The position numbers and the translations under genes were made by a program. Shown here piece by piece: positions 1 to 64,000 of a stretch of 64,000 nucleotides of DNA. The stretch covers positions 1 to 64,000 of IMG/VR virus record IMGVR_UViG_3300035181_000357. The stretch is one strand, 5' to 3'. Numbering within the stretch: position 1 is the stretch's first letter; each line of letters begins with the position of its first letter. The notes under the pieces are model-generated. The model made no database searches. It saw only the letters and a list, made by a program, of their open reading frames with translations, and was not told the DNA's origin.

Positions 1-2224
1 CTGTTCTTGAATTGAATGAATCTACCTTTGTTCCAGTTAGATAGGTGCTATTGTCATAACTAATTGTAGTTCCACTAGCCTTTACAAACCCAGTTCCGTT
101 TAAGGCCGCTTGTCTACTTGTATCTACAGGATGAACATGGTCTTGTCTTGCGGTTAAAGTAGAAGTTCCTACTGCTACTGTTCCATCCATTAAGGGAGCT
201 ACAGAAGCTAAACCAGTAATGGCATTAAATGAAACAGCTAAAACATTGCCAGTAGTATCTAATGTCATACCATTAGCGGCATCAATAGTAGCATCAGTGT
301 AATTTGCTAACCCATTACTCTGGAATAATTTTATTTTAGAACCGGAACCAATTGCTAAACCTCCTTCAGTATTACCAGTTTTAAGTAGTGATAATACTGG
401 AGCATTATTAGTTGCAACCCCACCATAAATACGAACATAGTTTTGTTGAGACCCTACATTAGTTCCAACATTAATACTTCCTGTTGAACTAGCTGCTGTA
501 GAAACAGTAAAATTGGTTCCAGATAAATACGCCAACGCTAATGTTTGAGCTTGATTAGTCCATTGAAATCCACCAGCATCTACACCACAGATAAATCTAG
601 TTATATTATTAGCATCGGAAGATAAGCTAAAGAGGTTAACTGTTGTTCCACCGCTTGTCTTACCTTGAAAATAAGTGGAGTTTGTTGCTAGAATTATATT
701 GCCGGAAAAACTACCATATCCACCACAAACAATTGGAATATAACCTGAGGTAGTTAAGGAGTTAGAATTCAAAGTCATTAATGTGTAAGGAGTTACTATA
801 GCATCGGCAGTTACAGAAGCGGATAGACCATAGAATGTAAAAGAGCCGCTCTTCATTGATAAATAAGTGTGGCCATAACTAGCATGAGTATTTAATGTTC
901 TAACTTGGTCAGAAACGGTATCAGCAGGATTTACATAAATATTATTACCAATAATAGTAGAAGCGGCTGAATATGTTTGACCAACAAAGCTATACAAAGT
1001 ACCATTAAGTGTTAATTTTATACCCCCATTAATATTACCACTAATATCAAATACTCCAGCTTGCGCTTGATTTAAATGATAGTGACCATTAGTAGCATCA
1101 CCACCTAATAGACCACTTAAACCTTCATGGTTAGTAATAGAGGCTTGACTAATTGAAGTCTTAGATCCAGTTACTGCTTCAATGCGACAAGAACCAGTAG
1201 CACCACTATATGCAGCACCAGTTCCTGTTCTTAGTGTAATCTGGTAAAGAGGAACGATTTCTTGAAAAGGTAAATTTCCAAGAGACAGATTTGCATAAGT
1301 TTCAGCCTGAGCTAAAGCTAATGATGTAAATATGTTTTGGCCTGGAATAATGATGTATTGGAATAAAGGATCCAATGAAGTTGTAGCAAATACGAAATAA
1401 TTAATATAACGTGATGCTATACCTTCTGTTAACTGCCAAGTTGCTCCAGTATATTGATTGTATTGTGGGAATGTAGTTCCAACTCCAAATGGAATAGTAT
1501 TTGTTTTAGTCCAGGTCCAGGTTCCTGTTGCGCCCGTTCTATTAAAAATAGTGTATGGACCATTATCAGCTAATACTGATGTATCAAAGATAATATCTTC
1601 ATCTGCTACCTTACCAGTAGCGATAGAATACGTATTAAATGCGTTAGTTGCGTTACCACCAGCGCCAGCTAAGTCGTAACCAGAAATAGCAAATCCGCTT
1701 AATGCCTCAGTTCCATTTACATTATGTAGGTAATAATGTGTCGACGGATCCATGGTATCACCATGGCGTTCTTCAAAGCAGAACCCATCAGCTAGGGTTG
1801 AATCCCAATAAACATATGCTACTTGAGCAGTTGTCAGAATGTTCCAAGGTGTGGAAGACTGCTGGAAAGTACCTGTATTATCAAAATAAATGAAATACCC
1901 ACCAGTTACATTAGGTAATGTAGTAGTCTGTGTAGTCTTAGTATAAACTACACCATTTACAGTGAATGTAAAATTAGATCCTGTAGGAGCTAGAGTAACT
2001 ACTCGAGTCGTTGAGTTAAATGTTAGAGTAGTACTTGTCCTATCAGGGAATCCTGTCTTTAGAGCTGTTTGATTTGTTAGAGCTAGGGTGCCAGTTAAAC
2101 TAGGTAGCGTATAAACTTGATCAGCTGTTAGAGTTGAGGGATCGAATAGTCCACCAAATCCTCCTCCTGTCTTTCGGACAGTTAAGGATGTAGAGATTTC
2201 CGTTGGATTTTTAATACGATACAT
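1..2224 (-). CDS. Tail fibre / long structural protein, runs off the window edge (C-terminus missing)
   Basis: Not in the ORF track because it has no stop in the window. Manual translation from ATG at 2224 (MYRIKNPTEIST...) stays open to base 1. It is G/T/S/N-rich, with HEGLSGLLGG..GHYHL and TARQDHVHP motifs typical of phage fibre proteins. Confidence 0.75.
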   Translation of the reverse strand, partial: MYRIKNPTEISTSLTVRKTGGGFGGLFDPSTLTADQVYTLPSLTGTLALTNQTALKTGFPDRTSTTLTFNSTTRVVTLAPTGSNFTFTVNGVVYTKTTQTTTLPNVTGGYFIYFDNTGTFQQSSTPWNILTTAQVAYVYWDSTLADGFCFEERHGDTMDPSTHYYLHNVNGTEALSGFAISGYDLAGAGGNATNAFNTYSIATGKVADEDIIFDTSVLADNGPYTIFNRTGATGTWTWTKTNTIPFGVGTTFPQYNQYTGATWQLTEGIASRYINYFVFATTSLDPLFQYIIIPGQNIFTSLALAQAETYANLSLGNLPFQEIVPLYQITLRTGTGAAYSGATGSCRIEAVTGSKTSISQASITNHEGLSGLLGGDATNGHYHLNQAQAGVFDISGNINGGIKLTLNGTLYSFVGQTYSAASTIIGNNIYVNPADTVSDQVRTLNTHASYGHTYLSMKSGSFTFYGLSASVTADAIVTPYTLMTLNSNSLTTSGYIPIVCGGYGSFSGNIILATNSTYFQGKTSGGTTVNLFSLSSDANNITRFICGVDAGGFQWTNQAQTLALAYLSGTNFTVSTAASSTGSINVGTNVGSQQNYVRIYGGVATNNAPVLSLLKTGNTEGGLAIGSGSKIKLFQSNGLANYTDATIDAANGMTLDTTGNVLAVSFNAITGLASVAPLMDGTVAVGTSTLTARQDHVHPVDTSRQAALNGTGFVKASGTTISYDNSTYLTGTKVDSFNSRT

Positions 2225-2562
2225 TACTTACCTCTGGCCTTTCTAAGTATCCAGGCCTTTTTCATATTTTCTATATATTCTTCAGTGAATTTCTTTGATT
2301 TACCTTTGGTTGCTCCCCTAACAGGTTCACATTTCTCTAAAACATGAAATTCCCAATCAGATTCATTATATTTATTCCAAGAATTCTGTAATTCAGGATT
2401 GTGTCTATAACTTCTCAACCGTCTTATATGTGTTAAGATTCTTCCCCTAATATCTACTGAGCTTCCTATATACCATTTATCATTCTGAGTATTTTTAATT
2501 CCATATACACCAGATATTTTAGGTATATGTGTAATTGTATCTATGTGGTATAATAGGGCCAT
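2224..2562 (-). CDS. GIY-YIG homing endonuclease, internally truncated
   Basis: ISGVYGIKN...KWYIGSS.DI.GR...H...L....HN..LQ.SWNKY....WEF.VLE is the I-TevI/Seg-type catalytic N-terminus. It jumps straight to a short basic tail. Confidence 0.8.
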   Translation of the reverse strand: MALLYHIDTITHIPKISGVYGIKNTQNDKWYIGSSVDIRGRILTHIRRLRSYRHNPELQNSWNKYNESDWEFHVLEKCEPVRGATKGKSKKFTEEYIENMKKAWILRKARGK

Positions 2563-2589
2563 GTCGTTTCCTAAATCGTCTGGCTAGGA

Positions 2590-2609
2590 CGGGATACCGA
2601 AGTATCCCG
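2590..2609 (-). promoter_or_regulatory. Stable cUUCGg hairpin upstream of the GIY-YIG gene
   Basis: CGGGATAC-TTCG-GTATCCCG, perfect 8-bp stem, no U-tract. Confidence 0.55.
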
Positions 2610-2627
2610 ACTTAGGGAAGCTCTAAA

Positions 2628-5393
2628 TTATAATAAGAAGGCTTTTACTCTAAAGTACATTGTTACTGCTGTTCCAGTTGCTGTAGAAGCGGCTAGCAAT
2701 CTCATAGATCCAGCACTAACATCAGATGTGAATGTTACACCATGAGTACCGATTGAATCATCTTCTATAACCATCAACTGGGTTGTTGATGCAGAAGTCT
2801 GGAGAACCGTTAAATATCCTACTGTATAATTTCCAGCGCCTCTTGATAATTGATACTCTATTCTAACACTTCTGTACGTTGCTACTGCCCAAGAACATCC
2901 AGTGACTAAAGCTGCTGCCTGGTTATCAGCAATCGTAGCTGTGTTGTTCTGTAGGCCTAGGTCATTTATAAGTATGTTATTGACTTTAGAGATCGTTGTC
3001 GCAAAGCTGTTAGCTGCTGTAGTCACATCTCCTGTCATTGCTACTGTTTGGATCACAGTACCAGAGAAAGTAAATGTAGCACCTAACGTCAGAGCCTGGG
3101 CAACCGCAGTTCCACCAGTAGAGTTACCTACTATCGATACAGTAGGTACAGATTGGAGATCTGTGTAAAGAACAGTAGAATAGGCTGGGGCATTTGCAAC
3201 TGTACCAGTACCAGTAGAAGTTAGGAACTGTTTAGCATTGGTAGTGTTACCAGCTAATCTTGTAGGTACGCCACCAGTACCACCATAAGTGATATCACCA
3301 ATAGCAGCCATTGGGGTATTTAGATTGGCATTCCACTTACTAACGCCATTGGCAATCAAAGTACATGAACCATATGGTGCTGTGATATTGATTGAAGTCA
3401 AAGCACTATTTACAGTATCAGTACCATTACGTGCAATCGTGATAAACACGGTTGGTGTAATAGAACCAGACATATCTACGATGGTAACACGCTGGCCTGT
3501 GGTAGTAGCAGGTGGGAGAGTGATAGTACGAGTAGCTGTTAAAGAAGTGATATATACAATAATATCGTTCCTTAAAGTCACAGTATAGTTTGCATCAGCA
3601 ACAGCTACAGGAATTTCCTCATATACGAGGATAGTCCATTTACCAGCTCCGTTGCTTTCTAGGCAAGTAGCACCATAAGCAGATGATATAACATTAGTGG
3701 TCTGACCTTCGATAGTATCAGTACCAGCTCTTGTAATCGTGATAGTATTAGTCGATGTTACAGATCCAGATTCGTCAAATATCCAGAGGATCTGACCAGC
3801 AGTCGTTGCGGCTGGGAGCGTGATGGTTCTAGCTGCTGTGATAGAGGTAACAGCTACATATGCATCCTGAGTAGTAGCGATCGTGTAAGCAGTATCTACT
3901 ACCGTCAAACGATTCTTAGTAGCAGGAGTGTAACCAAGGTCTGACCAGGTGTAGGCTAATAACGTCTTAGCCTGGGCTACAGTCATATCTGTTGGATTTG
4001 TCACACCAGCTGTATTGTTACCTTTGAAGGTATTGGCTGGGGCGGTTGCTAACTTTGCATTCGTTACAGCATTAGCTGCAATAGTTAATACAACCGAGTT
4101 AGCAGGTGAGGTTACATCACCACCAGTAAATGCTACTGTTTGGAGTGCAGAACCAGAGAATGTTAATGCTGCACCGAGTGTGATATTGGTGGCATTAGCT
4201 GATCCGGCAGTTGGATTACCTACTAAGCTTGAAGCTGCGACAGTTTGGAATTTACCATAAGTAACCGCGTTATTTAATATAGTAGCAATACCAGTAGCAC
4301 CAACGGTAAAATCACCTGAAAACCAGGTGTTATCTATACTTACTGTGGTCGTAGTTAATTTAACACCGTTATTGAAGGTATAAGAAGCAGCTACTGAATA
4401 CTGTACCCACTGAGTTCCATTATATGCCCACTGCTGATCCGCATTTGAACCAGATCTGATAAAGATCAGGTCTCCATCTACTGCCACACCTGTCCCAGAC
4501 TGGCCTTCTAATGGAGTCGTAGGAGTTGAGCCACCACCAACCCAGGTTACATTTCCTGTGATACCTGCTACTACGAATACCTTATTATTGTATGAGGCCA
4601 TCGCACCAGTTAAATTGGTATATAGTACTCTATCACCGATGGCATAAGTATATGACTGAGCAGCGTTAGTTAATGCTGTTGGGAGAGCCGTGGTATAATT
4701 TACAGTATCAATTATTGCTACAGGAGGTCTGACGCTGATCCCTACCTTAGCTGCATTAACCTGCCCCACAGTAGCGAGAGCCTGCACATTAGTAGAAGTA
4801 TTAGTTACTAGGGGAGGATATGCTAGAGTCTGACCATCTAGGCCAGGATCTTTCTTAACCAGATTTGCATACTCTGCATTAGTTAGAAGACCACCAACAG
4901 ATGTTGCAGCATTAGAAGCTAATGGGATATTGAAAGTATGGGTATTGACATTGTTGTTGACACTCACCCATGTTGGGCCAGTATTTGTACCAGATACTAC
5001 TGTAGCAGCGAACGTCTGAGCATTGTAAGTAGCAGTTGAAATGCCATTTAATGAACTTAAACTGGCTGTTCCAGCTGGAATCCAAGATAAAGTAGTACCA
5101 CCATTATTAGATAGAACATATCCGCTGTTACCAGTTGTAGTAGGTAACATAGCTAGGAGAGATGTATTATCTTCTAAAGCCAGGGTACCAGATCTGTTTA
5201 CAAACGAGAAGGTTTTATCAGAAGTGGTTATGTTCGCAGCACTGACGATTGCTTTAAAAGCTGAAGCTACAGCCCCAGTACCACCTTGTAAACTTATAGT
5301 ACCATCAGGATTATAGGCGAAGGATCTTACTAACGTTCCGTTATTGGCTACGACGGACCATGATGAGTTTAGACTAAGAATCTGTTTAGCCAT
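2628..5393 (-). CDS. Tail fibre-like virion protein with internal duplicated modules
   Basis: 921 aa, T/A/G-rich. Two copies of a TITLPxATT.GQ...D.SGS......GTD.......YG...L..NG..KW module and two copies of a VGN.T.G.A.A...TLGA..TFSG...QTVA.TG.DVT module. Confidence 0.75.
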   Translation of the reverse strand: MAKQILSLNSSWSVVANNGTLVRSFAYNPDGTISLQGGTGAVASAFKAIVSAANITTSDKTFSFVNRSGTLALEDNTSLLAMLPTTTGNSGYVLSNNGGTTLSWIPAGTASLSSLNGISTATYNAQTFAATVVSGTNTGPTWVSVNNNVNTHTFNIPLASNAATSVGGLLTNAEYANLVKKDPGLDGQTLAYPPLVTNTSTNVQALATVGQVNAAKVGISVRPPVAIIDTVNYTTALPTALTNAAQSYTYAIGDRVLYTNLTGAMASYNNKVFVVAGITGNVTWVGGGSTPTTPLEGQSGTGVAVDGDLIFIRSGSNADQQWAYNGTQWVQYSVAASYTFNNGVKLTTTTVSIDNTWFSGDFTVGATGIATILNNAVTYGKFQTVAASSLVGNPTAGSANATNITLGAALTFSGSALQTVAFTGGDVTSPANSVVLTIAANAVTNAKLATAPANTFKGNNTAGVTNPTDMTVAQAKTLLAYTWSDLGYTPATKNRLTVVDTAYTIATTQDAYVAVTSITAARTITLPAATTAGQILWIFDESGSVTSTNTITITRAGTDTIEGQTTNVISSAYGATCLESNGAGKWTILVYEEIPVAVADANYTVTLRNDIIVYITSLTATRTITLPPATTTGQRVTIVDMSGSITPTVFITIARNGTDTVNSALTSINITAPYGSCTLIANGVSKWNANLNTPMAAIGDITYGGTGGVPTRLAGNTTNAKQFLTSTGTGTVANAPAYSTVLYTDLQSVPTVSIVGNSTGGTAVAQALTLGATFTFSGTVIQTVAMTGDVTTAANSFATTISKVNNILINDLGLQNNTATIADNQAAALVTGCSWAVATYRSVRIEYQLSRGAGNYTVGYLTVLQTSASTTQLMVIEDDSIGTHGVTFTSDVSAGSMRLLAASTATGTAVTMYFRVKAFLL

Positions 5394-5398
5394 TTTTA

Positions 5399-5419
5399 CA
5401 TTCTCCTACTAAGAGAATG
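5399..5419 (-). promoter_or_regulatory. Hairpin sequestering the AGGAG ribosome-binding site of the 921-aa gene
   Basis: Minus strand CATTCTC-TTAGTAG-GAGAATG, 5 nt before the ATG. Confidence 0.45.
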
Positions 5420-5425
5420 AAAGTC

Positions 5426-6106
5426 CTAGACTGGCAATGAGATTCTAAATAGCTGAATTATTCTAGAAAATGCCCCAGAGTTATCCGTGGTCACACGTAG
5501 ACTGAGATTCCCAACAGAAATAATGGAATCGAAGGATGTTCCACAGGCAACGCCTATTGCACATCCAACAGTCTGGAATATGTTTACGTTTGTACCATCG
5601 TGAATTAGATAAATTTGACCTGTCTCATATCCAGAATTATCAGAATTTCTAATAGAATAAGTATATTGGACTGCTCTATAAACTGCTATTGCCAACGAAT
5701 CGATAATAATATTTGGAGAATTGGTGTTCACTGTTGCAGAAAAATTACTGGTGAAGATTGGAGCTTCTACTGATCCTGTAAATTCTGTAGTTCGATCTGC
5801 ATTTATTCTGGCTATGTCAGCATTAGAAGAATCACGAACAACAAATACAGTATTTAAAGTATCATAGCCTTTAAAACTAACAGGACCAAGCGCATTAGTA
5901 ATGGTGATGTTGGTACCACCATTATATGCTCCCTGTAGACTTCCACTAGTTCCAGAACCACCGACGACCAACGATGGATCGATCTTCCCATCGACCCCTG
6001 TGATTACTACTTTACCAGCATCCGCTATTCCAGTACTAACGTCAACAGTAAATATCTGTCCAAACGTAGCTGGGTTATTGGGATTCCTGGTAAGAAGAGT
6101 ATACAA
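5426..6106 (-). CDS. Virion structural protein
   Basis: C-terminal YRAVQYTYSI...ETGQIYLIHDG...F...I..GNLSL domain resembles the C-terminal YRSVRIEYQL domain of the neighbouring 921-aa protein. Confidence 0.55.
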   Translation of the reverse strand: MYTLLTRNPNNPATFGQIFTVDVSTGIADAGKVVITGVDGKIDPSLVVGGSGTSGSLQGAYNGGTNITITNALGPVSFKGYDTLNTVFVVRDSSNADIARINADRTTEFTGSVEAPIFTSNFSATVNTNSPNIIIDSLAIAVYRAVQYTYSIRNSDNSGYETGQIYLIHDGTNVNIFQTVGCAIGVACGTSFDSIISVGNLSLRVTTDNSGAFSRIIQLFRISLPV

Positions 6107-6136
6107 CGGTTCCTCACTTAATTAGATACGAGAAAC

Positions 6137-6646
6137 TTATTCTCTTCGTCTCATTCTTTCCAGGACTATCTCAGCAATGGACACAGATACGAATTCATCA
6201 ATGTTCCTACCGAAATTTCCGAGGGTCTTAATCAGAGAGCTCGATACCTCGACATACTTGGGACTTGGTGTGATATAGATAGTGCTTACGAATGGATTTA
6301 AGTGATGGTTTATATTTTCGATAGAGCGTTCGTAATTGAAATCTTCAGAAGATCTCAATCCCCTCAACATTACCCATATCTCTCTAGATGCGGCATAATC
6401 TACACAAAGATCACCATCTGTTAGCACATCTATGGTTATCCTACTTAGATCATCTGGACTAAATTTACTATCTAGAGATCTGTAGATTAAATCCATTCTT
6501 TCATGTTTTTCAAACAGATATTTTTTACCAGGATTATCAGCAATAAGAATAGTCAGGTGCTTAAATAGTATAAGACCTTGTCTTATAGTATCTATATGTC
6601 CTAGATGAACTGGATCAAACGACCCAGCATATAATCCCTTCTCCAT
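6137..6646 (-). CDS. coaD: Phosphopantetheine adenylyltransferase
   Basis: LYAGSFDPVHLGH (HxGH), NPGKKYLF...ER, RGLRSSEDFNYE and VSSSLIK match the PPAT signature set; 169 aa is the typical length. Confidence 0.88.
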   Translation of the reverse strand: MEKGLYAGSFDPVHLGHIDTIRQGLILFKHLTILIADNPGKKYLFEKHERMDLIYRSLDSKFSPDDLSRITIDVLTDGDLCVDYAASREIWVMLRGLRSSEDFNYERSIENINHHLNPFVSTIYITPSPKYVEVSSSLIKTLGNFGRNIDEFVSVSIAEIVLERMRRRE

Positions 6647-7628
6647 ACAACGCCTCTTCTATCAAGCTAAAGATAGTCCTACTAGTATGGAGTCTGAATC
6701 CTGCAGCACGATCATGGCCTCCACCACCTTTGAATGTACTAGCTATATATCCTGCACTAATTTTATCATTAGAACGTAAGCTAACAGATAAACCTATCTC
6801 GGTCTTACCATCTAATGTAATGTTCCTAAGTTCCCAACCTACGATCAAGTCCATGCCATCTAGACGCAACATCTCGGCCAGATCACTGATACTCGAGTCT
6901 CCATTATAGAAGGCCACATTGAAACCATTTATAGTTTTTAGTATACAGTTCTTTTTACGATTTAATGTTCTTAACTGATCTGTCTTGAACATGATAGAAG
7001 CCAGCTGTCTGTCATGTGGGGTTGGAATCCCATAGTATGAATTACCAAGCAGATTTAGATATAGAGATTGAGATCTAGACTCCTCGAATCTGGGATCATC
7101 AGATAGGAAACAATCAGCAATCCCTGCTAGCTCAGCTGCAGAAGTATCATCGCTAGAAATCCACGAAAACTGTAGTGCGACTTCATAAGCAAGAACAGCC
7201 CCAGACTCACCCTTACTATTAAGTCCGAACAGAATCTGGTTGGGATATTTTTCAATATAAGGAGCCAGATCAGCCAATCTACTGACATGGTGATCCAAAA
7301 TCTTCGCACCAGCTTTTAAGAAATCCTCTAACTGATCTGCTGGAGGACATGTATCCACAAACAGAGAATTCTCTGTAACGGATATTTTCTTATATGCTGT
7401 AACAGGATATAAGAAATCTGCATTATCCATGTTCTCGAACGGGACATACTTAAGTAGAAGATTTCTACCCATGATACCATCAGGACAGTAACTGTGAAAA
7501 TATAGTCTCTTAGTCTTCTCAATATTCTCTGAGAAATCCGACAACATGTCATCATTAATTATCTCTAACTGGTCTAATCTTAACATATCATCCTCAGATA
7601 ATAAGTACGGGACCGAAATCCCGTACAC
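6615..7628 (-). CDS. DHH/DHHA1 phosphoesterase (NrnA-like)
   Basis: HSYCPDG, FVD, ILDHH, and C-terminal SLRS...GGGGHDRAAGF. Confidence 0.85.
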   Translation of the reverse strand: MYGISVPYLLSEDDMLRLDQLEIINDDMLSDFSENIEKTKRLYFHSYCPDGIMGRNLLLKYVPFENMDNADFLYPVTAYKKISVTENSLFVDTCPPADQLEDFLKAGAKILDHHVSRLADLAPYIEKYPNQILFGLNSKGESGAVLAYEVALQFSWISSDDTSAAELAGIADCFLSDDPRFEESRSQSLYLNLLGNSYYGIPTPHDRQLASIMFKTDQLRTLNRKKNCILKTINGFNVAFYNGDSSISDLAEMLRLDGMDLIVGWELRNITLDGKTEIGLSVSLRSNDKISAGYIASTFKGGGGHDRAAGFRLHTSRTIFSLIEEALYGEGIICWVV

Positions 7629-7641
7629 ATAATCCTTCTAT

Positions 7642-7806
7642 TTATTTAGATATCGTACATTCCTTACATTCACAATATTCACATTTGACACAGTAGAAAT
7701 AGTCACCCTCTTTATCATGAACTAAAGGAGCATCTATAGTAACTTCCTGACCTTTGTATCTGGCATGAATTTCACAACCGTTAGGGCAAACTCGATCACT
7801 GTCCAC
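7642..7806 (-). CDS. Small Cys-rich protein (54 aa, GTG start)
   Basis: Manual translation MDSDRVCPNGCEIH...YCVKCEYCECKEC fills the intergenic gap; it is below the ORF-track length cutoff. Confidence 0.45.
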   Translation of the reverse strand: MDSDRVCPNGCEIHARYKGQEVTIDAPLVHDKEGDYFYCVKCEYCECKECTISK

Positions 7807-8551
7807 TTAAGATCTCGTTAATGAAGTCTTTAGCTTCCTGCCAAGTCAACACAGCACTAGCAGCAGCGACTTCATCATAATCCATATCTAATTTGCTGGC
7901 AATGTATCGGATAGCAGCTTCAGGACCGTTCTTGACTTCGATGAAGAACTTACTGAGATTCCCTTCTGCGAAGGATACGAATTGGTTACTCTTATTAGAA
8001 TCTTCGATTCTTTCAAGCATCTCTAGATTGGATTGTTTGTCATCTTCATTCCAGGAATTACCAGCTTCATCAAGCACACGTACAATTCTGGAATTAGGGG
8101 ATGAAGTCTTAGTGTTACCTGCTGTCAGGAATTCTGAGACAGCCTCAGACTCAGTGGCCAAACTAACTCGACCGAGTGAGCCAAACTTGATACGACCTAG
8201 GGAACGTAAGTGGAGATCAAGAGTAACTACTTCTGTCCCGACTTGCAATGCACATTCCTCATTGTCTAGAAGCAGACCACCAGATAGAAGGTAGTAGAGC
8301 TGGTCTGAGCTAACCTGAATACTAACAGCCACAGACTTAACATCTGGAGAAGCAATCTCTTCGTCGTCCTCGGCATAGTCTTTAAGGTGCTCAGCATAGA
8401 TATCAGCGACTTCTTTGTTGTGCTTAGAGTCTAAGATTCCAACGATATAGTAAGTTGGGAGCTCATCACTATCTTTCAGATGCTGGAAAAGATTCCAGCT
8501 AATCTCTAGTGCCTCAGCTTGTTTCTCGGTAATTGGTGTAAATTGATACAT
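7796..8551 (-). CDS. Hypothetical acidic protein
   Basis: 251-aa ORF in the operon with an upstream GAGG RBS; no recognised motif. Confidence 0.6.
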   Translation of the reverse strand: MYQFTPITEKQAEALEISWNLFQHLKDSDELPTYYIVGILDSKHNKEVADIYAEHLKDYAEDDEEIASPDVKSVAVSIQVSSDQLYYLLSGGLLLDNEECALQVGTEVVTLDLHLRSLGRIKFGSLGRVSLATESEAVSEFLTAGNTKTSSPNSRIVRVLDEAGNSWNEDDKQSNLEMLERIEDSNKSNQFVSFAEGNLSKFFIEVKNGPEAAIRYIASKLDMDYDEVAAASAVLTWQEAKDFINEILSGQ

Positions 8552-8589
8552 ATGTATGCCTCACTATTAACTGAATCTAGAAGTCTAGC

Positions 8590-8913
8590 TCAGATATGAT
8601 GGATTACCCCTTGCGAATCTGGTTTAGACCACATTCGCTTTTTATTTATCTCCATTTTACGGAGTACTTCATACTCCATATCGAAGCCCATCTGACCAGC
8701 TAAGTTCAGTGCGACGATTACAATATCGGCTAATTCTTCCTTCGCCTTGTCCAAGTCTTGTACTTCCCACTCTACTTTAAGCTCATTTAGCTCTTTTTCG
8801 AGGTGAAGCATCTGCCCATCAGGTGTACGATCTGGGATCTTGGCATCTGCCCAGGTCTTTATACCATCTTGAATATTTTTCAATCTTCTCTTACTTTTGA
8901 ACAAAGAAATCAT
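8590..8913 (-). CDS. MazG-like / DUF550-type dNTP pyrophosphohydrolase
   Basis: HLEKELNEL...EELADIVIV (ExxE..ExxD) and KMEINKKRMW...G.IHH C-terminus. Confidence 0.75.
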   Translation of the reverse strand: MISLFKSKRRLKNIQDGIKTWADAKIPDRTPDGQMLHLEKELNELKVEWEVQDLDKAKEELADIVIVALNLAGQMGFDMEYEVLRKMEINKKRMWSKPDSQGVIHHI

Positions 8914-9091
8914 TCCTTATCTCCCCAAACATGTCTAGTAGGTTTCTAGCTAATAGGATCTCACCATCATTAACACCTTCGTCATAAGCAGACGAATTAT
9001 CTGTGTACTGCTCAGCCAAGAAATATGGATCATCACAGGCTGCAGTTTCAGCTGCTTTAGTCTTAAGGTAGTCTAGTAATCGTTCATTCAT
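8891..9091 (-). CDS. Hypothetical protein
   Basis: 66 aa, overlaps both neighbours in operon fashion. Confidence 0.55.
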   Translation of the reverse strand: MNERLLDYLKTKAAETAACDDPYFLAEQYTDNSSAYDEGVNDGEILLARNLLDMFGEIRNDFFVQK

Positions 9092-9932
9092 AATCTGATC
9101 CTAAGAGCCATCGAGTAAACTTGTAATCCTTAGGAACATCTTCGATAGGATTGATTCCATATGCTTGAAGGAATCCACATTCTGCAGCACAACTTATTCT
9201 CGGAACTACCAGATCTGCATACATAGACTCATCCCCGGTTCCTACGATATTTCTGACTAGATCAAAGTGACGCTCATACACATGAAAGCTATCTGCTGTA
9301 TGATAGTATGTACCCAACCCTAACTCAGGGTAAACTTCTTTGAGATAAACAAATACCATCTCGTGGATAAAACTGAAACATGGTGCGTCATTTCCCATAC
9401 CAAACACAGCATCCTGTGATCGCATGTGCACACTCATGTTGACTCTGTTGTCTCTAATCCTGAAATTGAGACTATAAGTACATGGAACATCCTTTGCTTC
9501 ATCAATAAAATGTTCTGGCTCAGAGCCTAGGATAATAATACTGGCTCTACGACTATCTCTGTCTTTTATCAATTCCCTGACGACTCGTGTCATACCACCT
9601 TTGGTGAAGACATAGTGTCCGTAGTTGGAGTTAATATATGGGAGACCTCTAGAGTCTAGAACCTTAACATCTCCCCATATCTTTGCATGATCACAGATAG
9701 ACATATCATATCTGTCACCACGAAGATACCATAGGAATTCTTTCTTAATGTAATTGATATTTAATTTTCTATCTTTGAAATTGGTGAATCGAACGTATGG
9801 TTCTAACTCATAACTAAAATGTTCACACTCTAAGACAGGAAGGCCTCGAGGAGTTGACATCTTCCCTTTATCGATAAGCCTGGTATACACTTTATAGAAC
9901 TCGTTCCAGCTAACATATGAATCTAATGTCAT
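9084..9932 (-). CDS. Thymidylate-synthase-family enzyme, probable dCMP hydroxymethylase/methylase
   Basis: EFLWYLRG, NSNYG, DSRRA, DVPCT (catalytic Cys), MRSQDAVFGMGND, HVYERHF. Asp sits at the ThyA Asn177 position, as in T4 gp42 (MRSNDVVFGFRND). Confidence 0.8.
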   Translation of the reverse strand: MTLDSYVSWNEFYKVYTRLIDKGKMSTPRGLPVLECEHFSYELEPYVRFTNFKDRKLNINYIKKEFLWYLRGDRYDMSICDHAKIWGDVKVLDSRGLPYINSNYGHYVFTKGGMTRVVRELIKDRDSRRASIIILGSEPEHFIDEAKDVPCTYSLNFRIRDNRVNMSVHMRSQDAVFGMGNDAPCFSFIHEMVFVYLKEVYPELGLGTYYHTADSFHVYERHFDLVRNIVGTGDESMYADLVVPRISCAAECGFLQAYGINPIEDVPKDYKFTRWLLGSDYE

Positions 9933-10165
9933 TCTCTAGTCCTCAACCTAGTCAAAAGCGCAACATCCTCTAACCTGATACCCTCTGTAACATGCGCGAT
10001 CACAGACTCTATAGTAGCACTAGGTACTTTATTTCTTTTATAATTCTCTCTAATAATACCTAATAAAGTTGGAATAATCTCGTCTCTGTTATTAGACACT
10101 AGAGTATTCCAACTTCCATCTGTTTTATCTATTAGAGCTGACTTAACTTGTTCAGAAGTTATCAC
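9929..10165 (-). CDS. Hypothetical protein
   Basis: 78 aa, ATGA-type overlap with the downstream gene. Confidence 0.55.
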   Translation of the reverse strand: MITSEQVKSALIDKTDGSWNTLVSNNRDEIIPTLLGIIRENYKRNKVPSATIESVIAHVTEGIRLEDVALLTRLRTRE

Positions 10166-10622
10166 ACTGCTCTCTAATCTTTAGTACGAAGGTATCCCAA
10201 TCAGTTACTACTTCTTGACCATAATACTTAGCAGTGACATCAATATTACCTTTCCTGAAATACTTATCTGTACAGTATATCAAGACAGGAGCATTAGAAC
10301 CTAGACCCAATCCTAATTCCAGTAACGTGATTGGAGACTGGCTCCCATCTGCAAAATAGTATACAATCAGATCTGCATCTTCTTGTCCCTTTAGTTCCCA
10401 CTCAACCTGCTGTCTGAACTGTGGATCGTCAATACTCTGCTTCCAGCTACTATCCCAGTCATCTCGTCTTGGGTTAAGTAATAGAACATTCTCATCACTC
10501 AATTCTGAAGATAGCTTAGTCTGCCAATCTTCAGCGGATCCCATGTCGATAGAACCAGCTAAGAAGATGGTGAATTGAGCATCATTGTTATATGTTCCTG
10601 GTGCTTTTACTATCTTGGCCAT
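10152..10622 (-). CDS. Nucleoside 2-deoxyribosyltransferase-like / nucleotide N-glycosidase
   Basis: IFLAGSID...WQ...LLNPRRDDWD...QVEWEL.....AD.I..YF...SQSPITLLELG. Confidence 0.8.
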   Translation of the reverse strand: MAKIVKAPGTYNNDAQFTIFLAGSIDMGSAEDWQTKLSSELSDENVLLLNPRRDDWDSSWKQSIDDPQFRQQVEWELKGQEDADLIVYYFADGSQSPITLLELGLGLGSNAPVLIYCTDKYFRKGNIDVTAKYYGQEVVTDWDTFVLKIREQCDNF

Positions 10623-11530
10623 TACAGTTCTCCTATATCGATACTCTTAGACATTGCTCTCTGAAAATCATCCATTATAGAATCAGGCATAGAGTCGTTC
10701 CCGATAATTGTTAAGGAATTTAACCTGGGATAAACATTTAATACCTCTGGATACGCATATGCGAAGACAGTTAATTTTCTAGCCAACAGCGAGCGGCCCA
10801 AAATATCCCCACCAGACTTTGAGAAGAACTTGGTATGGATCTTGGGAACCGCGATCCAGCCATCTGAGTTCTCCATCTGCATGGGGACAGTAAACTCGGT
10901 AGGCCACAGAAGTTGAAGAAGTTTGTGATGCGGTTGATGAAGTTTCATGTATTTCTCAACTTCAAACCGAAGCATAGACATATTCTGACTATCTGCGAGT
11001 GCAGGAGTCTGGTTCTTTGCAGATAGTCTCCAACTGATGTTGTTCGAGAACTTACCTGCAATACGTTCAATAGCTACTAGGTTAACAGCTTTGTTGTACG
11101 TCTCTGACCAAGGTGATTCACTCTTATCAATCTTCCCCTTAACCAATGGATCTGGAGATCCTAGTTTAACAGCATCAGCAGCCGTCTCCATGATGTCTCG
11201 TCGAAGACTATCTAGATCAAATTGGAACTGGGGAGCAGCCTGTAGATTTAGTATACACTGTGATGCAATGTTATAGTCTAGAAGATCTGTATTAGCCAAC
11301 TGTTTAGACAACAGGATCCCATCATATGTAACAGGTCTCTCTCGCTTAACTGATTCAAAGATATCAGAGAAGATAGTCCATACGAACTGTCTAGCATGGT
11401 CAGTCCGATCGAAAGCAATAGGAAGTTTACTCGACCAGTAATCAGCCATAGTTTCTTCAGTGGCCATAACAATTCCTACGACTTCACAGAATTGCTTTAA
11501 GATAACGTCATTAAGATTTTTAGAGCTCAC
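10622..11530 (-). CDS. Hypothetical protein
   Basis: 302-aa coupled ORF, no recognised motif. Confidence 0.6.
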   Translation of the reverse strand: MSSKNLNDVILKQFCEVVGIVMATEETMADYWSSKLPIAFDRTDHARQFVWTIFSDIFESVKRERPVTYDGILLSKQLANTDLLDYNIASQCILNLQAAPQFQFDLDSLRRDIMETAADAVKLGSPDPLVKGKIDKSESPWSETYNKAVNLVAIERIAGKFSNNISWRLSAKNQTPALADSQNMSMLRFEVEKYMKLHQPHHKLLQLLWPTEFTVPMQMENSDGWIAVPKIHTKFFSKSGGDILGRSLLARKLTVFAYAYPEVLNVYPRLNSLTIIGNDSMPDSIMDDFQRAMSKSIDIGEL

Positions 11531-12509
11531 AATAATCCTTTACCAGGTCTTTAACCGTTTTATCATCACAGATGGCATCTAGAATTTCTAGAGGATCATC
11601 TGACTCAACTTCTGATACTTGCTCTTCCATGTCATCTAGGAACATCTTCATCTCTTCAGATTTAGCTACTTTCTTCATAGATGAATCAGCTATCTGAAAA
11701 CATGCCTCTAATGGAACTGTTGGTACTATCTTCTCTACTACCTTAATCCCTTCTGCAGAAAAAGAGATTACTGGAACCACGATGTCACGATCGACTTCAT
11801 CGATTGACAAGCTGGCACGAGACAAGGATCCATAATGTAGGTGATGAGTCTTCCCGACTTTCTTTGGTTCAACTCGTGAATGGTCGTGTCCCCATAACAC
11901 TACATCAAACCCGTATGGTTCTAAAGTATTGTATCCAATAGTTCTTTCACCAAAGAAATCACCATCTTCACCAGGACGTCCTACCTGGTGGATCACAGCT
12001 ACACGGTAGCAATCATCATACTTGTCAATCTCTGGTTTAGAGGCTTTTAGTGCCTCTAACGTAGTCTCAGTGTCTCTGTAATCAAACCCAATTACCATAA
12101 CCCTGACACCCTCGTCCTGACACCTGAATACTGTAGGTTCAGTTATTGGGCGATAGACATGTGATGCAATCAGGACACCTAGGGGTGAGTTGTCTAGCGT
12201 TGATATGTTATGATTAAAATCGTGATTTCCAACAATCCCATAAATATTTCCCCCAGGAAAAGAAGAAAAAACCTCTATAGCCTGATTGATCATACTTGGA
12301 GGATTGGCTAGAGATTGCCACCTCTTAACATGAAACACATCCCCGCCACATATCGCAGCACCTTTAACTTTATGGGTGAGGGCACTGGCAAACCTTATCT
12401 TGCCCAGGATGGTCTGTTCATAATTATCTCGTCGTCTTCCAGGAGGAGTAGCGGATAGATGAATATCGGTAATGAAGGTTAGATTTATTTTATGATGATT
12501 TAGTATCAT
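11520..12509 (-). CDS. SbcD/Mre11/gp47-like metallophosphoesterase nuclease
   Basis: TDIH, GGDVF, GNHD, H, GHDH and YGSL calcineurin-like motifs. Confidence 0.85.
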   Translation of the reverse strand: MILNHHKINLTFITDIHLSATPPGRRRDNYEQTILGKIRFASALTHKVKGAAICGGDVFHVKRWQSLANPPSMINQAIEVFSSFPGGNIYGIVGNHDFNHNISTLDNSPLGVLIASHVYRPITEPTVFRCQDEGVRVMVIGFDYRDTETTLEALKASKPEIDKYDDCYRVAVIHQVGRPGEDGDFFGERTIGYNTLEPYGFDVVLWGHDHSRVEPKKVGKTHHLHYGSLSRASLSIDEVDRDIVVPVISFSAEGIKVVEKIVPTVPLEACFQIADSSMKKVAKSEEMKMFLDDMEEQVSEVESDDPLEILDAICDDKTVKDLVKDYCEL

Positions 12510-12525
12510 AACTTCCGGAACAAAA

Positions 12526-12605
12526 GAGAAGAGAAGAGAAGAGAAGAGAAGAGAAGAGAAGAGAAGAGAAGAGAAGAGAAGAGAAGAGAAGAGAAGAGAA
12601 GAGAA
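12526..12605. repeat. Perfect (GAGAA)16 pentanucleotide tandem repeat, intergenic
   Basis: 16 units counted directly, between the dCMP deaminase stop and the SbcD start. Confidence 0.95.
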
Positions 12606-12615
12606 GAAATCTTGA

Positions 12616-13206
12616 TTAATCGATAACTCTTATGAATTTCATACCAGAATTCCTAGATATCCAGGATAATGCTGGTCTATCATACTCGGGTTGAGGTCTA
12701 TCTGTTTTATATATGACTGTATTAACATTCCGAACTACACATTGTTTAGCACAATCTAAACAGGGGACAGCTGAGCAGAATAACACATACCCATCTTTGT
12801 CATTCAGATTAGATACCCTTGAAAATGCATCTATTTCTGCATGTATAGTCAGTCTACAGGTTCTTTCAGGTTGACATCCTATATCATTACATGAGAGTTC
12901 GTTGTCTTTTGAATATGGATAACGATTATATCCATATTCAGATTCTCTACTTTGGATAGAATAGATACATGACCCTATCTTAGCTCTACAGCATGGGGAG
13001 AAAGAACTTGTGATCTCTATATCCTTGAATATTTTAGATGTAAATTCATCTAGTTCAGCCAAGCCACCTAGCCCGAGAAGACCTGTTAAATAACTAGCCA
13101 TATCAAATTCTGGTTCCACTGGATACCAGATTATATTGTCACTATAGTCTAACTTTAGTTTAGACTCAGTTAAAGGATCACCGAATTCTTCTTGGACGAA
13201 TCGCAT
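12616..13206 (-). CDS. dCMP deaminase-like protein
   Basis: SPC....IG, GYN, HAE, PCLDC Zn-deaminase motifs, after a ~65-aa N-terminal extension. Confidence 0.8.
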   Translation of the reverse strand: MRFVQEEFGDPLTESKLKLDYSDNIIWYPVEPEFDMASYLTGLLGLGGLAELDEFTSKIFKDIEITSSFSPCCRAKIGSCIYSIQSRESEYGYNRYPYSKDNELSCNDIGCQPERTCRLTIHAEIDAFSRVSNLNDKDGYVLFCSAVPCLDCAKQCVVRNVNTVIYKTDRPQPEYDRPALSWISRNSGMKFIRVID

Positions 13207-13484
13207 TAGAGCTCCTTGAACTTAGATACCAAGGTCTCGGCCTTTTCAAGCGTCTCTTCTATCTCAGCCAGTACTTTTTCAGATTCAGCTTGAAGCTTCT
13301 CCTGCAGTTCCTTTATCTCCTGAACAGATAGTTCTTCTACATCATATCCAAGATCAGAAAGTTCTTTCATAGCTCTCTTCTTATTCTGCTCTTCGACAGC
13401 AATCTTACCTACGATCGCTTCTTTGCTTTTAGTGAGAGTCACTACTCTCTTCTCAACGGCTGCAATTCTCTCTTGAGTATCCAT
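13206..13484 (-). CDS. Small coiled-coil protein
   Basis: 92 aa, heptad-rich and E/K/L-rich; directly follows SbcC-N. Confidence 0.6.
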   Translation of the reverse strand: MDTQERIAAVEKRVVTLTKSKEAIVGKIAVEEQNKKRAMKELSDLGYDVEELSVQEIKELQEKLQAESEKVLAEIEETLEKAETLVSKFKEL

Positions 13485-14660
13485 TTAAACCTCTACTTTA
13501 AACATGTAACCACACTTAGGGCATTCTACTTTTGACGCTTGTTCTATCTGTTCTTGCTTACGGAGATCCTTTAAATCTCCTGATGTAGATTCTAAATCTG
13601 ATGATACTGTATCTAAGTCATTTTTGAGCAGCTTCAATAACCTGATATATCCGATGTAGTTGGGAAGTAACAGACACGCCGTATCTAGGTCTAGCAATTT
13701 CTTCTTATCTTTATTCAAGGAATCAGTGTCTAGAGCCTTAGTATCCAGGGTCACACTCTTTTTATTATATACATCTAAGAGGTATACAATAGAAGATAGT
13801 CTGGATTGTTTGTTTACAAGCTCCACTAGTTCCTTGAATGTTTCTAAACTTTTAGAAGATAAAGAATACGCGTACCTTGAATATCTATATGTGGATAGTA
13901 GACTAGATACCTTAGAGTTATTGGCTACAGGAGTCAAATCAAAATCTAGAACATCTATCTCAGATTTAGTCTCTACTAACTTATCTAGTTTATCAGATGT
14001 GATTAAAAATGTATCGACACAATCTACTGTGTCTAACAGTTCATTGTTCCTAGAATCCAATTTCTTTAAAGTTTTGGAAACAGGTTTAGCTTGTTCCAAG
14101 AACATACTTAGTTTATGTGCTTTAGCCTCTGCATCAGTTATCATCTTAGCCGTTACTTTAGCCTCTACATCTAGTTCTTTTATCTTCGTACCGATCCTTT
14201 TCTTACCTTGATCTAATTTCTCTGTTGAAGAAAATGCACCCAACACAGTGTTCAAATCAGCTGGTGAACTACAAAGAAGGAATTGATTATCAAACTGACC
14301 ACCAAAGATGGGATCAAGCTCGACATTCCCAATATGGATAGAAGAGTACCCCATCTTAGCAACAGCTTCTGGGATATTCCCTGCGAGCTTCCCATACTCT
14401 ACACCGTTCACGGTATAAGTAGTAGCAGCCTTCGTAGTTCTTTTAGCAACGACAGTGTTCTTATCAAAAGAGATAGAAACAGCTAATTCTGTCTCACCTA
14501 TCTTGATCTTGTTAGCACCGATATCATTCCTAAATGTTCCACGAATCATTCGAAATACAGAAGACTTACCAATATCTGAGGGACCCACTATAGCAGTGAA
14601 TCCCTCGATATCAAGAAATGCATCTGACCAAGATTGAAAGTTAGATGCTTGTACTCGCAT
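13485..14660 (-). CDS. SbcC/Rad50/gp46-like ATPase, N-terminal half only
   Basis: NFQS, Walker A GPSDIGKS, Q-loop GQFD, coiled coil, ends in CPKC zinc hook. No signature motif or Walker B. Confidence 0.85.
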   Translation of the reverse strand: MRVQASNFQSWSDAFLDIEGFTAIVGPSDIGKSSVFRMIRGTFRNDIGANKIKIGETELAVSISFDKNTVVAKRTTKAATTYTVNGVEYGKLAGNIPEAVAKMGYSSIHIGNVELDPIFGGQFDNQFLLCSSPADLNTVLGAFSSTEKLDQGKKRIGTKIKELDVEAKVTAKMITDAEAKAHKLSMFLEQAKPVSKTLKKLDSRNNELLDTVDCVDTFLITSDKLDKLVETKSEIDVLDFDLTPVANNSKVSSLLSTYRYSRYAYSLSSKSLETFKELVELVNKQSRLSSIVYLLDVYNKKSVTLDTKALDTDSLNKDKKKLLDLDTACLLLPNYIGYIRLLKLLKNDLDTVSSDLESTSGDLKDLRKQEQIEQASKVECPKCGYMFKVEV

Positions 14661-15913
14661 TAGAACTCGTCTTCATCGTCTAAAATATCAGCGGATCCAT
14701 CGAATTCAGCGATATCTACACCATCTTCTTTGTGACCAGCCACTAACATCTCACCCTCGGTCAATACCGTATCAAAGGCTCCAGAATTATCAGAACGAAT
14801 GACTTCAACGAGCTGAGCTTTCAATCTGGTTAAGACCTCGAGATTTTCATCATAGACTAGATCTCTTACAGCCTGTTCCTTGTTGTCGTAGGTAGCGATG
14901 ATGTCTTCGTCGATCCCGACGAGCCACTTCTGACCCTTGTTCCTAATAAGACCATAACTACGAGCAAGCTCACGAACAGACATCCAATCATCAAGGCCAC
15001 GACCAGTTCTAAGATAGATAGAGTATTCTCTGTAGCTACCCATCGTAACCTTGTTCTTAAGAACTCGAACCTTGACCTTGGTAGCTTTGACACTCTTTGA
15101 GCTATTACTGTCAGACTCTGCTTCCATCAAGAAAGGATCGTCCACAGCACCCTTTAAAGCCTTCTGAGCATTGACTTCGATCATCAAAGATGGGACGTAG
15201 CGAACACTGTTTCCACCAGGTAGAACATATGGTAGATTGGTGTAAGATGGGTACTTTTGAGCCATAGCAGCCTCTTGACTACCATCGATACGAGCACGAA
15301 TCTGATTAACCATCAAGAATGAACAATCATGCTGCATTGCATATGGTAAAAGAATATCGAAGAAACGAACCATCATACGAGCGTGTTCTCCGACGCTTGC
15401 CTTGAAAGCTTGACCACTGCGGATGTCCTTCTTGTCTCGCTTCTGCTTCATCTTTGGAATGGAGTCGAATACGAACAGCTTACATCCGGCTTCAATGTAC
15501 TCCACAGCCTTCTGAATACAGTCCTCAATATCCGAGATCTTGAATACAGCGAGACCTGGACCAGTATTAACACCGACATTCTTAAGGTATTCGAAGGTGA
15601 CAGTTCCTTCAAAGTCGAAGATTACTGCAGGTAATCCAGTTTCTTTCTGGTAATTCTTCACCAAGTGATAACAGATAGTTGATTTACCGCCATGTTCTTT
15701 ACCATGAATATGGATTACACGACCACCAAAGGGGATACCTTGTAATCTTAGAACTTCATCCCAGACAATCGAATTGGTTGGGACCTTATGTTCTTGGTAA
15801 TTCTCGTCGATTAGGAACGAATTCGCATCATCTTTATACGATGCAGATAAAGAGGCAAACCTTGTCATCACATCACCACTAAGATCTTCTGATTTTGTTT
15901 TCTTTCTTGCCAT
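14660..15913 (-). CDS. recA: RecA/UvsX recombinase
   Basis: GIPFGGRVIHIHGKEHGGKS, FDSIP, NQIR, GGNSVRY..S, KNKV. Confidence 0.9.
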   Translation of the reverse strand: MARKKTKSEDLSGDVMTRFASLSASYKDDANSFLIDENYQEHKVPTNSIVWDEVLRLQGIPFGGRVIHIHGKEHGGKSTICYHLVKNYQKETGLPAVIFDFEGTVTFEYLKNVGVNTGPGLAVFKISDIEDCIQKAVEYIEAGCKLFVFDSIPKMKQKRDKKDIRSGQAFKASVGEHARMMVRFFDILLPYAMQHDCSFLMVNQIRARIDGSQEAAMAQKYPSYTNLPYVLPGGNSVRYVPSLMIEVNAQKALKGAVDDPFLMEAESDSNSSKSVKATKVKVRVLKNKVTMGSYREYSIYLRTGRGLDDWMSVRELARSYGLIRNKGQKWLVGIDEDIIATYDNKEQAVRDLVYDENLEVLTRLKAQLVEVIRSDNSGAFDTVLTEGEMLVAGHKEDGVDIAEFDGSADILDDEDEF

Positions 15914-15925
15914 GCTATCTCCCAG

Positions 15926-16735
15926 TTACACTGTGTATGATACTTTGAGAAGACGCTTCTTAGGTGGAATCCTAGCATCTTTAACCACAACCGAATATTC
16001 TGATCTAGTATAATCAAACCAATATATGGGATTATGAAATAATCCTTTAGTAGTGGTTTTCATATTTCGACCCTTGCCTTTCAATACTTCTTTATCTTCG
16101 CATAGAATCTTCACTATATTCTGAGGGACGCTTTCAATCTTCTCCTGAAGAATCAAGGCTGCATATATACCCATCTGGGTTAATAACACTCCATCACAAG
16201 AATCACTATCAAGACCTGGATATTCTATTAAGGGTATGAAGGAGAATGCTCTTTCTATATTTTCTTTTTTGTTCCCTGCTCCTCTTTGGATTAGACCCAT
16301 AGCTGATCTAAGTGTTGAGGCATTGACGCTCAATGTCCACACTTTATACTTATGTAGAATTGAAGTTTCTGAAAACAGGACAGAGGTAACTACCCTGTTT
16401 AGTGATGTTAAAAAATCATTCATTGGAGTTGGAGTTTCCATTGATAGAATAATTATCGGAGTTACCTGGATAGTCTCAATGGCAGATTCTATCTCTTTTA
16501 GTATAGATATACCTATCAATGTGCTCCGTACCCAGATCGGATCTGAAGATTTCTCAGGTTTGAATGAACCTATCTTAATGATCTCTGGTACATCTTCTCC
16601 CCTACGCATTAGAGATATAGAATAACCAGTCCTAGATAAACTAAGATCCATCCCAACAATCAGAAAATCTCCGTGTATAGGATTCGGATAGAGAATGGAC
16701 ACCTTTGAATTTTTACTTTGTTTAGACTCCTTCAT
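15926..16735 (-). CDS. RuvC-like Holliday junction resolvase
   Basis: IVGMDLSLSRTG, SMETP and DSDSCDG acidic RNase H-fold triad. Confidence 0.75.
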   Translation of the reverse strand: MKESKQSKNSKVSILYPNPIHGDFLIVGMDLSLSRTGYSISLMRRGEDVPEIIKIGSFKPEKSSDPIWVRSTLIGISILKEIESAIETIQVTPIIILSMETPTPMNDFLTSLNRVVTSVLFSETSILHKYKVWTLSVNASTLRSAMGLIQRGAGNKKENIERAFSFIPLIEYPGLDSDSCDGVLLTQMGIYAALILQEKIESVPQNIVKILCEDKEVLKGKGRNMKTTTKGLFHNPIYWFDYTRSEYSVVVKDARIPPKKRLLKVSYTV

Positions 16736-17027
16736 AAACTGCTAGAACTCTCTTGATATCTGCTGGGTGTTCAGGATGCTCAGGAAGATCAGAGGTATCC
16801 TTACAAATTACGATATACCCTTCTTCGAGATCCTGTCCTTTGAATACCTTGTATCCATCGAATTCACCAATATGTGGTGTTCCCAAATCTGTAGGATTGA
16901 AGCCTGAATCAGCTGCTAATACTTCCAGTTCTTCAGAATTGGCTACGATTGAACTATTCTCTAGATTTGCACCACCATGTTCTTGTTGAAACCTAGCTAC
17001 ACTATTCTTAAACCACGTCATATCCAT
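16722..17027 (-). CDS. Hypothetical protein
   Basis: 101 aa with an AGGAG RBS. Confidence 0.6.
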   Translation of the reverse strand: MDMTWFKNSVARFQQEHGGANLENSSIVANSEELEVLAADSGFNPTDLGTPHIGEFDGYKVFKGQDLEEGYIVICKDTSDLPEHPEHPADIKRVLAVYEGV

Positions 17028-17028
17028 A

Positions 17029-17076
17029 GTATTCTCCTATGAGAATACCCAGACCCTGATCGCAGAGTCTGGGTAT
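17029..17076 (-). promoter_or_regulatory. Two overlapping hairpins, one occluding the RBS of the 16722..17027 gene
   Basis: 14-bp stem including a G.U pair (17045-17076) overlaps by 4 nt with GTATTCTC-ATAG-GAGAATAC (17029-17048). Confidence 0.5.
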
Positions 17077-17089
17077 AATTTCTTGCATC

Positions 17090-17920
17090 TTAGATGTCTT
17101 CAATCTCGTCGATATCAGACTCGTCGTCATCACCCTTGTTAGCAGCGGTGAGGTAGCCATTCAGCTCAGCCTTGGTGATCTTCTTAGGAAGACGCTTGCT
17201 CAACTTAACACCATCAAGATGAGATACTAACTCTTCCTTGACAGCAGAAACGAGCTCAGGATTTGACAGATACTTGGCCTTTGAACTGATCCTAGTGTAG
17301 TCATACCCAATACCAGAATTTGGCTGGAACATCAAGATATCGATACCATATACAGTTCCATCTTCCTCAGCAAGTCTGCTGATCTTGGCATACTGCGTTC
17401 TGGAAAGCTTGATGTATTTGATCTTGAACTCAACAGGCTGATCCTTGCGAAGCTTACCATCCTTGAGACTGGCGTTCGTATAATGAAGAACCAGTGCCAC
17501 GATGTCTAAACCTGGATCTCCGAGAGCTACACAGCACTTGGCCTTTGGAGCCTTCTTGTCAGAATGATCGGTTAAGCAGCGGAAACTACCCTTGCCCTCG
17601 ACATAGTGACTATATGCTCTCTTTGGCTTGACTTCAGAAAGAATAGTGAATCTTGCGAACTGCTCTTTCTCCTTGACTTCCAGACGTTCCAGGAAGCCAG
17701 TATTCTTCATTAACTCTTCGTCACCGAAGTCAACATCATCTTCGTCATCGATAGCTGGCTTTGATGATTTCTTAGGCTTAGGACTCTCATCCTCGTCATC
17801 GTCGATGACGACTTTCTTCTTCTTGACGACTACTTCCTCTTCATCCTCGTCACGGACTTGTTTCTTCTTAGGCTTCGGAGTGATTTCCTCATCCTCTAAG
17901 TCTTCATCATATTGTGCCAT
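17090..17920 (-). CDS. Single-stranded DNA-binding protein (gp32-like), probable start MAQYDED
   Basis: Central H..C...CC putative Zn site, aromatic beta-strands and acidic C-tail DDDESDIDEIEDI. AAGGAG RBS precedes ATG 17920. Confidence 0.6.
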   Translation of the reverse strand: MAQYDEDLEDEEITPKPKKKQVRDEDEEEVVVKKKKVVIDDDEDESPKPKKSSKPAIDDEDDVDFGDEELMKNTGFLERLEVKEKEQFARFTILSEVKPKRAYSHYVEGKGSFRCLTDHSDKKAPKAKCCVALGDPGLDIVALVLHYTNASLKDGKLRKDQPVEFKIKYIKLSRTQYAKISRLAEEDGTVYGIDILMFQPNSGIGYDYTRISSKAKYLSNPELVSAVKEELVSHLDGVKLSKRLPKKITKAELNGYLTAANKGDDDESDIDEIEDI

Positions 17921-18028
17921 CGTTGGCTCCTTTTGTTGGCTGGTTCTCAATTCTGAGAACGATGTCGGTATAAGCTTGATACTCTTCTTTAACATCGTTC
18001 TCAGACCTTTTCATAAATCCAGTCTAGA

Positions 18029-18352
18029 TTAAGCCTGGACCTTTTCTAGTTCACGAAGCTGTGAGCTAGCTAGGAACTTGATCTTACGCTTTGGCTGGCC
18101 CATCTTCTGCTCGCCAGTCTTAGGAACCTTAACCATCTTAGCTGGCTTGTGGGTTACACGGAACTGACCGAATCCATGGATCTTGAACTTGAAACCATCG
18201 GTAGCAACGTTAGCAGCTAGGATGTCATGGACGGCAGAGAGTACGGCTTCTACGGTTTCAGTAGCGGCCTTGGCGGTAGGAAGGTTTAGCTTTTCCTTTA
18301 CGAGAGCCTCTAGCTCTTTACGGTTAGCTTCTGTCTTTAGTAGTTCAGTCAT
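18029..18352 (-). CDS. HU/IHF-like DNA-binding protein
   Basis: NRKEL...V, IHGFGQFRV..KPAK...PKTGE......KRKIKF. Confidence 0.9.
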   Translation of the reverse strand: MTELLKTEANRKELEALVKEKLNLPTAKAATETVEAVLSAVHDILAANVATDGFKFKIHGFGQFRVTHKPAKMVKVPKTGEQKMGQPKRKIKFLASSQLRELEKVQA

Positions 18353-18392
18353 TTAAGACTCCTTTAAAATGAGGTACGACCTCTGGGTGAAA

Positions 18393-19688
18393 TCAGATGA
18401 TGTCTTCCAAATCATCATCGTTGAATACAGGTTTAGGGCTGATACCCTTTGCTGGCTTTTCCACTTGCTTTAATTTGAATTGTTCTTGAGCCATTGAAAT
18501 TGCAGGAAAATCATCGTCGTCATCAGCAACTGGAATAGCATCCTTTGAAGAACTAGCAGATACCTCGAAATCCTTAGGAGGTGCTGTTACCTTAGTTGCT
18601 TTCTTAAAGAGGATAGGCTCGTCATCATCTTCTTCTACAGGAGGTAGCGATTTTCCTTCTGTCTTTGTTACCTTGTTATCCTCAACCTTTATCTTACCAA
18701 GGAATGGATCATCGACCACAGCAACTACGATTGGAGATACCTCTTGAACCGTTCTCTTGACGATCTTTTTGTGGGCTTCGACCATTGCTACTTGATCTTC
18801 AGAGAAGTCAACGGCTGGAGAGAATTCGGTTTCTTCCTTTTCGAAGACTACATCTTGTTCAGGATCGGCCATTTGATTCTTGAAAGCATCATCAATCACA
18901 TGATTCTGAATAATGATATCTTCTGGATCTTCCTCATCATTAAGAGCCTTATACAATACAGGCTCGTCGTCATCTACCTCTTCTTCAGGTAGAGGTGGCT
19001 GCTTAAAATGTTCCCCATATCTTTCTTGAAGCTTCTGATATTTAGGTAATCTGACAGCTTCATTTCCAAACTCAGAAGGAGGAGCTATGTTAGAGATCGA
19101 GGCATTAACCTGATCCTTAGCCATCTTGTACTTCTCTTGAGCCAGATTCTTGTGTGACTTTAACATACCAAGATGAATCTCAACTGACTGAATCATAGCC
19201 TCAATATCTAGGTCCTGACCCTTCATCAATCGGCTGAATTCTGAGTCTCCGAGAGACTTGATCGCTGAGATAGGAATCTTGATCTCGTTTGATCTAAGAG
19301 CCTGTGATAACGCGATTTGATACCAGGCACTGAATGTAGCACCAACATTTTCAACACTCTTCTGAATACTCTTTAGACGAGACTGAAAGAATACTGCCTT
19401 TACTGATACCTGTTCTAATTGGTCTAGAACTTCTTGTAACGTGTTCGTAACAGACAGAATGTAAGCATATTCAGTACCAGGTGCGATCGTAGAATTTAGA
19501 TCGAAGGACTTAAGATTACCAATATCCTTTCGGAGTAGATTGAAATAGTCTCCGACAGATACTTGACCATCTTCTGTTTGATAATTCAAACTCTCGCAGA
19601 TCTGATTTATCTGATCCAAAATAGGAGCACCAGACAACAGGACTTCAGCAGAAAATAATTGTACATTTATGTTCATACGAACTTCCAT
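18393..19688 (-). CDS. Hypothetical protein (coiled-coil N-half, acidic low-complexity C-half)
   Basis: 431-aa ORF, no family recognised. Confidence 0.6.
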   Translation of the reverse strand: MEVRMNINVQLFSAEVLLSGAPILDQINQICESLNYQTEDGQVSVGDYFNLLRKDIGNLKSFDLNSTIAPGTEYAYILSVTNTLQEVLDQLEQVSVKAVFFQSRLKSIQKSVENVGATFSAWYQIALSQALRSNEIKIPISAIKSLGDSEFSRLMKGQDLDIEAMIQSVEIHLGMLKSHKNLAQEKYKMAKDQVNASISNIAPPSEFGNEAVRLPKYQKLQERYGEHFKQPPLPEEEVDDDEPVLYKALNDEEDPEDIIIQNHVIDDAFKNQMADPEQDVVFEKEETEFSPAVDFSEDQVAMVEAHKKIVKRTVQEVSPIVVAVVDDPFLGKIKVEDNKVTKTEGKSLPPVEEDDDEPILFKKATKVTAPPKDFEVSASSSKDAIPVADDDDDFPAISMAQEQFKLKQVEKPAKGISPKPVFNDDDLEDII

Positions 19689-19984
19689 TTAATTGGATCA
19701 CAATCTGTTAATACATACTGGCTACCAATTCCTTTACTTTCTTTACATGGACCTAGTGCCCATACCACCTTAGTAACTAACTCCACAGGGGTTACAAATT
19801 CTGCTACAGGTACCGTCTTTTCATACACTAGAACGATCTCTCTGGTCTCGAAACCATCGGTAACCAGAGTCCCTGGAACTACCATTCTTTCTTCAAAGAA
19901 ATCTAGAACAGGTCTAAGAGTCTCCTTGCTTGCATATCCACAGAAGACATTGGATACTAAATTATACAATTCCTTAGTTTTCAT
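19673..19984 (-). CDS. Hypothetical protein
   Basis: 103-aa coupled ORF. Confidence 0.55.
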   Translation of the reverse strand: MKTKELYNLVSNVFCGYASKETLRPVLDFFEERMVVPGTLVTDGFETREIVLVYEKTVPVAEFVTPVELVTKVVWALGPCKESKGIGSQYVLTDCDPIKWKFV

Positions 19985-20279
19985 ATTGCTTCTCCTTTAC
20001 ATAAGTTCTAATCTTCTCTATTCTATTTAGAGTTACTTTCATAGCGTGCCCTGTAGTCTCAGCATCAGCACTCTTGTCAGCATATCGAGCAGCTATGACA
20101 AGCTTCCAGGCTTCTGTCAACATATCTAGGCTTTGATCGAACGCTTCTTCAATCTCGAGACCCTTTGTACCCTCAGGACTATCTGAACGGAGATGAATGA
20201 ATCGGCCATTACCAGCACCGTATTCCATGTCTCTAACGTCTAATCCTATAGTGATCGATGTGATCGGTAATTTACTCAT
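19974..20279 (-). CDS. Hypothetical protein
   Basis: 101-aa coupled ORF. Confidence 0.55.
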   Translation of the reverse strand: MSKLPITSITIGLDVRDMEYGAGNGRFIHLRSDSPEGTKGLEIEEAFDQSLDMLTEAWKLVIAARYADKSADAETTGHAMKVTLNRIEKIRTYVKEKQYEN

Positions 20280-20286
20280 ATCCTAC

Positions 20287-21030
20287 CTATTTGTAGTTTG
20301 TAATACGGAGCCACACTGGGTCATCAAAATCAACGAGGTCCCGATTGACTTCTGATACCGATGATCCAAGCTCCAAGACAGTTTCTTGTCTGGTATTAGT
20401 TTTCTGTTCCTTGCGTAAGGCTCTAGTAGAAGATTCTGTAATCCTTATTGGCTTAGTCCCTAGTAGTTTTCTGAACTCACTGGTCATTGATTTCAGATCG
20501 GCTCTATTATTCAATTCAGCTAAGTTGTGGGTACAGAACCATGTCTGCTTACCTAGACTCTTCCTCGTTTTGATAACATACTCATGTTGTTTTCCAGCCG
20601 CTTCATAGAATGGAAAAGCCGAGGCTATAATGATGAGGAGATCGGTACGATATAGCTCTCGTCTCTGCTCATCCTCTTTAGAAAAGGATCTAGACATAAT
20701 CTCATCAGGAGTCATTACCTTCCAAGTCTTAGTCCAGATCTTTCTATGTAGTAAAGCGGTCTTTAAATGTGCATACAAATTCGGAGCGTTCTCAAACTCG
20801 ATAGTTATATCTTTATTTTTCTCCAACGGTTCTAGAAGAGGTGTTGACTTCAGTGATCCATATCTCTTTAACTCACCGAGGTACTTCAAGATCATCTCTT
20901 TGATAACACACTGACAAGGACTATAACTCCCGTCTTCATTTGCTAACGATCTAGATCCACGACATTTTGGACATACCTTTGCAGCTAAAAGAAATACATT
21001 TTCAATGTCTCTCTGGCTACTCGTCGTCAT
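20287..21030 (-). CDS. DnaC/IstB-like helicase loader, degenerate
   Basis: N-terminal CPKC...CQC Zn motif, then a ..DLLII..., R....K.TWFCT/N pattern of DnaC-like AAA+. No intact Walker A. Confidence 0.5.
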   Translation of the reverse strand: MTTSSQRDIENVFLLAAKVCPKCRGSRSLANEDGSYSPCQCVIKEMILKYLGELKRYGSLKSTPLLEPLEKNKDITIEFENAPNLYAHLKTALLHRKIWTKTWKVMTPDEIMSRSFSKEDEQRRELYRTDLLIIIASAFPFYEAAGKQHEYVIKTRKSLGKQTWFCTHNLAELNNRADLKSMTSEFRKLLGTKPIRITESSTRALRKEQKTNTRQETVLELGSSVSEVNRDLVDFDDPVWLRITNYK

Positions 21031-23041
21031 CTAATACCCCACCACCTAGACTTGATACCTTTTGTTGTAAGGCTGAGTATGAATCCGTGTTCCACAGTTC
21101 TTTCTCTTCCACACGCTTCTTGGGTTTCTTAGTCTCGAGAATTGTCTTTCTGACACCAATTTTATTCATAGTCAAATTGGTACCATCAATAAAGTTCTTT
21201 AATTTCAGCGTCTTCACATGAGCCTTCAACATATCTTCGAAATCGTTCTCATCATCAATCTTATCCATACCAGATGTCATATCGAGAAGTTCTGTACCAT
21301 CATCTAGTACACCAGCCGAATATGTCTCACCGAGGATGACTTCAAAGACGCCTTTCTTAGACCTCAGAGTCTCAATGACATACTCATCAATAGTACCTTT
21401 AGCCATTAAGATATGGAGAGTACAAGCGGAATGTGGACTGGCCATACGTAACATTCTTCCTACGAGCTGAAGCATATCTCCCCATGACCAAGGACAATCT
21501 AAGACGATCATGTGAGCAGCTTGTTGAAGATTGATACCTTCTATACCAGCTGCATTGATGAAGATGAGATCATGTTCATCAGACTCCTGGAATAGTCTAC
21601 GATTTATTTCTCTCTTCTTCTCATTCTCAGCACCAGTAATTCTAAGGAAATTTCTATCTGTGAAATGCCCTTCTTTACTGAGCCACTCTAATCTATCGAT
21701 CCAGGATCTGTACTTCGTGAATACAATGACTTTCTGTCCAGATAACTCACCATCAAGCAGATCTAGTAATTCTTCCTCTTTGGACGACAGAGCCTTATTA
21801 TGGAATATCTTTGGATCATCCCTATCTAGTAACGCACTCGAATTCGCTACTAACTGGAAGACAGACATAGCTGTCATCATGTTGTCGATGCTTCTGTCCT
21901 TGACCTCTACTACTTCCCCAGCTACTTTCTTTATACTCGGTGGTAGAACATAGTCGCCATTCGGAATATCCTTTAGGAGCAACTTATATTCTTTGTCACT
22001 GAGATCAAAGGGATGGAATATTGTTGCTAACTTGGGTAGCTTTTCTTTAACTTGTGCCTGGGATCTTCCATAGTAGAATGGACGGATAGCCATCTTGAAA
22101 TCACGGACATTTTTATATCCAACGATGTCCCACTTATATCTGCCTCTACCAATGTGTTTCTTTTTCTGAACACAGAAATTATATTTGAAACTGAACTCTG
22201 TTCCGAACGGACGAATACCAACAGCCCAGGCAATGGAATAGAACTCATCTAGTTTGTTTTTCAATCCTGTGGCTGTCATAACGTGAACACGATGAGCATG
22301 TTTCTGGATATTTTCTACCAACGTTCTAATACTGGTCCCAGCAGATTTAAACTTCTGTCCTTCGTCTAGAATCAGATAGATATGCTCACCATGTGGTGCC
22401 ATCAACTCACATAGTTTTAGGATCTCTTGACTAATTACTTCTTTCTTGTCATCTGGAGCAGGATCGCCATTATCATCAAACTCGCCCTCGATCCTCTTTC
22501 GTTTCCCAATGAGAGATGTGTACTTAGCAATCAACACATCTTTCTTCTTACCATTGAGGAAATGTTCTACCTGTTTTAATCTCGCTTCATTACTCTTTAA
22601 ATCTCTGTATTTATCCTTCATTACCCAGACATTTAAGTCAGAAAATTTCTCGAACTCTGAAGCCCACTGGTACACAGTAGATCTCGTAGTTAGAACTATG
22701 ACCTTAAGATTCTCTACTCTGTCGTAGTGGTAACACGAACTGGCAATGGCACAAATCGTCTTACCTAACCCTACTGCATCTCCAATGATGAGCCTAGGTA
22801 GGATCGCCATATGAGCTATCATCATCGTCTGGTAGTTTCTTGGAGGAATCTGTCCGTATTTGGATCCCATCTTTATGGGGATTGGACCAGATTCAGGATC
22901 ATGCTTTCTGATCCTCTCCAATTTTTCCAGATCTTTATCGGCTATACCCTTATACTGGGTATACCAAGTTACTAGGCCACAGTTTGGATTTGGTACAAAC
23001 CGTTCCTTGAGCTCTCTTATACTGACTTTCTTTTCTGCCAT
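21017..23041 (-). CDS. SNF2-family superfamily 2 helicase
   Basis: GDAVGLGKT, ILDE, MTATGLKN, KVIVFT, GIEGINLQ, QLVGRMLR. Confidence 0.9.
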   Translation of the reverse strand: MAEKKVSIRELKERFVPNPNCGLVTWYTQYKGIADKDLEKLERIRKHDPESGPIPIKMGSKYGQIPPRNYQTMMIAHMAILPRLIIGDAVGLGKTICAIASSCYHYDRVENLKVIVLTTRSTVYQWASEFEKFSDLNVWVMKDKYRDLKSNEARLKQVEHFLNGKKKDVLIAKYTSLIGKRKRIEGEFDDNGDPAPDDKKEVISQEILKLCELMAPHGEHIYLILDEGQKFKSAGTSIRTLVENIQKHAHRVHVMTATGLKNKLDEFYSIAWAVGIRPFGTEFSFKYNFCVQKKKHIGRGRYKWDIVGYKNVRDFKMAIRPFYYGRSQAQVKEKLPKLATIFHPFDLSDKEYKLLLKDIPNGDYVLPPSIKKVAGEVVEVKDRSIDNMMTAMSVFQLVANSSALLDRDDPKIFHNKALSSKEEELLDLLDGELSGQKVIVFTKYRSWIDRLEWLSKEGHFTDRNFLRITGAENEKKREINRRLFQESDEHDLIFINAAGIEGINLQQAAHMIVLDCPWSWGDMLQLVGRMLRMASPHSACTLHILMAKGTIDEYVIETLRSKKGVFEVILGETYSAGVLDDGTELLDMTSGMDKIDDENDFEDMLKAHVKTLKLKNFIDGTNLTMNKIGVRKTILETKKPKKRVEEKELWNTDSYSALQQKVSSLGGGVLDDDE

Positions 23042-23056
23042 CAGTTAACTGATACT

Positions 23057-23323
23057 CTATGATAGTTTGGGAAGGTTCAAAAGTCTTCCATACGGAATCT
23101 GTTCCCATTTCTTTTCAGGATCTTCGATGTGGCACACTTCAATGAGTAATTTGTCATCAAGAGGTAGCCAACCAAATTTGTTATCAAGGAAATAGGGATG
23201 ATTGTCTTCAGTTATCTTTATAGAACTTACAAAGACCCCATTTATTTTTAAGAGATGTCTACTGTGTTGGATCATTTTAGTTATCATATAATTTATGGTT
23301 GGAATCACTGAGATCCCAACCAC
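23057..23323 (-). CDS. Hypothetical protein
   Basis: 88-aa ORF. Confidence 0.45.
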   Translation of the reverse strand: MVGISVIPTINYMITKMIQHSRHLLKINGVFVSSIKITEDNHPYFLDNKFGWLPLDDKLLIEVCHIEDPEKKWEQIPYGRLLNLPKLS

Positions 23324-23489
23324 TAGCGGTTAATTCATATATCATCCCAGTACGTGTAATTTCCACTGGTCTGATTAGTTTACGAGATTTTAGAGATAGA
23401 AGAGTAAGGTCATCCAGCATAGGATGTCCTTCATGGATTCCTTCTGGGTGATAATCTGCAATCTTGCATAACGTTTTGATTGGATCCAT
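23277..23489 (-). CDS. Hypothetical protein (possible winged helix)
   Basis: 70 aa; LKSRKLI...G..YELT..G pattern. Confidence 0.45.
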   Translation of the reverse strand: MDPIKTLCKIADYHPEGIHEGHPMLDDLTLLSLKSRKLIRPVEITRTGMIYELTASGWDLSDSNHKLYDN

Positions 23490-23492
23490 AAA

Positions 23493-23909
23493 TCACTTCT
23501 CTAATGAAGGATCAGGGAATCCGTGAATTGGGCAAGAACCATTAATATAACGACGGCCAGTACCGTATGAATCTTGATTATCCATTTGAGGACAGCGACA
23601 ATTAGGGATCTGGTTCCACCAAGTATGAAAATCACTATTTAGAGGAAACTTCCAAGCCTTCTGGAGTTCGAATTCCAGATTATGAAGAACTTCTGCTAGA
23701 AATCGAAGCTCGGAAACAGCCTTACTCTTTCTGTCTGGCAATCCATCTGGAGCAACTTGAATACTAGCAGCTCGTTCAAACAAAAGATGACGATAGATAT
23801 GAAGTTTTTTAATTTCTTCTACCCGTTTGGCACTGAGTCTCTTGGATTTCACCAGAGCTGGATTTAGCTCCATCAATTCAAGGTCACCATATCGAACAAC
23901 AAGATCCAT
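23493..23909 (-). CDS. Phage protein with Cys/His C-terminal motif
   Basis: ELQKAWKF...FHTWW...CRCP.MDN...G....I...CPIHG; AGGAGG RBS. Confidence 0.65.
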   Translation of the reverse strand: MDLVVRYGDLELMELNPALVKSKRLSAKRVEEIKKLHIYRHLLFERAASIQVAPDGLPDRKSKAVSELRFLAEVLHNLEFELQKAWKFPLNSDFHTWWNQIPNCRCPQMDNQDSYGTGRRYINGSCPIHGFPDPSLEK

Positions 23910-23963
23910 GTATCCTCCTACACATATCTTATTACCCTATAGCTATCTAAATGAACTAATTAA

Positions 23964-23986
23964 AAGGGCCACGTTTAGTGGCCCTT
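23964..23986 (-). terminator. Intrinsic terminator
   Basis: AAGGGCCAC-TAAAC-GTGGCCCTT followed by TTAATT. Confidence 0.65.
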
Positions 23987-24051
23987 GGTCAGATATATCT
24001 GACGTACACTTTATAGTGCCTACTAGTTGATGTGGAATCCAACTATCTTAC

Positions 24052-24942
24052 CTAAGTGAACTCAAGTTCCTTTTTATTTATCCAATATTCATATGGGTCT
24101 TTGAACTTATCTTTCAACATCCATACCCTATGACCATCAGCTTTAAGTCTATTACTGTATTCAGCCCCTACTTCGTCAGAATCTAATATAAATACTAATT
24201 TCAGACCCTCGAGTTGCTTCCAGTGCATGTCAGAAATGAATGCACTACCCAATCCAACCGATTGCATCCCAAGCTGATCACAAGCTACATGATCAAAGAA
24301 CCCTTCTACTACGTAGACAGTCTTGTTGGGATCTATTTTATGAAGACCGAACGTAGCCGATCTACCATGAGAGAATAGCCACTTTGCCCAGAACTTGCTG
24401 ACATGTTCATCCACATATCTGAATACCAGGTTATTTAGATTCCCTTGTCTATCGTAACTAGGCATAACTATCTGCTCTTGAACTAACATATCGGTGGGTT
24501 CACCTAATTGTTCTAACTTGTAGCTAGCGTATTCTAGCTCTTCTTTATAGAATGGGAAATATCTAGATAACGATTTATAATCATGATCTCGGTATCGCCA
24601 TGAACTCATTTGGTATTCATGGATCAGGTCCATTGGAAATGACCTAGCCTTTAGATAGTCCGAGCATATTTCTGACATAGGTTGGCTCAAGATATCGTTA
24701 ACTTCATCTATACATAAATCTGGATGTCTAGGGACATAGTCAGGATACCCGAATTTCGTAGCTATAGACTTGGCATAATCTCTGTTTACGGTATGATGAT
24801 CTAACGCTGCTTTCATCTCACCATGAGGAACTAGTAACTTGGCTAGTTCAATACCCTCTTCTGGTACGAAGTACTCCAGAAATGGTAGAGGATCAATAAC
24901 CAATTTATACCGTAACTTTTTCTTAGGTCCAGGATTCAACAT
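24052..24942 (-). CDS. DnaG-type primase catalytic (TOPRIM) protein 1, no Zn finger
   Basis: VYVVEGFFD...G....V...G.A, ILDSDEVG, KDP.E. Confidence 0.75.
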   Translation of the reverse strand: MLNPGPKKKLRYKLVIDPLPFLEYFVPEEGIELAKLLVPHGEMKAALDHHTVNRDYAKSIATKFGYPDYVPRHPDLCIDEVNDILSQPMSEICSDYLKARSFPMDLIHEYQMSSWRYRDHDYKSLSRYFPFYKEELEYASYKLEQLGEPTDMLVQEQIVMPSYDRQGNLNNLVFRYVDEHVSKFWAKWLFSHGRSATFGLHKIDPNKTVYVVEGFFDHVACDQLGMQSVGLGSAFISDMHWKQLEGLKLVFILDSDEVGAEYSNRLKADGHRVWMLKDKFKDPYEYWINKKELEFT

Positions 24943-24956
24943 ACGTCGTTAATACC

Positions 24957-24990
24957 TATAAAAATAGGCTCCGAAGAGCCTATTTTTATA
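24957..24990. terminator. Bidirectional intrinsic terminator, UUCG loop
   Basis: TATAAAAATAGGCTC-CGAA-GAGCCTATTTTTATA, 15-bp perfect inverted repeat. Confidence 0.85.
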
Positions 24991-25004
24991 CCTACCTAGG
25001 CAGA

Positions 25005-25817
25005 TTAATCGATCAGACCACCACCGTACTGTTCCACGAACATATCGTATAGGAACTCATTTCTAGTTCTCCAAGATGCTAATCTATCTTCTGGAATGTT
25101 TCTCCACCACTGCTTGACAGCGTTGGCACCATAGAGATCGACTAGATCCCCAGGTCCAATGATCTGTCTGCTAGTCTCGGCTGCTGCGGTATCATGGAAC
25201 ATGAAATCATCAAGCTGTCCAAAATGCTGCTTTAACTTAGTTCCAACGGCCTCTTTGAAATCTTCATCAAATCTGGATTTTAATCTGCTTGGTTGATAGC
25301 AGGTTCCGAAGTATTCATCAACCATACTATCAATATCTAGTGACAAGATACAAGAGGTTGGAACCTTAATACCATAATCCTCTAGGAGAGAACCACAGAG
25401 ACAATAAGGAAGGTCTTGAGATTTAGCTAAGTGGGCAAACTTCTTGTACAGGCGAGGAAGCATAGCCTGATATCTCTTCCTCATCTGAACTTGTGTATCT
25501 TCTGGAGGAGCAGCATCGTTCTTCCATGAACGAGTGCCAAACATGGTCTCTAATTCTTCTGTGAGAGTTCCATCACCATATGGTGATGTAGATCCTGGAC
25601 CTTGTACCCAATCACATACTTCTTCGAAGCCAGCCTTTAAAGCTTCTGCTAGGGTTCCAGTATACTTAAATGGTTTTCTAGGCATAGCTTGCTTCTCCAC
25701 AGGAACAGCAACGGAATCATTATCGAAATCATCCTTGAAAGGGGCACGGGCACCTAACCTATACTTATTTAGGGCTACTTTAAATTTATCTAACTTCGAC
25801 ATATTAGGCTCCGCCAC
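25005..25817 (-). CDS. Hypothetical protein
   Basis: 270-aa ORF. Confidence 0.6.
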   Translation of the reverse strand: MAEPNMSKLDKFKVALNKYRLGARAPFKDDFDNDSVAVPVEKQAMPRKPFKYTGTLAEALKAGFEEVCDWVQGPGSTSPYGDGTLTEELETMFGTRSWKNDAAPPEDTQVQMRKRYQAMLPRLYKKFAHLAKSQDLPYCLCGSLLEDYGIKVPTSCILSLDIDSMVDEYFGTCYQPSRLKSRFDEDFKEAVGTKLKQHFGQLDDFMFHDTAAAETSRQIIGPGDLVDLYGANAVKQWWRNIPEDRLASWRTRNEFLYDMFVEQYGGGLID

Positions 25818-26223
25818 CTAGATCATCTGCTTTATCCATTAATCTCTTACCCTTATCGAGTTGAGCCTTCATTACATTTAAAACAACTTGTACGTCGTCT
25901 TCCCACTGGTGTGGATCGGTCATCAATACAGGTTCACCATGCTGTTTTAATACAACCATGACACAGAAAGCAGTATTTCCGAAATGAATAGGAGCACCTG
26001 CTAATCCATATGAACTGTCTTTTCCCATATTTACTAGCTCGATGTCGGCAGACCACTCTTCATCAGAGCCAGAACCAAACATAGCTGGTACATCAGTATA
26101 AGTTCTTAGAGGGATCCCAAGAACCTTAGCGTACTCTTCTGGGGATTCTGGTTTTTCTGATCGGCCGAAACCAGGTAGATCACTAGAATCCAATGCCGTT
26201 TTACGGGTCGTGAGTTTAGACAT
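25804..26223 (-). CDS. Hypothetical protein
   Basis: 139 aa, N-terminal MSKLTTRKTA, AGGAG RBS. Confidence 0.6.
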   Translation of the reverse strand: MSKLTTRKTALDSSDLPGFGRSEKPESPEEYAKVLGIPLRTYTDVPAMFGSGSDEEWSADIELVNMGKDSSYGLAGAPIHFGNTAFCVMVVLKQHGEPVLMTDPHQWEDDVQVVLNVMKAQLDKGKRLMDKADDLGGGA

Positions 26224-26267
26224 TAAAATCTCCTAAAAATATATCACTCAGCTTAGTATTACAAAGT

Positions 26268-27116
26268 TCACGGTTTTATATCGAACTTATACCCAAGACC
26301 AATAACTGAAGTCGTGCCTATGAATCCAGCAGTTAACTCCATTTTATTATTAACTCTGTAGCCACCGAGAATTCCAGCTGTCCATTTCTTGGTATCAAAA
26401 TTGTAACCAGCTACTGGTGATACTGTAAATCTAGGCAACGCTTTATCAAGGCCAAACGCACTCGGTGTGAACATATTTTTAGCAGATTCTAATGGGATCT
26501 CTTCTTTACCGATCAGCACGTTATTCTCATCATAGACTTCTCTAGACATTTTAGCAGCTGATCTGTACCCACCGTCTTCTAACTTCCATTCACCAAAAGA
26601 GGTTGTAAACAGCTCTTTGTTGTTCTTCCATTTGGAACCAGTAAAGGCCAGACCTAGGGGTTTTGATGGATCATAATTGAGATTAAGACTAGTTAGTGCT
26701 GGGGCATTTGGTCGTTCTTGAACCAACTTCACATCTTTTACCACACCAGTTGCATCTCGAGATCCACCAATAATCTTGGTCAAATCCATCATATTTGCAT
26801 TAATCTTACCCACAGTAGTAAACAAACTCTGCAACTGCGCATTGTTTGCATTCATGTACTGAACCATTTGATTGCCTAGAAGCTTAGTAGCTTCTGTTTG
26901 GGCTTCAGAATTCTTCTTCAGTATCTCATTGGTAGATTGATATGCCTCTCCAACTTTCTTGAAGTCAGATTGAAGAGTGGAAGTCATTGCTACTTGTCGC
27001 TTTAACTCATTCTTAGCATCGATATAATCGTTAATGAAGAAGGTGACAGCTAATACAGCTGCCACCCCTAATATGATCTTTATCTGTAGCGCATAAGCTT
27101 TGATTGTTTCTAGCAT
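26268..27116 (-). CDS. Membrane-anchored coiled-coil protein with C-terminal beta strands (spanin-like?)
   Basis: N-terminal TM helix IILGVAAVLAVTFFI, coiled coil, amphipathic beta C-terminus ending LGYKF. Confidence 0.45.
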   Translation of the reverse strand: MLETIKAYALQIKIILGVAAVLAVTFFINDYIDAKNELKRQVAMTSTLQSDFKKVGEAYQSTNEILKKNSEAQTEATKLLGNQMVQYMNANNAQLQSLFTTVGKINANMMDLTKIIGGSRDATGVVKDVKLVQERPNAPALTSLNLNYDPSKPLGLAFTGSKWKNNKELFTTSFGEWKLEDGGYRSAAKMSREVYDENNVLIGKEEIPLESAKNMFTPSAFGLDKALPRFTVSPVAGYNFDTKKWTAGILGGYRVNNKMELTAGFIGTTSVIGLGYKFDIKP

Positions 27117-27121
27117 ATTTC

Positions 27122-28174
27122 CTACTTATTGATTAGCCTTGCGAAATTAAGAGCACCTCTTGCAGTAGCATCGAGGGGATACGTAGCGGAACGAGCTGTC
27201 CCGACACGGAAACGAACATTGAGATTCTTCATAAAGATGTCATTGAACATCTTATCGAAACCAGGAATTAAGCTAGTACCACCAGAATAAATAACTGGTA
27301 CCAGTTCCTTAATCTCAGTACGATTTGCTGGCATTGCAAAGAACTCATTTACAGCATCTACTAACTTAGTTAGAAGTTCCTTGTACATCAAGGAGATAGC
27401 TTCTGCCTGTCTCTCTGACTGGGCATCATGTGATGTATCAGGGTTGATAATTCTGCCAGTAACAACATCTACTCCATGTTCCTTCAACATTGTAATGTGA
27501 GAGGAAAGAGAGTTAGTGGCCTTGGCTGCACCATCATCGATGAAATCACCACCGAAAGGAATGCTGAACATTCTAACAGGTAGAGATTTGTACGTGCATG
27601 CTACGTTAATCATACCAGCACCAAGAGATACACTAAGTGCGGTTAATGGTAGTTCATCCGCGTTCTTTGGAGACATAGTCTCACTGTAGGTTACAGCTAC
27701 GGCCTCGTTAATTGCTCTAGCCTTGAAACCTAATCCGTTGATGAGTTCCTGGAAAAATCTGCTGTGAAAGTTTAGATCGTTCGACTGAATGACTCCGTTC
27801 TCAAAAATTGGACCCGGAATAGAGAAAGCAGCTACTTCTCCTGTTCCTTTGCCTAAGATCTTCTCAAGAATCAGAGATACTACAGCCTTACCATCCTCTT
27901 CCTTAGAACTTATGAAACCCTTAGATAGTGGGCGACGCAGTTCACCACCGAGAGCCCCAGCAAGCTCAACAGCATCTGCACCTACTACATAAAGGTTCTC
28001 TGCACCTTGTACGAAAGAGATTCCGGACATCTCGAGCATAGGTGCTTGCTCCAACGGAAGTGATAAGAAGCAATCTCGTACGCTGCTAATCTCTACCTTT
28101 GCGTCAGTGCTTTGTACTGCGGCCACCATGAACGCAGTTCCAACGTCAACGCCTTGGGGATTTACTTTAGACAT
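27122..28174 (-). CDS. Actin-like ATPase (MreB/ParM/FtsA superfamily), probable start MSKVNPQ
   Basis: Phosphate-1 GVDVGT, connect-1 NEAVAV, phosphate-2 SLGAGMINV, GGDFID, adenosine YSGGTSLIPGF, connect-2 ARG. Confidence 0.85.
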   Translation of the reverse strand: MSKVNPQGVDVGTAFMVAAVQSTDAKVEISSVRDCFLSLPLEQAPMLEMSGISFVQGAENLYVVGADAVELAGALGGELRRPLSKGFISSKEEDGKAVVSLILEKILGKGTGEVAAFSIPGPIFENGVIQSNDLNFHSRFFQELINGLGFKARAINEAVAVTYSETMSPKNADELPLTALSVSLGAGMINVACTYKSLPVRMFSIPFGGDFIDDGAAKATNSLSSHITMLKEHGVDVVTGRIINPDTSHDAQSERQAEAISLMYKELLTKLVDAVNEFFAMPANRTEIKELVPVIYSGGTSLIPGFDKMFNDIFMKNLNVRFRVGTARSATYPLDATARGALNFARLINK

Positions 28175-29276
28175 TCTTTCTCCTTTTAACTTGGATGTCT
28201 TTTCTAGATTTCTTACTACGCCCATCATTACATACTTCTTCTGAAGTTACTGATAGCCAAGGAGCCATCTTAGACAGCTCTTTTATAGAGATTTTATAAG
28301 AATTCCCGTACTTGGTAATGACGTCTTTATATGACTTAATGTCCTTATCTTGCCCATACATAGTCTTAGTAATGTGATATTTAAGGACGCACCAGGCAAT
28401 GACTAGATTCTTAGGTCGTTTGATCTTATCTTCTTTGATAGCTTCAAACAACTTGGCAGCGATCGCTCTCACATCTTTCTCACCAGCGAAGATCATGTTC
28501 TTGACGAAGGCAGTAATCATCTGCTGATTTGTTCTCTTTACCTTAGGTTTGATCTTCTTATCCACATGCTCGAGATCTTTGACAGCATCTTGGAATTCAT
28601 AGTCATCAACAGTCTTAATCTTAATATTTATCACTCGTTCTCCTACCAGATCTTCTATCAACAGAGATTTCAACTCTGGACCATCCTCTAAGATAGGTGA
28701 GTAATAGAATACCCTTAGATCTTTGGGAATAGTGTCTAAATTCAATAAATTCTTAAGTGGGGTCTGAACCATCATTGATGTTGTCTTGAGATCGACTTGT
28801 ACCACAGCTCTAGTTGCTGCTATGCTCTTTACTATACCACAGAAGTCTCGAGTATGACCATCTAAGATTCTGACAAAGGAGCCAGGTACTATCCCGATGT
28901 TCCTATGATCATACGTTTCCTTACATTTAGTAACAAGTCCTTGGATATAACTATCTTCTATGTTTATGAGACGATTTGGATGGGTTCCCTCACCATGGCA
29001 TACCAACCATACTACACCTGTCACAGATCGCAATTTCACAATCTTCTTAGGATCTAGGGAACGGACGAATATATAGCAATCCGTCATGAGTTCGAAGGAT
29101 TCAAGATTCCTATCAGAGACGGGAATAAAGATTTCTGCTGGGTCTTCTCTGAAGATGTTCTTGAGACTTTTCCCAATTCTCTTTATAGTCTCTTCACTAG
29201 TCTTTTCAGAACGAAGCTCAATAACATTCCATATTTTGCCAGTTAATTTAGAGGTATCACCGTATGTTAATATCAT
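28167..29276 (-). CDS. NusG-family transcription factor (NGN + KOW) with C-terminal extension
   Basis: WNVIEL...EIFIP......YIFV.....VTGV NGN domain; PGSFVRILDG..RDFCG.V KOW motif; ~190 extra C-terminal residues. Confidence 0.8.
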   Translation of the reverse strand: MILTYGDTSKLTGKIWNVIELRSEKTSEETIKRIGKSLKNIFREDPAEIFIPVSDRNLESFELMTDCYIFVRSLDPKKIVKLRSVTGVVWLVCHGEGTHPNRLINIEDSYIQGLVTKCKETYDHRNIGIVPGSFVRILDGHTRDFCGIVKSIAATRAVVQVDLKTTSMMVQTPLKNLLNLDTIPKDLRVFYYSPILEDGPELKSLLIEDLVGERVINIKIKTVDDYEFQDAVKDLEHVDKKIKPKVKRTNQQMITAFVKNMIFAGEKDVRAIAAKLFEAIKEDKIKRPKNLVIAWCVLKYHITKTMYGQDKDIKSYKDVITKYGNSYKISIKELSKMAPWLSVTSEEVCNDGRSKKSRKDIQVKRRKNV

Positions 29277-30190
29277 ATATCTCCCAATACTTTAATTCTA
29301 CCCTTAAACATCTGCATGATATCAGAGTTATCTTCGGGTTCGACATTTTTCTGAGGTGAATCCTCTAGCACTACCTGCTTGACCTGAGCCTTTATCTTGG
29401 TCACACATTTAGACAACTCATACAAGAACAGAGGTAGAATATCGACAGATGTCTGGACATTCCACTTTAGGAATAATGTGGTAACTTTCTCAGTTTCAGG
29501 AAAAGAACTCCTGATGGCTTCCCTGATCCTAGTTTCTTCTTTGGATATATACTCATCTTTGTCGAAGAAGCATTTTCCATAGTATGAGAACATATAGTTG
29601 ATAACTGTTTTATCTTCTTGTTCTTCACAGATAGCCATAGCCTCTTCTAGATTTCCGGTAGCCACAGCAGTGAAAGTTTTATATGCGATCTCATCTTCGT
29701 TGTTTTCCAGATTATCGTTCACTGATTCCCTGGATATCTTTCCTATCTTAGACAGAGTAGCTATGAAATTCTTAGCTTGTCTAATATTCCCTCTCGACTT
29801 CCTTACTACGCGATTCAAACCCTCTACAGTAAATCCAATGTTATTCTTAGAACAGAGAGCCATCAAGTACCCAACCATGTCTTTTTGATTTACCTTATTA
29901 AGATGAATCCTACAAGCTCTGGATCTGGTTGTTTCAGGTAATTTATCGTAATCCTGAACTTCCATAAAAGTCGTATGATGCTCAGAACTCAGTTCATTGG
30001 AGATAGTATAGGATATATTTTCTTTATCCAGTACTGAAGCTAGGTAGTTTATTATACTAGTTTTACCAGTACCTGGAGGTCCATCAAGGATTACCAATCT
30101 CGGGAATCTCTTTATATCAGTAAGTAGACCTCTGATGAGTTTCAGAGGTCTATCTTGCCCGATTATCTGGTCTAGACTTAGTAGTTCCAT
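29273..30190 (-). CDS. DnaX/clamp-loader-like AAA+ ATPase
   Basis: LDQIIGQD, GPPGTGKTS, SRA (SRC-like), SRGNIRQA sensor-2. Confidence 0.8.
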   Translation of the reverse strand: MELLSLDQIIGQDRPLKLIRGLLTDIKRFPRLVILDGPPGTGKTSIINYLASVLDKENISYTISNELSSEHHTTFMEVQDYDKLPETTRSRACRIHLNKVNQKDMVGYLMALCSKNNIGFTVEGLNRVVRKSRGNIRQAKNFIATLSKIGKISRESVNDNLENNEDEIAYKTFTAVATGNLEEAMAICEEQEDKTVINYMFSYYGKCFFDKDEYISKEETRIREAIRSSFPETEKVTTLFLKWNVQTSVDILPLFLYELSKCVTKIKAQVKQVVLEDSPQKNVEPEDNSDIMQMFKGRIKVLGDI

Positions 30191-31459
30191 TTACTCTTCT
30201 GATTCCGTTAAGAACGATACAGGCTTCATACCAGTAGTGGTATCATCGGCTTCGATCTCTAGTACACGCTTGATCAGTGATACATATAGATCTTCGAAGA
30301 TCGATAGACAATTTAGGTAAGCTAATGTATACTCACTGTAAGAGTGGCTATCTTCAGAATGACTATCGATAAAATTCTTGGTCAATTCAACATTCTTCAG
30401 AACCTGAGTCAAGCTAGTGCAGATATTAACATTGACTTTCCAAGACTTTGGACCATCTTCGATACCAACTGAGACATCAGAAGCCAAGACATTCCAAGAT
30501 TCGATCTCAGACAGAATCTCCCAACAACTAATGTTATCGGTTGCACCTACAGATGCCTTCAACTTCTCATCACAGATGACAGAAGGGGTCTGTAGGTCAA
30601 CGACATAACTGTCGTCTGAATACTGGCAGTACGTCTTTTTCTTCTTATATAGAAGACCGATTAATGGATAACGCTCCTGTAACTCAGCAAACTTGACATC
30701 GTCAAGATATGAACCCACGAGTTCATCCATCTCTGTGTTGATGATGTTCCCAGCTAGAATCTTCTTGAAGAAGTCGTATTGCCATGGTGTCCCATTAGGT
30801 CCAAAATACAGTGTAGTAGCTTTGAGTTCAATATCGAAAGACGACTTAAAGAAATCATTAAGATACATCAGTGACTTATCGTCCGTCATATCTGTGTAGA
30901 TTCTTCCAGTCTCGAAATCAACGAGCACCACGTTCTGCTTTCTATCAGAAGTAATCTCCTTGTCTAACATATCTTTAACTTCATTCTTGTCATCAGAATA
31001 GAGAAGACGGAAAGGCATATGATACATGTTAGCAGCGATCTGTTCCTTCTGTGATTCCTGATCCTCAAGGTCGATACGTTTACGCTTTACAAACCAGAAA
31101 GCAGCGGCAGTATCGGATAGCATCATAGACTCTAAACCGCCATAGCAAGGACTGAAATCTACCTCGTCACCACCAACATCCAATACTGAATTTCCAACGA
31201 CTCTGTCAACAAGGGCATAGAAGATATCTTCGGCATCCTTGTTTGTTGGGTTGATTGGGTTGATAACATCTAATCTTGCCTGACTGATGGGATTGATCCC
31301 GACCGTCATTTCATTGGCTTCATCCCAAAGTCGCACATTAGCTGCAGCAGCTGAGATACCTAGCCAATCATTAAAATTCTTAAACTTCTCTAAATCGTCT
31401 TCCTTCGTATCTTGAGCTAACTCTAGTCTAGCCCATGAAGATTTCCCGTATAAAGACAT
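30191..31459 (-). CDS. Hypothetical protein, possibly RdgC-like
   Basis: Central DKNEVKD.L...VVLVDFETGRIY......L.DFFKSSF resembles the RdgC core by eye; weak. Confidence 0.35.
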   Translation of the reverse strand: MSLYGKSSWARLELAQDTKEDDLEKFKNFNDWLGISAAAANVRLWDEANEMTVGINPISQARLDVINPINPTNKDAEDIFYALVDRVVGNSVLDVGGDEVDFSPCYGGLESMMLSDTAAAFWFVKRKRIDLEDQESQKEQIAANMYHMPFRLLYSDDKNEVKDMLDKEITSDRKQNVVLVDFETGRIYTDMTDDKSLMYLNDFFKSSFDIELKATTLYFGPNGTPWQYDFFKKILAGNIINTEMDELVGSYLDDVKFAELQERYPLIGLLYKKKKTYCQYSDDSYVVDLQTPSVICDEKLKASVGATDNISCWEILSEIESWNVLASDVSVGIEDGPKSWKVNVNICTSLTQVLKNVELTKNFIDSHSEDSHSYSEYTLAYLNCLSIFEDLYVSLIKRVLEIEADDTTTGMKPVSFLTESEE

Positions 31460-31460
31460 G

Positions 31461-32258
31461 TTACTCCTCTTCCTCTAAAATGGTTATGTTTGTAGCCATC
31501 ACTGACTCGTTCTTATCTATAATACGTCTTAAAGTGTCCCTAAGTATCAATGCGTGTTTCCTATTCTCTAAGGCAAGGCTGGCGTCCTTCCCAGGTGTCT
31601 TCACTATCTCCACAGTCATAGACTTGAAGGTTCTGGCTACGATCGTCATGGCTTCAATACCGACAGGATCCTGGTCGAACATGAGATATAGGGTCTTGAC
31701 TCCAAGCATCTGGAGATAGGCTTCCTGTTTTCTACCGATCTTCTTTGTTAGCGAGCAGAGAACTGGAATATCTGCATTTAGTGCTCTAACAGCTACGAAA
31801 TCGAAAGTACCTTCCACGACTAAAACATATCCTAGTTTCTGGATCCTGGCGAGCATCTCATTACTGTTCCCAAGCCAACTTGGTCCTAGAAAATTATCTC
31901 TATCCCCTGCGATCCAATATTTTGCACCATCTTCACCTAGAGGTTTTGTCTGTGCCTTCATTGCTACATCGTTAAGATCATATTGTGGGAATACGAATCT
32001 TGGACCAGGTTCAAATCCCTTTGGTACATACATAATAGTATGATCTGATACACATTTGGTCAAGTTAGGTTTGATCAAGTCCTCAACCTGTCCCCAATTA
32101 CGTTCTTTAATGATCTTTATGACACTTGCTTGTACCCAACCAGACTTACCCTTCTCTTCTAACCTCTTGTACAAGCCCTTGACTTTCCTGATCAAGAACT
32201 CTACATCATCCCACCACTTTTTACTCATTCTTCCCCATCCAACATTCCTAATACCCAC
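31461..32258 (-). CDS. TOPRIM primase-like protein 2
   Basis: VLVVEGTFDFVAV, LYLMFDQDPVG, PGKDAS. Confidence 0.7.
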   Translation of the reverse strand: MGIRNVGWGRMSKKWWDDVEFLIRKVKGLYKRLEEKGKSGWVQASVIKIIKERNWGQVEDLIKPNLTKCVSDHTIMYVPKGFEPGPRFVFPQYDLNDVAMKAQTKPLGEDGAKYWIAGDRDNFLGPSWLGNSNEMLARIQKLGYVLVVEGTFDFVAVRALNADIPVLCSLTKKIGRKQEAYLQMLGVKTLYLMFDQDPVGIEAMTIVARTFKSMTVEIVKTPGKDASLALENRKHALILRDTLRRIIDKNESVMATNITILEEEE

Positions 32259-32593
32259 AGGAGAACGGCTACGTCGCGATATTCACGAGGTAGGATTTGT
32301 GGATCCTTTATCTCTTCTCTGAAACCTTCGAGCAATTCTTCTTTTGTATATTTAGGTTGGAACAGATCATGATCTTTGCAAGAATCGGGATCTTTAGATT
32401 TACAGAAAGTACATCTATCCTCACCAAAATCTAGGTGTTTCACCATATCAGGATTTACGAAAGATAGTGCACCTTTACAGTTACCGACACATGGTTCAGA
32501 ATTTCTTTTAAGAAACTTCTTCTTGTGTCTGTGGATCAGGTCTCTTAGCCTTTTCTGTATTTCCTGACTTGATTTTATTTTTATCTCTGCCAT
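32225..32593 (-). CDS. Hypothetical Cys-rich protein
   Basis: C..NC ... C.FC....SC motifs. Confidence 0.5.
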   Translation of the reverse strand: MAEIKIKSSQEIQKRLRDLIHRHKKKFLKRNSEPCVGNCKGALSFVNPDMVKHLDFGEDRCTFCKSKDPDSCKDHDLFQPKYTKEELLEGFREEIKDPQILPREYRDVAVLLWVLGMLDGEE

Positions 32594-33230
32594 CTGTGGT
32601 TATTTCCATAATGGATTGTGGATCTATTTCTTTAATCGTAGGACCAGTCGGTCCTTCTGCTACTTGATACACTCTGTCAGCAGCAGAAGCTAATTCAGGT
32701 TGATGTGTTACGGCCAGAATCTTGAACCCATGGTCATTTGTGAGAGTTTGTATCAATTCCGATACCTTTGGTAAATACTCTTTACTGACATTATTAAAAC
32801 TCTCGTCAACTGCCAGGAACTTAGCCATTTTAAATCTTTTAATCATGATTACACGAAGAAGAAACGAGGCTAGATTGACAACCCCACCACCAAATGAATC
32901 GAAAGGATCACCAACGAGATCACCTTTCTTAATCTGGATCTTGTAGGTAGTTCCTTTAGCTCCATCTTTCTTTTCGATGACTAAACTGGTCTTCTTACCG
33001 AAGACTAGACGTATACCACCAGTTACAATGGATTCAATCTTACCGATCCCCTTGGAACTGACTATCTGTGTCATCTTGTCGATAGTTCCCTGGGCCTTGA
33101 CCAGATTTACTTTGGTCTCTAGCAAGGAATCCACCCTCTTTCTGAGAGAATCTATATTACTGTTCTCCGAATCGAGGACACGGGATTGGGAATCTACAAA
33201 ACTACTGAACTCTTGAATGTTTATCATCAA
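32508..33230 (-). CDS. SbcC/Rad50-like ATPase, C-terminal half only
   Basis: Short coiled coil, signature SFGGG, Walker B FLAVDE, H-loop VTHQ. No Walker A. Confidence 0.85.
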   Translation of the reverse strand: MMINIQEFSSFVDSQSRVLDSENSNIDSLRKRVDSLLETKVNLVKAQGTIDKMTQIVSSKGIGKIESIVTGGIRLVFGKKTSLVIEKKDGAKGTTYKIQIKKGDLVGDPFDSFGGGVVNLASFLLRVIMIKRFKMAKFLAVDESFNNVSKEYLPKVSELIQTLTNDHGFKILAVTHQPELASAADRVYQVAEGPTGPTIKEIDPQSIMEITTDGRDKNKIKSGNTEKAKRPDPQTQEEVS

Positions 33231-33245
33231 ATTACATGATACTCA

Positions 33246-36200
33246 TTAAGTTAGTATGCATGAGGTATTCGTGTACACAGCGATGTAACGAATCCCATCA
33301 TAAGCCACATCATTGAATACTGTCATCCAAGAAGGACCAGTAGCATACGTAGTCCAGGAAGTTCCATTAGAAGATCTCTGTAGGATGTTGCTACCAACTC
33401 TGACGAAGTAGGTACCATCAAAGAACACTCTCTTATAGATGTATGGTTGGGCTGCTGCAACTGCTGTCCAGGATCCACCATCTGGTCTTGTCATGGTAGA
33501 AGGTGTCTCTCCATCATAACTCTGACCGATTGCTACGAACTTACCTGCTCCATAGCATATGGTATCAAATCCAGTATTTGCTCCTGCTGGTTGAGAACTA
33601 GTCCAAGTAACACCACCATTAGTAGATGTCGATATGGAATTAGTTGGAGCACCATAACCTGTTGAAACAGCTACAAACTGACTATCCCCATATGCTACAT
33701 CTACCCATGATTTGGCTTCAATGGTTTTAGATGTCCAAGTAACAGCATCTGTAGATGTGACACAAACAGAATTACCTACAGCAACGTAAGTTCCAGCACC
33801 ATAGGTTACAGAATAGTAATCCCCAACAGGTACAGTAGTAGAAGCTACCCAAGTAGTGCCATCTGTGGAGTGATAGATGACATTTGTACCAACAGCGATG
33901 AAGATACCGTTGATGAATCTAACAGTTCTGATGGCCAATGTGGATCCAGTTACTAGGGTCCAGGGGACATCTCCGTTTGAGGAAGTGATGAACTTGTTAG
34001 ATCCCATGGCTACAAACTTAGAAGCACCATATGCTATTGATCCCCATGGTCCGATAGGAGAATGCACTGTGATATTAACCGTTGCAGTCACCTGTGTCCC
34101 AATACTATTGGTAGCTGTTAAAGTATAGGTTGCTGGATTTACAGCTGGGGGATATACATTAACTAATTGATATGCCCCACTTGCTGATAGAGGTTTAGTA
34201 GCACCTAAATAATCTGTTACCACAGCTGATACAGTATTCGTTGTATTATATCTTAGAGTTACAGGTGTGCCATTTGAGTCAAAATCATAAGCATTCTGTG
34301 AAGCATGAGTGTACACAGTCATATTACTAGTACTATACACAGAATCGAACAGCACGATAGTTGGAGCAGCTACCACAGTTACAGTTACAGTTTGTGTAGC
34401 AGATGTAGCGCCAGCAGCAGAACCAGTTAGTGTATATGTCGTAGTAGTCACTGGAGATACACTAGTAGTCCCAGACAGTGCCACAGATCCTACTCCCTGG
34501 TTTATAGAAGCTGTTTCAGTATCAGCTGTTGACCATGATAACGTAGATGACCCACCAACAGAAATAGTGGTTGGATTTCTAGTAAAACTCAAAATAACAG
34601 GAATACCCCAAGATAATCCACTATCTGCGGAGACATAGGCTGTTGTACCATTATATACTGTTATCAATTTAGTTCCAAGAGTAGCGAACTTTGAGAATGA
34701 GGATGAAGCCAAATTTCCAGGAATCTTAGATAATGTAGTACCTACAAAATTTAAGTTCGGTACTACTAAAACCCTCATATCTACATTTGAAGAACCCTCG
34801 AAAACGATTACAAAATCTCCATTGACATATGCTAATGCTGTTGTTGCGCCCCAGGCAGTTAGGCCATGCCCTGCTCGATCGGCATTGTATAAAGAATCTA
34901 TGTTTACCCAAGTATCCCCATCATCAACACTCTTGAAGAGGCCGTCCCACATATTATAAGCTAACCAAGTCCCTGCACCATCAGCAGTTATATAGCTTGA
35001 AACGGAATTCACAGTATATCCGGAAGGTATTAGATATGCTCCTGTGGAATCTATTTTTACCATCCTGTCTCCAAGACATGCTATAGTAGTCCCATTAGCT
35101 GTATGTAAATCACAATAGGCATAGTATCCATTCCCGACATATGTGTTGAACTGATCATTTAGTAAATGCCAAGACGACAGATCTGTCGATACACCTACAA
35201 CATTAACATATTGGGATCCACCGAAGCTAAGGATAGCTATATAGCGTTGTCCATCATAAACCATCTTCCATATATTAGGATATTCTATCACCTTAGGGAT
35301 AATAGTACCAGTTAATGTGTATGCTCCGACATCACCTGTCATGCCACTCTGTGGTAGGACATAATATGTACCAGGGTCTAGAGACATATTTAGAGAGGAC
35401 CCCGAACTTACGGCATTTATTTCAACATATGTGTAGGCTCCATCTGTTCCTACCAATTTATTGAGGGTCATATACCCTGTACCAACCCAGGTACCATTCA
35501 ATGTCATCATGAATGAGACATCTGTTGGTTTTGTTATTCTAAAACTATATATATCACAATTCACATTGTATTCTGGATATATTGGATCTAATACTGTGAT
35601 AGTACCAGATACATTTACATCATTTCCTGTTAAAACAAGAGGAGTAGCCAACCCAAAGGGTGTTGGTAATGGTGGAACAGGAACAGGAGGTACTGTAAAA
35701 GTACCAATATATACAGGGATCTGCTGCCAGTAGCCATTCTTTCTTTGAATTCCATATTCCCCGAATGCTATAGGTGCTGGAGCATTTTCACAGATACCTA
35801 GATGAGTGGCTGGAGACCAACCAGTAAATAGATTATTAACATTTATAAGTGGATTAGTATACGTGTCCTCTATAACCCATGTCAACCCATCAGTTGTAGA
35901 GCATACACCATCACCAGAAGCGAATACAGAAGATCCCTGTCTGGATAGGTAATAGGATTGGATTGGAGTATTCTTAGATGTTGGAACAGGTGGAACGAGA
36001 ATGTTAAACGTATGTGTGGCGTTCGCAGTACTTGTAAACGATCCACCAGGTGCTACATCAAGTGTGAACGGCATTGCAGTAGATACAGGAGCAGATACTC
36101 CGACATCTACTTTCATACTAACACCTGTTGTGTTCATATCTTGAACCGTAACAGTAAGATTAGAATCTACACTAGTTAGTCTAGCTACCATTGGGACAGC

Positions 36201-38480
36201 ACTATCCGTTTGAATTGGTATAGGACCCAGATAGAAGCTAGAATTTACTTTTGTATTTGGAATCGCTGTATAATCATATATTTCTGTAGAGAAATATATT
36301 TCTGAATTTCTAATCAAGCAGTATAATTGGAGATCATTTTTAAAGAACAACCTAGCTTCAGCATACACTCTCATATCATTTCTAAATGTTCCAGGAGCAG
36401 GATAGGTTGGATCTGATGCTCCAATAGTTACAGAAGCTGTTAACATATTACTATACTCAAACGGGACAGATGGAGCACCAACACCGTTAAACTCATATCC
36501 GTCATCTGGATTGTTTAATAAGATAGATCCAGTAAATGTCTGTGTAGCATGATTATATTTTGTCACCGATGATAGTGAATCCCGCATCATAAGTAGTTCT
36601 AAGCTGTCATTTAGATATCTGCTAGCCATAAGTAGGGGTGTATATGACATCCATGTCCCACCCTGTCCTTCTCCCCAATATTCTATGGCTTCAAAATCCA
36701 TTGAATGGTCTAATATATCATATAGTATAGTCCAGGCACTTCCATCCCAATAAAATATAGAGGAATTCTGTGAATAGGTCAACCCATTAGCTAATGCTGT
36801 CAGACAGTATACTTCTGTCGGAGATATTGCAGTTACAGCTTGCATGTTAGCTATAGTTGGGACCATCTCGGACACGTTGGATGATATAGCCCAGATATTT
36901 ATATATCTATTTGGGGATCCCATACTATTTCTTATTGAATATATTCCAGTTGAAGATTTCCTTGTTATACCATCATAGATTGTATTATTATTCAACATAT
37001 CATTATTCTGTACGAGAGTTCCTGTTACGAAATTAATGATGGTGTAAGAACCACCAGATGATTGATGAATATTAGGATAGTTCATGACACTTGTAGAAGA
37101 AGTAGATGGCCCGAGCGATTGAGAAGATACCAAAGTATGGGATGTCGGATCATATATATGATATGTATATCCATTTGCTGCTGTTCCAGTTAGGAGAATA
37201 TCACCATCATATGTATTACCTGGGGAGGTTACTAATGATAATTTCCCAGACCAAGACTCTTGTGGCAGAACATTCATATATTGTATCCATGTACCAGTCC
37301 CAGGAACATAGTGCACTATATGTCTATCAGGACCAGAAGATCCCCCTCCAAATACTAAAGTACCATCTAACAGCGTAGTATATGCTACTCTAGATTCAGA
37401 ATTATACAGAGTACCATGTCCACTGTCAGTGGTAACACCTGTAGTCGGATTGAATATATATGATAATGTGGAAGAAGATAATATCAGAATATTTCCATCT
37501 TGAAGTGCTACGAAATTCAATATCCTACTGTTGTTTATATTCGTATCTAGAGTCCCTGTAGTTACACTGCTTAGATCTCTAGGATATGTTCTAAAAGAAT
37601 AAGGAGTAGTAGAATGGAATCCACTGTCATCTATGATCGCAACTACGTGAGTTGTAGATATAGTTAATCTAACAGTGTATCCGTCAGGGATTGTAAATTG
37701 TCTGCTTAATGCAACCCCACCTGCTACTATCGTAGGAATATTTATATGTACTATCTCAGCATTTGTACCTTGATATTGGAGAAAATATAAGTCATCCAAA
37801 CTATCAGGAGTTTCATACCAGATATTGTAATTGAAATTCTGAATAGATATAGTAGCTGCATCAGAAACAGCTGGTCTGATTACATTAGTGGGTGCTGTTA
37901 TCTCTGTAAGAGTAGTTCCTTGATACATCCTTAATCTATTACAATTGAGTTTTACCTGTTCCACATCCTGAGAATCATTATCAAGATTTAAGTCACTAGT
38001 CTTTAGACCTATGAGATTAGTGTTATAGTTTAAATCTACCAGCCCCATAAATTTACTATTATAAAATACACCTAGGATTGACCAAGGTTCTGTTTCAGAA
38101 TAGTGTAGCATAGTAACCCTAGAATTTGTATATGTTTGAGAGATTACTACATATACATTTCCATCTTTTGTTACTATCTCAGATCGTTTCTTACTATTTT
38201 GTCCATTTAATGACTCTAGACCACTACCAGCAAGGGCAGTTTGACTAGTACTATTTAGAATTGTGGTCCAGGATCCACCAGATATAGGCCTTTTGAGGAC
38301 TAATGCTGTATCACCAAAGAGATACATATGAGTGTCACTCAATTGTAGATTTACTAGTGTCTCAGATCCTCCGAGACTAGAAACATCTTCTATAGCAACT
38401 GAATTTGTATTAGTTGAATTTGTTTTATATATTACTTTAGTGAATTGATCTAGATAATAAATGTTTTCTATAGCTGCCAT
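33246..38480 (-). CDS. Giant tail/receptor-binding protein: beta-propellers, PPC-like and Ig-like domains
   Basis: 1744 aa; repeated YG.G.FVAVG and S.DG.TW blades, DIYSF...LDPGTYYV PPC-like domain, TLSWS...TTTYTLT Ig repeats. Confidence 0.7.
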   Translation of the reverse strand: MAAIENIYYLDQFTKVIYKTNSTNTNSVAIEDVSSLGGSETLVNLQLSDTHMYLFGDTALVLKRPISGGSWTTILNSTSQTALAGSGLESLNGQNSKKRSEIVTKDGNVYVVISQTYTNSRVTMLHYSETEPWSILGVFYNSKFMGLVDLNYNTNLIGLKTSDLNLDNDSQDVEQVKLNCNRLRMYQGTTLTEITAPTNVIRPAVSDAATISIQNFNYNIWYETPDSLDDLYFLQYQGTNAEIVHINIPTIVAGGVALSRQFTIPDGYTVRLTISTTHVVAIIDDSGFHSTTPYSFRTYPRDLSSVTTGTLDTNINNSRILNFVALQDGNILILSSSTLSYIFNPTTGVTTDSGHGTLYNSESRVAYTTLLDGTLVFGGGSSGPDRHIVHYVPGTGTWIQYMNVLPQESWSGKLSLVTSPGNTYDGDILLTGTAANGYTYHIYDPTSHTLVSSQSLGPSTSSTSVMNYPNIHQSSGGSYTIINFVTGTLVQNNDMLNNNTIYDGITRKSSTGIYSIRNSMGSPNRYINIWAISSNVSEMVPTIANMQAVTAISPTEVYCLTALANGLTYSQNSSIFYWDGSAWTILYDILDHSMDFEAIEYWGEGQGGTWMSYTPLLMASRYLNDSLELLMMRDSLSSVTKYNHATQTFTGSILLNNPDDGYEFNGVGAPSVPFEYSNMLTASVTIGASDPTYPAPGTFRNDMRVYAEARLFFKNDLQLYCLIRNSEIYFSTEIYDYTAIPNTKVNSSFYLGPIPIQTDSAVPMVARLTSVDSNLTVTVQDMNTTGVSMKVDVGVSAPVSTAMPFTLDVAPGGSFTSTANATHTFNILVPPVPTSKNTPIQSYYLSRQGSSVFASGDGVCSTTDGLTWVIEDTYTNPLINVNNLFTGWSPATHLGICENAPAPIAFGEYGIQRKNGYWQQIPVYIGTFTVPPVPVPPLPTPFGLATPLVLTGNDVNVSGTITVLDPIYPEYNVNCDIYSFRITKPTDVSFMMTLNGTWVGTGYMTLNKLVGTDGAYTYVEINAVSSGSSLNMSLDPGTYYVLPQSGMTGDVGAYTLTGTIIPKVIEYPNIWKMVYDGQRYIAILSFGGSQYVNVVGVSTDLSSWHLLNDQFNTYVGNGYYAYCDLHTANGTTIACLGDRMVKIDSTGAYLIPSGYTVNSVSSYITADGAGTWLAYNMWDGLFKSVDDGDTWVNIDSLYNADRAGHGLTAWGATTALAYVNGDFVIVFEGSSNVDMRVLVVPNLNFVGTTLSKIPGNLASSSFSKFATLGTKLITVYNGTTAYVSADSGLSWGIPVILSFTRNPTTISVGGSSTLSWSTADTETASINQGVGSVALSGTTSVSPVTTTTYTLTGSAAGATSATQTVTVTVVAAPTIVLFDSVYSTSNMTVYTHASQNAYDFDSNGTPVTLRYNTTNTVSAVVTDYLGATKPLSASGAYQLVNVYPPAVNPATYTLTATNSIGTQVTATVNITVHSPIGPWGSIAYGASKFVAMGSNKFITSSNGDVPWTLVTGSTLAIRTVRFINGIFIAVGTNVIYHSTDGTTWVASTTVPVGDYYSVTYGAGTYVAVGNSVCVTSTDAVTWTSKTIEAKSWVDVAYGDSQFVAVSTGYGAPTNSISTSTNGGVTWTSSQPAGANTGFDTICYGAGKFVAIGQSYDGETPSTMTRPDGGSWTAVAAAQPYIYKRVFFDGTYFVRVGSNILQRSSNGTSWTTYATGPSWMTVFNDVAYDGIRYIAVYTNTSCILT

Positions 38481-38493
38481 CTCTGTTCCTACC

Positions 38494-41400
38494 TTATAGA
38501 ATATTTCCTGGAGACTGGATTAAGATCATCTGTGGTGGAATAGAAGGTAGAATACCAATCTGTACGATATTGCTATATGGTGATATCCCATCCTTGTTTC
38601 CAGATATCATCCTGAACTTATATTGATGATTTATGATATCGAATCCATCTGTTGCAGTTGTCAGAATGATTCCAGAATTTACTCTCTTAAGGAACAGGAA
38701 TGTCCCGGAGTCTGTAGCCATCTCAATATCATAATAATCTACGAGATCACTACGAACTTGAGACCAGGATAAGACGATTATAGAACCAGAAGACAGAGGA
38801 GAATTTAGAACAGGTGCTTGAGGGGTACCGAGATATGTATTATTAGTCTTGAACAGAAGTTCACCAGTGAAGATATTCTGATTGATGGTGTTACCTTTGT
38901 CCCATGCCCCTATTACTCTCTTATTTGATAATTCCAACAGAGTCTCATATGAATTTCCATTGGTATCCAGGGATCCTATTAGGATTCTCCCTGAGTTGAG
39001 ATTCTCCATATCTGCGAATCTTATAAACTGAATGTTATTAGCACCTACAAGAGTTTCTGTTTCTGTAGAGATAAACATATTCTGTCTGACATCTTCTAAA
39101 TTTGTAGTAGATACTTGAAATAGGAATATCCCAAACTCCCCAGATAGCGCGAAGACACGAGCACCTTGAAATGGGAATGTAGCAGATATTCTATTAAATG
39201 TTCCAGATACTAGGGTAGTCAGTAGTAATTCCTGATCTGGATAATCACTGATGTTATTGAACCCAGGAGATGAGTACTTGAATATAGAGAGCCCATCAAC
39301 ATCTGAGATCAATAGATATGTAACATCATCTTCTGTATGAACAGCATCTAAGATATTTCCTCTATAACTGATTCTTCTTCTATAAAATGTAGGTGCACCG
39401 ACACCGTAATCATCCATTACCAGGACAGATTTACTACTTATAAATAATTTTCTAATTAATCCATTAGTATTAGTACCTGACTTGAACAGGAACGCATCTG
39501 ATAGAGATGTTGGAGTTATTGCTGCTGGTTCAGTCCATGAGCTGGAAGTATTTCTTAATGCTATTCTATTAGGATTTGGTCTAGTTTTTGTTAGAGTACT
39601 AGAATCTAGTAACCATCCTCCGATAGCAGGTACGACAATATCCATCTCCGCTATTACAGCAGTATTTATCTCATCAGTTACAGTCAATTGAAATGTTAAA
39701 ATCTCACCAACCGGATTAGTTCTATATAATTTTACTTCCAAATCCTTTAATGTTTTAGATGATGTCTGAACAACTGTGCCAGCAGTTTGTAACCAAGAAT
39801 ATGATAAAACATCTCCATCGACATCTGTCACCGTCGGTACTATTGTATATATGTCATTTCTAGCAGCATTGTGAGTACCGAGAGTTGGCATCGTTATCAC
39901 AGGAGCATGATTTAAAGTTAGATAGAGGGGGACTGTTGCTACTTGTGGTGTGTTAGCTGGAACTCCTGCTGGTACAGTGTCAGTAACTGTAAGTGTCAAC
40001 GTTATAGTACGAGCAGCAGGTCCTATAGCTTTTTCTGCTATCACAGAGATGGTTGGTCCAGATCCAATCACATGGAATTTACCAGTGATATCATCACTAG
40101 TCCATACGAAATCCATAGGGTCTAAATCTGGATCATAGGTTGTAGAAGCATCTACGATATGCTCTATACCTCTTACTAAATTTACAGATGTAGGAGATAT
40201 AGATACTACAGGCGGGAGGTTAAGATGTGATATGTAATAGACATCTCCCGCTTTCGTAGTCCTATTGTATTTATACCCTAAAATATACCAATCTGACAGA
40301 TTATCAGAATAGTCTTTACTTCCTCTTAACCCAGTATACGATGATTGAGAAACATTAGTAACGATTGGAGTTATCCCCATCGTCAGAGGATCTAGAAGAT
40401 ATGTCTGCAGGAATCCAGACTCAGCTACGACTTTATTCGTTATCGGAAATTCTAGAACACTTATAAATATTTCAGATACAGCATTTATTGAAGGGGTTGG
40501 TTCTGCCCATGATACTGTGTTAGTTCCATTAAATGTTTTATAATTCCAGGTAGATAAGGGAGCTACAGATAAATAACCTACGAGTGAAGAAGATGTTAGA
40601 GTTCCTTCTTTAGTCTGAATACTATATGATTGAGTGATTACCAGATCGTCTGTAGCTGTCTTTAATACTGTCAACTTATCATCTGTATATCTAGCTGAAG
40701 TACTCTGTATTGTTTGAATGGATCCTGTGACGAAAGTCCCTGCTCCTGGTGTAGTCTTTATCCTATTAACAAGAATATTTTTATCTTTAAATAGAAGAAC
40801 TCTTGGATGTTCAGTATAGAATATATCTACGGAAGTCGTATCTCCTGGTGTTATTACCATAGATAGACCGCCAATAGTTGTGTCATCCTTTATCACTTGT
40901 CCACCAGATACCCAGGTTCCAGGATCTGTAACAGAAGAGACACTGAAAGTATCTAGGGTAGTACTAGTGATGGTATGGATCCCATTATATGTAGTAGGTG
41001 TGGCACTTTCTACGACAACCTTATCACCCACCACATATGTATGTGGTAGGAGAGTCTTATATGTCGTGACTCCTGCAGACCATAGTGTTCCAGTTCCCAA
41101 TTTAGAATTTAAAATAGCTGAATAGTTTATGGCAGTATCTGTATTATCCAGTGTATAACATAAAATACCTGCTGGTACGGCTGGTGTAACAGATTCCAAA
41201 ACCGATATAGCTGCTTGAAAATTTCCATCTGTCGTGCGAATTAGGTCGTAACCACCATGACTCTTGCTCCCAGTCATAAGAGTGGTTTGAGTCAGAGTAT
41301 CTGTGGCAACGACATACTTGTACTTATGTACATCATATCTTAAGAAATCAAAATAAGCTGTAGATCCTAGGAAATGTAGGTCAGTCCCATCTGTTATTAA

Positions 41401-41610
41401 CACTGGATCGAATTTCTTGGTCCCAGCAGGGAGTGTTATAGTGTGGATGATAGAAAAGGTTTGACCTTGATCGCTAGACTTATATATAACAGCATTTCCA
41501 TCTACTCTAATATTACTTACTACATATATATCTGTTGCAATTTTGACTATAGAAGAATTCCCAGTAAGATCTGGAAACGTAGAACTTACTGGGTCAATCC
41601 TTGTAATCAT
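38494..41610 (-). CDS. Large virion protein with PKD/Ig-like and FN3-like domains
   Basis: VDASTTYDPDLDPMDFVW, DVDGDVLSYSWLQTAG PKD motifs; C-terminal LSW...Y.I...YKFR...N..G.S FN3. Confidence 0.65.
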   Translation of the reverse strand: MITRIDPVSSTFPDLTGNSSIVKIATDIYVVSNIRVDGNAVIYKSSDQGQTFSIIHTITLPAGTKKFDPVLITDGTDLHFLGSTAYFDFLRYDVHKYKYVVATDTLTQTTLMTGSKSHGGYDLIRTTDGNFQAAISVLESVTPAVPAGILCYTLDNTDTAINYSAILNSKLGTGTLWSAGVTTYKTLLPHTYVVGDKVVVESATPTTYNGIHTITSTTLDTFSVSSVTDPGTWVSGGQVIKDDTTIGGLSMVITPGDTTSVDIFYTEHPRVLLFKDKNILVNRIKTTPGAGTFVTGSIQTIQSTSARYTDDKLTVLKTATDDLVITQSYSIQTKEGTLTSSSLVGYLSVAPLSTWNYKTFNGTNTVSWAEPTPSINAVSEIFISVLEFPITNKVVAESGFLQTYLLDPLTMGITPIVTNVSQSSYTGLRGSKDYSDNLSDWYILGYKYNRTTKAGDVYYISHLNLPPVVSISPTSVNLVRGIEHIVDASTTYDPDLDPMDFVWTSDDITGKFHVIGSGPTISVIAEKAIGPAARTITLTLTVTDTVPAGVPANTPQVATVPLYLTLNHAPVITMPTLGTHNAARNDIYTIVPTVTDVDGDVLSYSWLQTAGTVVQTSSKTLKDLEVKLYRTNPVGEILTFQLTVTDEINTAVIAEMDIVVPAIGGWLLDSSTLTKTRPNPNRIALRNTSSSWTEPAAITPTSLSDAFLFKSGTNTNGLIRKLFISSKSVLVMDDYGVGAPTFYRRRISYRGNILDAVHTEDDVTYLLISDVDGLSIFKYSSPGFNNISDYPDQELLLTTLVSGTFNRISATFPFQGARVFALSGEFGIFLFQVSTTNLEDVRQNMFISTETETLVGANNIQFIRFADMENLNSGRILIGSLDTNGNSYETLLELSNKRVIGAWDKGNTINQNIFTGELLFKTNNTYLGTPQAPVLNSPLSSGSIIVLSWSQVRSDLVDYYDIEMATDSGTFLFLKRVNSGIILTTATDGFDIINHQYKFRMISGNKDGISPYSNIVQIGILPSIPPQMILIQSPGNIL

Positions 41611-41612
41611 TC

Positions 41613-43868
41613 TTAAACGCCTTCACCGCTACCTTCTAATCCAACTTCATCAGAATCTTTTTCTTCTAATCGTAAGCCCTTTGCAATCTTGGATTTCAGA
41701 TCAGTAGTATCGAGGAGCTGCTCATTAACACCTCCACCATAAATTGAGTCGAGAAGTTGATTAAACTTAGAGTCGTTGACTGTGAACAAATCCTCTTCCA
41801 GCTTTCTTCTGCAGGTCTCAGGATCAATGTTTAAGAATTCGTAGATAATCTCGATTGGTACAGCACCCTTTGAATAGAGGTTGAACAGCATCTCATATAC
41901 GTCACCAGAATCTCTTAAAGCTAATCTGGAGAAGTTGATCTTAGGATAGATCCAACGAGGTCTGTTGTAATTATCTAGTTCGAAGAATCCCTTCTTCATA
42001 GCGATCGGTTTGAAGAAATCCTTCTCCATCAGATTGGAGATCGTCTCTCTATATAAGACATATGTGGTATTTAAGAGTTCTAAATGAATTCTGTTACCAG
42101 AATAGAATCCTTCACCAGTAAGGAGATCAGGACTGAACCCCAAACCAGTGGATAAGTCGGCATTTGTATGAGTCCACTCAGAGTCTAGTGCTAGAATACG
42201 ACCCTCAGATCCGATCTCATTCCATGTTGCATCGTAGTTAACGACGATTGTGTAATCTGGATCAGATTTAGCCTCGTCAATATGGGCTCGAAGGGCCATA
42301 GTCTCAGTGCTGGATATATCTGGGGCTACCACCAGTGTCTTTGGTGTCATATTTCTACTGACAATGGTTGTCTGAACCTGCCTGAGCTTGTCACGATATA
42401 TTACAGTACGAAGACAACGCTGTAGAATTGAACGTCCATGGTCTTCATATGGAGCTTTCTTTCTAGCGAAATGGATTAAGAAGCTACCCTTTAAAGGATC
42501 TTGATTGAGTGGGATCTTCCCATCTGTTTCCAAGACATCTCTAGTATCTTTATCGATATTAGGATCCTTCATGAATGCTTCCTTCTGGAATTCAGAAGGT
42601 TCATAGAACACGACAGGACCATCACCGAATCTAGCATCTCTTCTGATCTCAACTCTATCAGGTGGGATCATCTGAATTCTGGACCAGCCGCTGTAATCTT
42701 TGTTTACAATGTGGGAAAACAGCTCGTACTCGTGTTCTCTAGCTTCTCGGATTACCTTTAACTCAGATAATAGTTCCTTTTTCTTCTCCAAGAGAACGAG
42801 GAGCTTCTGAAGATCAGCAATTTCTTCTTTATCATCACTTAATTCATCGTCGTCTTCTGGTGTTGGAGAAAGATCTGGATCCTCAGAATCAGGACTGGTC
42901 TGTTGTTGGAGGTTATCTCCTACACCTTGTTCCTGCTCCTGATCTTTCTCTTGCTGAATCTCTAATGGAGATCTCATCTCCTTAGCTGCATCAGCATTAC
43001 TATCTTCTTTGTCTGCCTCGTCACCAGGAAGAGCGATTTTCATCGCAGCTACCTTTGATTTTACTTTAGCGATCTTTGTCTTGAGCTTTAGATGTGCACT
43101 TCTTATCTGTTTTAGGAGATTACTCTCTGTTTCAGTAGAAAGGCCTAGTTTCTTAGCTTCACGTATCCTTGAAGACTTAGCTGGATTGATGAACTGAATG
43201 ATGTCCATGTCATCAATACCATTAGCAGGATGCATATCTCCTTCACCAGAAGATTGATCTCGATCTCCACCCTCTCCACGACCACCTCTAGCTTTGATCT
43301 GCTTAGCAGCCTCTTCGCAGAGTGGCACATCTTCTTCTGAATCTTCTACGTACAAGAAGGCCTCTCCAATCAACCAGTATTCTTTAGTTGCTTGAAGCAA
43401 AGAATCGAATAACTCGGTATCTGATACGAGAGCCTGATAGAAATCATAAATGTAATCGGTGAATGCCTCAGAACTAGATTTTGGCTTCTCCAAAATCATC
43501 TTAGACATAGGCAATTCAGTATGAAGATCGATTGCTCGGGATACGATAGGATCTCTATCATATGAGAGTCTGTAGAACTTTAATTCTTCTTTTCTAGATT
43601 GAGGTAATTCCAGGGAATCTACTGGAAATTCAAAATTATAGTATCCAATATTCTGTGAATCAGCGATGTCAGCAGAACCCAAACCACCATCACCAAAGAG
43701 AATAGCCTGTTTACGAATGCCACCAGTCTTGGAGACTCCTAAAGCTATCGATCCATCTTCATTTTGATAAGTATATGAACCTGCAGAAAATGGTTCAGGT
43801 TTCTTATTTCGAGAAGTTGGTCTAGCAGCAGTTTTTCTCTTCACAGGTTGTTTCTTTGGATCTGCCAT
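41613..43868 (-). CDS. Portal protein with large acidic/coiled insertion
   Basis: DPIVSRAIDLHTELP, EYWLIGEAF, GRSILQRC; helical content and position near terminase and head genes. Confidence 0.72.
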   Translation of the reverse strand: MADPKKQPVKRKTAARPTSRNKKPEPFSAGSYTYQNEDGSIALGVSKTGGIRKQAILFGDGGLGSADIADSQNIGYYNFEFPVDSLELPQSRKEELKFYRLSYDRDPIVSRAIDLHTELPMSKMILEKPKSSSEAFTDYIYDFYQALVSDTELFDSLLQATKEYWLIGEAFLYVEDSEEDVPLCEEAAKQIKARGGRGEGGDRDQSSGEGDMHPANGIDDMDIIQFINPAKSSRIREAKKLGLSTETESNLLKQIRSAHLKLKTKIAKVKSKVAAMKIALPGDEADKEDSNADAAKEMRSPLEIQQEKDQEQEQGVGDNLQQQTSPDSEDPDLSPTPEDDDELSDDKEEIADLQKLLVLLEKKKELLSELKVIREAREHEYELFSHIVNKDYSGWSRIQMIPPDRVEIRRDARFGDGPVVFYEPSEFQKEAFMKDPNIDKDTRDVLETDGKIPLNQDPLKGSFLIHFARKKAPYEDHGRSILQRCLRTVIYRDKLRQVQTTIVSRNMTPKTLVVAPDISSTETMALRAHIDEAKSDPDYTIVVNYDATWNEIGSEGRILALDSEWTHTNADLSTGLGFSPDLLTGEGFYSGNRIHLELLNTTYVLYRETISNLMEKDFFKPIAMKKGFFELDNYNRPRWIYPKINFSRLALRDSGDVYEMLFNLYSKGAVPIEIIYEFLNIDPETCRRKLEEDLFTVNDSKFNQLLDSIYGGGVNEQLLDTTDLKSKIAKGLRLEEKDSDEVGLEGSGEGV

Positions 43869-43921
43869 ATAAATACCTCTATCATAATAGGAAATGACAG
43901 TCTATTAATGTAATGCTGTGA

Positions 43922-44260
43922 TTACTTGACTTCTTTTTCCAGATCAGCTTCTAAAGTAGCTAATTCCCTGATACTCTTCTCGTAATCTGCATCAAGCTTT
44001 GACATCTGCTGTCTGGCTCGAAGGTCCAGATCTAACATTTGTTTGAATAGAGGATCTAGTTCCTGAGGATGTGGTCTCTTAGAAAGAGCTTGAAGCATAG
44101 AAGTTCTATCAGCGATACTCCTCTTAAGATGGACTAGGCCAGATCGTAATGGTATTAAAGCACTTACAATCTGCTGAACTTCCTGGTATCTGGCTACCTT
44201 CTTTTTGAGTTCTCTAGTCTTCTTTTCAGCTTCTCTCTTTAACGCAGCTTCTGTTTTCAT
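43922..44260 (-). CDS. Coiled-coil hypothetical protein
   Basis: 112 aa, heptad-rich. Confidence 0.55.
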   Translation of the reverse strand: MKTEAALKREAEKKTRELKKKVARYQEVQQIVSALIPLRSGLVHLKRSIADRTSMLQALSKRPHPQELDPLFKQMLDLDLRARQQMSKLDADYEKSIRELATLEADLEKEVK

Positions 44261-47200
44261 TTCTTCCTTTTCTTAAACTCATCAGGAATATCTTTCTTAA
44301 AAACCTTATCGATAGCACTTCTCTTACCTTTGTAACCGAACACTACCTTTGAGTTTCCGATCCCCAGATACTTAATAAGTTCTTCGAAATCCTCTGGTCT
44401 TAGATCATCTCGAAGAAATGGAAACCCATCCTCATGATATTCATATTCAACAGGTTCTTCATCTTCTCTTCTTGGGATATGTGCTGGCTCTGCTACTTCT
44501 ATCTCCTCTTCCACCTCATCTGTCTCTACTACGAGTTTCATAACAGGTTTGATGATCGTAACATTAGGATTGCTAAGAGTTCCTAGGCGACCACCTGCTG
44601 GTAACTCTGGTCTATTCTTTGGATCTAATCCCATTCTCTCTTCATATTCAGCTATGGTTTCTAATTTTGAGTCATCTAGTTCCTGGTCTATACCCCAGAA
44701 CTCATCTAGTTGATAACATACGATCAATTTAATCCTGAGGGTTTTAACATCCTTATCCAGGTAGGATTTTAGCACCTGCTGGGCAGATTGGGTACGAGGA
44801 TGTAGGTTCTTCTCTAGATAAGATAAAGCCTTATCCCTCTTGTCCGGATCTTGTAGAGCCTCAAAAATCTTATTAAAGGATTTAGTCCCACCTGGTATAT
44901 ATTCTTCCAGGCCAGAAATTGCTGTCCAGGCCATTGGTTCATGTCCATCATCACCCGTCAGATGTTCTGTGACGTCCCAAGAACGACCATATTCTGTATC
45001 ACACTCAATAGGAACGATCCATTTCATCTTCTCGTGAAGATCACGAAGTCTCATCAACCTAGTCAACCTAGGAATGACGAATGGGACATATTCATTCTTT
45101 ACAGAATAGTCGATTTCATCGTGAACGCTACCGTGTAGCTCATAGACATTCTCTATACCTGGATCAGACTGGGACCAGTGTCGAATCCGATTCAAAGCCA
45201 TACGCATGAAATCACCAGCCAGACCCTGAAGAGGGATATTGATACTAACTCTCTGGATCTTACCGATAAACTTCTTGTAATCCTGCATATTTCTTACACC
45301 AGTAGATTTATCATAATACATGGTGTCTGCAGCTTTACGCAATCTGGCAATAGCACCTGGTGGAACATCTTCACCAGCCTTTTCTTGAGATTCTAGTTCT
45401 TTCAGAGAATTCTTTATCTCCCACCAACGGCGATAGTTCCTAGCATGCTCAGCATTTGGGTAATAAATCTTCTGAGCAGCCATTGCGGATTCAAATTTAA
45501 TGATTCTACCCGTTGCTGTCTTGCAGATCATACTCTCTTTAGCAATCTTCTGCTTATGATATACCCATTCTGCAAACTGTGGGACACCTTCCCAATACTT
45601 ATCAACCATGACTTTACACTCGTCGAAAGTAATTTCTTTGATTACCTTCTTCATCGACTCAAAGATGGTGTAGGCCGTACCACCATACAAAAGAGCGAAG
45701 TTCAAGATCTTGGCGAGCGATCTTAAGAATTTCTTTCTATCCTTTGGTGTCTTAGGATCAGAGAATTCAGGGAATACAGCTCTTGCTGTTAACGAGTGGA
45801 AGTCACCCTCACCTTCAAGGAATTCCTTAACGAAATTATCTTCTTTAGAGATATTAGCAGCCACACGCATTTCAATGTTGGAATAGTCTGTCGTAAAGAA
45901 TGTCCATCCAATCTTAGCAATGAACAAACTTCTAATATTCAGAATTTCTTCTGAATCGACCTTTTCAGACGTCGTATCTGGACCCTGAATGAACTCACAT
46001 GATGTACAAGATGGTACTAGACAGAACAAATCACCAAAGTATTCACCATAATGATTCCCTTTGATCCCTTTAGCTAGTTTCAAGGTCCCATCATCTTCTT
46101 TATTATAACAGGAAGGATGGAGGTCTTTTATATCATATTGGGCTTCTGGAACTGAGTTGATTCGTCGTCCCTGAACCCACTTATTACCTTCCACTCTCTT
46201 AATGGCTTGGATGTTAAGACCGAACCCTCCATCTTTCTCAAACTCACCACCAGTAGCTGACAAACGACCACCAGCTACTACGCACTGTCGAAGGTAGATT
46301 CGTGCCGTATGATCAACAGGATCATATGATAGATTTCCAGGATGAAGAGCAGCATATTCACGATATTCCATCAATTTCTTCAAGAACAGGTCATCTGGAT
46401 GAATCTTTAGCAATTCTTCTAAAGTCTCTGCATCGGTGGATGGTACCTTTGTCTTTTCACTCACTCTGAAAGGTTTAAATCCTTTATGCTTGAACAGAAT
46501 CTTGACTAACTGGATAGGAGAAGATGGATTAAAGACATCCCCGTCTTCACCTTCAATCTTCTTCCATTCTGCAATCTCTTCTAGCTCTTTCTTCAGAACT
46601 TCTAGTTTCCCGCCATGCCACTTGATTGTCTTCTTAAGCTTCTTCACATCAACATGGAAACGCTGACGCTCAATCCAGGTGATTGTGTCAATCAACTCAT
46701 GATCAATCTTATGTGCTAATTTTAATTCTCTGGAACTGTCTCGAAGCTCATCCCATAGGAGCCAAGTGCAGATAGCGTCACCTGCTGCATACCAGAGAGC
46801 GATGTCAGTGGGTACCCAGTTAAATGGAGCATGCTGTGATCGTAACGTAGTTTTTCCAGTTTCTGAGTTATAATAATCTGCCTTGACACTAGTCAAGGTC
46901 TTTAACTCAATCTGATCCATATCCAATCTTGTCTTGGACTGGAACTTCAAACCATCTGCAGCATGTCCTTTATCTCCCATATCTGCCTTGGGATCATCTA
47001 AGTATGCATCTACTTGAACATCTTCAATATATGGGTATTCTCTAATCAGAATGTTCATTAGAAGTTTAAGGACTTCTTTGTCGTATTTAGCATTGTAGAA
47101 GATCAAGAGACACTTATCGAAGAGTTCCTGTAGGATCTGCCTACATTCCTCTCTGTCTATATTGTTCCCATCCTCGTGAGTAATTGGAACATAGATACCT

Positions 47201-47589
47201 TCATACCCATTAGAGCTTAAACAGATACCTGCAATCTCATTCCTAATCTTATAGGAACCATCTGGTTGCATAATGATTCTGTTATCCAGACCAGTGGTCT
47301 CAGTATCCACTGCGATCGCTGGCATTCTTTCACCAGTACGAGCTACCTCATACTTCTCTCCAGACATAACTGATTCTGCCCAGACATGGAGTTCCTTGGC
47401 ACTAGTTATTAGTCTGAACGCCTTCTTATTCATCCATGGGAATTTGATTGAATCGATTCCGGCCTTCTGAATAGCGTCTACGTGTCTGTTGAACACAGAC
47501 CTTAGATCGTTGGGCAATTTTTCTTTCTTGGCTTTCTTGACCAACTTCATATCGTCAATAGATATGTCCTCGGTGACTACTCTAGACAT
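44257..47589 (-). CDS. polA: DNA polymerase family A with 3'-5' exonuclease
   Basis: Exo DTETTG, YNAKYD and YAAGD; motif A DYSNIEMR; motif B KILNFALLYG; motif C HGSVHDEI. Confidence 0.93.
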   Translation of the reverse strand: MSRVVTEDISIDDMKLVKKAKKEKLPNDLRSVFNRHVDAIQKAGIDSIKFPWMNKKAFRLITSAKELHVWAESVMSGEKYEVARTGERMPAIAVDTETTGLDNRIIMQPDGSYKIRNEIAGICLSSNGYEGIYVPITHEDGNNIDREECRQILQELFDKCLLIFYNAKYDKEVLKLLMNILIREYPYIEDVQVDAYLDDPKADMGDKGHAADGLKFQSKTRLDMDQIELKTLTSVKADYYNSETGKTTLRSQHAPFNWVPTDIALWYAAGDAICTWLLWDELRDSSRELKLAHKIDHELIDTITWIERQRFHVDVKKLKKTIKWHGGKLEVLKKELEEIAEWKKIEGEDGDVFNPSSPIQLVKILFKHKGFKPFRVSEKTKVPSTDAETLEELLKIHPDDLFLKKLMEYREYAALHPGNLSYDPVDHTARIYLRQCVVAGGRLSATGGEFEKDGGFGLNIQAIKRVEGNKWVQGRRINSVPEAQYDIKDLHPSCYNKEDDGTLKLAKGIKGNHYGEYFGDLFCLVPSCTSCEFIQGPDTTSEKVDSEEILNIRSLFIAKIGWTFFTTDYSNIEMRVAANISKEDNFVKEFLEGEGDFHSLTARAVFPEFSDPKTPKDRKKFLRSLAKILNFALLYGGTAYTIFESMKKVIKEITFDECKVMVDKYWEGVPQFAEWVYHKQKIAKESMICKTATGRIIKFESAMAAQKIYYPNAEHARNYRRWWEIKNSLKELESQEKAGEDVPPGAIARLRKAADTMYYDKSTGVRNMQDYKKFIGKIQRVSINIPLQGLAGDFMRMALNRIRHWSQSDPGIENVYELHGSVHDEIDYSVKNEYVPFVIPRLTRLMRLRDLHEKMKWIVPIECDTEYGRSWDVTEHLTGDDGHEPMAWTAISGLEEYIPGGTKSFNKIFEALQDPDKRDKALSYLEKNLHPRTQSAQQVLKSYLDKDVKTLRIKLIVCYQLDEFWGIDQELDDSKLETIAEYEERMGLDPKNRPELPAGGRLGTLSNPNVTIIKPVMKLVVETDEVEEEIEVAEPAHIPRREDEEPVEYEYHEDGFPFLRDDLRPEDFEELIKYLGIGNSKVVFGYKGKRSAIDKVFKKDIPDEFKKRKK

Positions 47590-48223
47590 TAAATTCTCCA
47601 GCTCTCAACCTTTGTTCCTTCAATCTCAAGATACTCCGAACCTTACTCAATCCCAGGACTCTTGCACAGGGTAATGGATCGTTAGATTTCTCACCTAGGA
47701 AGTAGAATCGCATAAGTTCCTTTACTAAACCAACCTTGTCTTCAGTCTCTGCAGCGACTAGTTCCGAAACTCGCCTAATATAAAGATCCTTCACATCAGT
47801 GAATTCCAAGAGGATGATATTCTCTTCTTCCACATCCTCTAAGTCGTCTTCCATCTTTGGAAGATTATATTTCTCTTCTAACCATTTAAGGGCTGCAACT
47901 CTTGTGGTGCCCATAAGTCGGGATACTAGTTTAGTATGATCCCAATATTGATCGCCAGGAGGACAACCGTAGCAATACGCGTCGTTAGATCGTTGGTACA
48001 AATGGAAACTTGGATTTGAATCACGTCCGTGAAATGGACATGAAATTGAATCACCTTTCGGAATCTTCCCAGTAACTTCTAGTGCCAGATCTCTGAAATC
48101 AATCAATTCTCTTATACGATCCCATCTCTTCTCAGAGATCTGCTTGTATGAAGAACCTAACAGTAATCTCGCTTCTTCTCTACTAAATTCTACATCCTCA
48201 ATGTCCTTGAAGTCTTCTGACAT
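47582..48223 (-). CDS. Stand-alone CHC2 (DnaG-type) zinc-finger protein
   Basis: CPFH....PSF......YCYGC, no TOPRIM domain. Confidence 0.8.
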   Translation of the reverse strand: MSEDFKDIEDVEFSREEARLLLGSSYKQISEKRWDRIRELIDFRDLALEVTGKIPKGDSISCPFHGRDSNPSFHLYQRSNDAYCYGCPPGDQYWDHTKLVSRLMGTTRVAALKWLEEKYNLPKMEDDLEDVEEENIILLEFTDVKDLYIRRVSELVAAETEDKVGLVKELMRFYFLGEKSNDPLPCARVLGLSKVRSILRLKEQRLRAGEFNV

Positions 48224-48258
48224 TTATTTCCTCTTAAGTCTTAGATACTTTAAAGGCT

Positions 48259-48293
48259 TGGACCCCGAGGTCGTTTAATTTCCTCGAGGTCCA
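48259..48293 (-). terminator. 12-bp RNA hairpin downstream of the sigma-like gene
   Basis: UGGACCUCGAGG / CCUCGGGGUCCA pairs fully (one G.U) only on the minus strand; weak U-tract. Confidence 0.5.
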
Positions 48294-48322
48294 TCTTGTC
48301 TTAATTAGCGTATTCTTTCCGG

Positions 48323-49144
48323 TTATACCTTACTAGTCTTACGTGTGTAGATCTTCCTCTTGTTGGGGATCTTCTGAAGTCCCTTAGAGTACACACTAGC
48401 CAAGATACGGAGTCTCGACTTGAGTCTATTTAGTTCTTCCATCTTGAGTCCGGCAACTTCACAGATCTCAGACATAGAATTATTCTGCATGAACAAGGTA
48501 GCCGTCTTCAGCGTATCTGGCTCGTTCTTCTTAAGGAATTTCACGAATCCTTTAACGAAGTGGGTAGTATCCATAGAATCTGCAAAATTCAAATCGACCA
48601 AGTGGGAACAGTTGTGTTTGGTGAACAGGTCTTCAAGAGTCACTGTTCCTGGAACATAACTTTCTGCTGATTCTGGAGCATCGAAGGAGATCATCAAGGT
48701 ATTGCGTTGAGTAATCGGCTCTCTGGTTCTCTTTCTGATACAAATCATATACTTTCTAGTAAGTAGAAGATTGATGTAGAAGAAGAATTTTCCAGCAGAT
48801 TTGCCACCAATTCTGTCACCCGAGAATGACATGATTCGATCTTTGATTCCCTTGGCCTGGCCATTTTTAGAGACTGTAAGAATATATTCTACCATATCAT
48901 GGGTGAAATCTTCTAACAGTTCGTTCGGACAGCGGTGTCTGATAAGCCAAGTCTTTATATACTTTGGATATCTGTTATTAAACTCTTCGAAATTCATTGG
49001 AACAACAAAGTCATCATCAACAGACACGACTTCCTTGTAACTGAAATCCGATTTCTTCGTTGCTAAATCCAGTTCCTTCTTATCTTCTTCTGTCATCTCT
49101 TCGTCAAGGATAACATCATTTAGGTCTGACAAGCGTTCCTCCAT
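48323..49144 (-). CDS. Sigma70-family (ECF-like) sigma factor
   Basis: LLEDFTHDM...KFFFYI...Y...IRK region-2-like; SMSEICEVAGL...L.RLKSRL region-4 HTH. Confidence 0.6.
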   Translation of the reverse strand: MEERLSDLNDVILDEEMTEEDKKELDLATKKSDFSYKEVVSVDDDFVVPMNFEEFNNRYPKYIKTWLIRHRCPNELLEDFTHDMVEYILTVSKNGQAKGIKDRIMSFSGDRIGGKSAGKFFFYINLLLTRKYMICIRKRTREPITQRNTLMISFDAPESAESYVPGTVTLEDLFTKHNCSHLVDLNFADSMDTTHFVKGFVKFLKKNEPDTLKTATLFMQNNSMSEICEVAGLKMEELNRLKSRLRILASVYSKGLQKIPNKRKIYTRKTSKV

Positions 49145-49171
49145 GGAGTTTGAAGTTGATACTCCTTGCTC

Positions 49172-49180
49172 ATTATATCA
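49172..49180 (-). promoter_or_regulatory. Extended -10 (TGnTATAAT) host-type promoter upstream of the sigma gene
   Basis: Minus strand TGATATAAT followed by an AAGGAG RBS. Confidence 0.55.
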
Positions 49181-49205
49181 GGGAGAATGAAATTCTAAAC
49201 AATCT

Positions 49206-50078
49206 TTATTTAGTTGGTACTCTCTTAAGCTGACTCTTCTGTTTTAGTTCTTCGAGGAGTCTCTTGTTGGCTTCTTCTAGAGTAGATAGTTTTCCCCTTA
49301 CCTCATCTAGTTCAACCTTCTGAGTTGTAGTCACAGTTTTGTTGGTAGAACTTAACCAACTATTTACTAACAACATCATCATTAATGATGCTAAAATCCC
49401 AATGAAATTAGTCTTTATCTGGGACAAGATCAGGTTGGATAGAATGATTATGGGTTCTTTCTTCTCACCAGTAAGGGGATTAAATCCTCGTTCTTTTAAC
49501 AATTCAGCAATAGCTATTTGTAGTGTAGGTAGTAATCTAAGGACTTCATCGTCTTTCATGTTCTTGAAGAACAGAATTATAGGAGAATGAGCTTGTAACG
49601 CAGTATATATAAGATCGATTTTAGCCATCGCTTCTTTTAACGTGACATCTATTTTTCTTCTATCTGCCATAGCTTCGTCTAATGATGCTTTTATTGCGAC
49701 GAGTTGATTATATATCGTTTTATATGTCCCAGCTACCCCAGATAATATACTTCTATTCTTTCTGGTCTCTTCTATCTGAGTCTCGGATTCAGTTGAAAGA
49801 GTTTCTACCAGTCGTTCGAAGCTATCACTAATACTAGAACAGAACTGGATAATTTGGTTTAGTTTCTCATCACCATCTTCCATATTATCAGACGAATTTT
49901 CTGTATAAGCTGAGAGCATACTCTGCAGTTTCTCCAGAGCCTTCTCCATATCGTTAGTGATTGATAGAATGTCTCTTATGTCTAGATATGCGGCTTCTGT
50001 AGAAGCATAGATCTCCTGAAGATCCTCTTTTACTTCTGAATTTGCAGGGAGAAACCTTCTTCTTCTATCGTCGGCCAT
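49206..50078 (-). CDS. Coiled-coil protein with C-terminal TM helix
   Basis: Long heptads, then FIGILASLMMMLLV. Confidence 0.55.
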   Translation of the reverse strand: MADDRRRRFLPANSEVKEDLQEIYASTEAAYLDIRDILSITNDMEKALEKLQSMLSAYTENSSDNMEDGDEKLNQIIQFCSSISDSFERLVETLSTESETQIEETRKNRSILSGVAGTYKTIYNQLVAIKASLDEAMADRRKIDVTLKEAMAKIDLIYTALQAHSPIILFFKNMKDDEVLRLLPTLQIAIAELLKERGFNPLTGEKKEPIIILSNLILSQIKTNFIGILASLMMMLLVNSWLSSTNKTVTTTQKVELDEVRGKLSTLEEANKRLLEELKQKSQLKRVPTK

Positions 50079-50087
50079 TGTCTCTTC

Positions 50088-50612
50088 TTATAGATGTTGG
50101 GGAACTAGAGATCGTCGGCGGATAATATTCTCTTTACTTTCGCTGGACAGAGAATCCATTCTAACTTTTATTAAAGATTCTAATCGCTCATTTGTTATTT
50201 TTATTTTAGCAATCGAATCTTCTAGAATTTTTGAACTCCTCCGAGGATTGACCTCTACTAAGGGGTTTATAACTTCACTTTTAAAAGGCAGTTCTCTATT
50301 AACAGGAAATATAACATCAAACGTTATCTTCTCATTCTTGAAATCTCTGCTGAACTGCCATAAAACATCCCCACCTTCCATGACATACACTTTCTCTTTG
50401 TCATCTAGGAGGGGATCATCATTTACATAAGATAATATCAATTCTTGGTCAGCAATCTTACATCTTGAATTTTTAAACAGAATCTTTGGGACACCACCAT
50501 CGTCGGCGATGACTACGATTGGAAACGGAACAGAATTTATGATCTCGATTAGGGAAGCTATAGGATCCTTGAGCCTCAGAATTTCTGTTGTTCGATGTCG
50601 TAACCTAAGCAT
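50088..50612 (-). CDS. Hypothetical protein with PAS-like N-terminus
   Basis: IINSVPFPIVVIADDG..KILFKN resembles the start of a PAS domain. Confidence 0.35.
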   Translation of the reverse strand: MLRLRHRTTEILRLKDPIASLIEIINSVPFPIVVIADDGGVPKILFKNSRCKIADQELILSYVNDDPLLDDKEKVYVMEGGDVLWQFSRDFKNEKITFDVIFPVNRELPFKSEVINPLVEVNPRRSSKILEDSIAKIKITNERLESLIKVRMDSLSSESKENIIRRRSLVPQHL

Positions 50613-50652
50613 AGTAATAGCCCGTAGATATTCTAATTATAAGGTAGGAAAC

Positions 50653-51108
50653 TTATTTATTACCCTGGAATAGGATTTCTAAAAATGGGAGCTGCGGTAG
50701 GAAAAGAATCCAGCAATAGAAGAGTGTGTTGAAAAACAAAGGGCAAGACATATCCATTCGATATGGGGAATTGTTATCTTTGTATATTTCTGGGACATAT
50801 TCTCCTGGAAACAACTGGGCTTCTAAAGATGACCTCTTTAGGATATATAGACCGACGGTCATCATACCTACTAGAAAGTAGATAGACACTGTCTTCCAAG
50901 ATAATCCGAGATTTAAAAACCATTCTAAGTACAAATGGTCATAATTATAATTAAATATCGAGTATAATACTAAGGCTATCGCGAGTTTAAATGGGGTCTT
51001 AGTCCAGAAGGGTTCTTTATTATTCTCAGACATACCCAACTTGTTATGTCTAGTGATTAGAAATGTAAATGACGAGGCTATAGATATGGCTATAAAAGCG
51101 TTTATCAT
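50653..51108 (-). CDS. Multi-pass membrane protein
   Basis: Three to four hydrophobic segments in 151 aa. Confidence 0.55.
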   Translation of the reverse strand: MINAFIAISIASSFTFLITRHNKLGMSENNKEPFWTKTPFKLAIALVLYSIFNYNYDHLYLEWFLNLGLSWKTVSIYFLVGMMTVGLYILKRSSLEAQLFPGEYVPEIYKDNNSPYRMDMSCPLFFNTLFYCWILFLPQLPFLEILFQGNK

Positions 51109-51135
51109 TGAAATGCTCCTACATCTTATTACGTG

Positions 51136-52992
51136 TTAGAAGCGACGACCAGCCAACCTACCAGGACGACCTGGGACATCCTCTCGAGTCATGGCCTTTA
51201 TTCTCTCAGACATCCTATAATTTGATAATGAAGATACTTCAGGATCGAAGTCAAGCCCATGTAGTAAAGGATCTATATTATTACCAGAAATAATATCATC
51301 CATTTTATTAGGTTCATCTTTCATAAATTGGTTAGCTAGATATGCAACTAACGCTACGACATCACACATGTCATCGTGGGCACCCTTTTCATTGGGAGCC
51401 TGTACTCTAATCTGGTACTTACTGACTATGGTGGCTTCTACAGATTTTATTTCTTTCTCGAAAATAGGAACATCTGGGAACCTGATTGTACCTTGATCGA
51501 TGAATCCCTTAAGTGTATAATACATTTGAGAATTGATACCAGTATTTAAATGTACCAATTCAAAATTCTCAATATCATTCATCTTCAAAAGCTGGGTGAG
51601 CATAGACCCACCATGTTGGTCAGTACAACCCTTATAACAAGGCAGAACAGAATTAAGCCCGATCATCCAGTTGAGGATATCCTCTAAAGGAATCTCTGTA
51701 ACATGTTCATATGGAGCCTCACCAACCATCTTGCGGCCGATATAATCATAGTATAATTGAATCCCAACACCATCAACATATTCAAGATGCCCAATAGCTA
51801 GAGCCGTGGCATCGTGTTTCATACCAAGATCTAGTGCCCAGAAGTACAGCTTTGAAAATTTCTCTTCTTGATATCTAACAGTATTCTCTCGTCCTCTATC
51901 TATAGCTCGTTCAATAGATAGAACAGGTACGTAAGATTCAGCAGAGTCTAGAAACTGTCCACCATACTCAGCTTTCCAGGTTAGGGAAGCAGATATGGCC
52001 TTCTTTCTCAGGTATTCAGAGTTAGAACGAGGGTTCATCTCAGCAGATGAACACATGAGGGTAAAAATTCCAGAATCTGGGCCATGTTTCATAGCCTCGG
52101 CATGAAGATCGTAGGCTTTACCTTCACGCTTCCATGGGCTGGTAATGGTTAAGATCAGAGATTCTAATAATCCTGTCTCAGTACTGGTGAAGTTCATGGT
52201 AGCTGGAGCTGCTGCTTCATATACTTCATCAGAGTTTGAACCCTTCTCATTCCTGAAGTGAGCAAACTCGTCTAGTGCCAAGAAATATGAGCTGGGACCA
52301 CGTACAGCATTCGTGGTACAAGGCCAGGCACCTATCTTAATAGATGGGATAACATCACGTTTGTCTTTATCAGCTTCAGTTACGAACTCCATGCTCTTAG
52401 ATCCCGGAGTCTTTCTAAGGTATGGACTAAAGAATGGACAGGAGTTAATGTCTGATTTAAATTTATCGTATAGACGGTTAGCACCAGAATTATCTTGTGC
52501 CAGGAAAGTGAATTCTATTGGAGAACCTTCAACCAGACCGAAATGTTCATGAGGAGATCGTATAGATAGAAGTTTATATAGTTTGAAATCTGCGATAGCA
52601 GATACTAACTGGGATTTACCACCACGTCGGCCAGCAAAGATAACAGCTTCGTTGAATCCTCGTTCTGGGAGATCTTGCCAATCTTCTACGTTTATTCTAC
52701 CTTCACTATATAGATAATCTAGATATTCTCGTTCAGTAAAGGTGTAGAGAACTTCTTCTGCGAACTTATCTTTTACAATTATGGTCCCCTCTTTATAATC
52801 CAGGGGAACTCCCAAGATGCACTTGTATATAAATCTTTGAACTGGATATAGAGTTACCTTTGGTCCAGAATCCCCTTCTAAAAAATCTATACCATTTAAT
52901 ATATTAGAATTAACAGATATTTCACTATCTACGATTTGACCTAAGATTGATGATCTAGCCTGATGAGAAAATTTATTAATCTTTACTGCCAT
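51136..52992 (-). CDS. Terminase large subunit
   Basis: Walker A AGRRGGKS, Walker B LALDEF, ITSP coupling motif, nuclease WALDLG...DATA and HDD..D. Confidence 0.9.
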   Translation of the reverse strand: MAVKINKFSHQARSSILGQIVDSEISVNSNILNGIDFLEGDSGPKVTLYPVQRFIYKCILGVPLDYKEGTIIVKDKFAEEVLYTFTEREYLDYLYSEGRINVEDWQDLPERGFNEAVIFAGRRGGKSQLVSAIADFKLYKLLSIRSPHEHFGLVEGSPIEFTFLAQDNSGANRLYDKFKSDINSCPFFSPYLRKTPGSKSMEFVTEADKDKRDVIPSIKIGAWPCTTNAVRGPSSYFLALDEFAHFRNEKGSNSDEVYEAAAPATMNFTSTETGLLESLILTITSPWKREGKAYDLHAEAMKHGPDSGIFTLMCSSAEMNPRSNSEYLRKKAISASLTWKAEYGGQFLDSAESYVPVLSIERAIDRGRENTVRYQEEKFSKLYFWALDLGMKHDATALAIGHLEYVDGVGIQLYYDYIGRKMVGEAPYEHVTEIPLEDILNWMIGLNSVLPCYKGCTDQHGGSMLTQLLKMNDIENFELVHLNTGINSQMYYTLKGFIDQGTIRFPDVPIFEKEIKSVEATIVSKYQIRVQAPNEKGAHDDMCDVVALVAYLANQFMKDEPNKMDDIISGNNIDPLLHGLDFDPEVSSLSNYRMSERIKAMTREDVPGRPGRLAGRRF

Positions 52993-53190
52993 TCTCTTCT
53001 CTCCACTTAGCCCATCGTTTTATTTGAATGACATCCGACATCTTTTTCTTAGACTCTTCTGAATGTTTCTTTCCTAGATTGGCATCTCGTAATTTCTGTC
53101 TAGTATCTACAGATGGATTTTTCTTAGATTCTGACATCTTTTTCTAGCTTCCTCGGACCATATTCTAGTTCTATTGAGTGTGGTGTTATT
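52976..53190 (-). pseudogene. Frameshifted NUMOD3-type homing-endonuclease DNA-binding remnant
   Basis: Reads WSEEARK[-1]MSESKK...LGKKHSEESKKKMSD; residual 53-aa ORF 52976..53137; no catalytic domain. Confidence 0.7.
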
Positions 53191-53193
53191 ACT

Positions 53194-53964
53194 TTAGCTG
53201 CCATGGGTCACATCTACTACCTTTATCTGGTCTTTTACTGAATTCCAGTATTTCATCAGACTATCAGAATTTACATCTTTTATACTATCTGGGTGATTCC
53301 ATACCCAAGGTATGATATATAGCTTAGTAGGCCATATCACTCCATCTGAAGTAATAGCTGACGGCATCGTCTCTATCAACTGAATAGTTAGAGAATCTGG
53401 AATGATTTCGTCTTCTATGGCTTTTTTAGCATACCATACTAAGTCATCATAGAACACGGACTTCTTTTCGAACAGACCCTGCAGAATCGAATGAAATTTA
53501 TAATCTTTTATATTCTGATCCAAGGTGTCAATCAACCGTCTTACTAATGCTCTGTTCTTAGCGACCTCTTTACGAAAAGTCAGAGGTGTGGTATTGTGTA
53601 CATCGCTGACTACACCCTCATCCATGTCATAATAGCATAGTATGATATCTGCTATAGAATCTTCATCCATAGTCAAGTCATTAAATGCAGAACCTGGTAT
53701 TTCAAAGATATACAGATTATCATCATCTATAACCTGAGATATCCTGGTTACAGAGTATGACAGAGCCTGCTTAATAGAATTAGCAAAGTATATTCTGCCC
53801 TTTTGAGGCTCCATTTGCCCAGCTTCAAAGGAAATATCCTTAGATTTTAATCCTTCTTTTAGGATATTATCTGCAGCCTCTTTAGTAGTCCCGTGCCACC
53901 AGGTCCTAGATTTTATATTAGGAGTTGGAGATACAGCGATTCTTCTGGTGAAGAGTCTGGACAT
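53194..53964 (-). CDS. ADP-ribosyltransferase-fold protein
   Basis: WWHGT....I..EGL ... GRIYFANS...A..Y ... YIFEI ... DED, the H-Y-(E) ART pattern. Confidence 0.55.
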   Translation of the reverse strand: MSRLFTRRIAVSPTPNIKSRTWWHGTTKEAADNILKEGLKSKDISFEAGQMEPQKGRIYFANSIKQALSYSVTRISQVIDDDNLYIFEIPGSAFNDLTMDEDSIADIILCYYDMDEGVVSDVHNTTPLTFRKEVAKNRALVRRLIDTLDQNIKDYKFHSILQGLFEKKSVFYDDLVWYAKKAIEDEIIPDSLTIQLIETMPSAITSDGVIWPTKLYIIPWVWNHPDSIKDVNSDSLMKYWNSVKDQIKVVDVTHGS

Positions 53965-53969
53965 ACATT

Positions 53970-56588
53970 CTAATCTTTCTTCTTGATGATGTACTTGACC
54001 TTTAAAGTCATAGTCTCTATATCGAGTTTCTCAGCACGAACAAATACTTCATATGTGAATCCAGCATCGCCTTCATCATTCCATACAGCAGCTTGTGCCC
54101 AGGCACCATTCAATGCATCAATCATATCAGTATCATTTAGACCATCAGCGAGGGCCTTGAAGCCAAAACCAGTCTGATCAACGGGGAGTATTCCAGCATT
54201 AGCTAGCAGAAGACCAGTCTCTAGATCGTTGAGTCTGAGAGTCCATTCCATTGGAGTGTCAGTGAATAATGGCTTTTGTGTAACCTGGAATCCAGAAACT
54301 AGAGTGGCAGCAATCTGGCCGCAGATTCTCTTAAGAACATCAGCTAATTTTACTTTGTTCTCTGCTGAAGCAGTCTTCGAAGCCTTTTTAGAAGCCATCA
54401 ATAGCGAACTAGGATTGATATCATCATGTGGGGCATTAAACATGTTGGTGAATCCAGGACCACGGAGGTTGAGTTCCTTACGTAGAGGAGCACCTTGTGG
54501 TTGACTTGGTCCGAGACCCATACCTGCTGGACCCTTTGTAGCATCACCTTCATCGGTCTTCTCTAACTGCATCTGTAACATTTCAGGTGTTGGAGAATGG
54601 GTGAATTCTCTTCCAACTGGTTGAATAGCAAGCTGTTCTGCCATTTCAGGATAGAAACCTTCTAGAACCTGACCAGGAACCATCAACGTGAAAGCTTTCT
54701 TCTCCAGGAATGATTCTTTCTTATCTACAGGAGGATCAGACCATGCTTCAAATCTCCTAAAGTTGTTCTTGTCAGAAAGCCCCTTGGTGAACTTCTCTCT
54801 TGCCTTTTCTGTCGAGAACGTACGTTCTTTGTTTACGACCTGATCCTTTTTATTAAATTCAGACCATTGAACCCCCCAATTACCATCAGCAGAGGCTGTT
54901 ACAGGTTTCTTTTCTTCCTCTTCCTCATGTTGGAACCAATCATCAGCTGACATTGGTAGTTCTTCTCTCAAAATCTCTTCAGAAGAAGCTTCTTTTAACA
55001 GTCCATGCATTTGTGCATACTCGATTGCAGATCCAAGCCAATCATTAGGGTTTAGATATCCGTCTTCGACGAGTTCTCCAACTTCTTCATCAGACCAGGA
55101 AGCAATCTCGGTGTCACCCTTATACAGGGTTACTTGAGCACGATCTCTCTCAAACCAGGTATCAACTCTGTATTCATCAGAGTCAGCAGATTCTACTCTC
55201 TTCAACTCGTCCTTCTGATCTTCGCCTTCAGCGAACTGATCTTCATCAGTTCCTTCTTCTAAGACATCTACTAGCTTCTTGTGTTCTTCTATGAATTCAT
55301 CAGCTGGCATTTCAACCACGATCTTAGCACCATGATCATCAGCAAGAGTTAGAGCTCCAGGAAGACCCTTTACCTGAGCAATCTCATCAGAGGCTGAAGG
55401 CATGTTGGAGTAATAATCCTGGATGATGTGTTGTACATCGAGAGAACCATTCTTGCCACCCGACAGGATCCAATCCTCTAAGGTTAGGAGATCATTCTGC
55501 ATCTTCTCGTAACGAGGTCCTTGACTCTCGTCTCCAGACTTATCCATCTTTCTAAGTTCTACTCTCAGATACTTGGTCACCATCTTTGCATCAGCTTCTA
55601 CATCATCAGATGCTTTCTTTGGATCTGGACCATCAACCATCTCTGGTCCAACAGTTTCCTTAGATCCTGGGGCACCATAATCTGGACGATTACGAAGGCC
55701 AGTTTCAGCAGATATTTTAGTCTTAGTATCTAAGATATCTTCAATCTTACTGAATAGCTTAAGTTCTTCTGGCTCCATGATACTCTCTTCGAGTTCTTCG
55801 ATGTGAGCAGCGGATAATCTGATCTTCTTTCTCTGAACTTCAGCTTTTACCAAGGAAGAAGCGATGAGTCTGAATGTGGTCTTAATTTTAAGATCCTTAA
55901 GTGCATCTTTTCCGATCGACTTGCCTTCTCCTAGACTGACCTTAATGTCCTCAGCTTCCACCTCAGATCCTTTACCAAGTTCTGGGTAAGCGTTGCCATA
56001 ACTAGGAGTCTTAAAGACATGCTGTTGAAGTGGGATAGATTCCACACGGAATGCACCAGTCAAGGCTTTGATCTGTTCGAAAGAGTTTGATAAGGCTGGG
56101 TTATACATGGCACAGAATACCTTGTCTCTAAGGTCTAGGAACAGGGTGTCTTCGTTGAAGTGGATGACCTTAATATCTGAGATATTTGCCCAAGCTGGAT
56201 GGAAGACTACTAAATCACATACTTCACCATTGGAATTGGTGAATAACATTTCTTTAGCCATCTTTAAAGTGTCTTTTGACATATCTTCAGAGGCTAGAAA
56301 CTGTAGTCTGGCTTCAATGGCTTCTTCCTGATTTAAGGAAGAGAATACACCAGAAGCTAGGAGAGCGATTGGGAAGTTTTCTGCTTTCTTACATACAGAG
56401 GCTGGTACTACATAGATATCACCAATAACGATATCTTCTCTATATGATTTTTTGCAGATCTCTAACTTAGCTACATTTCCTTTGTTAGCTTCTTTAGCAC
56501 CCTGAGTCTTGATAGCCTCAGCTACCTGGGCGATCATCTCGTCAGGTGCAGTGAAAGAAAGATATGATCTATATGCCTTAGTTGCCAT
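53970..56588 (-). CDS. Large acidic mosaic head/internal protein
   Basis: 872 aa of discrete segments separated by KKAS, KISA, LKEAS, VTASA, EKKAF and KKASKTASA. Confidence 0.55.
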   Translation of the reverse strand: MATKAYRSYLSFTAPDEMIAQVAEAIKTQGAKEANKGNVAKLEICKKSYREDIVIGDIYVVPASVCKKAENFPIALLASGVFSSLNQEEAIEARLQFLASEDMSKDTLKMAKEMLFTNSNGEVCDLVVFHPAWANISDIKVIHFNEDTLFLDLRDKVFCAMYNPALSNSFEQIKALTGAFRVESIPLQQHVFKTPSYGNAYPELGKGSEVEAEDIKVSLGEGKSIGKDALKDLKIKTTFRLIASSLVKAEVQRKKIRLSAAHIEELEESIMEPEELKLFSKIEDILDTKTKISAETGLRNRPDYGAPGSKETVGPEMVDGPDPKKASDDVEADAKMVTKYLRVELRKMDKSGDESQGPRYEKMQNDLLTLEDWILSGGKNGSLDVQHIIQDYYSNMPSASDEIAQVKGLPGALTLADDHGAKIVVEMPADEFIEEHKKLVDVLEEGTDEDQFAEGEDQKDELKRVESADSDEYRVDTWFERDRAQVTLYKGDTEIASWSDEEVGELVEDGYLNPNDWLGSAIEYAQMHGLLKEASSEEILREELPMSADDWFQHEEEEEKKPVTASADGNWGVQWSEFNKKDQVVNKERTFSTEKAREKFTKGLSDKNNFRRFEAWSDPPVDKKESFLEKKAFTLMVPGQVLEGFYPEMAEQLAIQPVGREFTHSPTPEMLQMQLEKTDEGDATKGPAGMGLGPSQPQGAPLRKELNLRGPGFTNMFNAPHDDINPSSLLMASKKASKTASAENKVKLADVLKRICGQIAATLVSGFQVTQKPLFTDTPMEWTLRLNDLETGLLLANAGILPVDQTGFGFKALADGLNDTDMIDALNGAWAQAAVWNDEGDAGFTYEVFVRAEKLDIETMTLKVKYIIKKKD

Positions 56589-56599
56589 CTTGTCTCCAA

Positions 56600-57088
56600 T
56601 TAATTTGTAATTTCTACTTTTTCTACTTCTCTTCTTAGTTCTGGTTCTCTTATAGCCATCATATCTCTGAATGCTCTAAGAATTTCGTTTGCCTTGTCTT
56701 CAGTATACCCAGATTGAATAATGGACTTTTTCATCATCGTTACTATTTCTCGTACAGCATACTGGAACTTTGGTCCATCGAAGTTTAGGACATCTCGTCT
56801 AGCTAACAGATCGTTATCTTGAAGGGTTTTACTAAGTTCTCTTAAGGCCTTTACCTGTGCTTCTCTTGTCTTCAGGCTGACTTGAGCCAGTGGGCTAGCT
56901 GCAATACCAGAGATCTCTCGGATGACATTAGCCATCTCAACAGCGATCATTCTATTAATGAGTGTTAATGGAACGTTGGGATCATCCACCATTTCCATTA
57001 TTTTACTATAGTTTACTGCTCTAGGATCTTTCAATCCATCGACATAAACTTGATCATTCTCATCAAAGGATATTTCAGAAGTTGCCAT
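56600..57088 (-). CDS. Hypothetical helical protein (terminase small subunit candidate)
   Basis: 162 aa, all helical; context only. Confidence 0.35.
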   Translation of the reverse strand: MATSEISFDENDQVYVDGLKDPRAVNYSKIMEMVDDPNVPLTLINRMIAVEMANVIREISGIAASPLAQVSLKTREAQVKALRELSKTLQDNDLLARRDVLNFDGPKFQYAVREIVTMMKKSIIQSGYTEDKANEILRAFRDMMAIREPELRREVEKVEITN

Positions 57089-57091
57089 ATA

Positions 57092-58414
57092 TTACTCTAT
57101 GTCTCCAACGTTCCCATAGGAACCGAGGTCAATGTCATGACCCTTTAATTCCTTGATCTCAACATCGAAATCTTGAAGCTTAGAAGAGTCTAATCCGACT
57201 TGTGTATTTAAGGTGTTTCCATCATAAGAAGGATCGCCGTTGGCAATCTTATTTGATGATACCTTATCTAGACCAGGGAAAGTAAGAAGAGTTCCACCGG
57301 TTAGACCACAATGCATACCATTACGATATGTGCAAGAAGCACATTTCTTGGCACCGACGATGGCATTCTTAGAAGCCAGTTTACCATGTAGGTACTTACA
57401 ATCAACACGATCAAGATTGATCTTTGACCCGGTCTTCTTTAGGTCATCGATATATCTCTTAGCAGCTACTTTAACCTTTAAGGTTCCGAACTTCTCACGA
57501 GCTTCTACGAAAGCAGCCTCAAAGGATTTCCCACTATCAATATCCTGTCTGAAATTATCAGAAGAGATACTATCTTCAGTGAATGTAACCTTGTCTCCAG
57601 CACTTCTGATAGAATATTGCTCATCTTGAGCTCTTGGAGCCTGGACCTGAACCTCATCCTGAACACCATTATGAATATCAGTCATAGCCTTCTTGCTAAC
57701 CTGCTTACCCAACTGGGCTGCTATTTTATTGACAACTTCCTGCAATTCTTTCTTGCTTGCTACGATAGGAAGTTTATAAAGATTACAACGTCCACCAGCA
57801 CAATGGCTGCATGAGTCACAAGCTGATATCTTCTTAACAGAAGCGGCTTTAACTGAACCTTCTCGCTTAATCTTATTGAAGGTTTCGATACAACCCTTAG
57901 AACCAGAACTCTTCATAAAGTGGTTTGGCTCAATGAAAGAAAGACCAACCAGGCCAGCTCTGTCGTTGAGATAATCGGCTGACATAGTCTTATTGAAGAT
58001 AGCCAACTCTGCGAGTTTATTCATCTTGGATTCGATCTTTTCAGGACTAAATCCTAGGTGAAGGAGGTCATCAATTCTCTTCAATACTTCAGAATCTGTT
58101 AACATCTTCTTCTCTAGACCCTCAATACTGGATCCAGACGCAGCCTTTAAAGCAGAGGCTAAGACAGATGTATCATCGTCGATAGCTTTCTCTGCTCGAC
58201 CTTGCCAGTCCTCATGATTGGGGATATTGGTTGCAGTTCTACCAGTGTTGGTGTGGTGACTCTTTCCACCTAACTCTTGTACCAAGTTATCAGATTTATC
58301 CTGAGATATGGCTTTGAATCCATCGCCACTCTTCTTCTCTTCCTTTGTATTTTCATACGAAGGAGCTACATCGTCAAGGATTTGATCTATAATAGATGCG
58401 TAAAATTTTGTCAT
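57092..58414 (-). CDS. Head-region protein with duplicated Cys4 motifs
   Basis: ACDSCSHCAGGRC and KCASCTYRNGMHC repeats. Confidence 0.55.
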   Translation of the reverse strand: MTKFYASIIDQILDDVAPSYENTKEEKKSGDGFKAISQDKSDNLVQELGGKSHHTNTGRTATNIPNHEDWQGRAEKAIDDDTSVLASALKAASGSSIEGLEKKMLTDSEVLKRIDDLLHLGFSPEKIESKMNKLAELAIFNKTMSADYLNDRAGLVGLSFIEPNHFMKSSGSKGCIETFNKIKREGSVKAASVKKISACDSCSHCAGGRCNLYKLPIVASKKELQEVVNKIAAQLGKQVSKKAMTDIHNGVQDEVQVQAPRAQDEQYSIRSAGDKVTFTEDSISSDNFRQDIDSGKSFEAAFVEAREKFGTLKVKVAAKRYIDDLKKTGSKINLDRVDCKYLHGKLASKNAIVGAKKCASCTYRNGMHCGLTGGTLLTFPGLDKVSSNKIANGDPSYDGNTLNTQVGLDSSKLQDFDVEIKELKGHDIDLGSYGNVGDIE

Positions 58415-58424
58415 TTCATATCCC

Positions 58425-58751
58425 TTAATCGTAAAATTCTAAATCGTCTAAAATATGTTTTAAAGAAGATTCAGGATCTCTTGAATCAGCTGCCATGAGA
58501 GTCTCAGAGTTATCTACTTCATTTGCAGAAGTTAAACGCATGATCTTACCTTCTTTTACTTCCCAGAAATCCTTAGAACTTGGGCACTCATATACATTTC
58601 CTGCTACTCTCATCAATCCTAGTCTCTGGATTACCGTATTGGCTGAAGCCATAATAGGTAAAAGGGCATCATGAGCCTCAGATGCCATATCAGACTGTTT
58701 TGGTATAGACAGGGAATGAATACTGGCTTCCACTCTCTTTTTCATTGACAT
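58425..58751 (-). CDS. Hypothetical head-region protein
   Basis: 108 aa, AGGAG RBS. Confidence 0.6.
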   Translation of the reverse strand: MSMKKRVEASIHSLSIPKQSDMASEAHDALLPIMASANTVIQRLGLMRVAGNVYECPSSKDFWEVKEGKIMRLTSANEVDNSETLMAADSRDPESSLKHILDDLEFYD

Positions 58752-58815
58752 CCTAACTCCTAAATCTACAGATATAAGTCATCATAATAGGTAAGAGAAG
58801 TTATTTACATGTCTG

Positions 58816-59562
58816 TTAATGGTTAGCTCTGGATACCATAATGTGATCGAAAGCTGGATCTTCTACGTCAATGTAGAAGGAACCTAGTAAATCAGGATCT
58901 TCTTTAAACAAGAAACTCATCTTTTCTAGTTTCCGTTTACTGTATCCCTGACCATTAGCACTCGCTTTGTCAATGAGGCCATATATCATTGCACCTAACG
59001 ACAGACTTAGTTCGTCATCCTTATCTAATAGAGCCTTTGAAACCTGCGATAGAACTCTTCGTACATCAGGTCTGTGTACATTGCTCTTCTTGGCTACAAT
59101 GTTAAAACTTCTATACTTTCTATAGTCTTCTATCAGAGTAGAAGTTTTTACACCTTTAAGCACATTCTCTAGTCCATTTGTAGACAGAACAGTACTAATT
59201 AGACCAGAATCAGGATTGGCCCCATATATAATTATGGCCCCAAGCTTCTTGATGGCCATACGAATCTTAAAGCTGCATATTGTTTGAGTGGATCTGTGTA
59301 TCTTTGCCAGGCACCATTGAGGCTTATTGATCATGTAATAACTTAGGAGTAATTCCTGGTCTTCAATCGAGATATTTCTTAAAATCTTTAGAAAATCTGG
59401 AAAATTCTCCTTTATATACATTGAGATATGTTCTTCAATCAAATCATTTTGAGTCTCTAACGAGACTGTTTGATCTTGAAACTTCTCATCACCACTCTCT
59501 TCGTATGCATCTACTGATCGTTTAGAGATTATTGCGTCGAAGTACGGGCTGATTTCGGGCAT
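58816..59562 (-). CDS. Sigma70 region-4-like / tandem HTH regulator
   Basis: LRNISIEDQELL..YY...KPQ..LAK.....Q.......RMAIKKL, plus a second HTH SFNIVAKKSNVHRPDVRR. Confidence 0.6.
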   Translation of the reverse strand: MPEISPYFDAIISKRSVDAYEESGDEKFQDQTVSLETQNDLIEEHISMYIKENFPDFLKILRNISIEDQELLLSYYMINKPQWCLAKIHRSTQTICSFKIRMAIKKLGAIIIYGANPDSGLISTVLSTNGLENVLKGVKTSTLIEDYRKYRSFNIVAKKSNVHRPDVRRVLSQVSKALLDKDDELSLSLGAMIYGLIDKASANGQGYSKRKLEKMSFLFKEDPDLLGSFYIDVEDPAFDHIMVSRANH

Positions 59563-59663
59563 ATAGTTAGTTCCTAACCTGGATAACTACTTTATTCATT
59601 CTAAAACTCCATGTACGCCAACGTTTACACGTTATCATTCACTTTAATTATTACCGATAAATA

Positions 59664-59697
59664 ATAAAAAGTCTCACATTTTAGTGAGACTTTTTAT
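59664..59697. terminator. Bidirectional intrinsic terminator
   Basis: ATAAAAAGTCTCAC-ATTTTA-GTGAGACTTTTTAT. Confidence 0.85.
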
Positions 59698-59714
59698 ATC
59701 CTACTTTTAAAGTT

Positions 59715-62342
59715 TTACTCAGCTACTAATTCAGGAGCTAGTTCAACATCCGATACAAATTCGCTTTCAGAACCTTCTTCAGAATCCTCTAGTTCCACAC
59801 CGAGATTATCGGCTAGATTCTCAACACCCTCAGCGAGATGGTCTAGATTACTATAGATCTCATTTAAGGACAAGCTAACTTCTTCTGGTTCCTCATCGGC
59901 TACACGTCTGAGACCAACAGCAAACTTCTTAGCAATACGCTTCTTAGCAATACGCTTCTTAGCAATACGCTTCTTAGCAATACGCTTCTTAGCTAGTTTG
60001 CCTTCCTTGGCTTCACCTTCTAGAGCCTCTTCCTCTAAGGATTCACCCTCTTCAGGAACAAGATCGTCAGGAGTCAGATTTAGATTCTCAGCAAGAGCAT
60101 CTAGAGCTTCTACCTGTTCCATGAACTTATCACGGAGTTCGGCAATGGCTTCACCTAGAGCTTCTGGCTCTTCCTCAGCAATACGCTTTAAAGTAGCGAA
60201 CTTGGAGGCAGCAGTCTTGGCTTCAGACAAGGCTTCTGCTTTTGCAGCTGCTTCCTTTTTCTTGGCGATAATCTGTGATAATCTTCCCATTGGTTTCTCC
60301 TGTGAACTGGTTACAGCGCTATCTTGCTTTTTAACAGACTTTTCTTCGTCTTCCATCTTGACTAGTTTCTTGGTATAATCGTTGACCAATTTGACCAGCA
60401 GATTGCTCTTATCGATGTTACCTTCTTTAATGAACTTGGTGATGCACTCTCTTAGGTTTACAATGGCCTTCTTGTAATATGAGAATGACTTCTGAGTCTT
60501 AGCTTCGAAATCCTTCCAGATCTCGTCGCTGACTTCATTTGTCAGAGTAGCATCAAAGAGAATAGCTAGATTTGGACCAACTTTCTTACCCATTGTTCTG
60601 GTAAGCCATGGGAAGAATTCAGCCTTGAACTCTTTAAGATCAGAAGAGCTCTCTAACTCAGTGTGGTCGTCAAGAGTTGGCTTGGTATCGAAAATATTAT
60701 AGGTCTCGTCACCAGTTCCAAATTCTGGCTGTACTTCCTGGTTCTTGATCTCAACCTTCTTCTTCTCTTCACCAGTCTCTGGATCGATCTCAACGGTCTT
60801 GTAAACCTTACCATAACCATAGTGTTCTCCGACCCAATCTCTGGCCTTGGATACAGAATAGCTGAACATCTTCTTCAAGAAAGTCGTTACCTGCTTCTCT
60901 AGTGGGTTGTCCTTGTCAGGAGCTCTGTTAGGATCAAACTTTAACAGAGTCTTCAACTGATACAAGTGAGTAATGATCATGTGGTGAGCAGCTTCGTCAC
61001 GCAGATCCTGGTCAGCAATAACCTTCTTGTAGATACTCTCCAAGTATGAACTCCAGTTCATATCCTCATCTACAGGGAGCCCAGCTTCCCTGATAGCAGT
61101 CTTGACATACAAGTCAAAGTCTTTGTTGTAGGAGGTGATCATGAGGTTTGAGAATCTTCTTAAGGTAGAGCCGAGGAGATTTGTTAAACTTGCTAGATGG
61201 GTTTTATTTAAGGTTTCTATTGAGCCGTCAAGATATCTTGCTTGAATTCTGAGATCATCAGTGGTTCGGGCAGCAGCGAGTACGCGGAACGGACGAGAGC
61301 CTGATGGCACCACATAGGACCCAAGCTTAAAGGCCTTCTTTAGACTTGCAATATTGGGTTCCATTGTTTCTAAGAAATTAGAAACTTCTTGGAAGTACTC
61401 TTCTTCATTCTGTGTAGCATTATAATAGGCCGAATCATAATTGTCTAAGTTCTCTTCGAAGTCACCAGCTTGGCCGTATTCTTCATACTTATCAAATGCG
61501 TGTAAGAATTCATATAGTTCAGATAAACCTAATTGGAAATCACTATATTCACTCTCTGTCATATCAAGCCACTGCATTACCTGAGCATCGTCGTTGGCAT
61601 CGATGAAATTCTGCCAGGCTTCACAGTCAGATGTTTCTTCCAAATCCTGAGGTAGATTCTTGACTACCTCTACTGGAATTTCATCCATATCGATATCTAA
61701 TGACATCTGGTGGGATTCTAGATCGAATCCTGGGAATCTCTCCTCGATTTTTCCTACATCATGGGAATTATCATCACAGAAACGGGACCAGGCATTACTC
61801 GTACCACTAATGTCAGTGTTATTCATGACGTCTTCAGCATCATCAAAGGAATGATATTCCTGGCCTGACTCTTCTGCATAATTCTCAAAAGCGGCATTGA
61901 CCAGTACTAATACTTTATTCACTTCTCCGAGAGTGCCCTCTTTAGGTAACTCGTTGAGGAGCATATCCCCTTGCCCATTTCCAGCATAGCCGTTTCCAAC
62001 CCACTGGCCGAATCCACCATTCTGAACCTGATAATGAAGCTTGGCGAGTGCAAACAACATCTTATGGGTATCGGAAGGAAGCTGCTTAAGCATCTCCTGC
62101 ATACTTTTATCACCCATCTGTTGCCAGTTCTTGTGAATCTCGCTGAGGGCCTTCTGAAGATAATCTTCATAGAACCCTGCGAACTTCGCATGAGGATTTA
62201 CAGCCTTAGACGATACAGGCTTCTCACGACCTTCTAGACCACGGTCTACAGAACCATCACTGGTTTCCTTTGCTTTCAGATGCTCGAAAGCTTCCGATGC
62301 AACAACGGTCTTAAATATATCTGCGGATAGTTTGTGACGCAT
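59715..62342 (-). CDS. Multidomain acidic protein: DMP19/DUF4375-like + sigma-like + scaffold-like repeats
   Basis: YQVQNGGFGQWVGNGY...DNYDSAYY; DEAAHHMI...KFDPNR...TTFL; duplicated EEPE..L.E......LA.NL C-terminal helices. Confidence 0.55.
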   Translation of the reverse strand: MRHKLSADIFKTVVASEAFEHLKAKETSDGSVDRGLEGREKPVSSKAVNPHAKFAGFYEDYLQKALSEIHKNWQQMGDKSMQEMLKQLPSDTHKMLFALAKLHYQVQNGGFGQWVGNGYAGNGQGDMLLNELPKEGTLGEVNKVLVLVNAAFENYAEESGQEYHSFDDAEDVMNNTDISGTSNAWSRFCDDNSHDVGKIEERFPGFDLESHQMSLDIDMDEIPVEVVKNLPQDLEETSDCEAWQNFIDANDDAQVMQWLDMTESEYSDFQLGLSELYEFLHAFDKYEEYGQAGDFEENLDNYDSAYYNATQNEEEYFQEVSNFLETMEPNIASLKKAFKLGSYVVPSGSRPFRVLAAARTTDDLRIQARYLDGSIETLNKTHLASLTNLLGSTLRRFSNLMITSYNKDFDLYVKTAIREAGLPVDEDMNWSSYLESIYKKVIADQDLRDEAAHHMIITHLYQLKTLLKFDPNRAPDKDNPLEKQVTTFLKKMFSYSVSKARDWVGEHYGYGKVYKTVEIDPETGEEKKKVEIKNQEVQPEFGTGDETYNIFDTKPTLDDHTELESSSDLKEFKAEFFPWLTRTMGKKVGPNLAILFDATLTNEVSDEIWKDFEAKTQKSFSYYKKAIVNLRECITKFIKEGNIDKSNLLVKLVNDYTKKLVKMEDEEKSVKKQDSAVTSSQEKPMGRLSQIIAKKKEAAAKAEALSEAKTAASKFATLKRIAEEEPEALGEAIAELRDKFMEQVEALDALAENLNLTPDDLVPEEGESLEEEALEGEAKEGKLAKKRIAKKRIAKKRIAKKRIAKKFAVGLRRVADEEPEEVSLSLNEIYSNLDHLAEGVENLADNLGVELEDSEEGSESEFVSDVELAPELVAE
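59926..59993. repeat. Perfect 15-nt coding repeat x4.5 encoding (KKRIA)4
   Basis: TTCTTAGCAATACGC repeated exactly. Confidence 0.95.
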
Positions 62343-62370
62343 ATTATCAGTCCTTGAAGAAGTAAGAGAT

Positions 62371-62568
62371 TTAGTCTAGGATTAGATCGTTTGGATCCCA
62401 AGACTGTTTGTCATCAGAAGATAACACTTCATCTAATACACCTAGAAACTCTTCGTGATCCTTGAAAGCAACATCACTGTGACCTTTGTCAGTAGCAGCA
62501 GTCTTTCCCTGTGCACTAGCATAGAGTCTGTTTAGAATAGTTGCATCTGGTTCTTGAATTTTAGCCAT
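62371..62568 (-). CDS. Small hypothetical head-region protein
   Basis: 65 aa, GGAG RBS, RLYAS/KTAA motifs. Confidence 0.6.
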   Translation of the reverse strand: MAKIQEPDATILNRLYASAQGKTAATDKGHSDVAFKDHEEFLGVLDEVLSSDDKQSWDPNDLILD

Positions 62569-62634
62569 GGTTATTTCTCCGAATAGTTATACCATCAATT
62601 AAAGTTCTGGAAGTCTAAATTGTATTTATTATGA

Positions 62635-63414
62635 CTAATGCGACTTCACAGGAGTTGTTCGTTCTACGACCTTTTCTTCTACCTCTACGGGTTTCTTTAC
62701 TACCTTCTTTTTCTTCTCTGGAACAGGTTTTTCTTCTACAGGCTCTTCCACTTCTTCCACTACTGGTATCTCTTCGATAGGCTCTTCTACAGGAGGGGGT
62801 TGTTCTACTAATTTCTCTTTTACGACAGGCTTGTTAATCTCAACAATTTCGTCGTCATCATCCTCAATAGGTTTGATAGTCGGAACCGTGTCATCATAAC
62901 GCTCTAACGTCTTCTCCACATTCTTATCCTTGAATTTCTCTAACAGCCTCTTTAGAAATGGATTTACTCTATCACTAACGATTTTGAGGTGTTTACAGAT
63001 TACGAACTGGAATCGTCTTGGATCAGTTGGAGCCTGATACTTATCTCGGGGAGTTCCTTCTAATGAGTCTCCTTGACCTAAGTTCCATTGTGCTCCCCAA
63101 TATAAGAAAGCTGGACAGCTACAACTGACTTTAACATCTAGATCTTTGATTGTAGATTTGTCAACAACCTGAGCCGTATCAAATCTGATTAATACAGTGT
63201 GGCCTCTGGGGTCAGAATCTTTCTCTTTGCATTTTACTTTGTATGTTAGTAGCATCTCATCAAGATCTACATTCTTAACAGACATATTACAGTTCTTAGC
63301 CTTAGCTACTGAGAAATCAGAAGTTAGTTGAACCAGATCTTTGATACTAAAAGCCACTTTATACCGGGATTGAGCTACCCAGTCACCGACTTTTGTTGTA
63401 ATCCAGACACTCAT
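62635..63414 (-). CDS. SWIM-type zinc-finger protein
   Basis: VSCSCPAF.YWG......CKH. Confidence 0.75.
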   Translation of the reverse strand: MSVWITTKVGDWVAQSRYKVAFSIKDLVQLTSDFSVAKAKNCNMSVKNVDLDEMLLTYKVKCKEKDSDPRGHTVLIRFDTAQVVDKSTIKDLDVKVSCSCPAFLYWGAQWNLGQGDSLEGTPRDKYQAPTDPRRFQFVICKHLKIVSDRVNPFLKRLLEKFKDKNVEKTLERYDDTVPTIKPIEDDDDEIVEINKPVVKEKLVEQPPPVEEPIEEIPVVEEVEEPVEEKPVPEKKKKVVKKPVEVEEKVVERTTPVKSH

Positions 63415-63431
63415 CTAACCCACCTATTAAA

Positions 63432-63454
63432 TCGGCCTTCATATAGAAGGCCGA
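63432..63454 (-). terminator. Terminator-like hairpin
   Basis: TCGGCCTTC-TATAT-GAAGGCCGA followed by TTT. Confidence 0.6.
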
Positions 63455-63473
63455 AATCCCAAAGCTATCTGAA

Positions 63474-63884
63474 TTACTTCTTCTTTGGGCGACCACCACG
63501 TTTTACGACGGCTTCAGTCTTAGCTTCTTCAGTGGTTTCTGTTTCAACTTCTTCAGTATTTTCGCCAACTTCTTCAACTTCTTCAGTGGTTTCATCTTCA
63601 ACCTCAACGACAGGAACGACGGAATCCACAGCAGGAACGACGACGGTCTCTACAACAACCTCAGGAGTCTTTACAGGCTCTTTAGATGCGGTCTTTAACC
63701 AGCCCTTCTCTTCCATTGAATCAACTGCGACATTTCTAATTTGGAATTGGGTTAGAAGATTATCTTCTCTATATACCACTAGGCTTTCTGTATCGGCATT
63801 GTAGACACAAGTATCTCCAACCTTTGACTGATAGCTGTGGTCCGTGAATGCTACAGAATATGCGAACGTATAAGATTTCATCAT
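63474..63884 (-). CDS. Hypothetical protein with acidic tail ending RGGRPKKK
   Basis: 136 aa, GGAG RBS. Confidence 0.6.
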   Translation of the reverse strand: MMKSYTFAYSVAFTDHSYQSKVGDTCVYNADTESLVVYREDNLLTQFQIRNVAVDSMEEKGWLKTASKEPVKTPEVVVETVVVPAVDSVVPVVEVEDETTEEVEEVGENTEEVETETTEEAKTEAVVKRGGRPKKK

Positions 63885-63944
63885 GGTTACTCCATTTATA
63901 TAATATAATACTCTACACTTATATGTACGTAAGTCATTTAATAT

Positions 63945-63970
63945 AAAAGGCTCTCCGAAGAGAGCCTTTT
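63945..63970. terminator. Bidirectional intrinsic terminator, UUCG loop
   Basis: AAAAGGCTCTC-CGAA-GAGAGCCTTTT. Confidence 0.85.
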
Positions 63971-64000
63971 AAGTTTGCTTAATCAGGGATTAAGGACGAG

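What the first reader, a model, noticed from the sequence alone, without database searches (positions are those of the whole stretch)
13206..33230. Rad50/SbcC split at the zinc hook into genes about 18 kb apart, possibly with a third coiled-coil piece
Seen: 13485..14660 has Walker A, Q-loop and coiled coil and ends in CPKC; 32508..33230 has a short coiled coil, signature, Walker B and H-loop. The 92-aa all-coiled-coil ORF right after the N-half could supply the missing return strand, since the N-half arm is much longer than the C-half arm. Known: ABC-type Rad50 heads need both lobes, normally from one chain. Inference: a two- or three-chain Rad50 assembled in trans with SbcD. No intein motifs were seen at the split ends.
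Basis: partly seen in the sequence, partly recalled or inferred. Interest (0 to 1): 0.65.

Follow-up and report, generated by a model that had tools for sequence, protein, structure and literature searches.

The report
Naturally split phage Rad50 ATPase
A jumbo phage, like many of its relatives, encodes its Rad50/SbcC-type DNA-end-processing ATPase as two separate genes far apart in the genome, cut just after a zinc-binding CPxCG motif, together with a conserved small helical protein and an SbcD-type nuclease gene; no published description of this layout was found.

Summary
Window 13485-14660(-) encodes an ABC/SMC head N-lobe, about 230 aa of helix, and a CPKCG motif 8 aa from its end. Window 32508-33230(-) encodes a 77-aa helix plus the C-lobe. 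Their models best match, respectively, the N- and C-terminal chains of engineered two-chain Rad50/SMC heads.

The split is a family trait:
- All 32 N-halves examined stop 5-20 aa after their last CxxC.
- In a search without a length filter, the best 150 C-half relatives are short, free-standing proteins (105-323 aa, mostly 200-270); 2,135 clusters score E<=1e-10.
- In 19 related phage records the halves lie 15-131 kb apart and are never fused.
- 6 of 6 complete relatives have one of each and no conventional SbcC.

The 92-aa ORF belongs to a conserved family that always lies just downstream of the N-half. Its binding is unproven.

An SbcD-type nuclease and UvsX flank the N-half. No intein is present at the split ends.

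One caveat: most relatives carry a second ligand pair after CPxCG, so "zinc hook" is not established.

Verdict: a real, conserved, multi-chain Rad50/SbcC equivalent. It is a new variant of a known kind, and no description was found in the searchable literature.

The parts
13485..14660 (-). N-half of the split Rad50/SbcC-like ATPase (391 aa): head lobe I with Walker A and Q-loop, about 230 aa of helical arm, and a C-terminal CPKCG.
   Evidence: Translation. Pfam AAA_15/AAA_23 below cut-off and phrog_16465 'exonuclease' at 2e-18. Family alignments. AF2 model with pLDDT 61. Foldseek top hits are the N-terminal chains of two-chain Rad50/SMC heads.
14562..14585 (-). Walker A motif, GPSDIGKS (residues 26-33).
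   Evidence: G26, S28, G31, K32 and S33 are invariant in 11 of 11 sequences.
13509..13523 (-). CPKCG zinc motif (residues 380-384), with 7 residues before the stop codon.
   Evidence: C380 and C383 are invariant. A weak in-register profile match to the P. furiosus Rad50 hook structures 1L8D and 6ZFF. All 32 N-halves examined end 5-20 aa after their last CxxC.
13206..13484 (-). Conserved 92-aa helix-turn-helix protein. Its start abuts the N-half stop codon. Candidate third subunit.
   Evidence: Family of 32 proteins, 31 of them 89-100 aa (one 60-aa entry), with an invariant Gly at the turn. Found just downstream of the N-half in 18 of 19 related records, in Tunturi_5 and in 0305phi8-36. Junction sequence TAA-ATG.
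32508..33230 (-). C-half of the split ATPase (240 aa): N-terminal helix 2-77, then lobe II with SFGGG signature, Walker B D-E and H-loop. The last ~27 aa are disordered and not conserved.
   Evidence: Translation. phrog_15167 'ATPase' at 1.7e-16. AF2 model with pLDDT 84. Foldseek top hits are the C-terminal chains 1XEW_Y, 1F2T_B, 3KTA_B and 9A9J_B. Profile match to M. jannaschii Rad50 3AUX at 6.9e-5. Motif counts.
11520..12509 (-). SbcD/Mre11-type nuclease (329 aa), the presumed nuclease partner.
   Evidence: Pfam Metallophos at 1.1e-8, above cut-off. NCBIfam SbcD (capping region) at 2.5e-5, below cut-off. phrog_100 'SbcD-like'. 37% identity over its full length to Tunturi_5 gp177, annotated 'SbcD-like'.
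14660..15913 (-). UvsX/RecA-type recombinase. Its stop overlaps the N-half start by one base. Given as context.
   Evidence: Pfam RecA at 9e-19 and phrog_97 'UvsX-like' at 8.9e-39. The RecA-then-N-half order is conserved in all neighbourhoods read.
12616..13206 (-). dCMP deaminase gene, lying between the small protein and SbcD. Not considered part of the machine.
   Evidence: Pfam dCMP_cyt_deam_1 at 3.1e-8. Present at this spot only in the closest relatives; absent there in L015 and Tunturi_5.

Best explanation
The two genes encode complementary halves of the phage's only Rad50/SbcC-type ATPase.

- The N-half supplies lobe I (Walker A, Q-loop), the rising helix of the arm and a terminal CPKCG zinc motif.
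- The C-half supplies the descending basal helix (residues 2-77) and lobe II (signature, Walker B, D-loop, H-loop).
- The halves are inferred to join without a covalent link. The joining would happen by completion of the ABC head fold and by antiparallel pairing of the C-half helix with the first N-half helix (146-235), as in the engineered two-chain Rad50 and SMC heads used for crystallography.
- Two such heads would sandwich ATP and work with a dimer of the adjacent SbcD-type nuclease. This would process DNA ends for UvsX-driven recombination and replication.
- The 92-aa protein is most likely a third stoichiometric subunit that packs on the distal arm or zinc end of the N-half (about 50% likely).
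- In the window's clade, the two-Cys tail probably pairs two N-halves through a shared zinc ion, as a hook does.

Shown here: gene anatomy, motifs, folds, conservation, co-occurrence and linkage. Inferred: physical assembly, stoichiometry, zinc binding and enzymatic activity.
For: - Motifs are intact and conserved in both halves.
- The C-half model (pLDDT 84) matches the C-terminal chains of two-chain Rad50/SMC heads at E of about 1e-8 and TMt 0.7-0.77. The N-half model matches the N-terminal chains of the same entries.
- The window's genome holds exactly one hit for each profile and no other SMC/ABC head fragment.
- Among 22 related IMG/VR records, 22 have one C-half and 19 have one N-half. 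The three without are 26-27% complete. All 6 records that are >=90% complete have the N-half, the C-half and the small protein.
- Those complete relatives have no conventional SbcC.
- The halves are never fused. They lie 15-131 kb apart, on opposite strands in 5 of the 19 records.
- A profile search of 1.84 billion proteins without a length filter gave 2,135 clusters at E<=1e-10. The best 150 are short (105-323 aa, mostly about 200-270), matched from their N-termini.
- Nuclease linkage is seen in four layouts: SbcD downstream in the window and its relatives; an overlapping cluster of N-half, Metallophos, 84-aa protein and C-half in L034; and Mre11 fused to the N-half in 0305phi8-36 gp8 (PMC3175470).
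- The small protein is a conserved family in a fixed position.
Against: - No direct test of N-half and C-half association was run.
- Pfam and NCBIfam matches of both halves fall below the curated cut-offs. The fold cannot separate Rad50 from SMC.
- The N-half model has low confidence (pLDDT 61), so the arm geometry is unknown.
- The arm is asymmetric, and N-half arm length varies by about 95 aa with no matching change in the partners.
- 22 of 32 N-half tails carry four possible zinc ligands, which argues against a classical shared-zinc hook for the family as a whole.
- The window's record is only 69% complete.
Confidence: 0.8

Rival explanations
1. The 92-aa protein is only a conserved neighbour, for example a regulator or a partner of UvsX or SbcD. 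It is not part of the Rad50 arm, and the N-half arm folds back on itself.
For: - The complex prediction did not reach the mark (which is not evidence either way).
- N-half arm length varies by about 95 aa while the small protein stays at 89-100 aa.
- The N-half model has two helix breaks that would allow fold-back.
- The 84-aa protein in L034 shows no detectable homology to the family.
- Magritte has the split without a clear small-protein homolog.
Against: - The small protein holds a fixed position just after the N-half in 18 of 19 records and in Tunturi_5, 0305phi8-36 and several metagenomic contigs.
- Its start often overlaps or abuts the N-half stop.
- It persists even where Mre11 is fused to the N-half.
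Confidence: 0.4
2. The pair is a split SMC-like ATPase of another kind (RecN-, RecF- or condensin-like) and not a functional Rad50/SbcC equivalent.
For: - SMC heads score as well as Rad50 heads in the fold search.
- Family matches are below curated cut-offs.
- Magritte's N-half has no CxxC.
Against: - The CPxCG motif is invariant and matches the Rad50/SbcC hook consensus.
- An Mre11/SbcD-type nuclease is encoded beside it, fused to it or interleaved with it.
- It lies next to UvsX.
- No other SbcC exists in complete relatives, whereas a published survey of jumbo phages finds SbcC and SbcD practically universal (PMC7824862).
- No kleisin-like partner was seen.
Confidence: 0.08
3. The two halves act apart, each with some other partner such as host SbcC or another phage fragment.
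For: The genes are far apart, sometimes on opposite strands, and so probably lie in different transcription units.
Against: - Half of an ABC head lacks either the P-loop or the Walker B and signature motifs, so it cannot hydrolyse ATP alone (established knowledge of ABC ATPases).
- There is exactly one of each piece per genome and no spare fragments.
Confidence: 0.03
4. The halves are joined after translation by a split intein, or the split is an assembly error or a decayed gene.
For: - Inteins do occur in this family.
- Homing endonuclease genes are common in the region in relatives.
Against: - Only 5-20 residues follow the last CxxC of any N-half.
- The C-half starts directly with a confidently modelled helix that aligns to Rad50 coiled coil and has no Cys at all. 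There is no room for intein fragments.
- Where a real intein exists it is plainly detected, and it sits in the Walker A motif.
- The same boundaries recur in cultured-phage genomes and many independent assemblies, with catalytic residues conserved.
Confidence: 0.01

Closest known systems
Phage T4 gp46/gp47 and E. coli SbcC/SbcD (Rad50/Mre11-type end-processing complexes)
   Same: - An ABC/SMC-type head with Walker A and Q-loop in one lobe and signature, Walker B and H-loop in the other.
- A helical arm and a CPxCG motif.
- A partner calcineurin-fold nuclease encoded nearby.
- In phages, a link to UvsX-type recombination.
   Different: - Here the ATPase is made of two polypeptides from genes 15-131 kb apart, and the chain ends just after CPxCG.
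- The arm is asymmetric: about 230 against 77 helical residues.
- A conserved 90-100 aa protein accompanies the N-half.
- Sequence similarity to curated SbcC/Rad50 models is below threshold.
Engineered two-chain Rad50 and SMC head constructs (P. furiosus Rad50 1F2T/1F2U/3QKR/9A9J; SMC 1XEW/3KTA)
   Same: - N- and C-terminal head segments made as separate chains assemble into an active ABC head.
- The window's halves match exactly these chains, N to N and C to C.
   Different: - Those are laboratory truncations that delete the arm and hook.
- The phage version is natural, keeps the arm and zinc motif on the N-chain, and is conserved across a large family.
Mre11-Rad50 fusion proteins (Mimivirus R555; Bacillus phage 0305phi8-36 gp8), PMC3175470
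   Same: 0305phi8-36 gp8 contains a member of this N-half family: it scores 3.2e-34 against the N-half profile and ends 17 aa after CPTC.
   Different: - That paper reported one P-loop NTPase segment as 'not observed' in the Bacillus phage.
- Here the missing segment is identified as gp5, a separate gene that scores 1.1e-21 against the C-half profile, with the small-protein homolog gp7 lying between them.
- In the window, the nuclease is not fused.
Fractured genes with split inteins (PMC2677866; only the abstract was seen)
   Same: An essential DNA-metabolism gene is broken into separately encoded pieces, in genomes rich in homing endonucleases.
   Different: - There are no intein fragments at the break.
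- The pieces are expected to stay as separate chains.

Membership tests
Rad50/SbcC (SMC-like ABC ATPase partner of Mre11/SbcD) | N-terminal lobe with Walker A and Q-loop | tested here: met
   GxSxxGKS and Q122 are invariant in 11 of 11 sequences.
Rad50/SbcC (SMC-like ABC ATPase partner of Mre11/SbcD) | C-terminal lobe with signature motif, Walker B, D-loop and H-loop | tested here: met
   The (S/T)FGGG motif is near-invariant, D142-E143 is present in 37 of 37, and the H-loop His is present in the window and in 24 of 37 relatives. The signature is a variant of LSGGQ/E.
Rad50/SbcC (SMC-like ABC ATPase partner of Mre11/SbcD) | SMC/Rad50-class head fold | tested here: met
   Foldseek: the C-half matches 1F2T_B, 9A9J_B, 3QKR_B and 1XEW_Y at E of about 1e-8; the N-half matches 3QKR_A, 9A9J_A and 1F2U_C at E of about 1e-4. 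This does not separate Rad50 from SMC.
Rad50/SbcC (SMC-like ABC ATPase partner of Mre11/SbcD) | Both lobes and an antiparallel coiled coil made by one polypeptide | tested here: not met
   Two genes 17.8 kb apart. They are never fused in relatives.
Rad50/SbcC (SMC-like ABC ATPase partner of Mre11/SbcD) | CxxC zinc hook at the arm apex, flanked by both helices, shared between two chains | tested here: inconclusive
   The CPxCG consensus is present and invariant, with a weak in-register match to 1L8D and 6ZFF. However, it sits at the chain end, and 22 of 32 relatives add a second ligand pair. Zinc binding and dimerisation cannot be tested here.
Rad50/SbcC (SMC-like ABC ATPase partner of Mre11/SbcD) | Mre11/SbcD-type nuclease partner | tested here: met
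   A Metallophos gene lies at 11520-12509, above the Pfam cut-off. The nuclease is interleaved in L034 and fused in 0305phi8-36. This shows linkage only; binding was not tested.
Rad50/SbcC (SMC-like ABC ATPase partner of Mre11/SbcD) | Score above curated family thresholds (Pfam SMC_N/AAA_23, NCBIfam SbcC) | tested here: not met
   AAA_23 scores 21.6 bits against a cut-off of 27. SMC_N scores 15.8 against 40. There is no NCBIfam SbcC match.
Rad50/SbcC (SMC-like ABC ATPase partner of Mre11/SbcD) | ATP-dependent control of nuclease activity on DNA ends | not testable with these tools
   This needs biochemistry.
Split-intein 'fractured' gene | Intein N- and C-fragments at the broken ends, with a nucleophile at +1 | tested here: not met
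   The N-half has only a 7-aa tail after CPKCG. The C-half begins with a helix modelled at pLDDT above 90 and contains no Cys. As a positive control, a true intein in relatives is detected at the Walker A motif.

The most novel reading that the evidence does not exclude
A large lineage of mostly huge phages builds its only Rad50 as an obligate three-chain ATPase: N-half, small helical protein and C-half. The arm would be assembled from separate polypeptides, and the chain would end at the zinc motif. That would show that covalent continuity through the arm apex is dispensable for Mre11-Rad50 function. Because the C-half lies in a different transcription unit, its supply could act as a timing switch for nuclease activity during infection.
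Probability: 0.25. Interest if true: 0.75.

Novelty: new variant of a known kind. Interest (0 to 1): 0.62.

Why it matters
- **A long-standing question in the field.** How ATP-driven head movements are passed along the coiled coil to the zinc hook, and whether chain continuity through the apex matters, are debated for Rad50 and the SMC proteins. A natural, widespread Rad50 that ends at the zinc motif, and receives its second head lobe from another gene, is a ready-made system for testing this. Cultured representatives exist: Tunturi_5, 0305phi8-36 and Magritte.
- **Annotation.** The pieces are currently labelled 'exonuclease', 'ATPase', 'chromosome segregation ATPase' or 'hypothetical'. An earlier paper recorded the second ATPase segment of 0305phi8-36 as missing (PMC3175470).
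- **Counting core genes.** Surveys that count SbcC as a core jumbo-phage gene could miss or miscount this form.

Tried and rejected
- **Complex prediction.** Complex prediction with N-half, C-half (1-213) and the 92-aa protein as the chain in question returned 'no answer' (score 0.27, mark 0.32). It is not evidence for or against binding.
- **Close DNA relatives.** A megablast search of the region against phage records found nothing. A pattern search with the C-half alone in viral contigs found no relatives; the alignment-based scan did.
- **Single-sequence and profile searches of PDB sequences** gave only weak ABC, SMC and Rad50 matches.
- **The small protein** has no Pfam, PHROG or NCBIfam family, no informative PDB match and only unnamed viral clusters in the ESM Atlas.
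- **L034's 84-aa protein** could not be shown to be homologous to the small-protein family.
- **0305phi8-36 gp6** (238 aa, between gp7 and gp5) shows no family match, and its sequence does not look like a coiled coil, so it was dropped as an arm piece.
- **The second weak AAA_23 hit** in the window (29273-30190) is a clamp loader, not an ABC fragment.
- **Literature.** Searches for a described split Rad50/SbcC found none. One search call failed on a format slip.
- **Sequencing reads.** No read-based or expression work was done, and nothing was sent elsewhere in its place.


Full report
**Setting.** The window is the first 64 kb of a 210.6 kb IMG/VR phage record that CheckV rates 69% complete. 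Genes are tightly packed on the minus strand. The region holds replication and recombination genes:
- a UvsX/RecA-type recombinase, an SNF2 helicase and an HU protein;
- two Toprim proteins and a clamp loader;
- a dCMP deaminase and an actin-like Volactin.

The nearest cultured relative by protein similarity is the 309 kb Tunturiibacter phage Tunturi_5. More distant ones are Bacillus phage 0305phi8-36 and Microbacterium phage Magritte.

**Observation.**
- *N-half.* ORF 13485-14660(-) gives a 391-aa protein with Walker A GPSDIGKS, a Q-loop Gln and then about 230 helical residues. The model shows helices at 146-235, 243-299 and 313-375. CPKCG occupies residues 380-384, leaving 7 residues before the stop.
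- *C-half.* ORF 32508-33230(-) gives a 240-aa protein. It starts with a long helix (2-77), followed by an alpha/beta lobe with SFGGG, a Walker B motif ending in D-E, and an H-loop His.
- *Small ORF.* The 92-aa ORF 13206-13484(-) begins at the base after the N-half stop codon.
- *Nuclease.* An SbcD/Mre11-type Metallophos gene lies at 11520-12509(-).
- *Recombinase.* The UvsX stop overlaps the N-half start by one base.

**What the halves are.** Sequence family matches are weak and below the curated cut-offs. The N-half hits AAA_15 and AAA_23, and the C-half hits SMC_N. PHROGs, however, already holds each half as a separate family: phrog_16465 'exonuclease' and phrog_15167 'ATPase'.

Structure is clearer.
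- The C-half, folded with 37 relatives, gives a confident model (pLDDT 84). Its best PDB matches are the C-terminal chains of the engineered two-chain SMC and Rad50 heads: 1XEW_Y, 1F2T_B, 3KTA_B, 9A9J_B and 3QKR_B, at E of about 1e-8 and TMt 0.7-0.77.
- The N-half model is poorer (pLDDT 61). Its best matches are the N-terminal chains of the same kinds of entries: 6QPW_A, 3QKR_A, 9A9J_A and 1F2U_C.
- The C-half profile aligns its N-terminal helix to the coiled-coil stub of M. jannaschii Rad50 (3AUX, 6.9e-5).
- The N-half profile aligns its last helix and CPKCG, weakly but in register, to the P. furiosus Rad50 hook (1L8D and 6ZFF, E of about 0.03-0.04).

The two genes therefore encode complementary lobes of one SMC/Rad50-class head. 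It is established knowledge, from those very PDB constructs, that such lobes assemble when made as separate chains.

**The split is a conserved trait.**
- *N-half family.* The 13 N-half sequences first aligned (the window's, 11 word-search hits and Tunturi gp181) are 349-493 aa long and all end within about 12 residues of an invariant C-P-x-C-G.
- *C-half family.* The word search found 114 proteins, 113 of them 189-266 aa and one a 160-aa entry.
- *Search without a length filter.* That first search cannot see longer proteins, so I spent the one exhaustive profile search on the C-half. It returned 3,788 clusters at E<=1e-3 and 2,135 at E<=1e-10. The best 150 (E<=1e-24) are all short (105-323 aa, mostly about 200-270) and matched from their N-termini. 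No fused, full-length protein is among the close relatives.
- *Related IMG/VR records.* In 22 related records, 22 carry exactly one C-half and 19 carry one N-half. The three without an N-half are only 26-27% complete. All six records that are >=90% complete carry an N-half, a C-half and the small protein.
- *Spacing.* The halves lie 15 to 131 kb apart, on opposite strands in five of the 19 records, and are never adjacent.
- *Closest relatives.* In the two closest metagenomic relatives the C-half lies 18-21 kb upstream on the same strand, as in the window.
- *Cultured phages.* The halves are 108 kb apart in Tunturi_5 and about 93 kb apart in Magritte. In 0305phi8-36 two small genes separate them.
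- *No alternative partners.* The window's genome has exactly one match to each profile and no other SMC/ABC head fragment. The complete relatives have no conventional SbcC/Rad50.

**Link to the nuclease.** The order RecA/UvsX, N-half, small ORF and then, with or without inserted genes, a Metallophos nuclease recurs in the window, in Tunturi_5 and in those metagenomic contigs that reach far enough. Two distant relatives are especially telling:
- Contig L034 has four overlapping genes in the order N-half (ending 17 aa after CPLC), Metallophos nuclease, an 84-aa helical protein and C-half.
- 0305phi8-36 gp8 is an Mre11 nuclease fused to an N-half that ends 17 aa after CPTC. It is followed by gp7 (the small-protein homolog), gp6 and gp5 (the C-half).

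[quoted passage not shown] The present analysis identifies that segment as gp5.

**The third piece.** The 92-aa protein belongs to a compact family. There are 32 database hits, 31 of them 89-100 aa and one a 60-aa entry, with two roughly 40-residue helices joined at an invariant Gly.
- It sits just downstream of the N-half in 18 of 19 related records and in both Tunturi_5 (gp180) and 0305phi8-36 (gp7). Stop and start codons often overlap.
- That is good evidence for a functional link and suggests a fixed-ratio partner of the N-half.
- Where it binds is unknown. The three-chain complex prediction gave no answer, and no library offers a lead.
- Against a strict one-to-one pairing, N-half arms vary by about 95 residues while the small protein and the C-half helix do not. 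The N-half model also has two breaks that would allow fold-back.
- I put the small protein being a subunit of the complex at roughly one in two.

**The zinc end.** CPxCG is the consensus of the classical Rad50/SbcC hook as I recall it (P. furiosus CPVCG, E. coli CPLCG). I checked that recollection only indirectly, through the in-register profile match.

I examined 32 N-half tails.
- Ten have only these two Cys. They include the window, its closest relatives and Tunturi_5.
- The other 22 add a second ligand pair within about a dozen residues: CPKCG-x4-H-x-C, CxxC-x5-6-CxxC, or similar patterns with His.
- A four-ligand site on one chain would be a zinc knuckle rather than a shared hook.
- The two-Cys form in the window still needs a second chain, or other ligands, to complete a zinc site. 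Hook-like pairing of two N-halves therefore remains the simplest reading for this phage, but it is an inference.
- Magritte's N-half has no CxxC at all.

**Inteins.** None is present at the split. There is no room for one after CPKCG, and the C-half starts with a confidently modelled helix and contains no Cys. As a positive control, two relatives carry a textbook Hint plus LAGLIDADG intein in the Walker A motif (GK|C...HN|S) of the N-half. It is detected without difficulty.

**Mechanism.** The best-supported model is a multi-chain Rad50/SbcC equivalent.
- The N- and C-halves join through the head fold and through pairing of helix 146-235 with the C-half helix 2-77.
- Two such heads engage on ATP.
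- An SbcD dimer supplies the nuclease.
- The product feeds UvsX-dependent recombination and replication.

The anatomy, folds and comparative genomics are shown. Assembly, zinc binding and activity are inferred. The rival explanations are scored in their own section.

**Novelty.** Databases already hold the pieces under assorted names. Five full-text searches found no description of a naturally split Rad50/SbcC. The two papers that touch 0305phi8-36 did not link gp5 to gp8. The principle that head halves can assemble as separate chains is familiar from engineered constructs, so this is a new variant of a known kind rather than a new kind. Its points of interest are:
- the break right after the zinc motif;
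- the large scale of the family;
- the conserved small partner;
- the availability of cultured phages for experiments.

Noticed in passing
window 27122-28228 (-): An actin-like protein of the Volactin family (Pfam PF25216 at 2.3e-45, plus FtsA-like). The same gene occurs in the close relative L019. An actin homolog in a jumbo phage may bear on genome positioning or segregation.
   Followed up: no
L086:399-2759 and L087:491-2779 (IMG/VR relatives G017 and G020): A canonical Hint plus LAGLIDADG intein of about 350 aa is inserted in the Walker A motif of the N-half (GK|C...HN|S).
   Followed up: yes
all N-half C-termini (A1; L070-L088; L034; L002): The zinc tail comes in three forms: two-Cys CPxCG only (the window clade, Tunturi_5), CCHC (CPKCG-x4-H-x-C) and CCCC (CxxC-x5-6-CxxC). 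It is unclear which is ancestral and whether they differ in dimerisation.
   Followed up: partly
window 33246-38480 (-): A 1,744-aa ORF directly upstream of the C-half has no Pfam, PHROG or NCBIfam match. Relatives have a 1,597-aa protein (faint NHL match) or a PKD-domain protein at the same place, so it may be a virion or host-recognition protein.
   Followed up: no
L009, L011, L019 (close relatives): GIY-YIG/NUMOD3 homing-endonuclease genes are scattered through the syntenic region in relatives, one of them right after the C-half. They are absent at those places in the window.
   Followed up: no
L033:3339-4391 (Microbacterium phage Magritte gp155) and L004:284-934 (gp2): gp155 is annotated 'hypothetical protein' but is an N-half (5.7e-26 to the profile) without any CxxC. 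gp2, annotated 'exonuclease', is the C-half. They lie about 93 kb apart.
   Followed up: partly
G003:C1:158915-159556 and G003:C1:27727-28011: In one complete relative with terminal repeats, the search reported two TAA codons inside the C-half match and one TAG inside the small-ORF match. This could be match overhang, or something about stop-codon use.
   Followed up: no
window 32225-32593 (-) against 32508-33230 (-): A 122-aa ORF with no family match overlaps the last 86 bases of the C-half ORF. The C-half's last ~27 residues are disordered in the model and not conserved, so either boundary may be off.
   Followed up: no
G000:C1:157443-157733 (-), outside the window: A second Metallophos-family ORF (405 aa open frame) in the same genome. 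Only its N-terminal part matches the profile. The one next to the N-half is the likely SbcD partner.
   Followed up: no
window 24052-24942 (-) and 31461-32258 (-): Two separate Toprim-domain proteins (primase-like) lie between the two Rad50 halves. Tunturi_5 also annotates two short 'DNA primase' genes, so the primase too may be encoded in pieces.
   Followed up: no

What the first reader, a model, noticed from the sequence alone, without database searches (positions are those of the whole stretch)
27122..28174. Phage-encoded actin-like ATPase
Seen: all five actin-fold motifs, with Ser in place of the usual phosphate-2 Asp. Known: large phages use tubulin (PhuZ/TubZ) spindles; actin-like proteins are known mainly from plasmids and a few prophages. 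Inference: a filament system for positioning phage DNA or capsids, or for interfering with host MreB/FtsA. No adjacent parC repeats or obvious adaptor were found; the neighbouring TM coiled-coil protein (26268..27116) is a candidate membrane anchor.
Basis: partly seen in the sequence, partly recalled or inferred. Interest (0 to 1): 0.7.

Follow-up and report, generated by a model that had tools for sequence, protein, structure and literature searches.

The report
Volactin-family actin gene in jumbo phage
A roughly 300-kb tailed phage from sediment and microbial mats carries an intact, strongly conserved gene for a bacterial/archaeal-type actin of the "volactin" family, which turns out to be widespread in large phages that have no tubulin; what the phage uses it for has not been studied.

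Summary
Window 27122..28174 (minus strand) encodes a 350-aa actin-fold ATPase with all five motifs. It scores 156 bits against Pfam PF25216 Volactin (cut-off 35). Its AF2 model (pLDDT 92) matches Haloferax volactin at TM 0.84, against about 0.65 for MreB, MamK and FtsA.

The Ser at the phosphate-2 Asp position (with Asn at the second acidic position) is a signature of the whole family. Chromosomal haloarchaeal volactins share it, so it is neither a defect nor a peculiarity of this gene.

The host record is a 210.6-kb, 69%-complete virus contig with portal, TerL, PolA, 40 tRNAs and a tmRNA. The gene sits in the replication/transcription module and overlaps the stop codon of a NusG-like gene. 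It is under strong purifying selection (dN/dS about 0.05-0.1).

The family has at least 965 90%-identity clusters and 223 IMG/VR contigs. All seven near-complete carriers examined are 180-467 kb, and 0 of 22 carriers has a tubulin.

The gene is accessory. The closest cultured relative, the 309-kb phage Tunturi 5, keeps both flanking genes and lacks the actin. This weakens the idea that the TM neighbour is a dedicated anchor.

No centromere repeats or adaptor were found. Filament formation is inferred from homology and was not shown.

The parts
27122..28174 (-). Volactin-family actin-like ATPase gene (350 aa plus TAG stop)
   Evidence: ORF and translation. Pfam PF25216 at 156 bits. AF2 pLDDT 92. 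TM 0.84 to volactin D4GU28.
28130..28153 (-). Phosphate-1 motif GVDVGTAF (res 8-15; D10, G12 and T13 invariant)
   Evidence: Alignment A1 and family-wide motif counts.
27695..27715 (-). Connect-1 AINEAVA (res 154-160; catalytic-position Glu E157 invariant)
27599..27634 (-). Phosphate-2 SVSLGAGMINVA (res 181-192); S183 and N190 replace the two acidic residues of MreB and MamK
   Evidence: Profile alignment to MamK. Invariant in A1. Shared with haloarchaeal volactins.
27266..27292 (-). Adenosine motif IYSGGTSLI (res 295-303; G298 and G299 invariant)
27149..27169 (-). Connect-2 ATARGAL (res 336-342; G340 invariant)
28180..28185 (-). Shine-Dalgarno AAGGAG, 5 nt before ATG 28174
   Evidence: Sequence read directly.
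28167..29276 (-). Upstream NusG-like (NGN+KOW) putative transcription antiterminator with an unknown C-terminal half. Its stop overlaps the actin start by 8 nt. It is conserved in actin-less relatives.
   Evidence: Weak KOW and PHROG antiterminator hits. 36% id to Tunturi 5 gp25, annotated 'transcription antiterminator'. Present next to the actin in 9 of 9 close loci.
26268..27116 (-). Downstream single-pass membrane protein: TM about res 10-28, then a helical stretch, then a beta-rich C-terminal domain. Its start lies 5 nt after the actin stop. It belongs to the phage backbone and is not actin-specific.
   Evidence: Hydropathy 2.34 over res 10-28. Homologues in 5 close loci and in Tunturi 5 gp26. 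The AF2 model has low confidence.
29273..30190 (-). Clamp-loader AAA+ ATPase; part of the replication module that holds the actin gene
   Evidence: PHROG 5846 E 3e-18. Syntenic with Tunturi 5 gp24.

Best explanation
The gene encodes a member of the volactin family (Pfam PF25216) of prokaryotic actins. It is carried as an accessory gene by a roughly 300-kb tailed jumbo phage.

Shown:
- It has an actin fold with intact nucleotide-binding motifs.
- Volactin is its nearest relative by both sequence and structure.
- It sits tightly packed in the phage's replication/transcription gene block. Its start overlaps the stop of a NusG-like gene, and the next gene starts 5 nt after its stop.
- It is under strong purifying selection.
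- The family is common in large phages that have no tubulin.

Inferred: like Haloferax volactin, it binds ATP and forms dynamic filaments. The phage makes them together with its replication proteins. It probably uses them to organise the infected cell in space, by placing or moving replicating phage DNA or assembly sites. That would be a role like PhuZ in phiKZ-like phages or AlpC in prophage CGP3. The partner that would link filaments to cargo is not identified. It is not encoded as a recognisable adaptor next to the gene.
For: - Identity: Pfam Volactin at 156 bits against a cut-off of 35. AF2 pLDDT 92. Foldseek gives volactin D4GU28 TM 0.84 and E 7e-33, with every other hit at TM 0.66 or below. 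The PDB profile search hits MamK, FtsA and MreB.
- The family motif S-x-G-[AG]-G-M-x-N is shared with chromosomal haloarchaeal volactins. Volactin forms dynamic, ParM-like filaments in vivo (PMC10869688).
- Trees put the protein in a 100-supported clade of IMG/VR viral sequences, within a family separated from MreB at 100.
- Context: SNF2 helicase, two Toprim proteins, clamp loader, NusG-like gene and PolA. The junctions are overlapping or 5 nt apart.
- Selection: dN 0.13-0.15 against saturated dS 1.4-2.9 versus the 82-83% relatives. The gene is identical in 4 public runs.
- Distribution: at least 965 clusters; 465 50%-clusters at E<=1e-30; 223 IMG/VR contigs; ESM Atlas clusters 79-100% viral. 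The seven carriers at least 90% complete are 180-467 kb, and 0 of 22 carriers has PF00091 tubulin. The same search finds phiKZ PhuZ at E 2.6e-8.
- No tubulin, ParB or integrase above cut-off in the window's own record.
- Link to DNA within the family: bacterial paralogues are fused to a ParB-type HTH.
- Precedent: AlpC/AlpA (PMC4446434).
Against: - No polymerisation evidence exists for this protein. The homodimer prediction gave no verdict.
- No adaptor, centromere repeats or DNA-binding domain are at the locus.
- No neighbour is conserved across the phage clades that carry the family. A single common mechanism is therefore not supported by gene context.
- The gene is dispensable for the lineage. 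Tunturi 5 and four IMG/VR relatives with the same NusG-like gene lack it.
- Both phosphate-2 acidic residues are replaced, so the ATPase kinetics may differ from those of ParM or MreB.
- The host and the timing of expression are unknown.
Confidence: 0.55

Rival explanations
1. The phage actin acts on the host rather than on phage cargo. It would co-assemble with or displace host MreB or FtsA, or build its own scaffold, to change cell shape or size or to block division during infection.
For: Cellular volactin is a cell-shape factor in the rod-to-disk transition (PMC10869688). No DNA adaptor is at the locus. The gene is accessory, like many host-takeover genes. In two clades the flanking genes encode membrane proteins.
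Against: The protein is only about 15-18% identical to MreB and FtsA, with TM about 0.65, so co-polymerisation is unlikely. It has no amphipathic membrane-binding helix at either end (sequence). It sits in a replication module, not among early small host-takeover genes.
Confidence: 0.2
2. The filament would be tethered to the membrane by the downstream TM coiled-coil protein (26268..27116), and the two would form a dedicated two-gene system.
For: A single-pass membrane protein lies directly downstream in nearly all close loci: 8 of 9 IMG/VR loci (family c44 or c67) plus L189, while L007 and L188 have one gene in between. The gap in the window is 5 nt. Another clade has TM proteins on both sides of the actin. 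Volactin filaments touch the membrane by their tips.
Against: The TM protein's homologue follows the NusG-like gene in Tunturi 5, whose complete genome has no volactin. Its short N-terminal tail is not conserved in length or sequence, whereas the C-terminal domain is. Extra genes are inserted between the pair in L007 and L188. Its topology is unresolved and its AF2 model is poor.
Confidence: 0.1
3. This would be ParM/AlfA-type segregation. The phage persists as a plasmid-like prophage or in a carrier state, and the actin partitions genome copies at host division.
For: Actin-based partition is the best-known role of mobile-element actins. Volactin dynamics resemble those of ParM. Some carrier records are flagged 'provirus' by IMG/VR. 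A bacterial subfamily carries a fused ParB-type HTH.
Against: No parC-like repeats, ParR-like adaptor, ParB or integrase above cut-off were found in the 210-kb record. ParM is not among the 50 listed PDB fold matches or the sequence hits. The gene lies inside a lytic-type replication block with 40 tRNAs elsewhere in the record. The record is only 69% complete, so lysogeny genes could have been missed.
Confidence: 0.07
4. It is a non-polymerising actin-fold ATPase, acting as a chaperone-like, kinase-like or regulatory protein that merely keeps the fold.
For: Both phosphate-2 acidic residues are replaced. There is no direct evidence of self-association.
Against: The same substitutions occur in volactin, which polymerises (PMC10869688). 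Hsp70 matches are weaker (TM by query 0.56-0.59, TM by hit 0.35-0.41), and no sugar kinase appears among the listed matches. The subdomain layout matches MreB-like actins across the full length.
Confidence: 0.08

Closest known systems
Volactin (VolA, HVO_2015, UniProt D4GU28) of Haloferax volcanii; Pfam PF25216
   Same: Same family by HMM (156 bits). About 29-34% identity to haloarchaeal members. TM 0.84. Same length and domain layout. Same S-x-G-[AG]-G-M-x-N phosphate-2 signature.
   Different: Volactin is a chromosomal, apparently essential cell-shape factor of an archaeon. This gene is an accessory gene of a tailed phage, in a replication module, in a separate all-viral clade on a long stem.
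AlpC/AlpA of Corynebacterium glutamicum prophage CGP3
   Same: A phage-encoded actin made early and needed for efficient phage DNA replication (PMC4446434). It is the closest functional precedent.
   Different: It belongs to a different actin family: PF25216 does not ring in the C. glutamicum control genome. AlpC has a co-transcribed DNA-binding adaptor, AlpA, and a binding site in its own promoter. Nothing comparable was found here.
PhuZ/TubZ tubulin spindles of phiKZ-like jumbo phages
   Same: A cytoskeletal NTPase encoded by a jumbo phage. The proposed role of positioning replication is analogous.
   Different: PhuZ and TubZ have the tubulin fold, not the actin fold. The volactin carriers examined have no tubulin (0 of 22, with a working phiKZ control). 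They also show no match to phiKZ chimallin, but that was a single-sequence search without a positive control, so the negative is weak.
ParM/ParR/parC and Alp7A/AlfA plasmid partition actins
   Same: Actin fold on a mobile element. Volactin dynamics are described as ParM-like.
   Different: ParM is not among the sequence or listed fold matches. No adaptor gene or centromere repeats were found.
MreB, MamK, FtsA, BeeR
   Same: These are the next-best structural and sequence relatives: TM about 0.5-0.66, and profile E 7e-11 (MamK) to 1e-3.
   Different: MreB carries D-x-G-G-G-T-[TS]-[ED] and MamK D-I-G-A-G-T-T-D at phosphate-2, with both acidic residues kept. In the tree MreB lies outside the family at 100 support. 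The Pfam MreB_Mbl model does not report this protein.

Membership tests
Volactin family (Pfam PF25216) | Scores above the curated gathering threshold of the family HMM over its full length | tested here: met
   156.2 bits against a cut-off of 35, profile positions 3-319 of 321. The genome search gave the same result, and the control rings above cut-off only in H. volcanii.
Volactin family (Pfam PF25216) | Structure closer to volactin than to any other actin family | tested here: met
   D4GU28 TM 0.84, rmsd 3.1 and E 6.8e-33, against salactin 0.64 and MreB/MamK about 0.65.
Volactin family (Pfam PF25216) | Family-specific phosphate-2 motif S-x-G-[AG]-G-M-x-N | tested here: met
   SVSLGAGMINVA here and G[IV]SFGAGMTN[VI]C in 38 haloarchaeal genes. 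MreB controls have D[IV]GGGT[TS][ED].
Volactin family (Pfam PF25216) | Forms dynamic filaments | not testable with these tools
   The homodimer prediction gave no verdict. This needs biochemistry or imaging.
ParMRC / Alp-type partition system | Adjacent small DNA-binding adaptor gene and centromere-like repeat array | tested here: not met
   The neighbours are a NusG-like protein and a TM protein, with no DNA-binding family hit. No repeat arrays lie within 23000-33500.
ParMRC / Alp-type partition system | Sequence or structure groups with ParM | tested here: not met
   ParM is absent from the 16 PDB profile hits and from the 50 listed Foldseek PDB hits.
MreB/Mbl | Matches the MreB_Mbl HMM (PF06723), carries D-x-G-G-G-T phosphate-2 and clusters with MreB | tested here: not met
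   PF06723 is not reported at E<=0.1. The phosphate-2 motif differs. MreB lies outside the family at 100 support.
AlpC-type prophage actin | Co-transcribed AlpA-like adaptor that binds the operon's own promoter | tested here: inconclusive
   No recognisable adaptor or repeated site was found, but AlpA-like proteins have no model in the libraries used. PF25216 does not ring in the C. glutamicum control genome.
Non-filament actin-fold ATPases (Hsp70, sugar kinases) | Best matches are to Hsp70 or hexokinase-type proteins | tested here: not met
   DnaK matches rank below all prokaryotic actins (TM by query 0.56-0.59, TM by hit about 0.35). No sugar kinase is among the listed matches.

The most novel reading that the evidence does not exclude
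Volactin-family actins would be a second, independent phage cytoskeleton. They would be the actin counterpart of PhuZ, used by a broad and so far uncultured set of tubulin-less jumbo phages to organise infection. The family would be primarily viral, with the haloarchaeal cell-shape protein volactin, and perhaps the bacterial ParB-HTH fusions, as offshoots exchanged with viruses.
Probability: 0.3. Interest if true: 0.8.

Novelty: new member of a known kind. Interest (0 to 1): 0.55.

Why it matters
Phage cell biology currently rests on one cytoskeletal system, the PhuZ tubulin spindle with the chimallin nucleus, plus one prophage actin, AlpC. Here an actin family known from a single archaeal study is found in hundreds of large phage contigs. 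All the near-complete carriers examined exceed 180 kb, and none of the 22 carriers has a tubulin. If these proteins polymerise during infection, large phages have found at least two independent ways to organise a big replication cycle inside a small cell. The origin of archaeal volactin would also become a question of exchange between viruses and hosts. The papers searched contain no description of volactin-family actins in phages. The family model and the automatic labels ('Volactin domain-containing protein', 'actin-like ATPase involved in cell morphogenesis') already cover them, so the gene itself is catalogued and only its biology is open. The practical obstacle is that no cultured phage in GenBank carries it.

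Tried and rejected
- Megablast of 24-32 kb against GenBank phages found no match.
- The search for related loci with the single protein found no relatives. It needed the alignment.
- PHROGs has no family for the actin.
- hhalign between the neighbour-gene clusters of different phage clades found no shared flanking family. The only exception was a 57-residue N-terminal match between clusters 4 and 53.
- Pfam on ten flanking proteins from other clades gave nothing.
- The complex prediction homodimer run scored 0.00 and gave no verdict. It is not evidence either way.
- The AF2 model of the TM neighbour, from 6 sequences, had pLDDT 45. It was too poor for a fold search and was not pursued.
- Promoter and terminator scans of 23-34 kb were at or below chance.
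- The phiKZ chimallin protein search over 23 records was blank. It had no positive control, so it is only a weak negative.
- Laying reads from four runs showed no variation inside the actin gene, so they gave no within-population selection signal. dN/dS was taken from the 82-83% relatives instead.
- TAG recoding was considered because of a CTA-anticodon tRNA. It was rejected because coding density is 0.93-0.99 under table 11 and all three stop codons are in use.

Full report
**The observation**

Listing ORFs shows a minus-strand frame ending at 27122.
- AAGGAG lies 5 nt upstream.
- The ATG overlaps the TAA stop of the upstream gene (ATGTCTAA).
- Homologues start just before the first motif.

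The 350-aa product has the five actin-fold motifs in columns that are invariant or nearly so across 31 homologues. In a profile alignment to MamK, S183 and N190 take the places of the two acidic residues of phosphate-2.

**What it is**

- Pfam places the protein in PF25216 Volactin at 156 bits (cut-off 35). FtsA and Salactin appear only as weak, sub-threshold echoes.
- An AF2 model built on the alignment is confident (pLDDT 92).
- Against Swiss-Prot models it matches Haloferax volcanii volactin at TM 0.84 with 29% identity. Salactin, MreB, MamK, FtsA and DnaK follow at TM 0.66 or below.
- Solved structures give the same ranking among MreB, MamK, BeeR and FtsA.
- A profile search of the PDB finds MamK, FtsA and MreB.

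I then fetched 79 loci from species-representative genomes and read the matching gene in 78 of them. After removing duplicates, 38 were haloarchaeal and 36 came from other archaea or bacterial MAGs. Four bacterial MreBs served as outgroup. The phosphate-2 signature S-x-G-[AG]-G-M-x-N is present in all groups of the family, including the haloarchaeal genes. MreB has D-x-G-G-G-T. The Ser is therefore a family signature. Volactin forms dynamic, ParM-like filaments in vivo (PMC10869688), so the substitution is no argument against polymerisation.

**The carrier**

The window is the first 64 kb of a 210,611-bp IMG/VR virus record estimated to be 69% complete. The record has:
- a portal, TerL and a family-A DNA polymerase;
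- 40 tRNAs and a tmRNA;
- no tubulin, no ParB and no integrase above cut-off.

Table 11 fits throughout, with coding density 0.93-0.99. Near-identical DNA is present in four sediment or microbial-mat runs.

The closest cultured phage by TerL (47% identity) is Tunturiibacter phage Tunturi 5, a 309-kb jumbo myovirus of Acidobacteriota (PMC11924767). Its G+C content is very different (58% against about 40%), so the host of the window's phage stays unknown.

**Local anatomy**

The actin lies in a co-directional block:
- SNF2 helicase;
- two Toprim proteins;
- a homologue of a recombination-associated exonuclease;
- clamp loader;
- a NusG-like (NGN+KOW) protein;
- the actin;
- a single-pass membrane protein.

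The junctions on either side of the actin are an 8-nt overlap and a 5-nt gap. No tandem or dispersed repeat arrays lie nearby.

Against its 82-83% relatives, dN is 0.13-0.15 while dS is saturated. That gives omega of roughly 0.05-0.1.

**Comparative context**

- The family has at least 965 90%-identity clusters.
- It has 465 50%-identity clusters at E<=1e-30.
- It occurs on 223 IMG/VR contigs.
- ESM Atlas clusters of it are 79-100% viral.

In the nine closest IMG/VR loci the order clamp loader, NusG-like gene, actin is fixed. A bitopic membrane protein of one of two families follows, directly in eight loci and after one intervening gene in L007. More distant clades have quite different neighbours. 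These include putative structural proteins with a Zn-ribbon protein, a CspA-like protein, or small membrane proteins on both sides. Profile comparison found no flanking family common to the clades.

Of 22 large carrier records, none has a tubulin match. The seven that are at least 90% complete are 180-467 kb. The same search detects phiKZ PhuZ. GenBank phages contain the family only in two uncultured huge phages.

**The gene is accessory**

Tunturi 5 has clamp loader gp24, antiterminator gp25 (36% identical to the window's NusG-like protein) and then gp26. gp26 is not an actin (hhalign probability 0.3%). It is the homologue of the window's membrane protein (30% identity, E 5e-30). The complete Tunturi 5 genome has no PF25216 match. 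Four more IMG/VR relatives that carry the NusG-like gene also lack the actin in the DNA held for them.

Both flanking genes therefore belong to the backbone, and the actin is an insertion between them. Two further points weaken it:
- the protein's N-terminal tail is not conserved;
- extra genes separate the pair in L007 and L188.

Its topology and fold remain unresolved.

**Phylogeny**

Both trees are quick IQ-TREE runs with SH-aLRT support only, rooted on a long MreB branch.
- The family is separated from MreB at 100.
- The window's protein is in a 100-supported clade with IMG/VR sequences, on a long stem.
- The archaeal volactins (Halobacteria plus Archaeoglobaceae) form one small clade inside a group otherwise made of viral and MAG sequences.
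- A tight clade of 'bacterial MAG' sequences spans many phyla on short contigs. This looks more like mis-binned mobile DNA than vertical inheritance.

The direction of transfer between viruses and archaea cannot be settled here.

**Hints from domain fusions**

- About 700-aa family members carry a LAGLIDADG intein at or near phosphate-2. This fits that site being functionally critical.
- A bacterial chromosomal subfamily pairs a plain volactin with a ParB-HTH-volactin fusion. That links the family to DNA binding.

Neither feature is present in the window's gene.

**Mechanism**

The best-supported reading is a polymerising, ATP-driven actin made with the replication proteins and used to organise infection in space. 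The precedents are PhuZ and AlpC. The steps from 'volactin homologue' to 'forms filaments', and from there to 'positions phage DNA or assembly sites', are inference. The self-association prediction was uninformative.

The rivals, in order of weight, are:
1. manipulation of host shape or division;
2. a membrane-tethered two-gene system;
3. plasmid-type partition;
4. a non-polymerising ATPase.

**Novelty**

The gene is a clear new member of a known family, and phage-encoded actins have precedent. In the papers I could search, nothing describes the scale of this family in large tubulin-less phages, or studies its role there.

Noticed in passing
G000 (the window's record) 183201-194645, outside the window: A block of 40 tRNA genes plus a tmRNA (tag AEPQLALAA). 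One tRNA has anticodon CTA, which reads TAG (aragorn labels it 'Pyl'), at 192253-192328. Coding density under table 11 is 0.93-0.99 and TAG ends 44 of 240 ORFs, so nothing points to recoding.
   Followed up: partly
Proteins P0136 and P0142 (about 700 aa), and many other roughly 700-aa hits: Volactin-family genes are interrupted at or near the phosphate-2 motif by an intein with a LAGLIDADG homing endonuclease (Intein_splicing plus LAGLIDADG_3).
   Followed up: partly
L191:6860-10676 (247-kb metagenome contig with housekeeping genes); also L193: A bacterial chromosomal tandem pair: a plain 336-aa volactin followed by an 891-aa protein made of a ParB-type HTH, a volactin domain and a long C-terminal extension. 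The HTH_ParB fusion recurs in P0161, P0175, P0193 and P0207.
   Followed up: partly
Protein P0187 (1160 aa): A volactin domain fused to Wzz/GNVR and a ParA-like P-loop domain, a layout like a polysaccharide co-polymerase tyrosine kinase. This could be a real fusion or a gene-calling artefact.
   Followed up: no
L188:7060-7260 (closest relative, 256-kb contig): A 66-aa gene of Pfam PF21825 (crAss001_48-related; labelled 'Sequestin' in the precomputed table) is inserted between the actin and the membrane-protein gene. It is absent from the window.
   Followed up: partly
L188:984-1910 and 11415-12065; L189:1147-1944: In the two closest relatives, opposite-strand genes with weak or faint homing-endonuclease-type hits (NUMOD3, GIY-YIG) are inserted in the same replication module.
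   Followed up: no
window 12524-12607 and 59925-59993: A perfect (AAGAG)x16.8 microsatellite lies in an intergenic gap. A perfect 15-nt repeat, 4.6 copies, lies inside ORF 59715..62342.
   Followed up: no
window 24957-24990: A perfect 15-bp-stem hairpin (TATAAAAATAGGCTC / GAGCCTATTTTTATA, 4-nt loop) lies in the gap between ORFs 24052..24942 and 25005..25817. It may be a transcript end or a regulatory site.
   Followed up: no
L083-L160 (genome-contig loci labelled as bacterial MAGs): Closely related volactin genes sit on short contigs binned into Patescibacteria, Acidobacteriota, Chloroflexota, Planctomycetota, Omnitrophota and others, and form one tight clade. This suggests mis-binned phage or mobile DNA rather than cellular genes. 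Their neighbours share nothing with the IMG/VR loci examined.
   Followed up: partly
AlphaFold DB clusters A0A897MTD5 (775 aa) and M0ASS7 (937 aa): Cellular proteins with an N-terminal volactin-like domain (TM 0.77-0.78) and long C-terminal extensions. They are annotated as FtsA-like and chromosome-segregation-ATPase-like.
   Followed up: no

What the first reader, a model, noticed from the sequence alone, without database searches (positions are those of the whole stretch)
28167..29276. Phage NusG paralogue with a ~190-aa C-terminal extension, coupled to the actin gene
Seen: NGN and KOW domains plus an extra basic helical domain; the reading frame overlaps the actin start; all 64 kb are co-oriented and punctuated by strong intrinsic terminators. 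Known: specialised NusG paralogues (RfaH, LoaP, UpxY, plasmid ActX) antiterminate long operons. Inference: a phage processive antitermination factor, or an inhibitor of host NusG/Rho coupling, with a novel specificity domain.
Basis: partly seen in the sequence, partly recalled or inferred. Interest (0 to 1): 0.7.

Follow-up and report, generated by a model that had tools for sequence, protein, structure and literature searches.

The report
Jumbo-phage NusG-like factor with extra domain
[quoted passage not shown] In other phages its short relatives sit next to, or are fused with, a Q-like antiterminator protein, which points to an undescribed two-part device acting on host RNA polymerase.

Summary
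Window 28167-29276 (-) encodes a 369-aa protein. Residues 13-120 form an NGN domain (Z 10.3, rmsd 2.2 A to E. coli NusG NGN). Residues 128-182 form a KOW barrel. About 189 further residues follow: a conserved R-V-F-Y-Y motif, an acidic disordered linker, a basic five-helix domain with no fold or sequence match, and a K/R-rich tail. A profile comparison with bacterial NusG gives 94% probability, but curated NusG and UpxY models score far below their cut-offs.

The family is essentially restricted to phages (207 clusters at 50% identity). Short forms of about 190 aa lack the extension.

The actin link holds only in a subclade (8 of 41 loci). The common neighbour is the clamp loader (30 of 41).

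The main new result concerns a 248-aa ORF in the window (58816-59562). Its family hits Pfam Phage_antitermQ and sigma region 4. This Q-like gene abuts all 6 short-form NusG-like genes examined, is fused to the NusG-like core in six or more protein clusters, and is present in all 6 complete genomes checked.

The best reading is a phage elongation/antitermination factor for host RNA polymerase that works with the Q-like partner. RNA polymerase binding and antitermination are untested. I rate it a new variant of a known kind.

The parts
28167..29276 (-). NusG-like gene (369 aa plus stop), protein P0001
   Evidence: ORF and translation. Fold matches to NusG, RfaH and Spt5. hhalign 94.1% to bacterial NusG. 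77 close and 207 more distant homologue clusters.
28902..29276 (-). NGN domain (residues 1-125). Includes a family-specific N-terminal strand and helix (1-13) and an invariant polar stretch, W16..E20..R22-S23..T26..E28..T30..R33..G35.
   Evidence: VIA Z 10.3, rmsd 2.2 A to E. coli NusG NGN, model residues 13-120. Invariant columns. pLDDT 92-97.
28737..28901 (-). KOW domain (residues 126-180) with motif G-S-F-V-R-I-L-D-G-x-x-R-D-x-C-G-x-V
   Evidence: PDB profile hits to NusG KOW. rmsd 1.3 A to KOW/SH3-like barrels. Invariant S133, F134, R136, G140, R143, G147.
28542..28736 (-). Post-KOW conserved motif P..R-V-F-Y-Y (residues 184-192), followed by an acidic, partly disordered linker (to residue 245)
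   Evidence: Nearly invariant P184, R188, V189, Y191. Short-form relatives end just after this motif. Linker pI median 4.2. pLDDT below 50 at 215-225 and 238-241.
28257..28541 (-). Basic five-helix C-terminal domain (residues 246-340) with invariant T255, K289 (in P-K-N) and K299
   Evidence: pLDDT 93-98. Family pI 8.8-10.7. No fold or sequence match. Occurs as a stand-alone ORF in P0155. A homologue carries an intein 5 residues after P-K-N.
28167..28256 (-). Variable K/R-rich C-terminal tail (residues 341-369) and stop. Its last codons hold the ribosome-binding site and start of the next gene.
   Evidence: Tail comparison across the family. Sequence.
29273..30190 (-). Clamp-loader (DnaX/RFC-like AAA+) gene. 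Its stop overlaps the NusG-like start (ATGA).
   Evidence: phrog_5846 E 3.3e-18, TIGR02397 E 2.7e-19. Overlap. Detected upstream of the NusG-like gene in 30 of 41 related loci.
27122..28174 (-). Actin-like (Volactin/ParM-superfamily) gene, tightly packed after the NusG-like gene. Probable start ATG at 28174.
   Evidence: PF25216 Volactin E 2.3e-45. Ribosome-binding site and start. Present after the NusG-like gene in only 8 of 41 loci, and there also tightly packed.
58816..59562 (-). Q-like / sigma-region-4-like protein (248 aa), inferred partner of the NusG-like protein. First gene after the terminator at 59657-59697.
   Evidence: 47% identical to L004 protein, which hits PF06530 at 27.4 bits (cut-off 26). 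31 of 41 family members hit Phage_antitermQ and 18 of 41 hit Sigma70_r4_2. Fused or adjacent to NusG-like genes elsewhere. The window copy itself gives no Pfam hit.
24957..24990 (-). Intrinsic-terminator-like hairpin (stem ATAGGCTC, loop TTCG, with flanking A and T tracts). First strong intergenic terminator downstream of the NusG-like gene.
   Evidence: Sequence. Energy scan -11.5 kcal/mol, intergenic.
59657..59697 (-). Intrinsic-terminator-like hairpin immediately upstream of the Q-like gene
   Evidence: Sequence. -17.7 kcal/mol, intergenic.

Best explanation
The gene encodes a phage-specific, highly diverged NusG paralogue that acts on the host's multisubunit RNA polymerase.

Inferred steps:
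1. The NGN domain docks on the beta' clamp helices of elongating host polymerase, in place of host NusG.
2. This makes transcription of the long, co-oriented phage gene arrays more processive and less prone to termination.
3. It does so together with a Q-like, sigma-region-4-like DNA-binding protein, encoded in the window at 58816-59562.

In small phages the two genes abut, and in some phages they are one polypeptide. In this jumbo-phage clade the genes have separated. Here the NusG-like protein carries an acidic linker and a basic five-helix domain. These most likely hold nucleic acid (nascent RNA or nearby DNA) or dock the partner in trans.

Shown: the folds, the family, its restriction to phages, the domain architectures, the gene neighbourhoods and the fusions.
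Inferred: polymerase binding, antitermination, and the role of the extra domain.
For: NGN plus KOW identity:
- Foldseek E 6e-8, with all top hits NusG, RfaH or Spt5.
- VIA Z 10.3 and rmsd 2.2 A for the NGN domain.
- hhalign 94.1%, E 1.2e-7.
- Weak but concordant model hits: UpxY 2.3e-5, nusG 0.008, phrog_6386 'transcription antiterminator' 0.008.

The target is probably host polymerase:
- No beta, beta' or T7-type polymerase was detected in the contig.
- No beta or beta' match was found in the complete relative Tunturi_5 (the T7-type search was run on the window's contig only and its control was silent), and Tunturi_5 does encode a sigma-70-type factor.

Link to a Q-like partner:
- The Q-like family (31 of 41 members hit Phage_antitermQ) overlaps or abuts 6 of 6 short-form NusG-like genes examined.
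- It lies 1-2.3 kb upstream in 4 long-form loci.
- It is fused N-terminally to the NusG-like core in P0197, P0212 and P0215-P0218.
- It is present in 5 of 5 relatives that are at least 90% complete, and in Tunturi_5.

Selection on the extra domain:
- pLDDT is above 93 and residues T255, K289 and K299 are invariant.
- The domain is uniformly basic across the family.
- A stand-alone version exists.
- An intein sits 5 residues after the P-K-N motif in one homologue.

Setting: about 110 kb of co-oriented genes, with few strong intergenic terminators.
Against: - There is no direct evidence of polymerase binding or of any effect on termination.
- Sequence similarity to NusG is far below curated cut-offs: 16 vs 135.7 bits for nusG and 24 vs 100 for UpxY. 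Pfam's NGN model does not hit.
- The KOW hairpin that carries I-F-G-R in NusG (the Rho and S10 contact, from my own knowledge) is two residues longer and different here (alignment).
- In most jumbo relatives the gene sits inside a replication module, after the clamp loader, not at the head of a target operon as with UpxY or LoaP.
- No recruitment site was found, and the candidate promoter motif is not significant.
- The window's own Q-like copy gives no Pfam hit. Its assignment is by homology to copies that do.
- The host is unknown, and no RNA data were listed.
Confidence: 0.55

Rival explanations
1. Host-takeover inhibitor. The protein occupies the NusG site on host polymerase, or sequesters Rho or S10 through its KOW and extra domain. 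The aim would be to derail host transcription and Rho-dependent silencing generally, rather than to equip phage-transcribing complexes specifically.
For: The same fold evidence applies. No recruitment element was found. The gene sits with early or replication-type genes.
Against: The conserved pairing and fusion with a DNA-binding Q-like protein suggests site-specific loading. The KOW tip that contacts Rho and S10 in NusG is not conserved.
Confidence: 0.15
2. A split, sigma-like initiation or activation device tied to replication. NGN would take the beta' clamp-helix site used by sigma region 2, and the Q-like protein would take the flap site used by sigma region 4. The C-terminal domain or the aromatic R-V-F-Y-Y motif would tether the complex to DNA or to a sliding clamp. 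This would resemble T4 gp55/gp33/gp45 late transcription.
For: The clamp-loader gene is directly upstream in 30 of 41 loci, with overlapping stop and start here. The partner has sigma-region-4-like segments. There is a conserved aromatic motif after KOW, and it is C-terminal in short forms. The NGN strand-1/helix-1 region is strongly conserved and polar; from my own recollection, this is where RfaH reads non-template DNA.
Against: No phage sliding clamp was detected with PF02768 or PF09116. The aromatic motif is modelled with fair confidence packed near the KOW domain, not as a free peptide. Short-form phages lack the clamp-loader context. NGN proteins are not known to initiate transcription.
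Confidence: 0.1
3. A non-transcriptional role. The NGN-KOW scaffold has been recruited as a replisome, recombination or translation accessory, for example binding nucleic acid or a ribosomal protein. Its similarity to NusG would then be only structural heritage.
For: Membership in the replication module. Very low sequence similarity to NusG.
Against: The full two-domain NusG architecture is retained with conserved KOW motif residues. The repeated link to a Q-like/sigma-4-like transcription protein argues for transcription.
Confidence: 0.08

Closest known systems
Housekeeping bacterial NusG (TIGR00922; e.g. E. coli NusG in PDB 6c6u)
   Same: Two-domain NGN plus KOW architecture. The NGN superposes at 2.2 A, Z 10.3. 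The KOW motif G-x-x-V-R-V/I-x-x-G...F-x-G-x-V is recognisable.
   Different: - Scores 16 bits against a cut-off of 135.7.
- Has an extra N-terminal strand and helix.
- The NGN insertion hairpin is shorter.
- The KOW tip hairpin differs.
- Carries a 189-aa C-terminal extension.
- Is phage-encoded, with only 2 hits in 185,579 species genomes, both on short MAG contigs.
Specialised NusG paralogues: RfaH/ActX, UpxY, LoaP, TaA
   Same: A second NusG-family protein encoded by horizontally moving or specialised DNA. It presumably replaces NusG on polymerase to favour long operons. The best curated-model hit is UpxY, E 2.3e-5. Like UpxY with UpxZ, it comes as a two-gene module with a partner.
   Different: - Below every subfamily cut-off.
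- No alpha-hairpin KOW is predicted, unlike autoinhibited RfaH.
- The partner is Q-like/sigma-4-like, not UpxZ-like.
- It is not at the head of a polysaccharide, polyketide or pilus operon.
- It has an additional basic helical domain.
Lambdoid Q antiterminators (Pfam PF06530 Phage_antitermQ; PHROG 79)
   Same: The partner family matches the C-terminal half of the Q model (positions 55-113 of 118) in 31 of 41 members. In the window the gene directly follows a terminator.
   Different: The matches are weak: best E 1.1e-6, and only some members pass the cut-off. The window copy does not hit at all. The proteins are about 245 aa with additional sigma-4-like segments. As far as I know, lambdoid Q proteins are not paired or fused with a NusG-like protein, and no such case turned up in the literature searches.
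Tunturiibacter phage Tunturi_5 gp25 (PP885688.1; annotated 'transcription antiterminator')
   Same: Orthologue: 36% identity over 94% of the length, with the same synteny primase - gp23 - clamp loader - gp25. It comes from a cultured jumbo phage and host (PMC11924767).
   Different: There is no actin-like gene after it. It has not been studied experimentally, and the paper does not mention antitermination. Its Q-like partner gp346 is annotated 'exonuclease'.
Other phage NusG-like proteins in BFVD (e.g. F5B3X4; A0A6J5PZH6 'NusG transcription antiterminator')
   Same: Phage-encoded NGN-KOW proteins. Foldseek E 1.7e-8 to 1e-5.
   Different: They are 146-241 aa long and lack the C-terminal extension.
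Thermotoga maritima NusG with extra domain DII; eukaryotic Spt5 with added KOW domains and C-terminal repeat region
   Same: These are precedents for NusG-family proteins that gained extra domains (PMC7819879).
   Different: DII is inserted within the NGN and is not helical or basic. Here the addition is a C-terminal helical domain with no detectable relative.

Membership tests
NusG/Spt5 superfamily | N-terminal NGN alpha/beta domain | tested here: met
   VIA Z 10.3, rmsd 2.2 A, 96 of 98 residues of E. coli NusG NGN. Foldseek TM 0.78 to 6c6u_N. hhalign 94.1%.
NusG/Spt5 superfamily | KOW beta-barrel with the KOW glycine/hydrophobic motif following the NGN | tested here: met
   Profile hits to NusG KOW (1nz9, E 0.017). 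rmsd 1.3 A to KOW barrels. Invariant G132-S-F-V-R...G140...G147.
NusG/Spt5 superfamily | Binds the clamp coiled-coil (beta' clamp helices) of a multisubunit RNA polymerase | not testable with these tools
   Needs a binding assay or a structure. See Tried and rejected for the one modelling attempt, which gave no verdict.
Housekeeping NusG (TIGR00922 equivalog) | Score above the curated cut-off (135.7 bits) | tested here: not met
   16.0 bits, E 0.0082. Pfam NusG NGN model not hit.
Housekeeping NusG (TIGR00922 equivalog) | KOW tip (I-F-G-R hairpin) used for Rho and S10 contacts (from my own knowledge) | tested here: not met
   The aligned hairpin is two residues longer and reads K-T-x-S-L/M-L/M-V instead (alignment).
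UpxY (NF033644) | Score above the cut-off (100 bits), and position as first gene of a capsule operon with upxZ | tested here: not met
   24.4 bits. The context is a phage replication module.
RfaH/ActX | C-terminal domain folded as an alpha-hairpin masking the NGN in the free protein; ops-dependent recruitment | tested here: inconclusive
   AlphaFold2 predicts a beta-barrel KOW, but such models may not capture fold switching. No ops-like element was sought beyond a promoter-motif scan.
Lambdoid Q antiterminators (PF06530), for partner ORF 58816-59562 | Match to the Pfam model above the gathering score (26 bits) | tested here: inconclusive
   The window copy has no hit at E<=1. Its 47%-identical homologue scores 27.4 bits. 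31 of 41 family members hit at E<=0.1, best 1.1e-6. Only model positions 55-113 are matched.
Lambdoid Q antiterminators (PF06530), for partner ORF 58816-59562 | Loads at a promoter-proximal DNA site and renders polymerase terminator-resistant | not testable with these tools
   Needs in vitro transcription or in vivo read-through assays.

The most novel reading that the evidence does not exclude
The NusG-like protein and the Q-like protein together form a sigma-mimicking, two-point clamp on host RNA polymerase: NGN on the beta' clamp helices and the sigma-4-like module on the flap. The clamp would stay on during elongation. In the jumbo-phage clade it would be tethered, through the basic C-terminal domain or the aromatic post-KOW motif, to replicating DNA or a sliding clamp. 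That would couple phage late transcription to replication in a way analogous to, but unrelated by descent from, T4 gp55/gp33/gp45.
Probability: 0.1. Interest if true: 0.85.

Novelty: new variant of a known kind. Interest (0 to 1): 0.62.

Why it matters
NusG is the only transcription factor conserved in all cellular life. Its specialised paralogues are a main route by which foreign DNA escapes Rho-dependent silencing. Phage-encoded NusG paralogues are annotated in databases, but in the literature I could search they have not been studied.

This family has three notable features:
- It is widespread: 207 clusters at 50% identity, in jumbo and ordinary phages.
- It carries a domain with no detectable relative.
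- It is linked to a Q-like protein by gene fusion and strict adjacency.

That linkage gives a concrete, testable hypothesis for a new two-component antitermination device. A cultured system exists in which to test it: Tunturi_5 gp25 and gp346 in Tunturiibacter psychrotolerans.

Tried and rejected
- **Complex prediction.** NGN-KOW (residues 1-180, with alignment) was modelled against E. coli beta' residues 250-320. The result was no verdict (score 0.23, mark 0.32). It counts neither for nor against binding.
- **Fold of the C-terminal domain.** Foldseek against PDB gave best E 0.84. AlphaFold DB clusters gave best E 0.72. VIA-align against all PDB clusters gave best Z 6.0 (eIF4G, cullin WHB, RecX, FF domains), which is below the noise level for helical domains. 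ESM Atlas by shape gave TM <= 0.34, and by features <= 0.75. The profile against PDB sequences gave no hit. Pfam on all 52 C-termini found nothing consistent; HMG_box appeared in 4 of 52, E 0.006.
- **Relation to the Q-like family.** hhalign gives 0.2% probability that the C-terminal domain is related to it.
- **Promoter and recruitment motif.** The CCTATTATGAT-type motif is not enriched by count. The two exact copies are both intergenic, which is suggestive only. The sigma-70 consensus scan found fewer sites than shuffles.
- **Phage sigma.** The Tunturi_5 sigma has no homologue in this 69%-complete contig.
- **Phage sliding clamp.** PF02768 and PF09116 gave nothing in this contig or in Tunturi_5. 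The unknown 422-aa gene between primase and clamp loader has no PDB sequence hit.
- **Expression data.** Four DNA runs (sediment and microbial mat) hold the sequence, but no RNA run was listed.
- **Locus search with short forms.** A locus search with the short-form alignment failed because no conserved stretch was available.
- **Tree of the N-terminal core.** Architectures cluster strongly (0 of 500 shuffles), but the backbone is unresolved. A single gain of the C-terminal domain cannot be claimed (quick tree, SH-aLRT only, midpoint root, fragments included).
Full report
**What is there**

The window is the first 64 kb of a 210,611-bp IMG/VR viral contig, estimated 69% complete. Near-identical DNA is found in sediment and microbial-mat metagenomes.

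The ORF at 28167-29276 on the minus strand gives a 369-aa protein, P0001. Its start overlaps the stop of the upstream clamp-loader gene by ATGA. Its last codons contain the ribosome-binding site AAGGAG and the ATG at 28174 of the downstream gene, so the two frames share ATGTCTAA. That downstream gene is actin-like (Pfam Volactin, E 2.3e-45).

All sizeable ORFs from position 1 to about 110 kb lie on the minus strand. An energy-based scan finds five strong intergenic ones on the coding strand within the window. The tool's simple scan shows no excess of terminator-like sites in 20-36 kb.

**Is it NusG-like?**

Sequence models alone give weak but concordant hits:
- UpxY: E 2.3e-5, 24 bits against a cut-off of 100.
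- nusG TIGR00922: E 0.008, 16 bits against 135.7.
- PHROG 6386 'transcription antiterminator': E 0.008.
- A Spt5 KOW model: E 0.03.
- T. maritima NusG in the PDB: E 0.027.

An AlphaFold2 model built on 52 homologues is confident, with mean pLDDT 86.9. Its best PDB matches are exclusively NusG, RfaH and Spt5 (Foldseek E 6e-8). In the second-look alignment, residues 13-120 superpose on the NGN of E. coli NusG bound to polymerase with Z 10.3 and rmsd 2.2 A over 96 of 98 residues. Residues 128-182 superpose on KOW barrels at 1.3 A.

I fetched 23 bona fide NusG genes from Desulfobacterota genomes. A profile-profile comparison with the phage family gives 94.1% probability, E 1.2e-7, across residues 14-161.

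The protein is therefore a true but very distant NusG-family member. It fails the curated cut-offs of housekeeping NusG and of UpxY, so I do not file it under either.

**The extension**

After the KOW domain comes a nearly invariant P..R-V-F-Y-Y motif (residues 184-192). Next is an acidic, partly disordered linker (family median pI 4.2). Then comes a five-helix domain (residues 246-340, pLDDT 93-98) that is basic in every member (pI 8.8-10.7). Last is a variable, mostly K/R-rich tail.

The helical domain has no credible relative. Foldseek against PDB and AlphaFold DB, an exhaustive VIA-align pass, the ESM Atlas, Pfam on all 52 C-termini, and a profile search of PDB sequences all gave nothing above noise.

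Two observations suggest it is an independent, selected module:
- It exists as a stand-alone ORF (P0155).
- In homologue P0079 a canonical intein is inserted five residues after the domain's invariant P-K-N motif. The intein has Cys1, a LAGLIDADG block, and His-Asn followed by Cys+1. By general knowledge, inteins favour conserved functional sites.

**The family**

A word-indexed search found 77 close clusters, all covering both halves of the protein. An exhaustive profile search found 207 clusters at 50% identity.

Among the 220 proteins collected:
- 96 have the core plus the C-terminal domain.
- 41 are short forms of about 190 aa that end just after the aromatic motif. P0149 is verified as a complete ORF.
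- 13 have only the C-terminal domain.
- Several, of about 411-457 aa, carry an N-terminal extension.

Long forms sit on contigs of up to 463 kb. Short forms sit on ordinary phage contigs of 40-56 kb. Only two matches occur in one genome each of 185,579 prokaryote species, and both are on short MAG contigs. A quick tree shows that the architectures cluster but does not resolve how often the domain was gained or lost.

The one cultured relative is the jumbo phage Tunturi_5 of Tunturiibacter (Acidobacteriota). Its gp25 is annotated 'transcription antiterminator' but has not been studied.

**Neighbourhood**

I examined 41 related loci; some are near-duplicates. The clamp loader is detectable directly upstream in 30 of them, usually within a block ATPase - small ORF - primase - 422-aa unknown - clamp loader - NusG-like. 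The actin-like gene follows in only 8. In those the two genes are again tightly packed. Elsewhere, for example in Tunturi_5, the next gene is the homologue of window ORF 26268-27116. The actin coupling is therefore real here but belongs to a subclade.

**The partner**

The N-terminal extensions of the 411-457-aa forms are homologous to a 246-aa protein encoded two genes upstream of the NusG-like gene in a 338-kb contig. They are also homologous to window ORF 58816-59562 (47% identity to that 246-aa protein). The window ORF is the first gene after the strong terminator at 59657-59697.

This family has 111 clusters. It matches Pfam Phage_antitermQ in 31 of 41 members (best E 1.1e-6; one copy scores 27.4 bits against a cut-off of 26). 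It matches Sigma70_r4_2 in 18 of 41, and PHROG 79 'anti-termination protein Q-like' at E 1e-4. The window's own copy gives no direct hit.

Using a profile of the family, I found the following:
- A member overlaps or abuts the NusG-like gene in all six short-form contigs examined: L045, L074, L075, L077, L078 and L079.
- A member lies 1-2.3 kb upstream in four long-form loci that lack the clamp-loader context.
- A member is in the same polypeptide in L076.
- All five relatives that are at least 90% complete, and Tunturi_5, encode one. In Tunturi_5 it is annotated 'exonuclease'.

Fusion plus strict adjacency is strong comparative evidence that the two proteins act together.

**Which polymerase?**

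No beta, beta' or single-subunit polymerase was detected in the contig. For the single-subunit model the control genomes were also silent, so that result is weak. The complete Tunturi_5 genome likewise lacks beta and beta' matches but encodes a sigma-70-type factor. The likely target is therefore host polymerase.

**Mechanism**

By established knowledge of the family, an NGN domain binds the beta' clamp helices and bridges the cleft. This suppresses pausing and backtracking. Specialised paralogues exclude NusG, and with it Rho.

I infer that this protein does the same on phage-transcribing host polymerase, and that the Q-like/sigma-4-like partner provides DNA-site-specific loading or a second anchor. 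The basic C-terminal domain probably binds nucleic acid or docks the partner now that the genes are apart.

None of this is shown. A modelling attempt with E. coli beta' gave no verdict. The rivals are a general host-takeover inhibitor, a replication-coupled sigma-like device, and a non-transcriptional role. They are listed with their evidence.

**Novelty**

Literature searches found no study of phage NusG paralogues with extra domains, or of a Q-like/NusG-like pair. Databases already label such proteins NusG or antiterminator.

I rate it a new variant of a known kind. Interest is moderately high because the fusion and adjacency give a specific, testable hypothesis in a cultured phage-host pair.

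Noticed in passing
Protein P0079 (homologue; also loci L037 3676-6111 and L038 4566-7001): A canonical intein of about 372 aa interrupts the C-terminal basic helical domain five residues after its invariant P-K-N motif. It starts with Cys, has a LAGLIDADG-type block, and ends His-Asn before a Cys. The L037 and L038 open frames of about 812 aa look the same but were not inspected.
   Followed up: partly
window 12524-12607: Perfect pentanucleotide tandem repeat, (AAGAG) x 16.8 on the plus strand and CTCTT on the coding strand. It lies in an intergenic gap between minus-strand genes.
   Followed up: no
window 27122-28174 (-): The actin-like gene is a strong match to the recently defined Volactin family (PF25216, E 2.3e-45), with weaker MamK, FtsA and salactin hits. 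Among relatives it occurs only in a subclade and looks inserted between the NusG-like gene and the homologue of ORF 26268-27116.
   Followed up: partly
L080 3254-3988 (Tunturi_5 gp346, PP885688.1 301753-302487): This gene is annotated 'exonuclease' in the deposited record. It is the Q-like/sigma-4-like family member (E 6e-102 to the family profile), so the annotation is probably wrong.
   Followed up: partly
window 58781-58791 and 43881-43891 (-): The only two exact copies of CCTATTATGAT in the 210-kb contig are both intergenic on the coding strand, about 30-40 nt before start codons. One is just downstream of the Q-like gene and one is before the portal gene. This may be a phage promoter element, but it is not significant by count.
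   Followed up: partly
window 24052-24942 (-) and 31461-32258 (-): There are two separate Toprim/primase-like genes within 8 kb. Structural genes (portal 41613-43868, terminase 51136-52992, PKD-bearing fibre-like proteins) are interleaved with replication genes (DNA polymerase 44257-47589, helicase 21017-23041) on one strand.
   Followed up: no
window 30191-31459 (-): A conserved 422-aa gene lies between the primase and the clamp loader. Its Tunturi_5 homologue is annotated 'exonuclease recombination-associated protein'. It has no Pfam, PHROG or PDB sequence match. No sliding clamp was found in this phage.
   Followed up: partly
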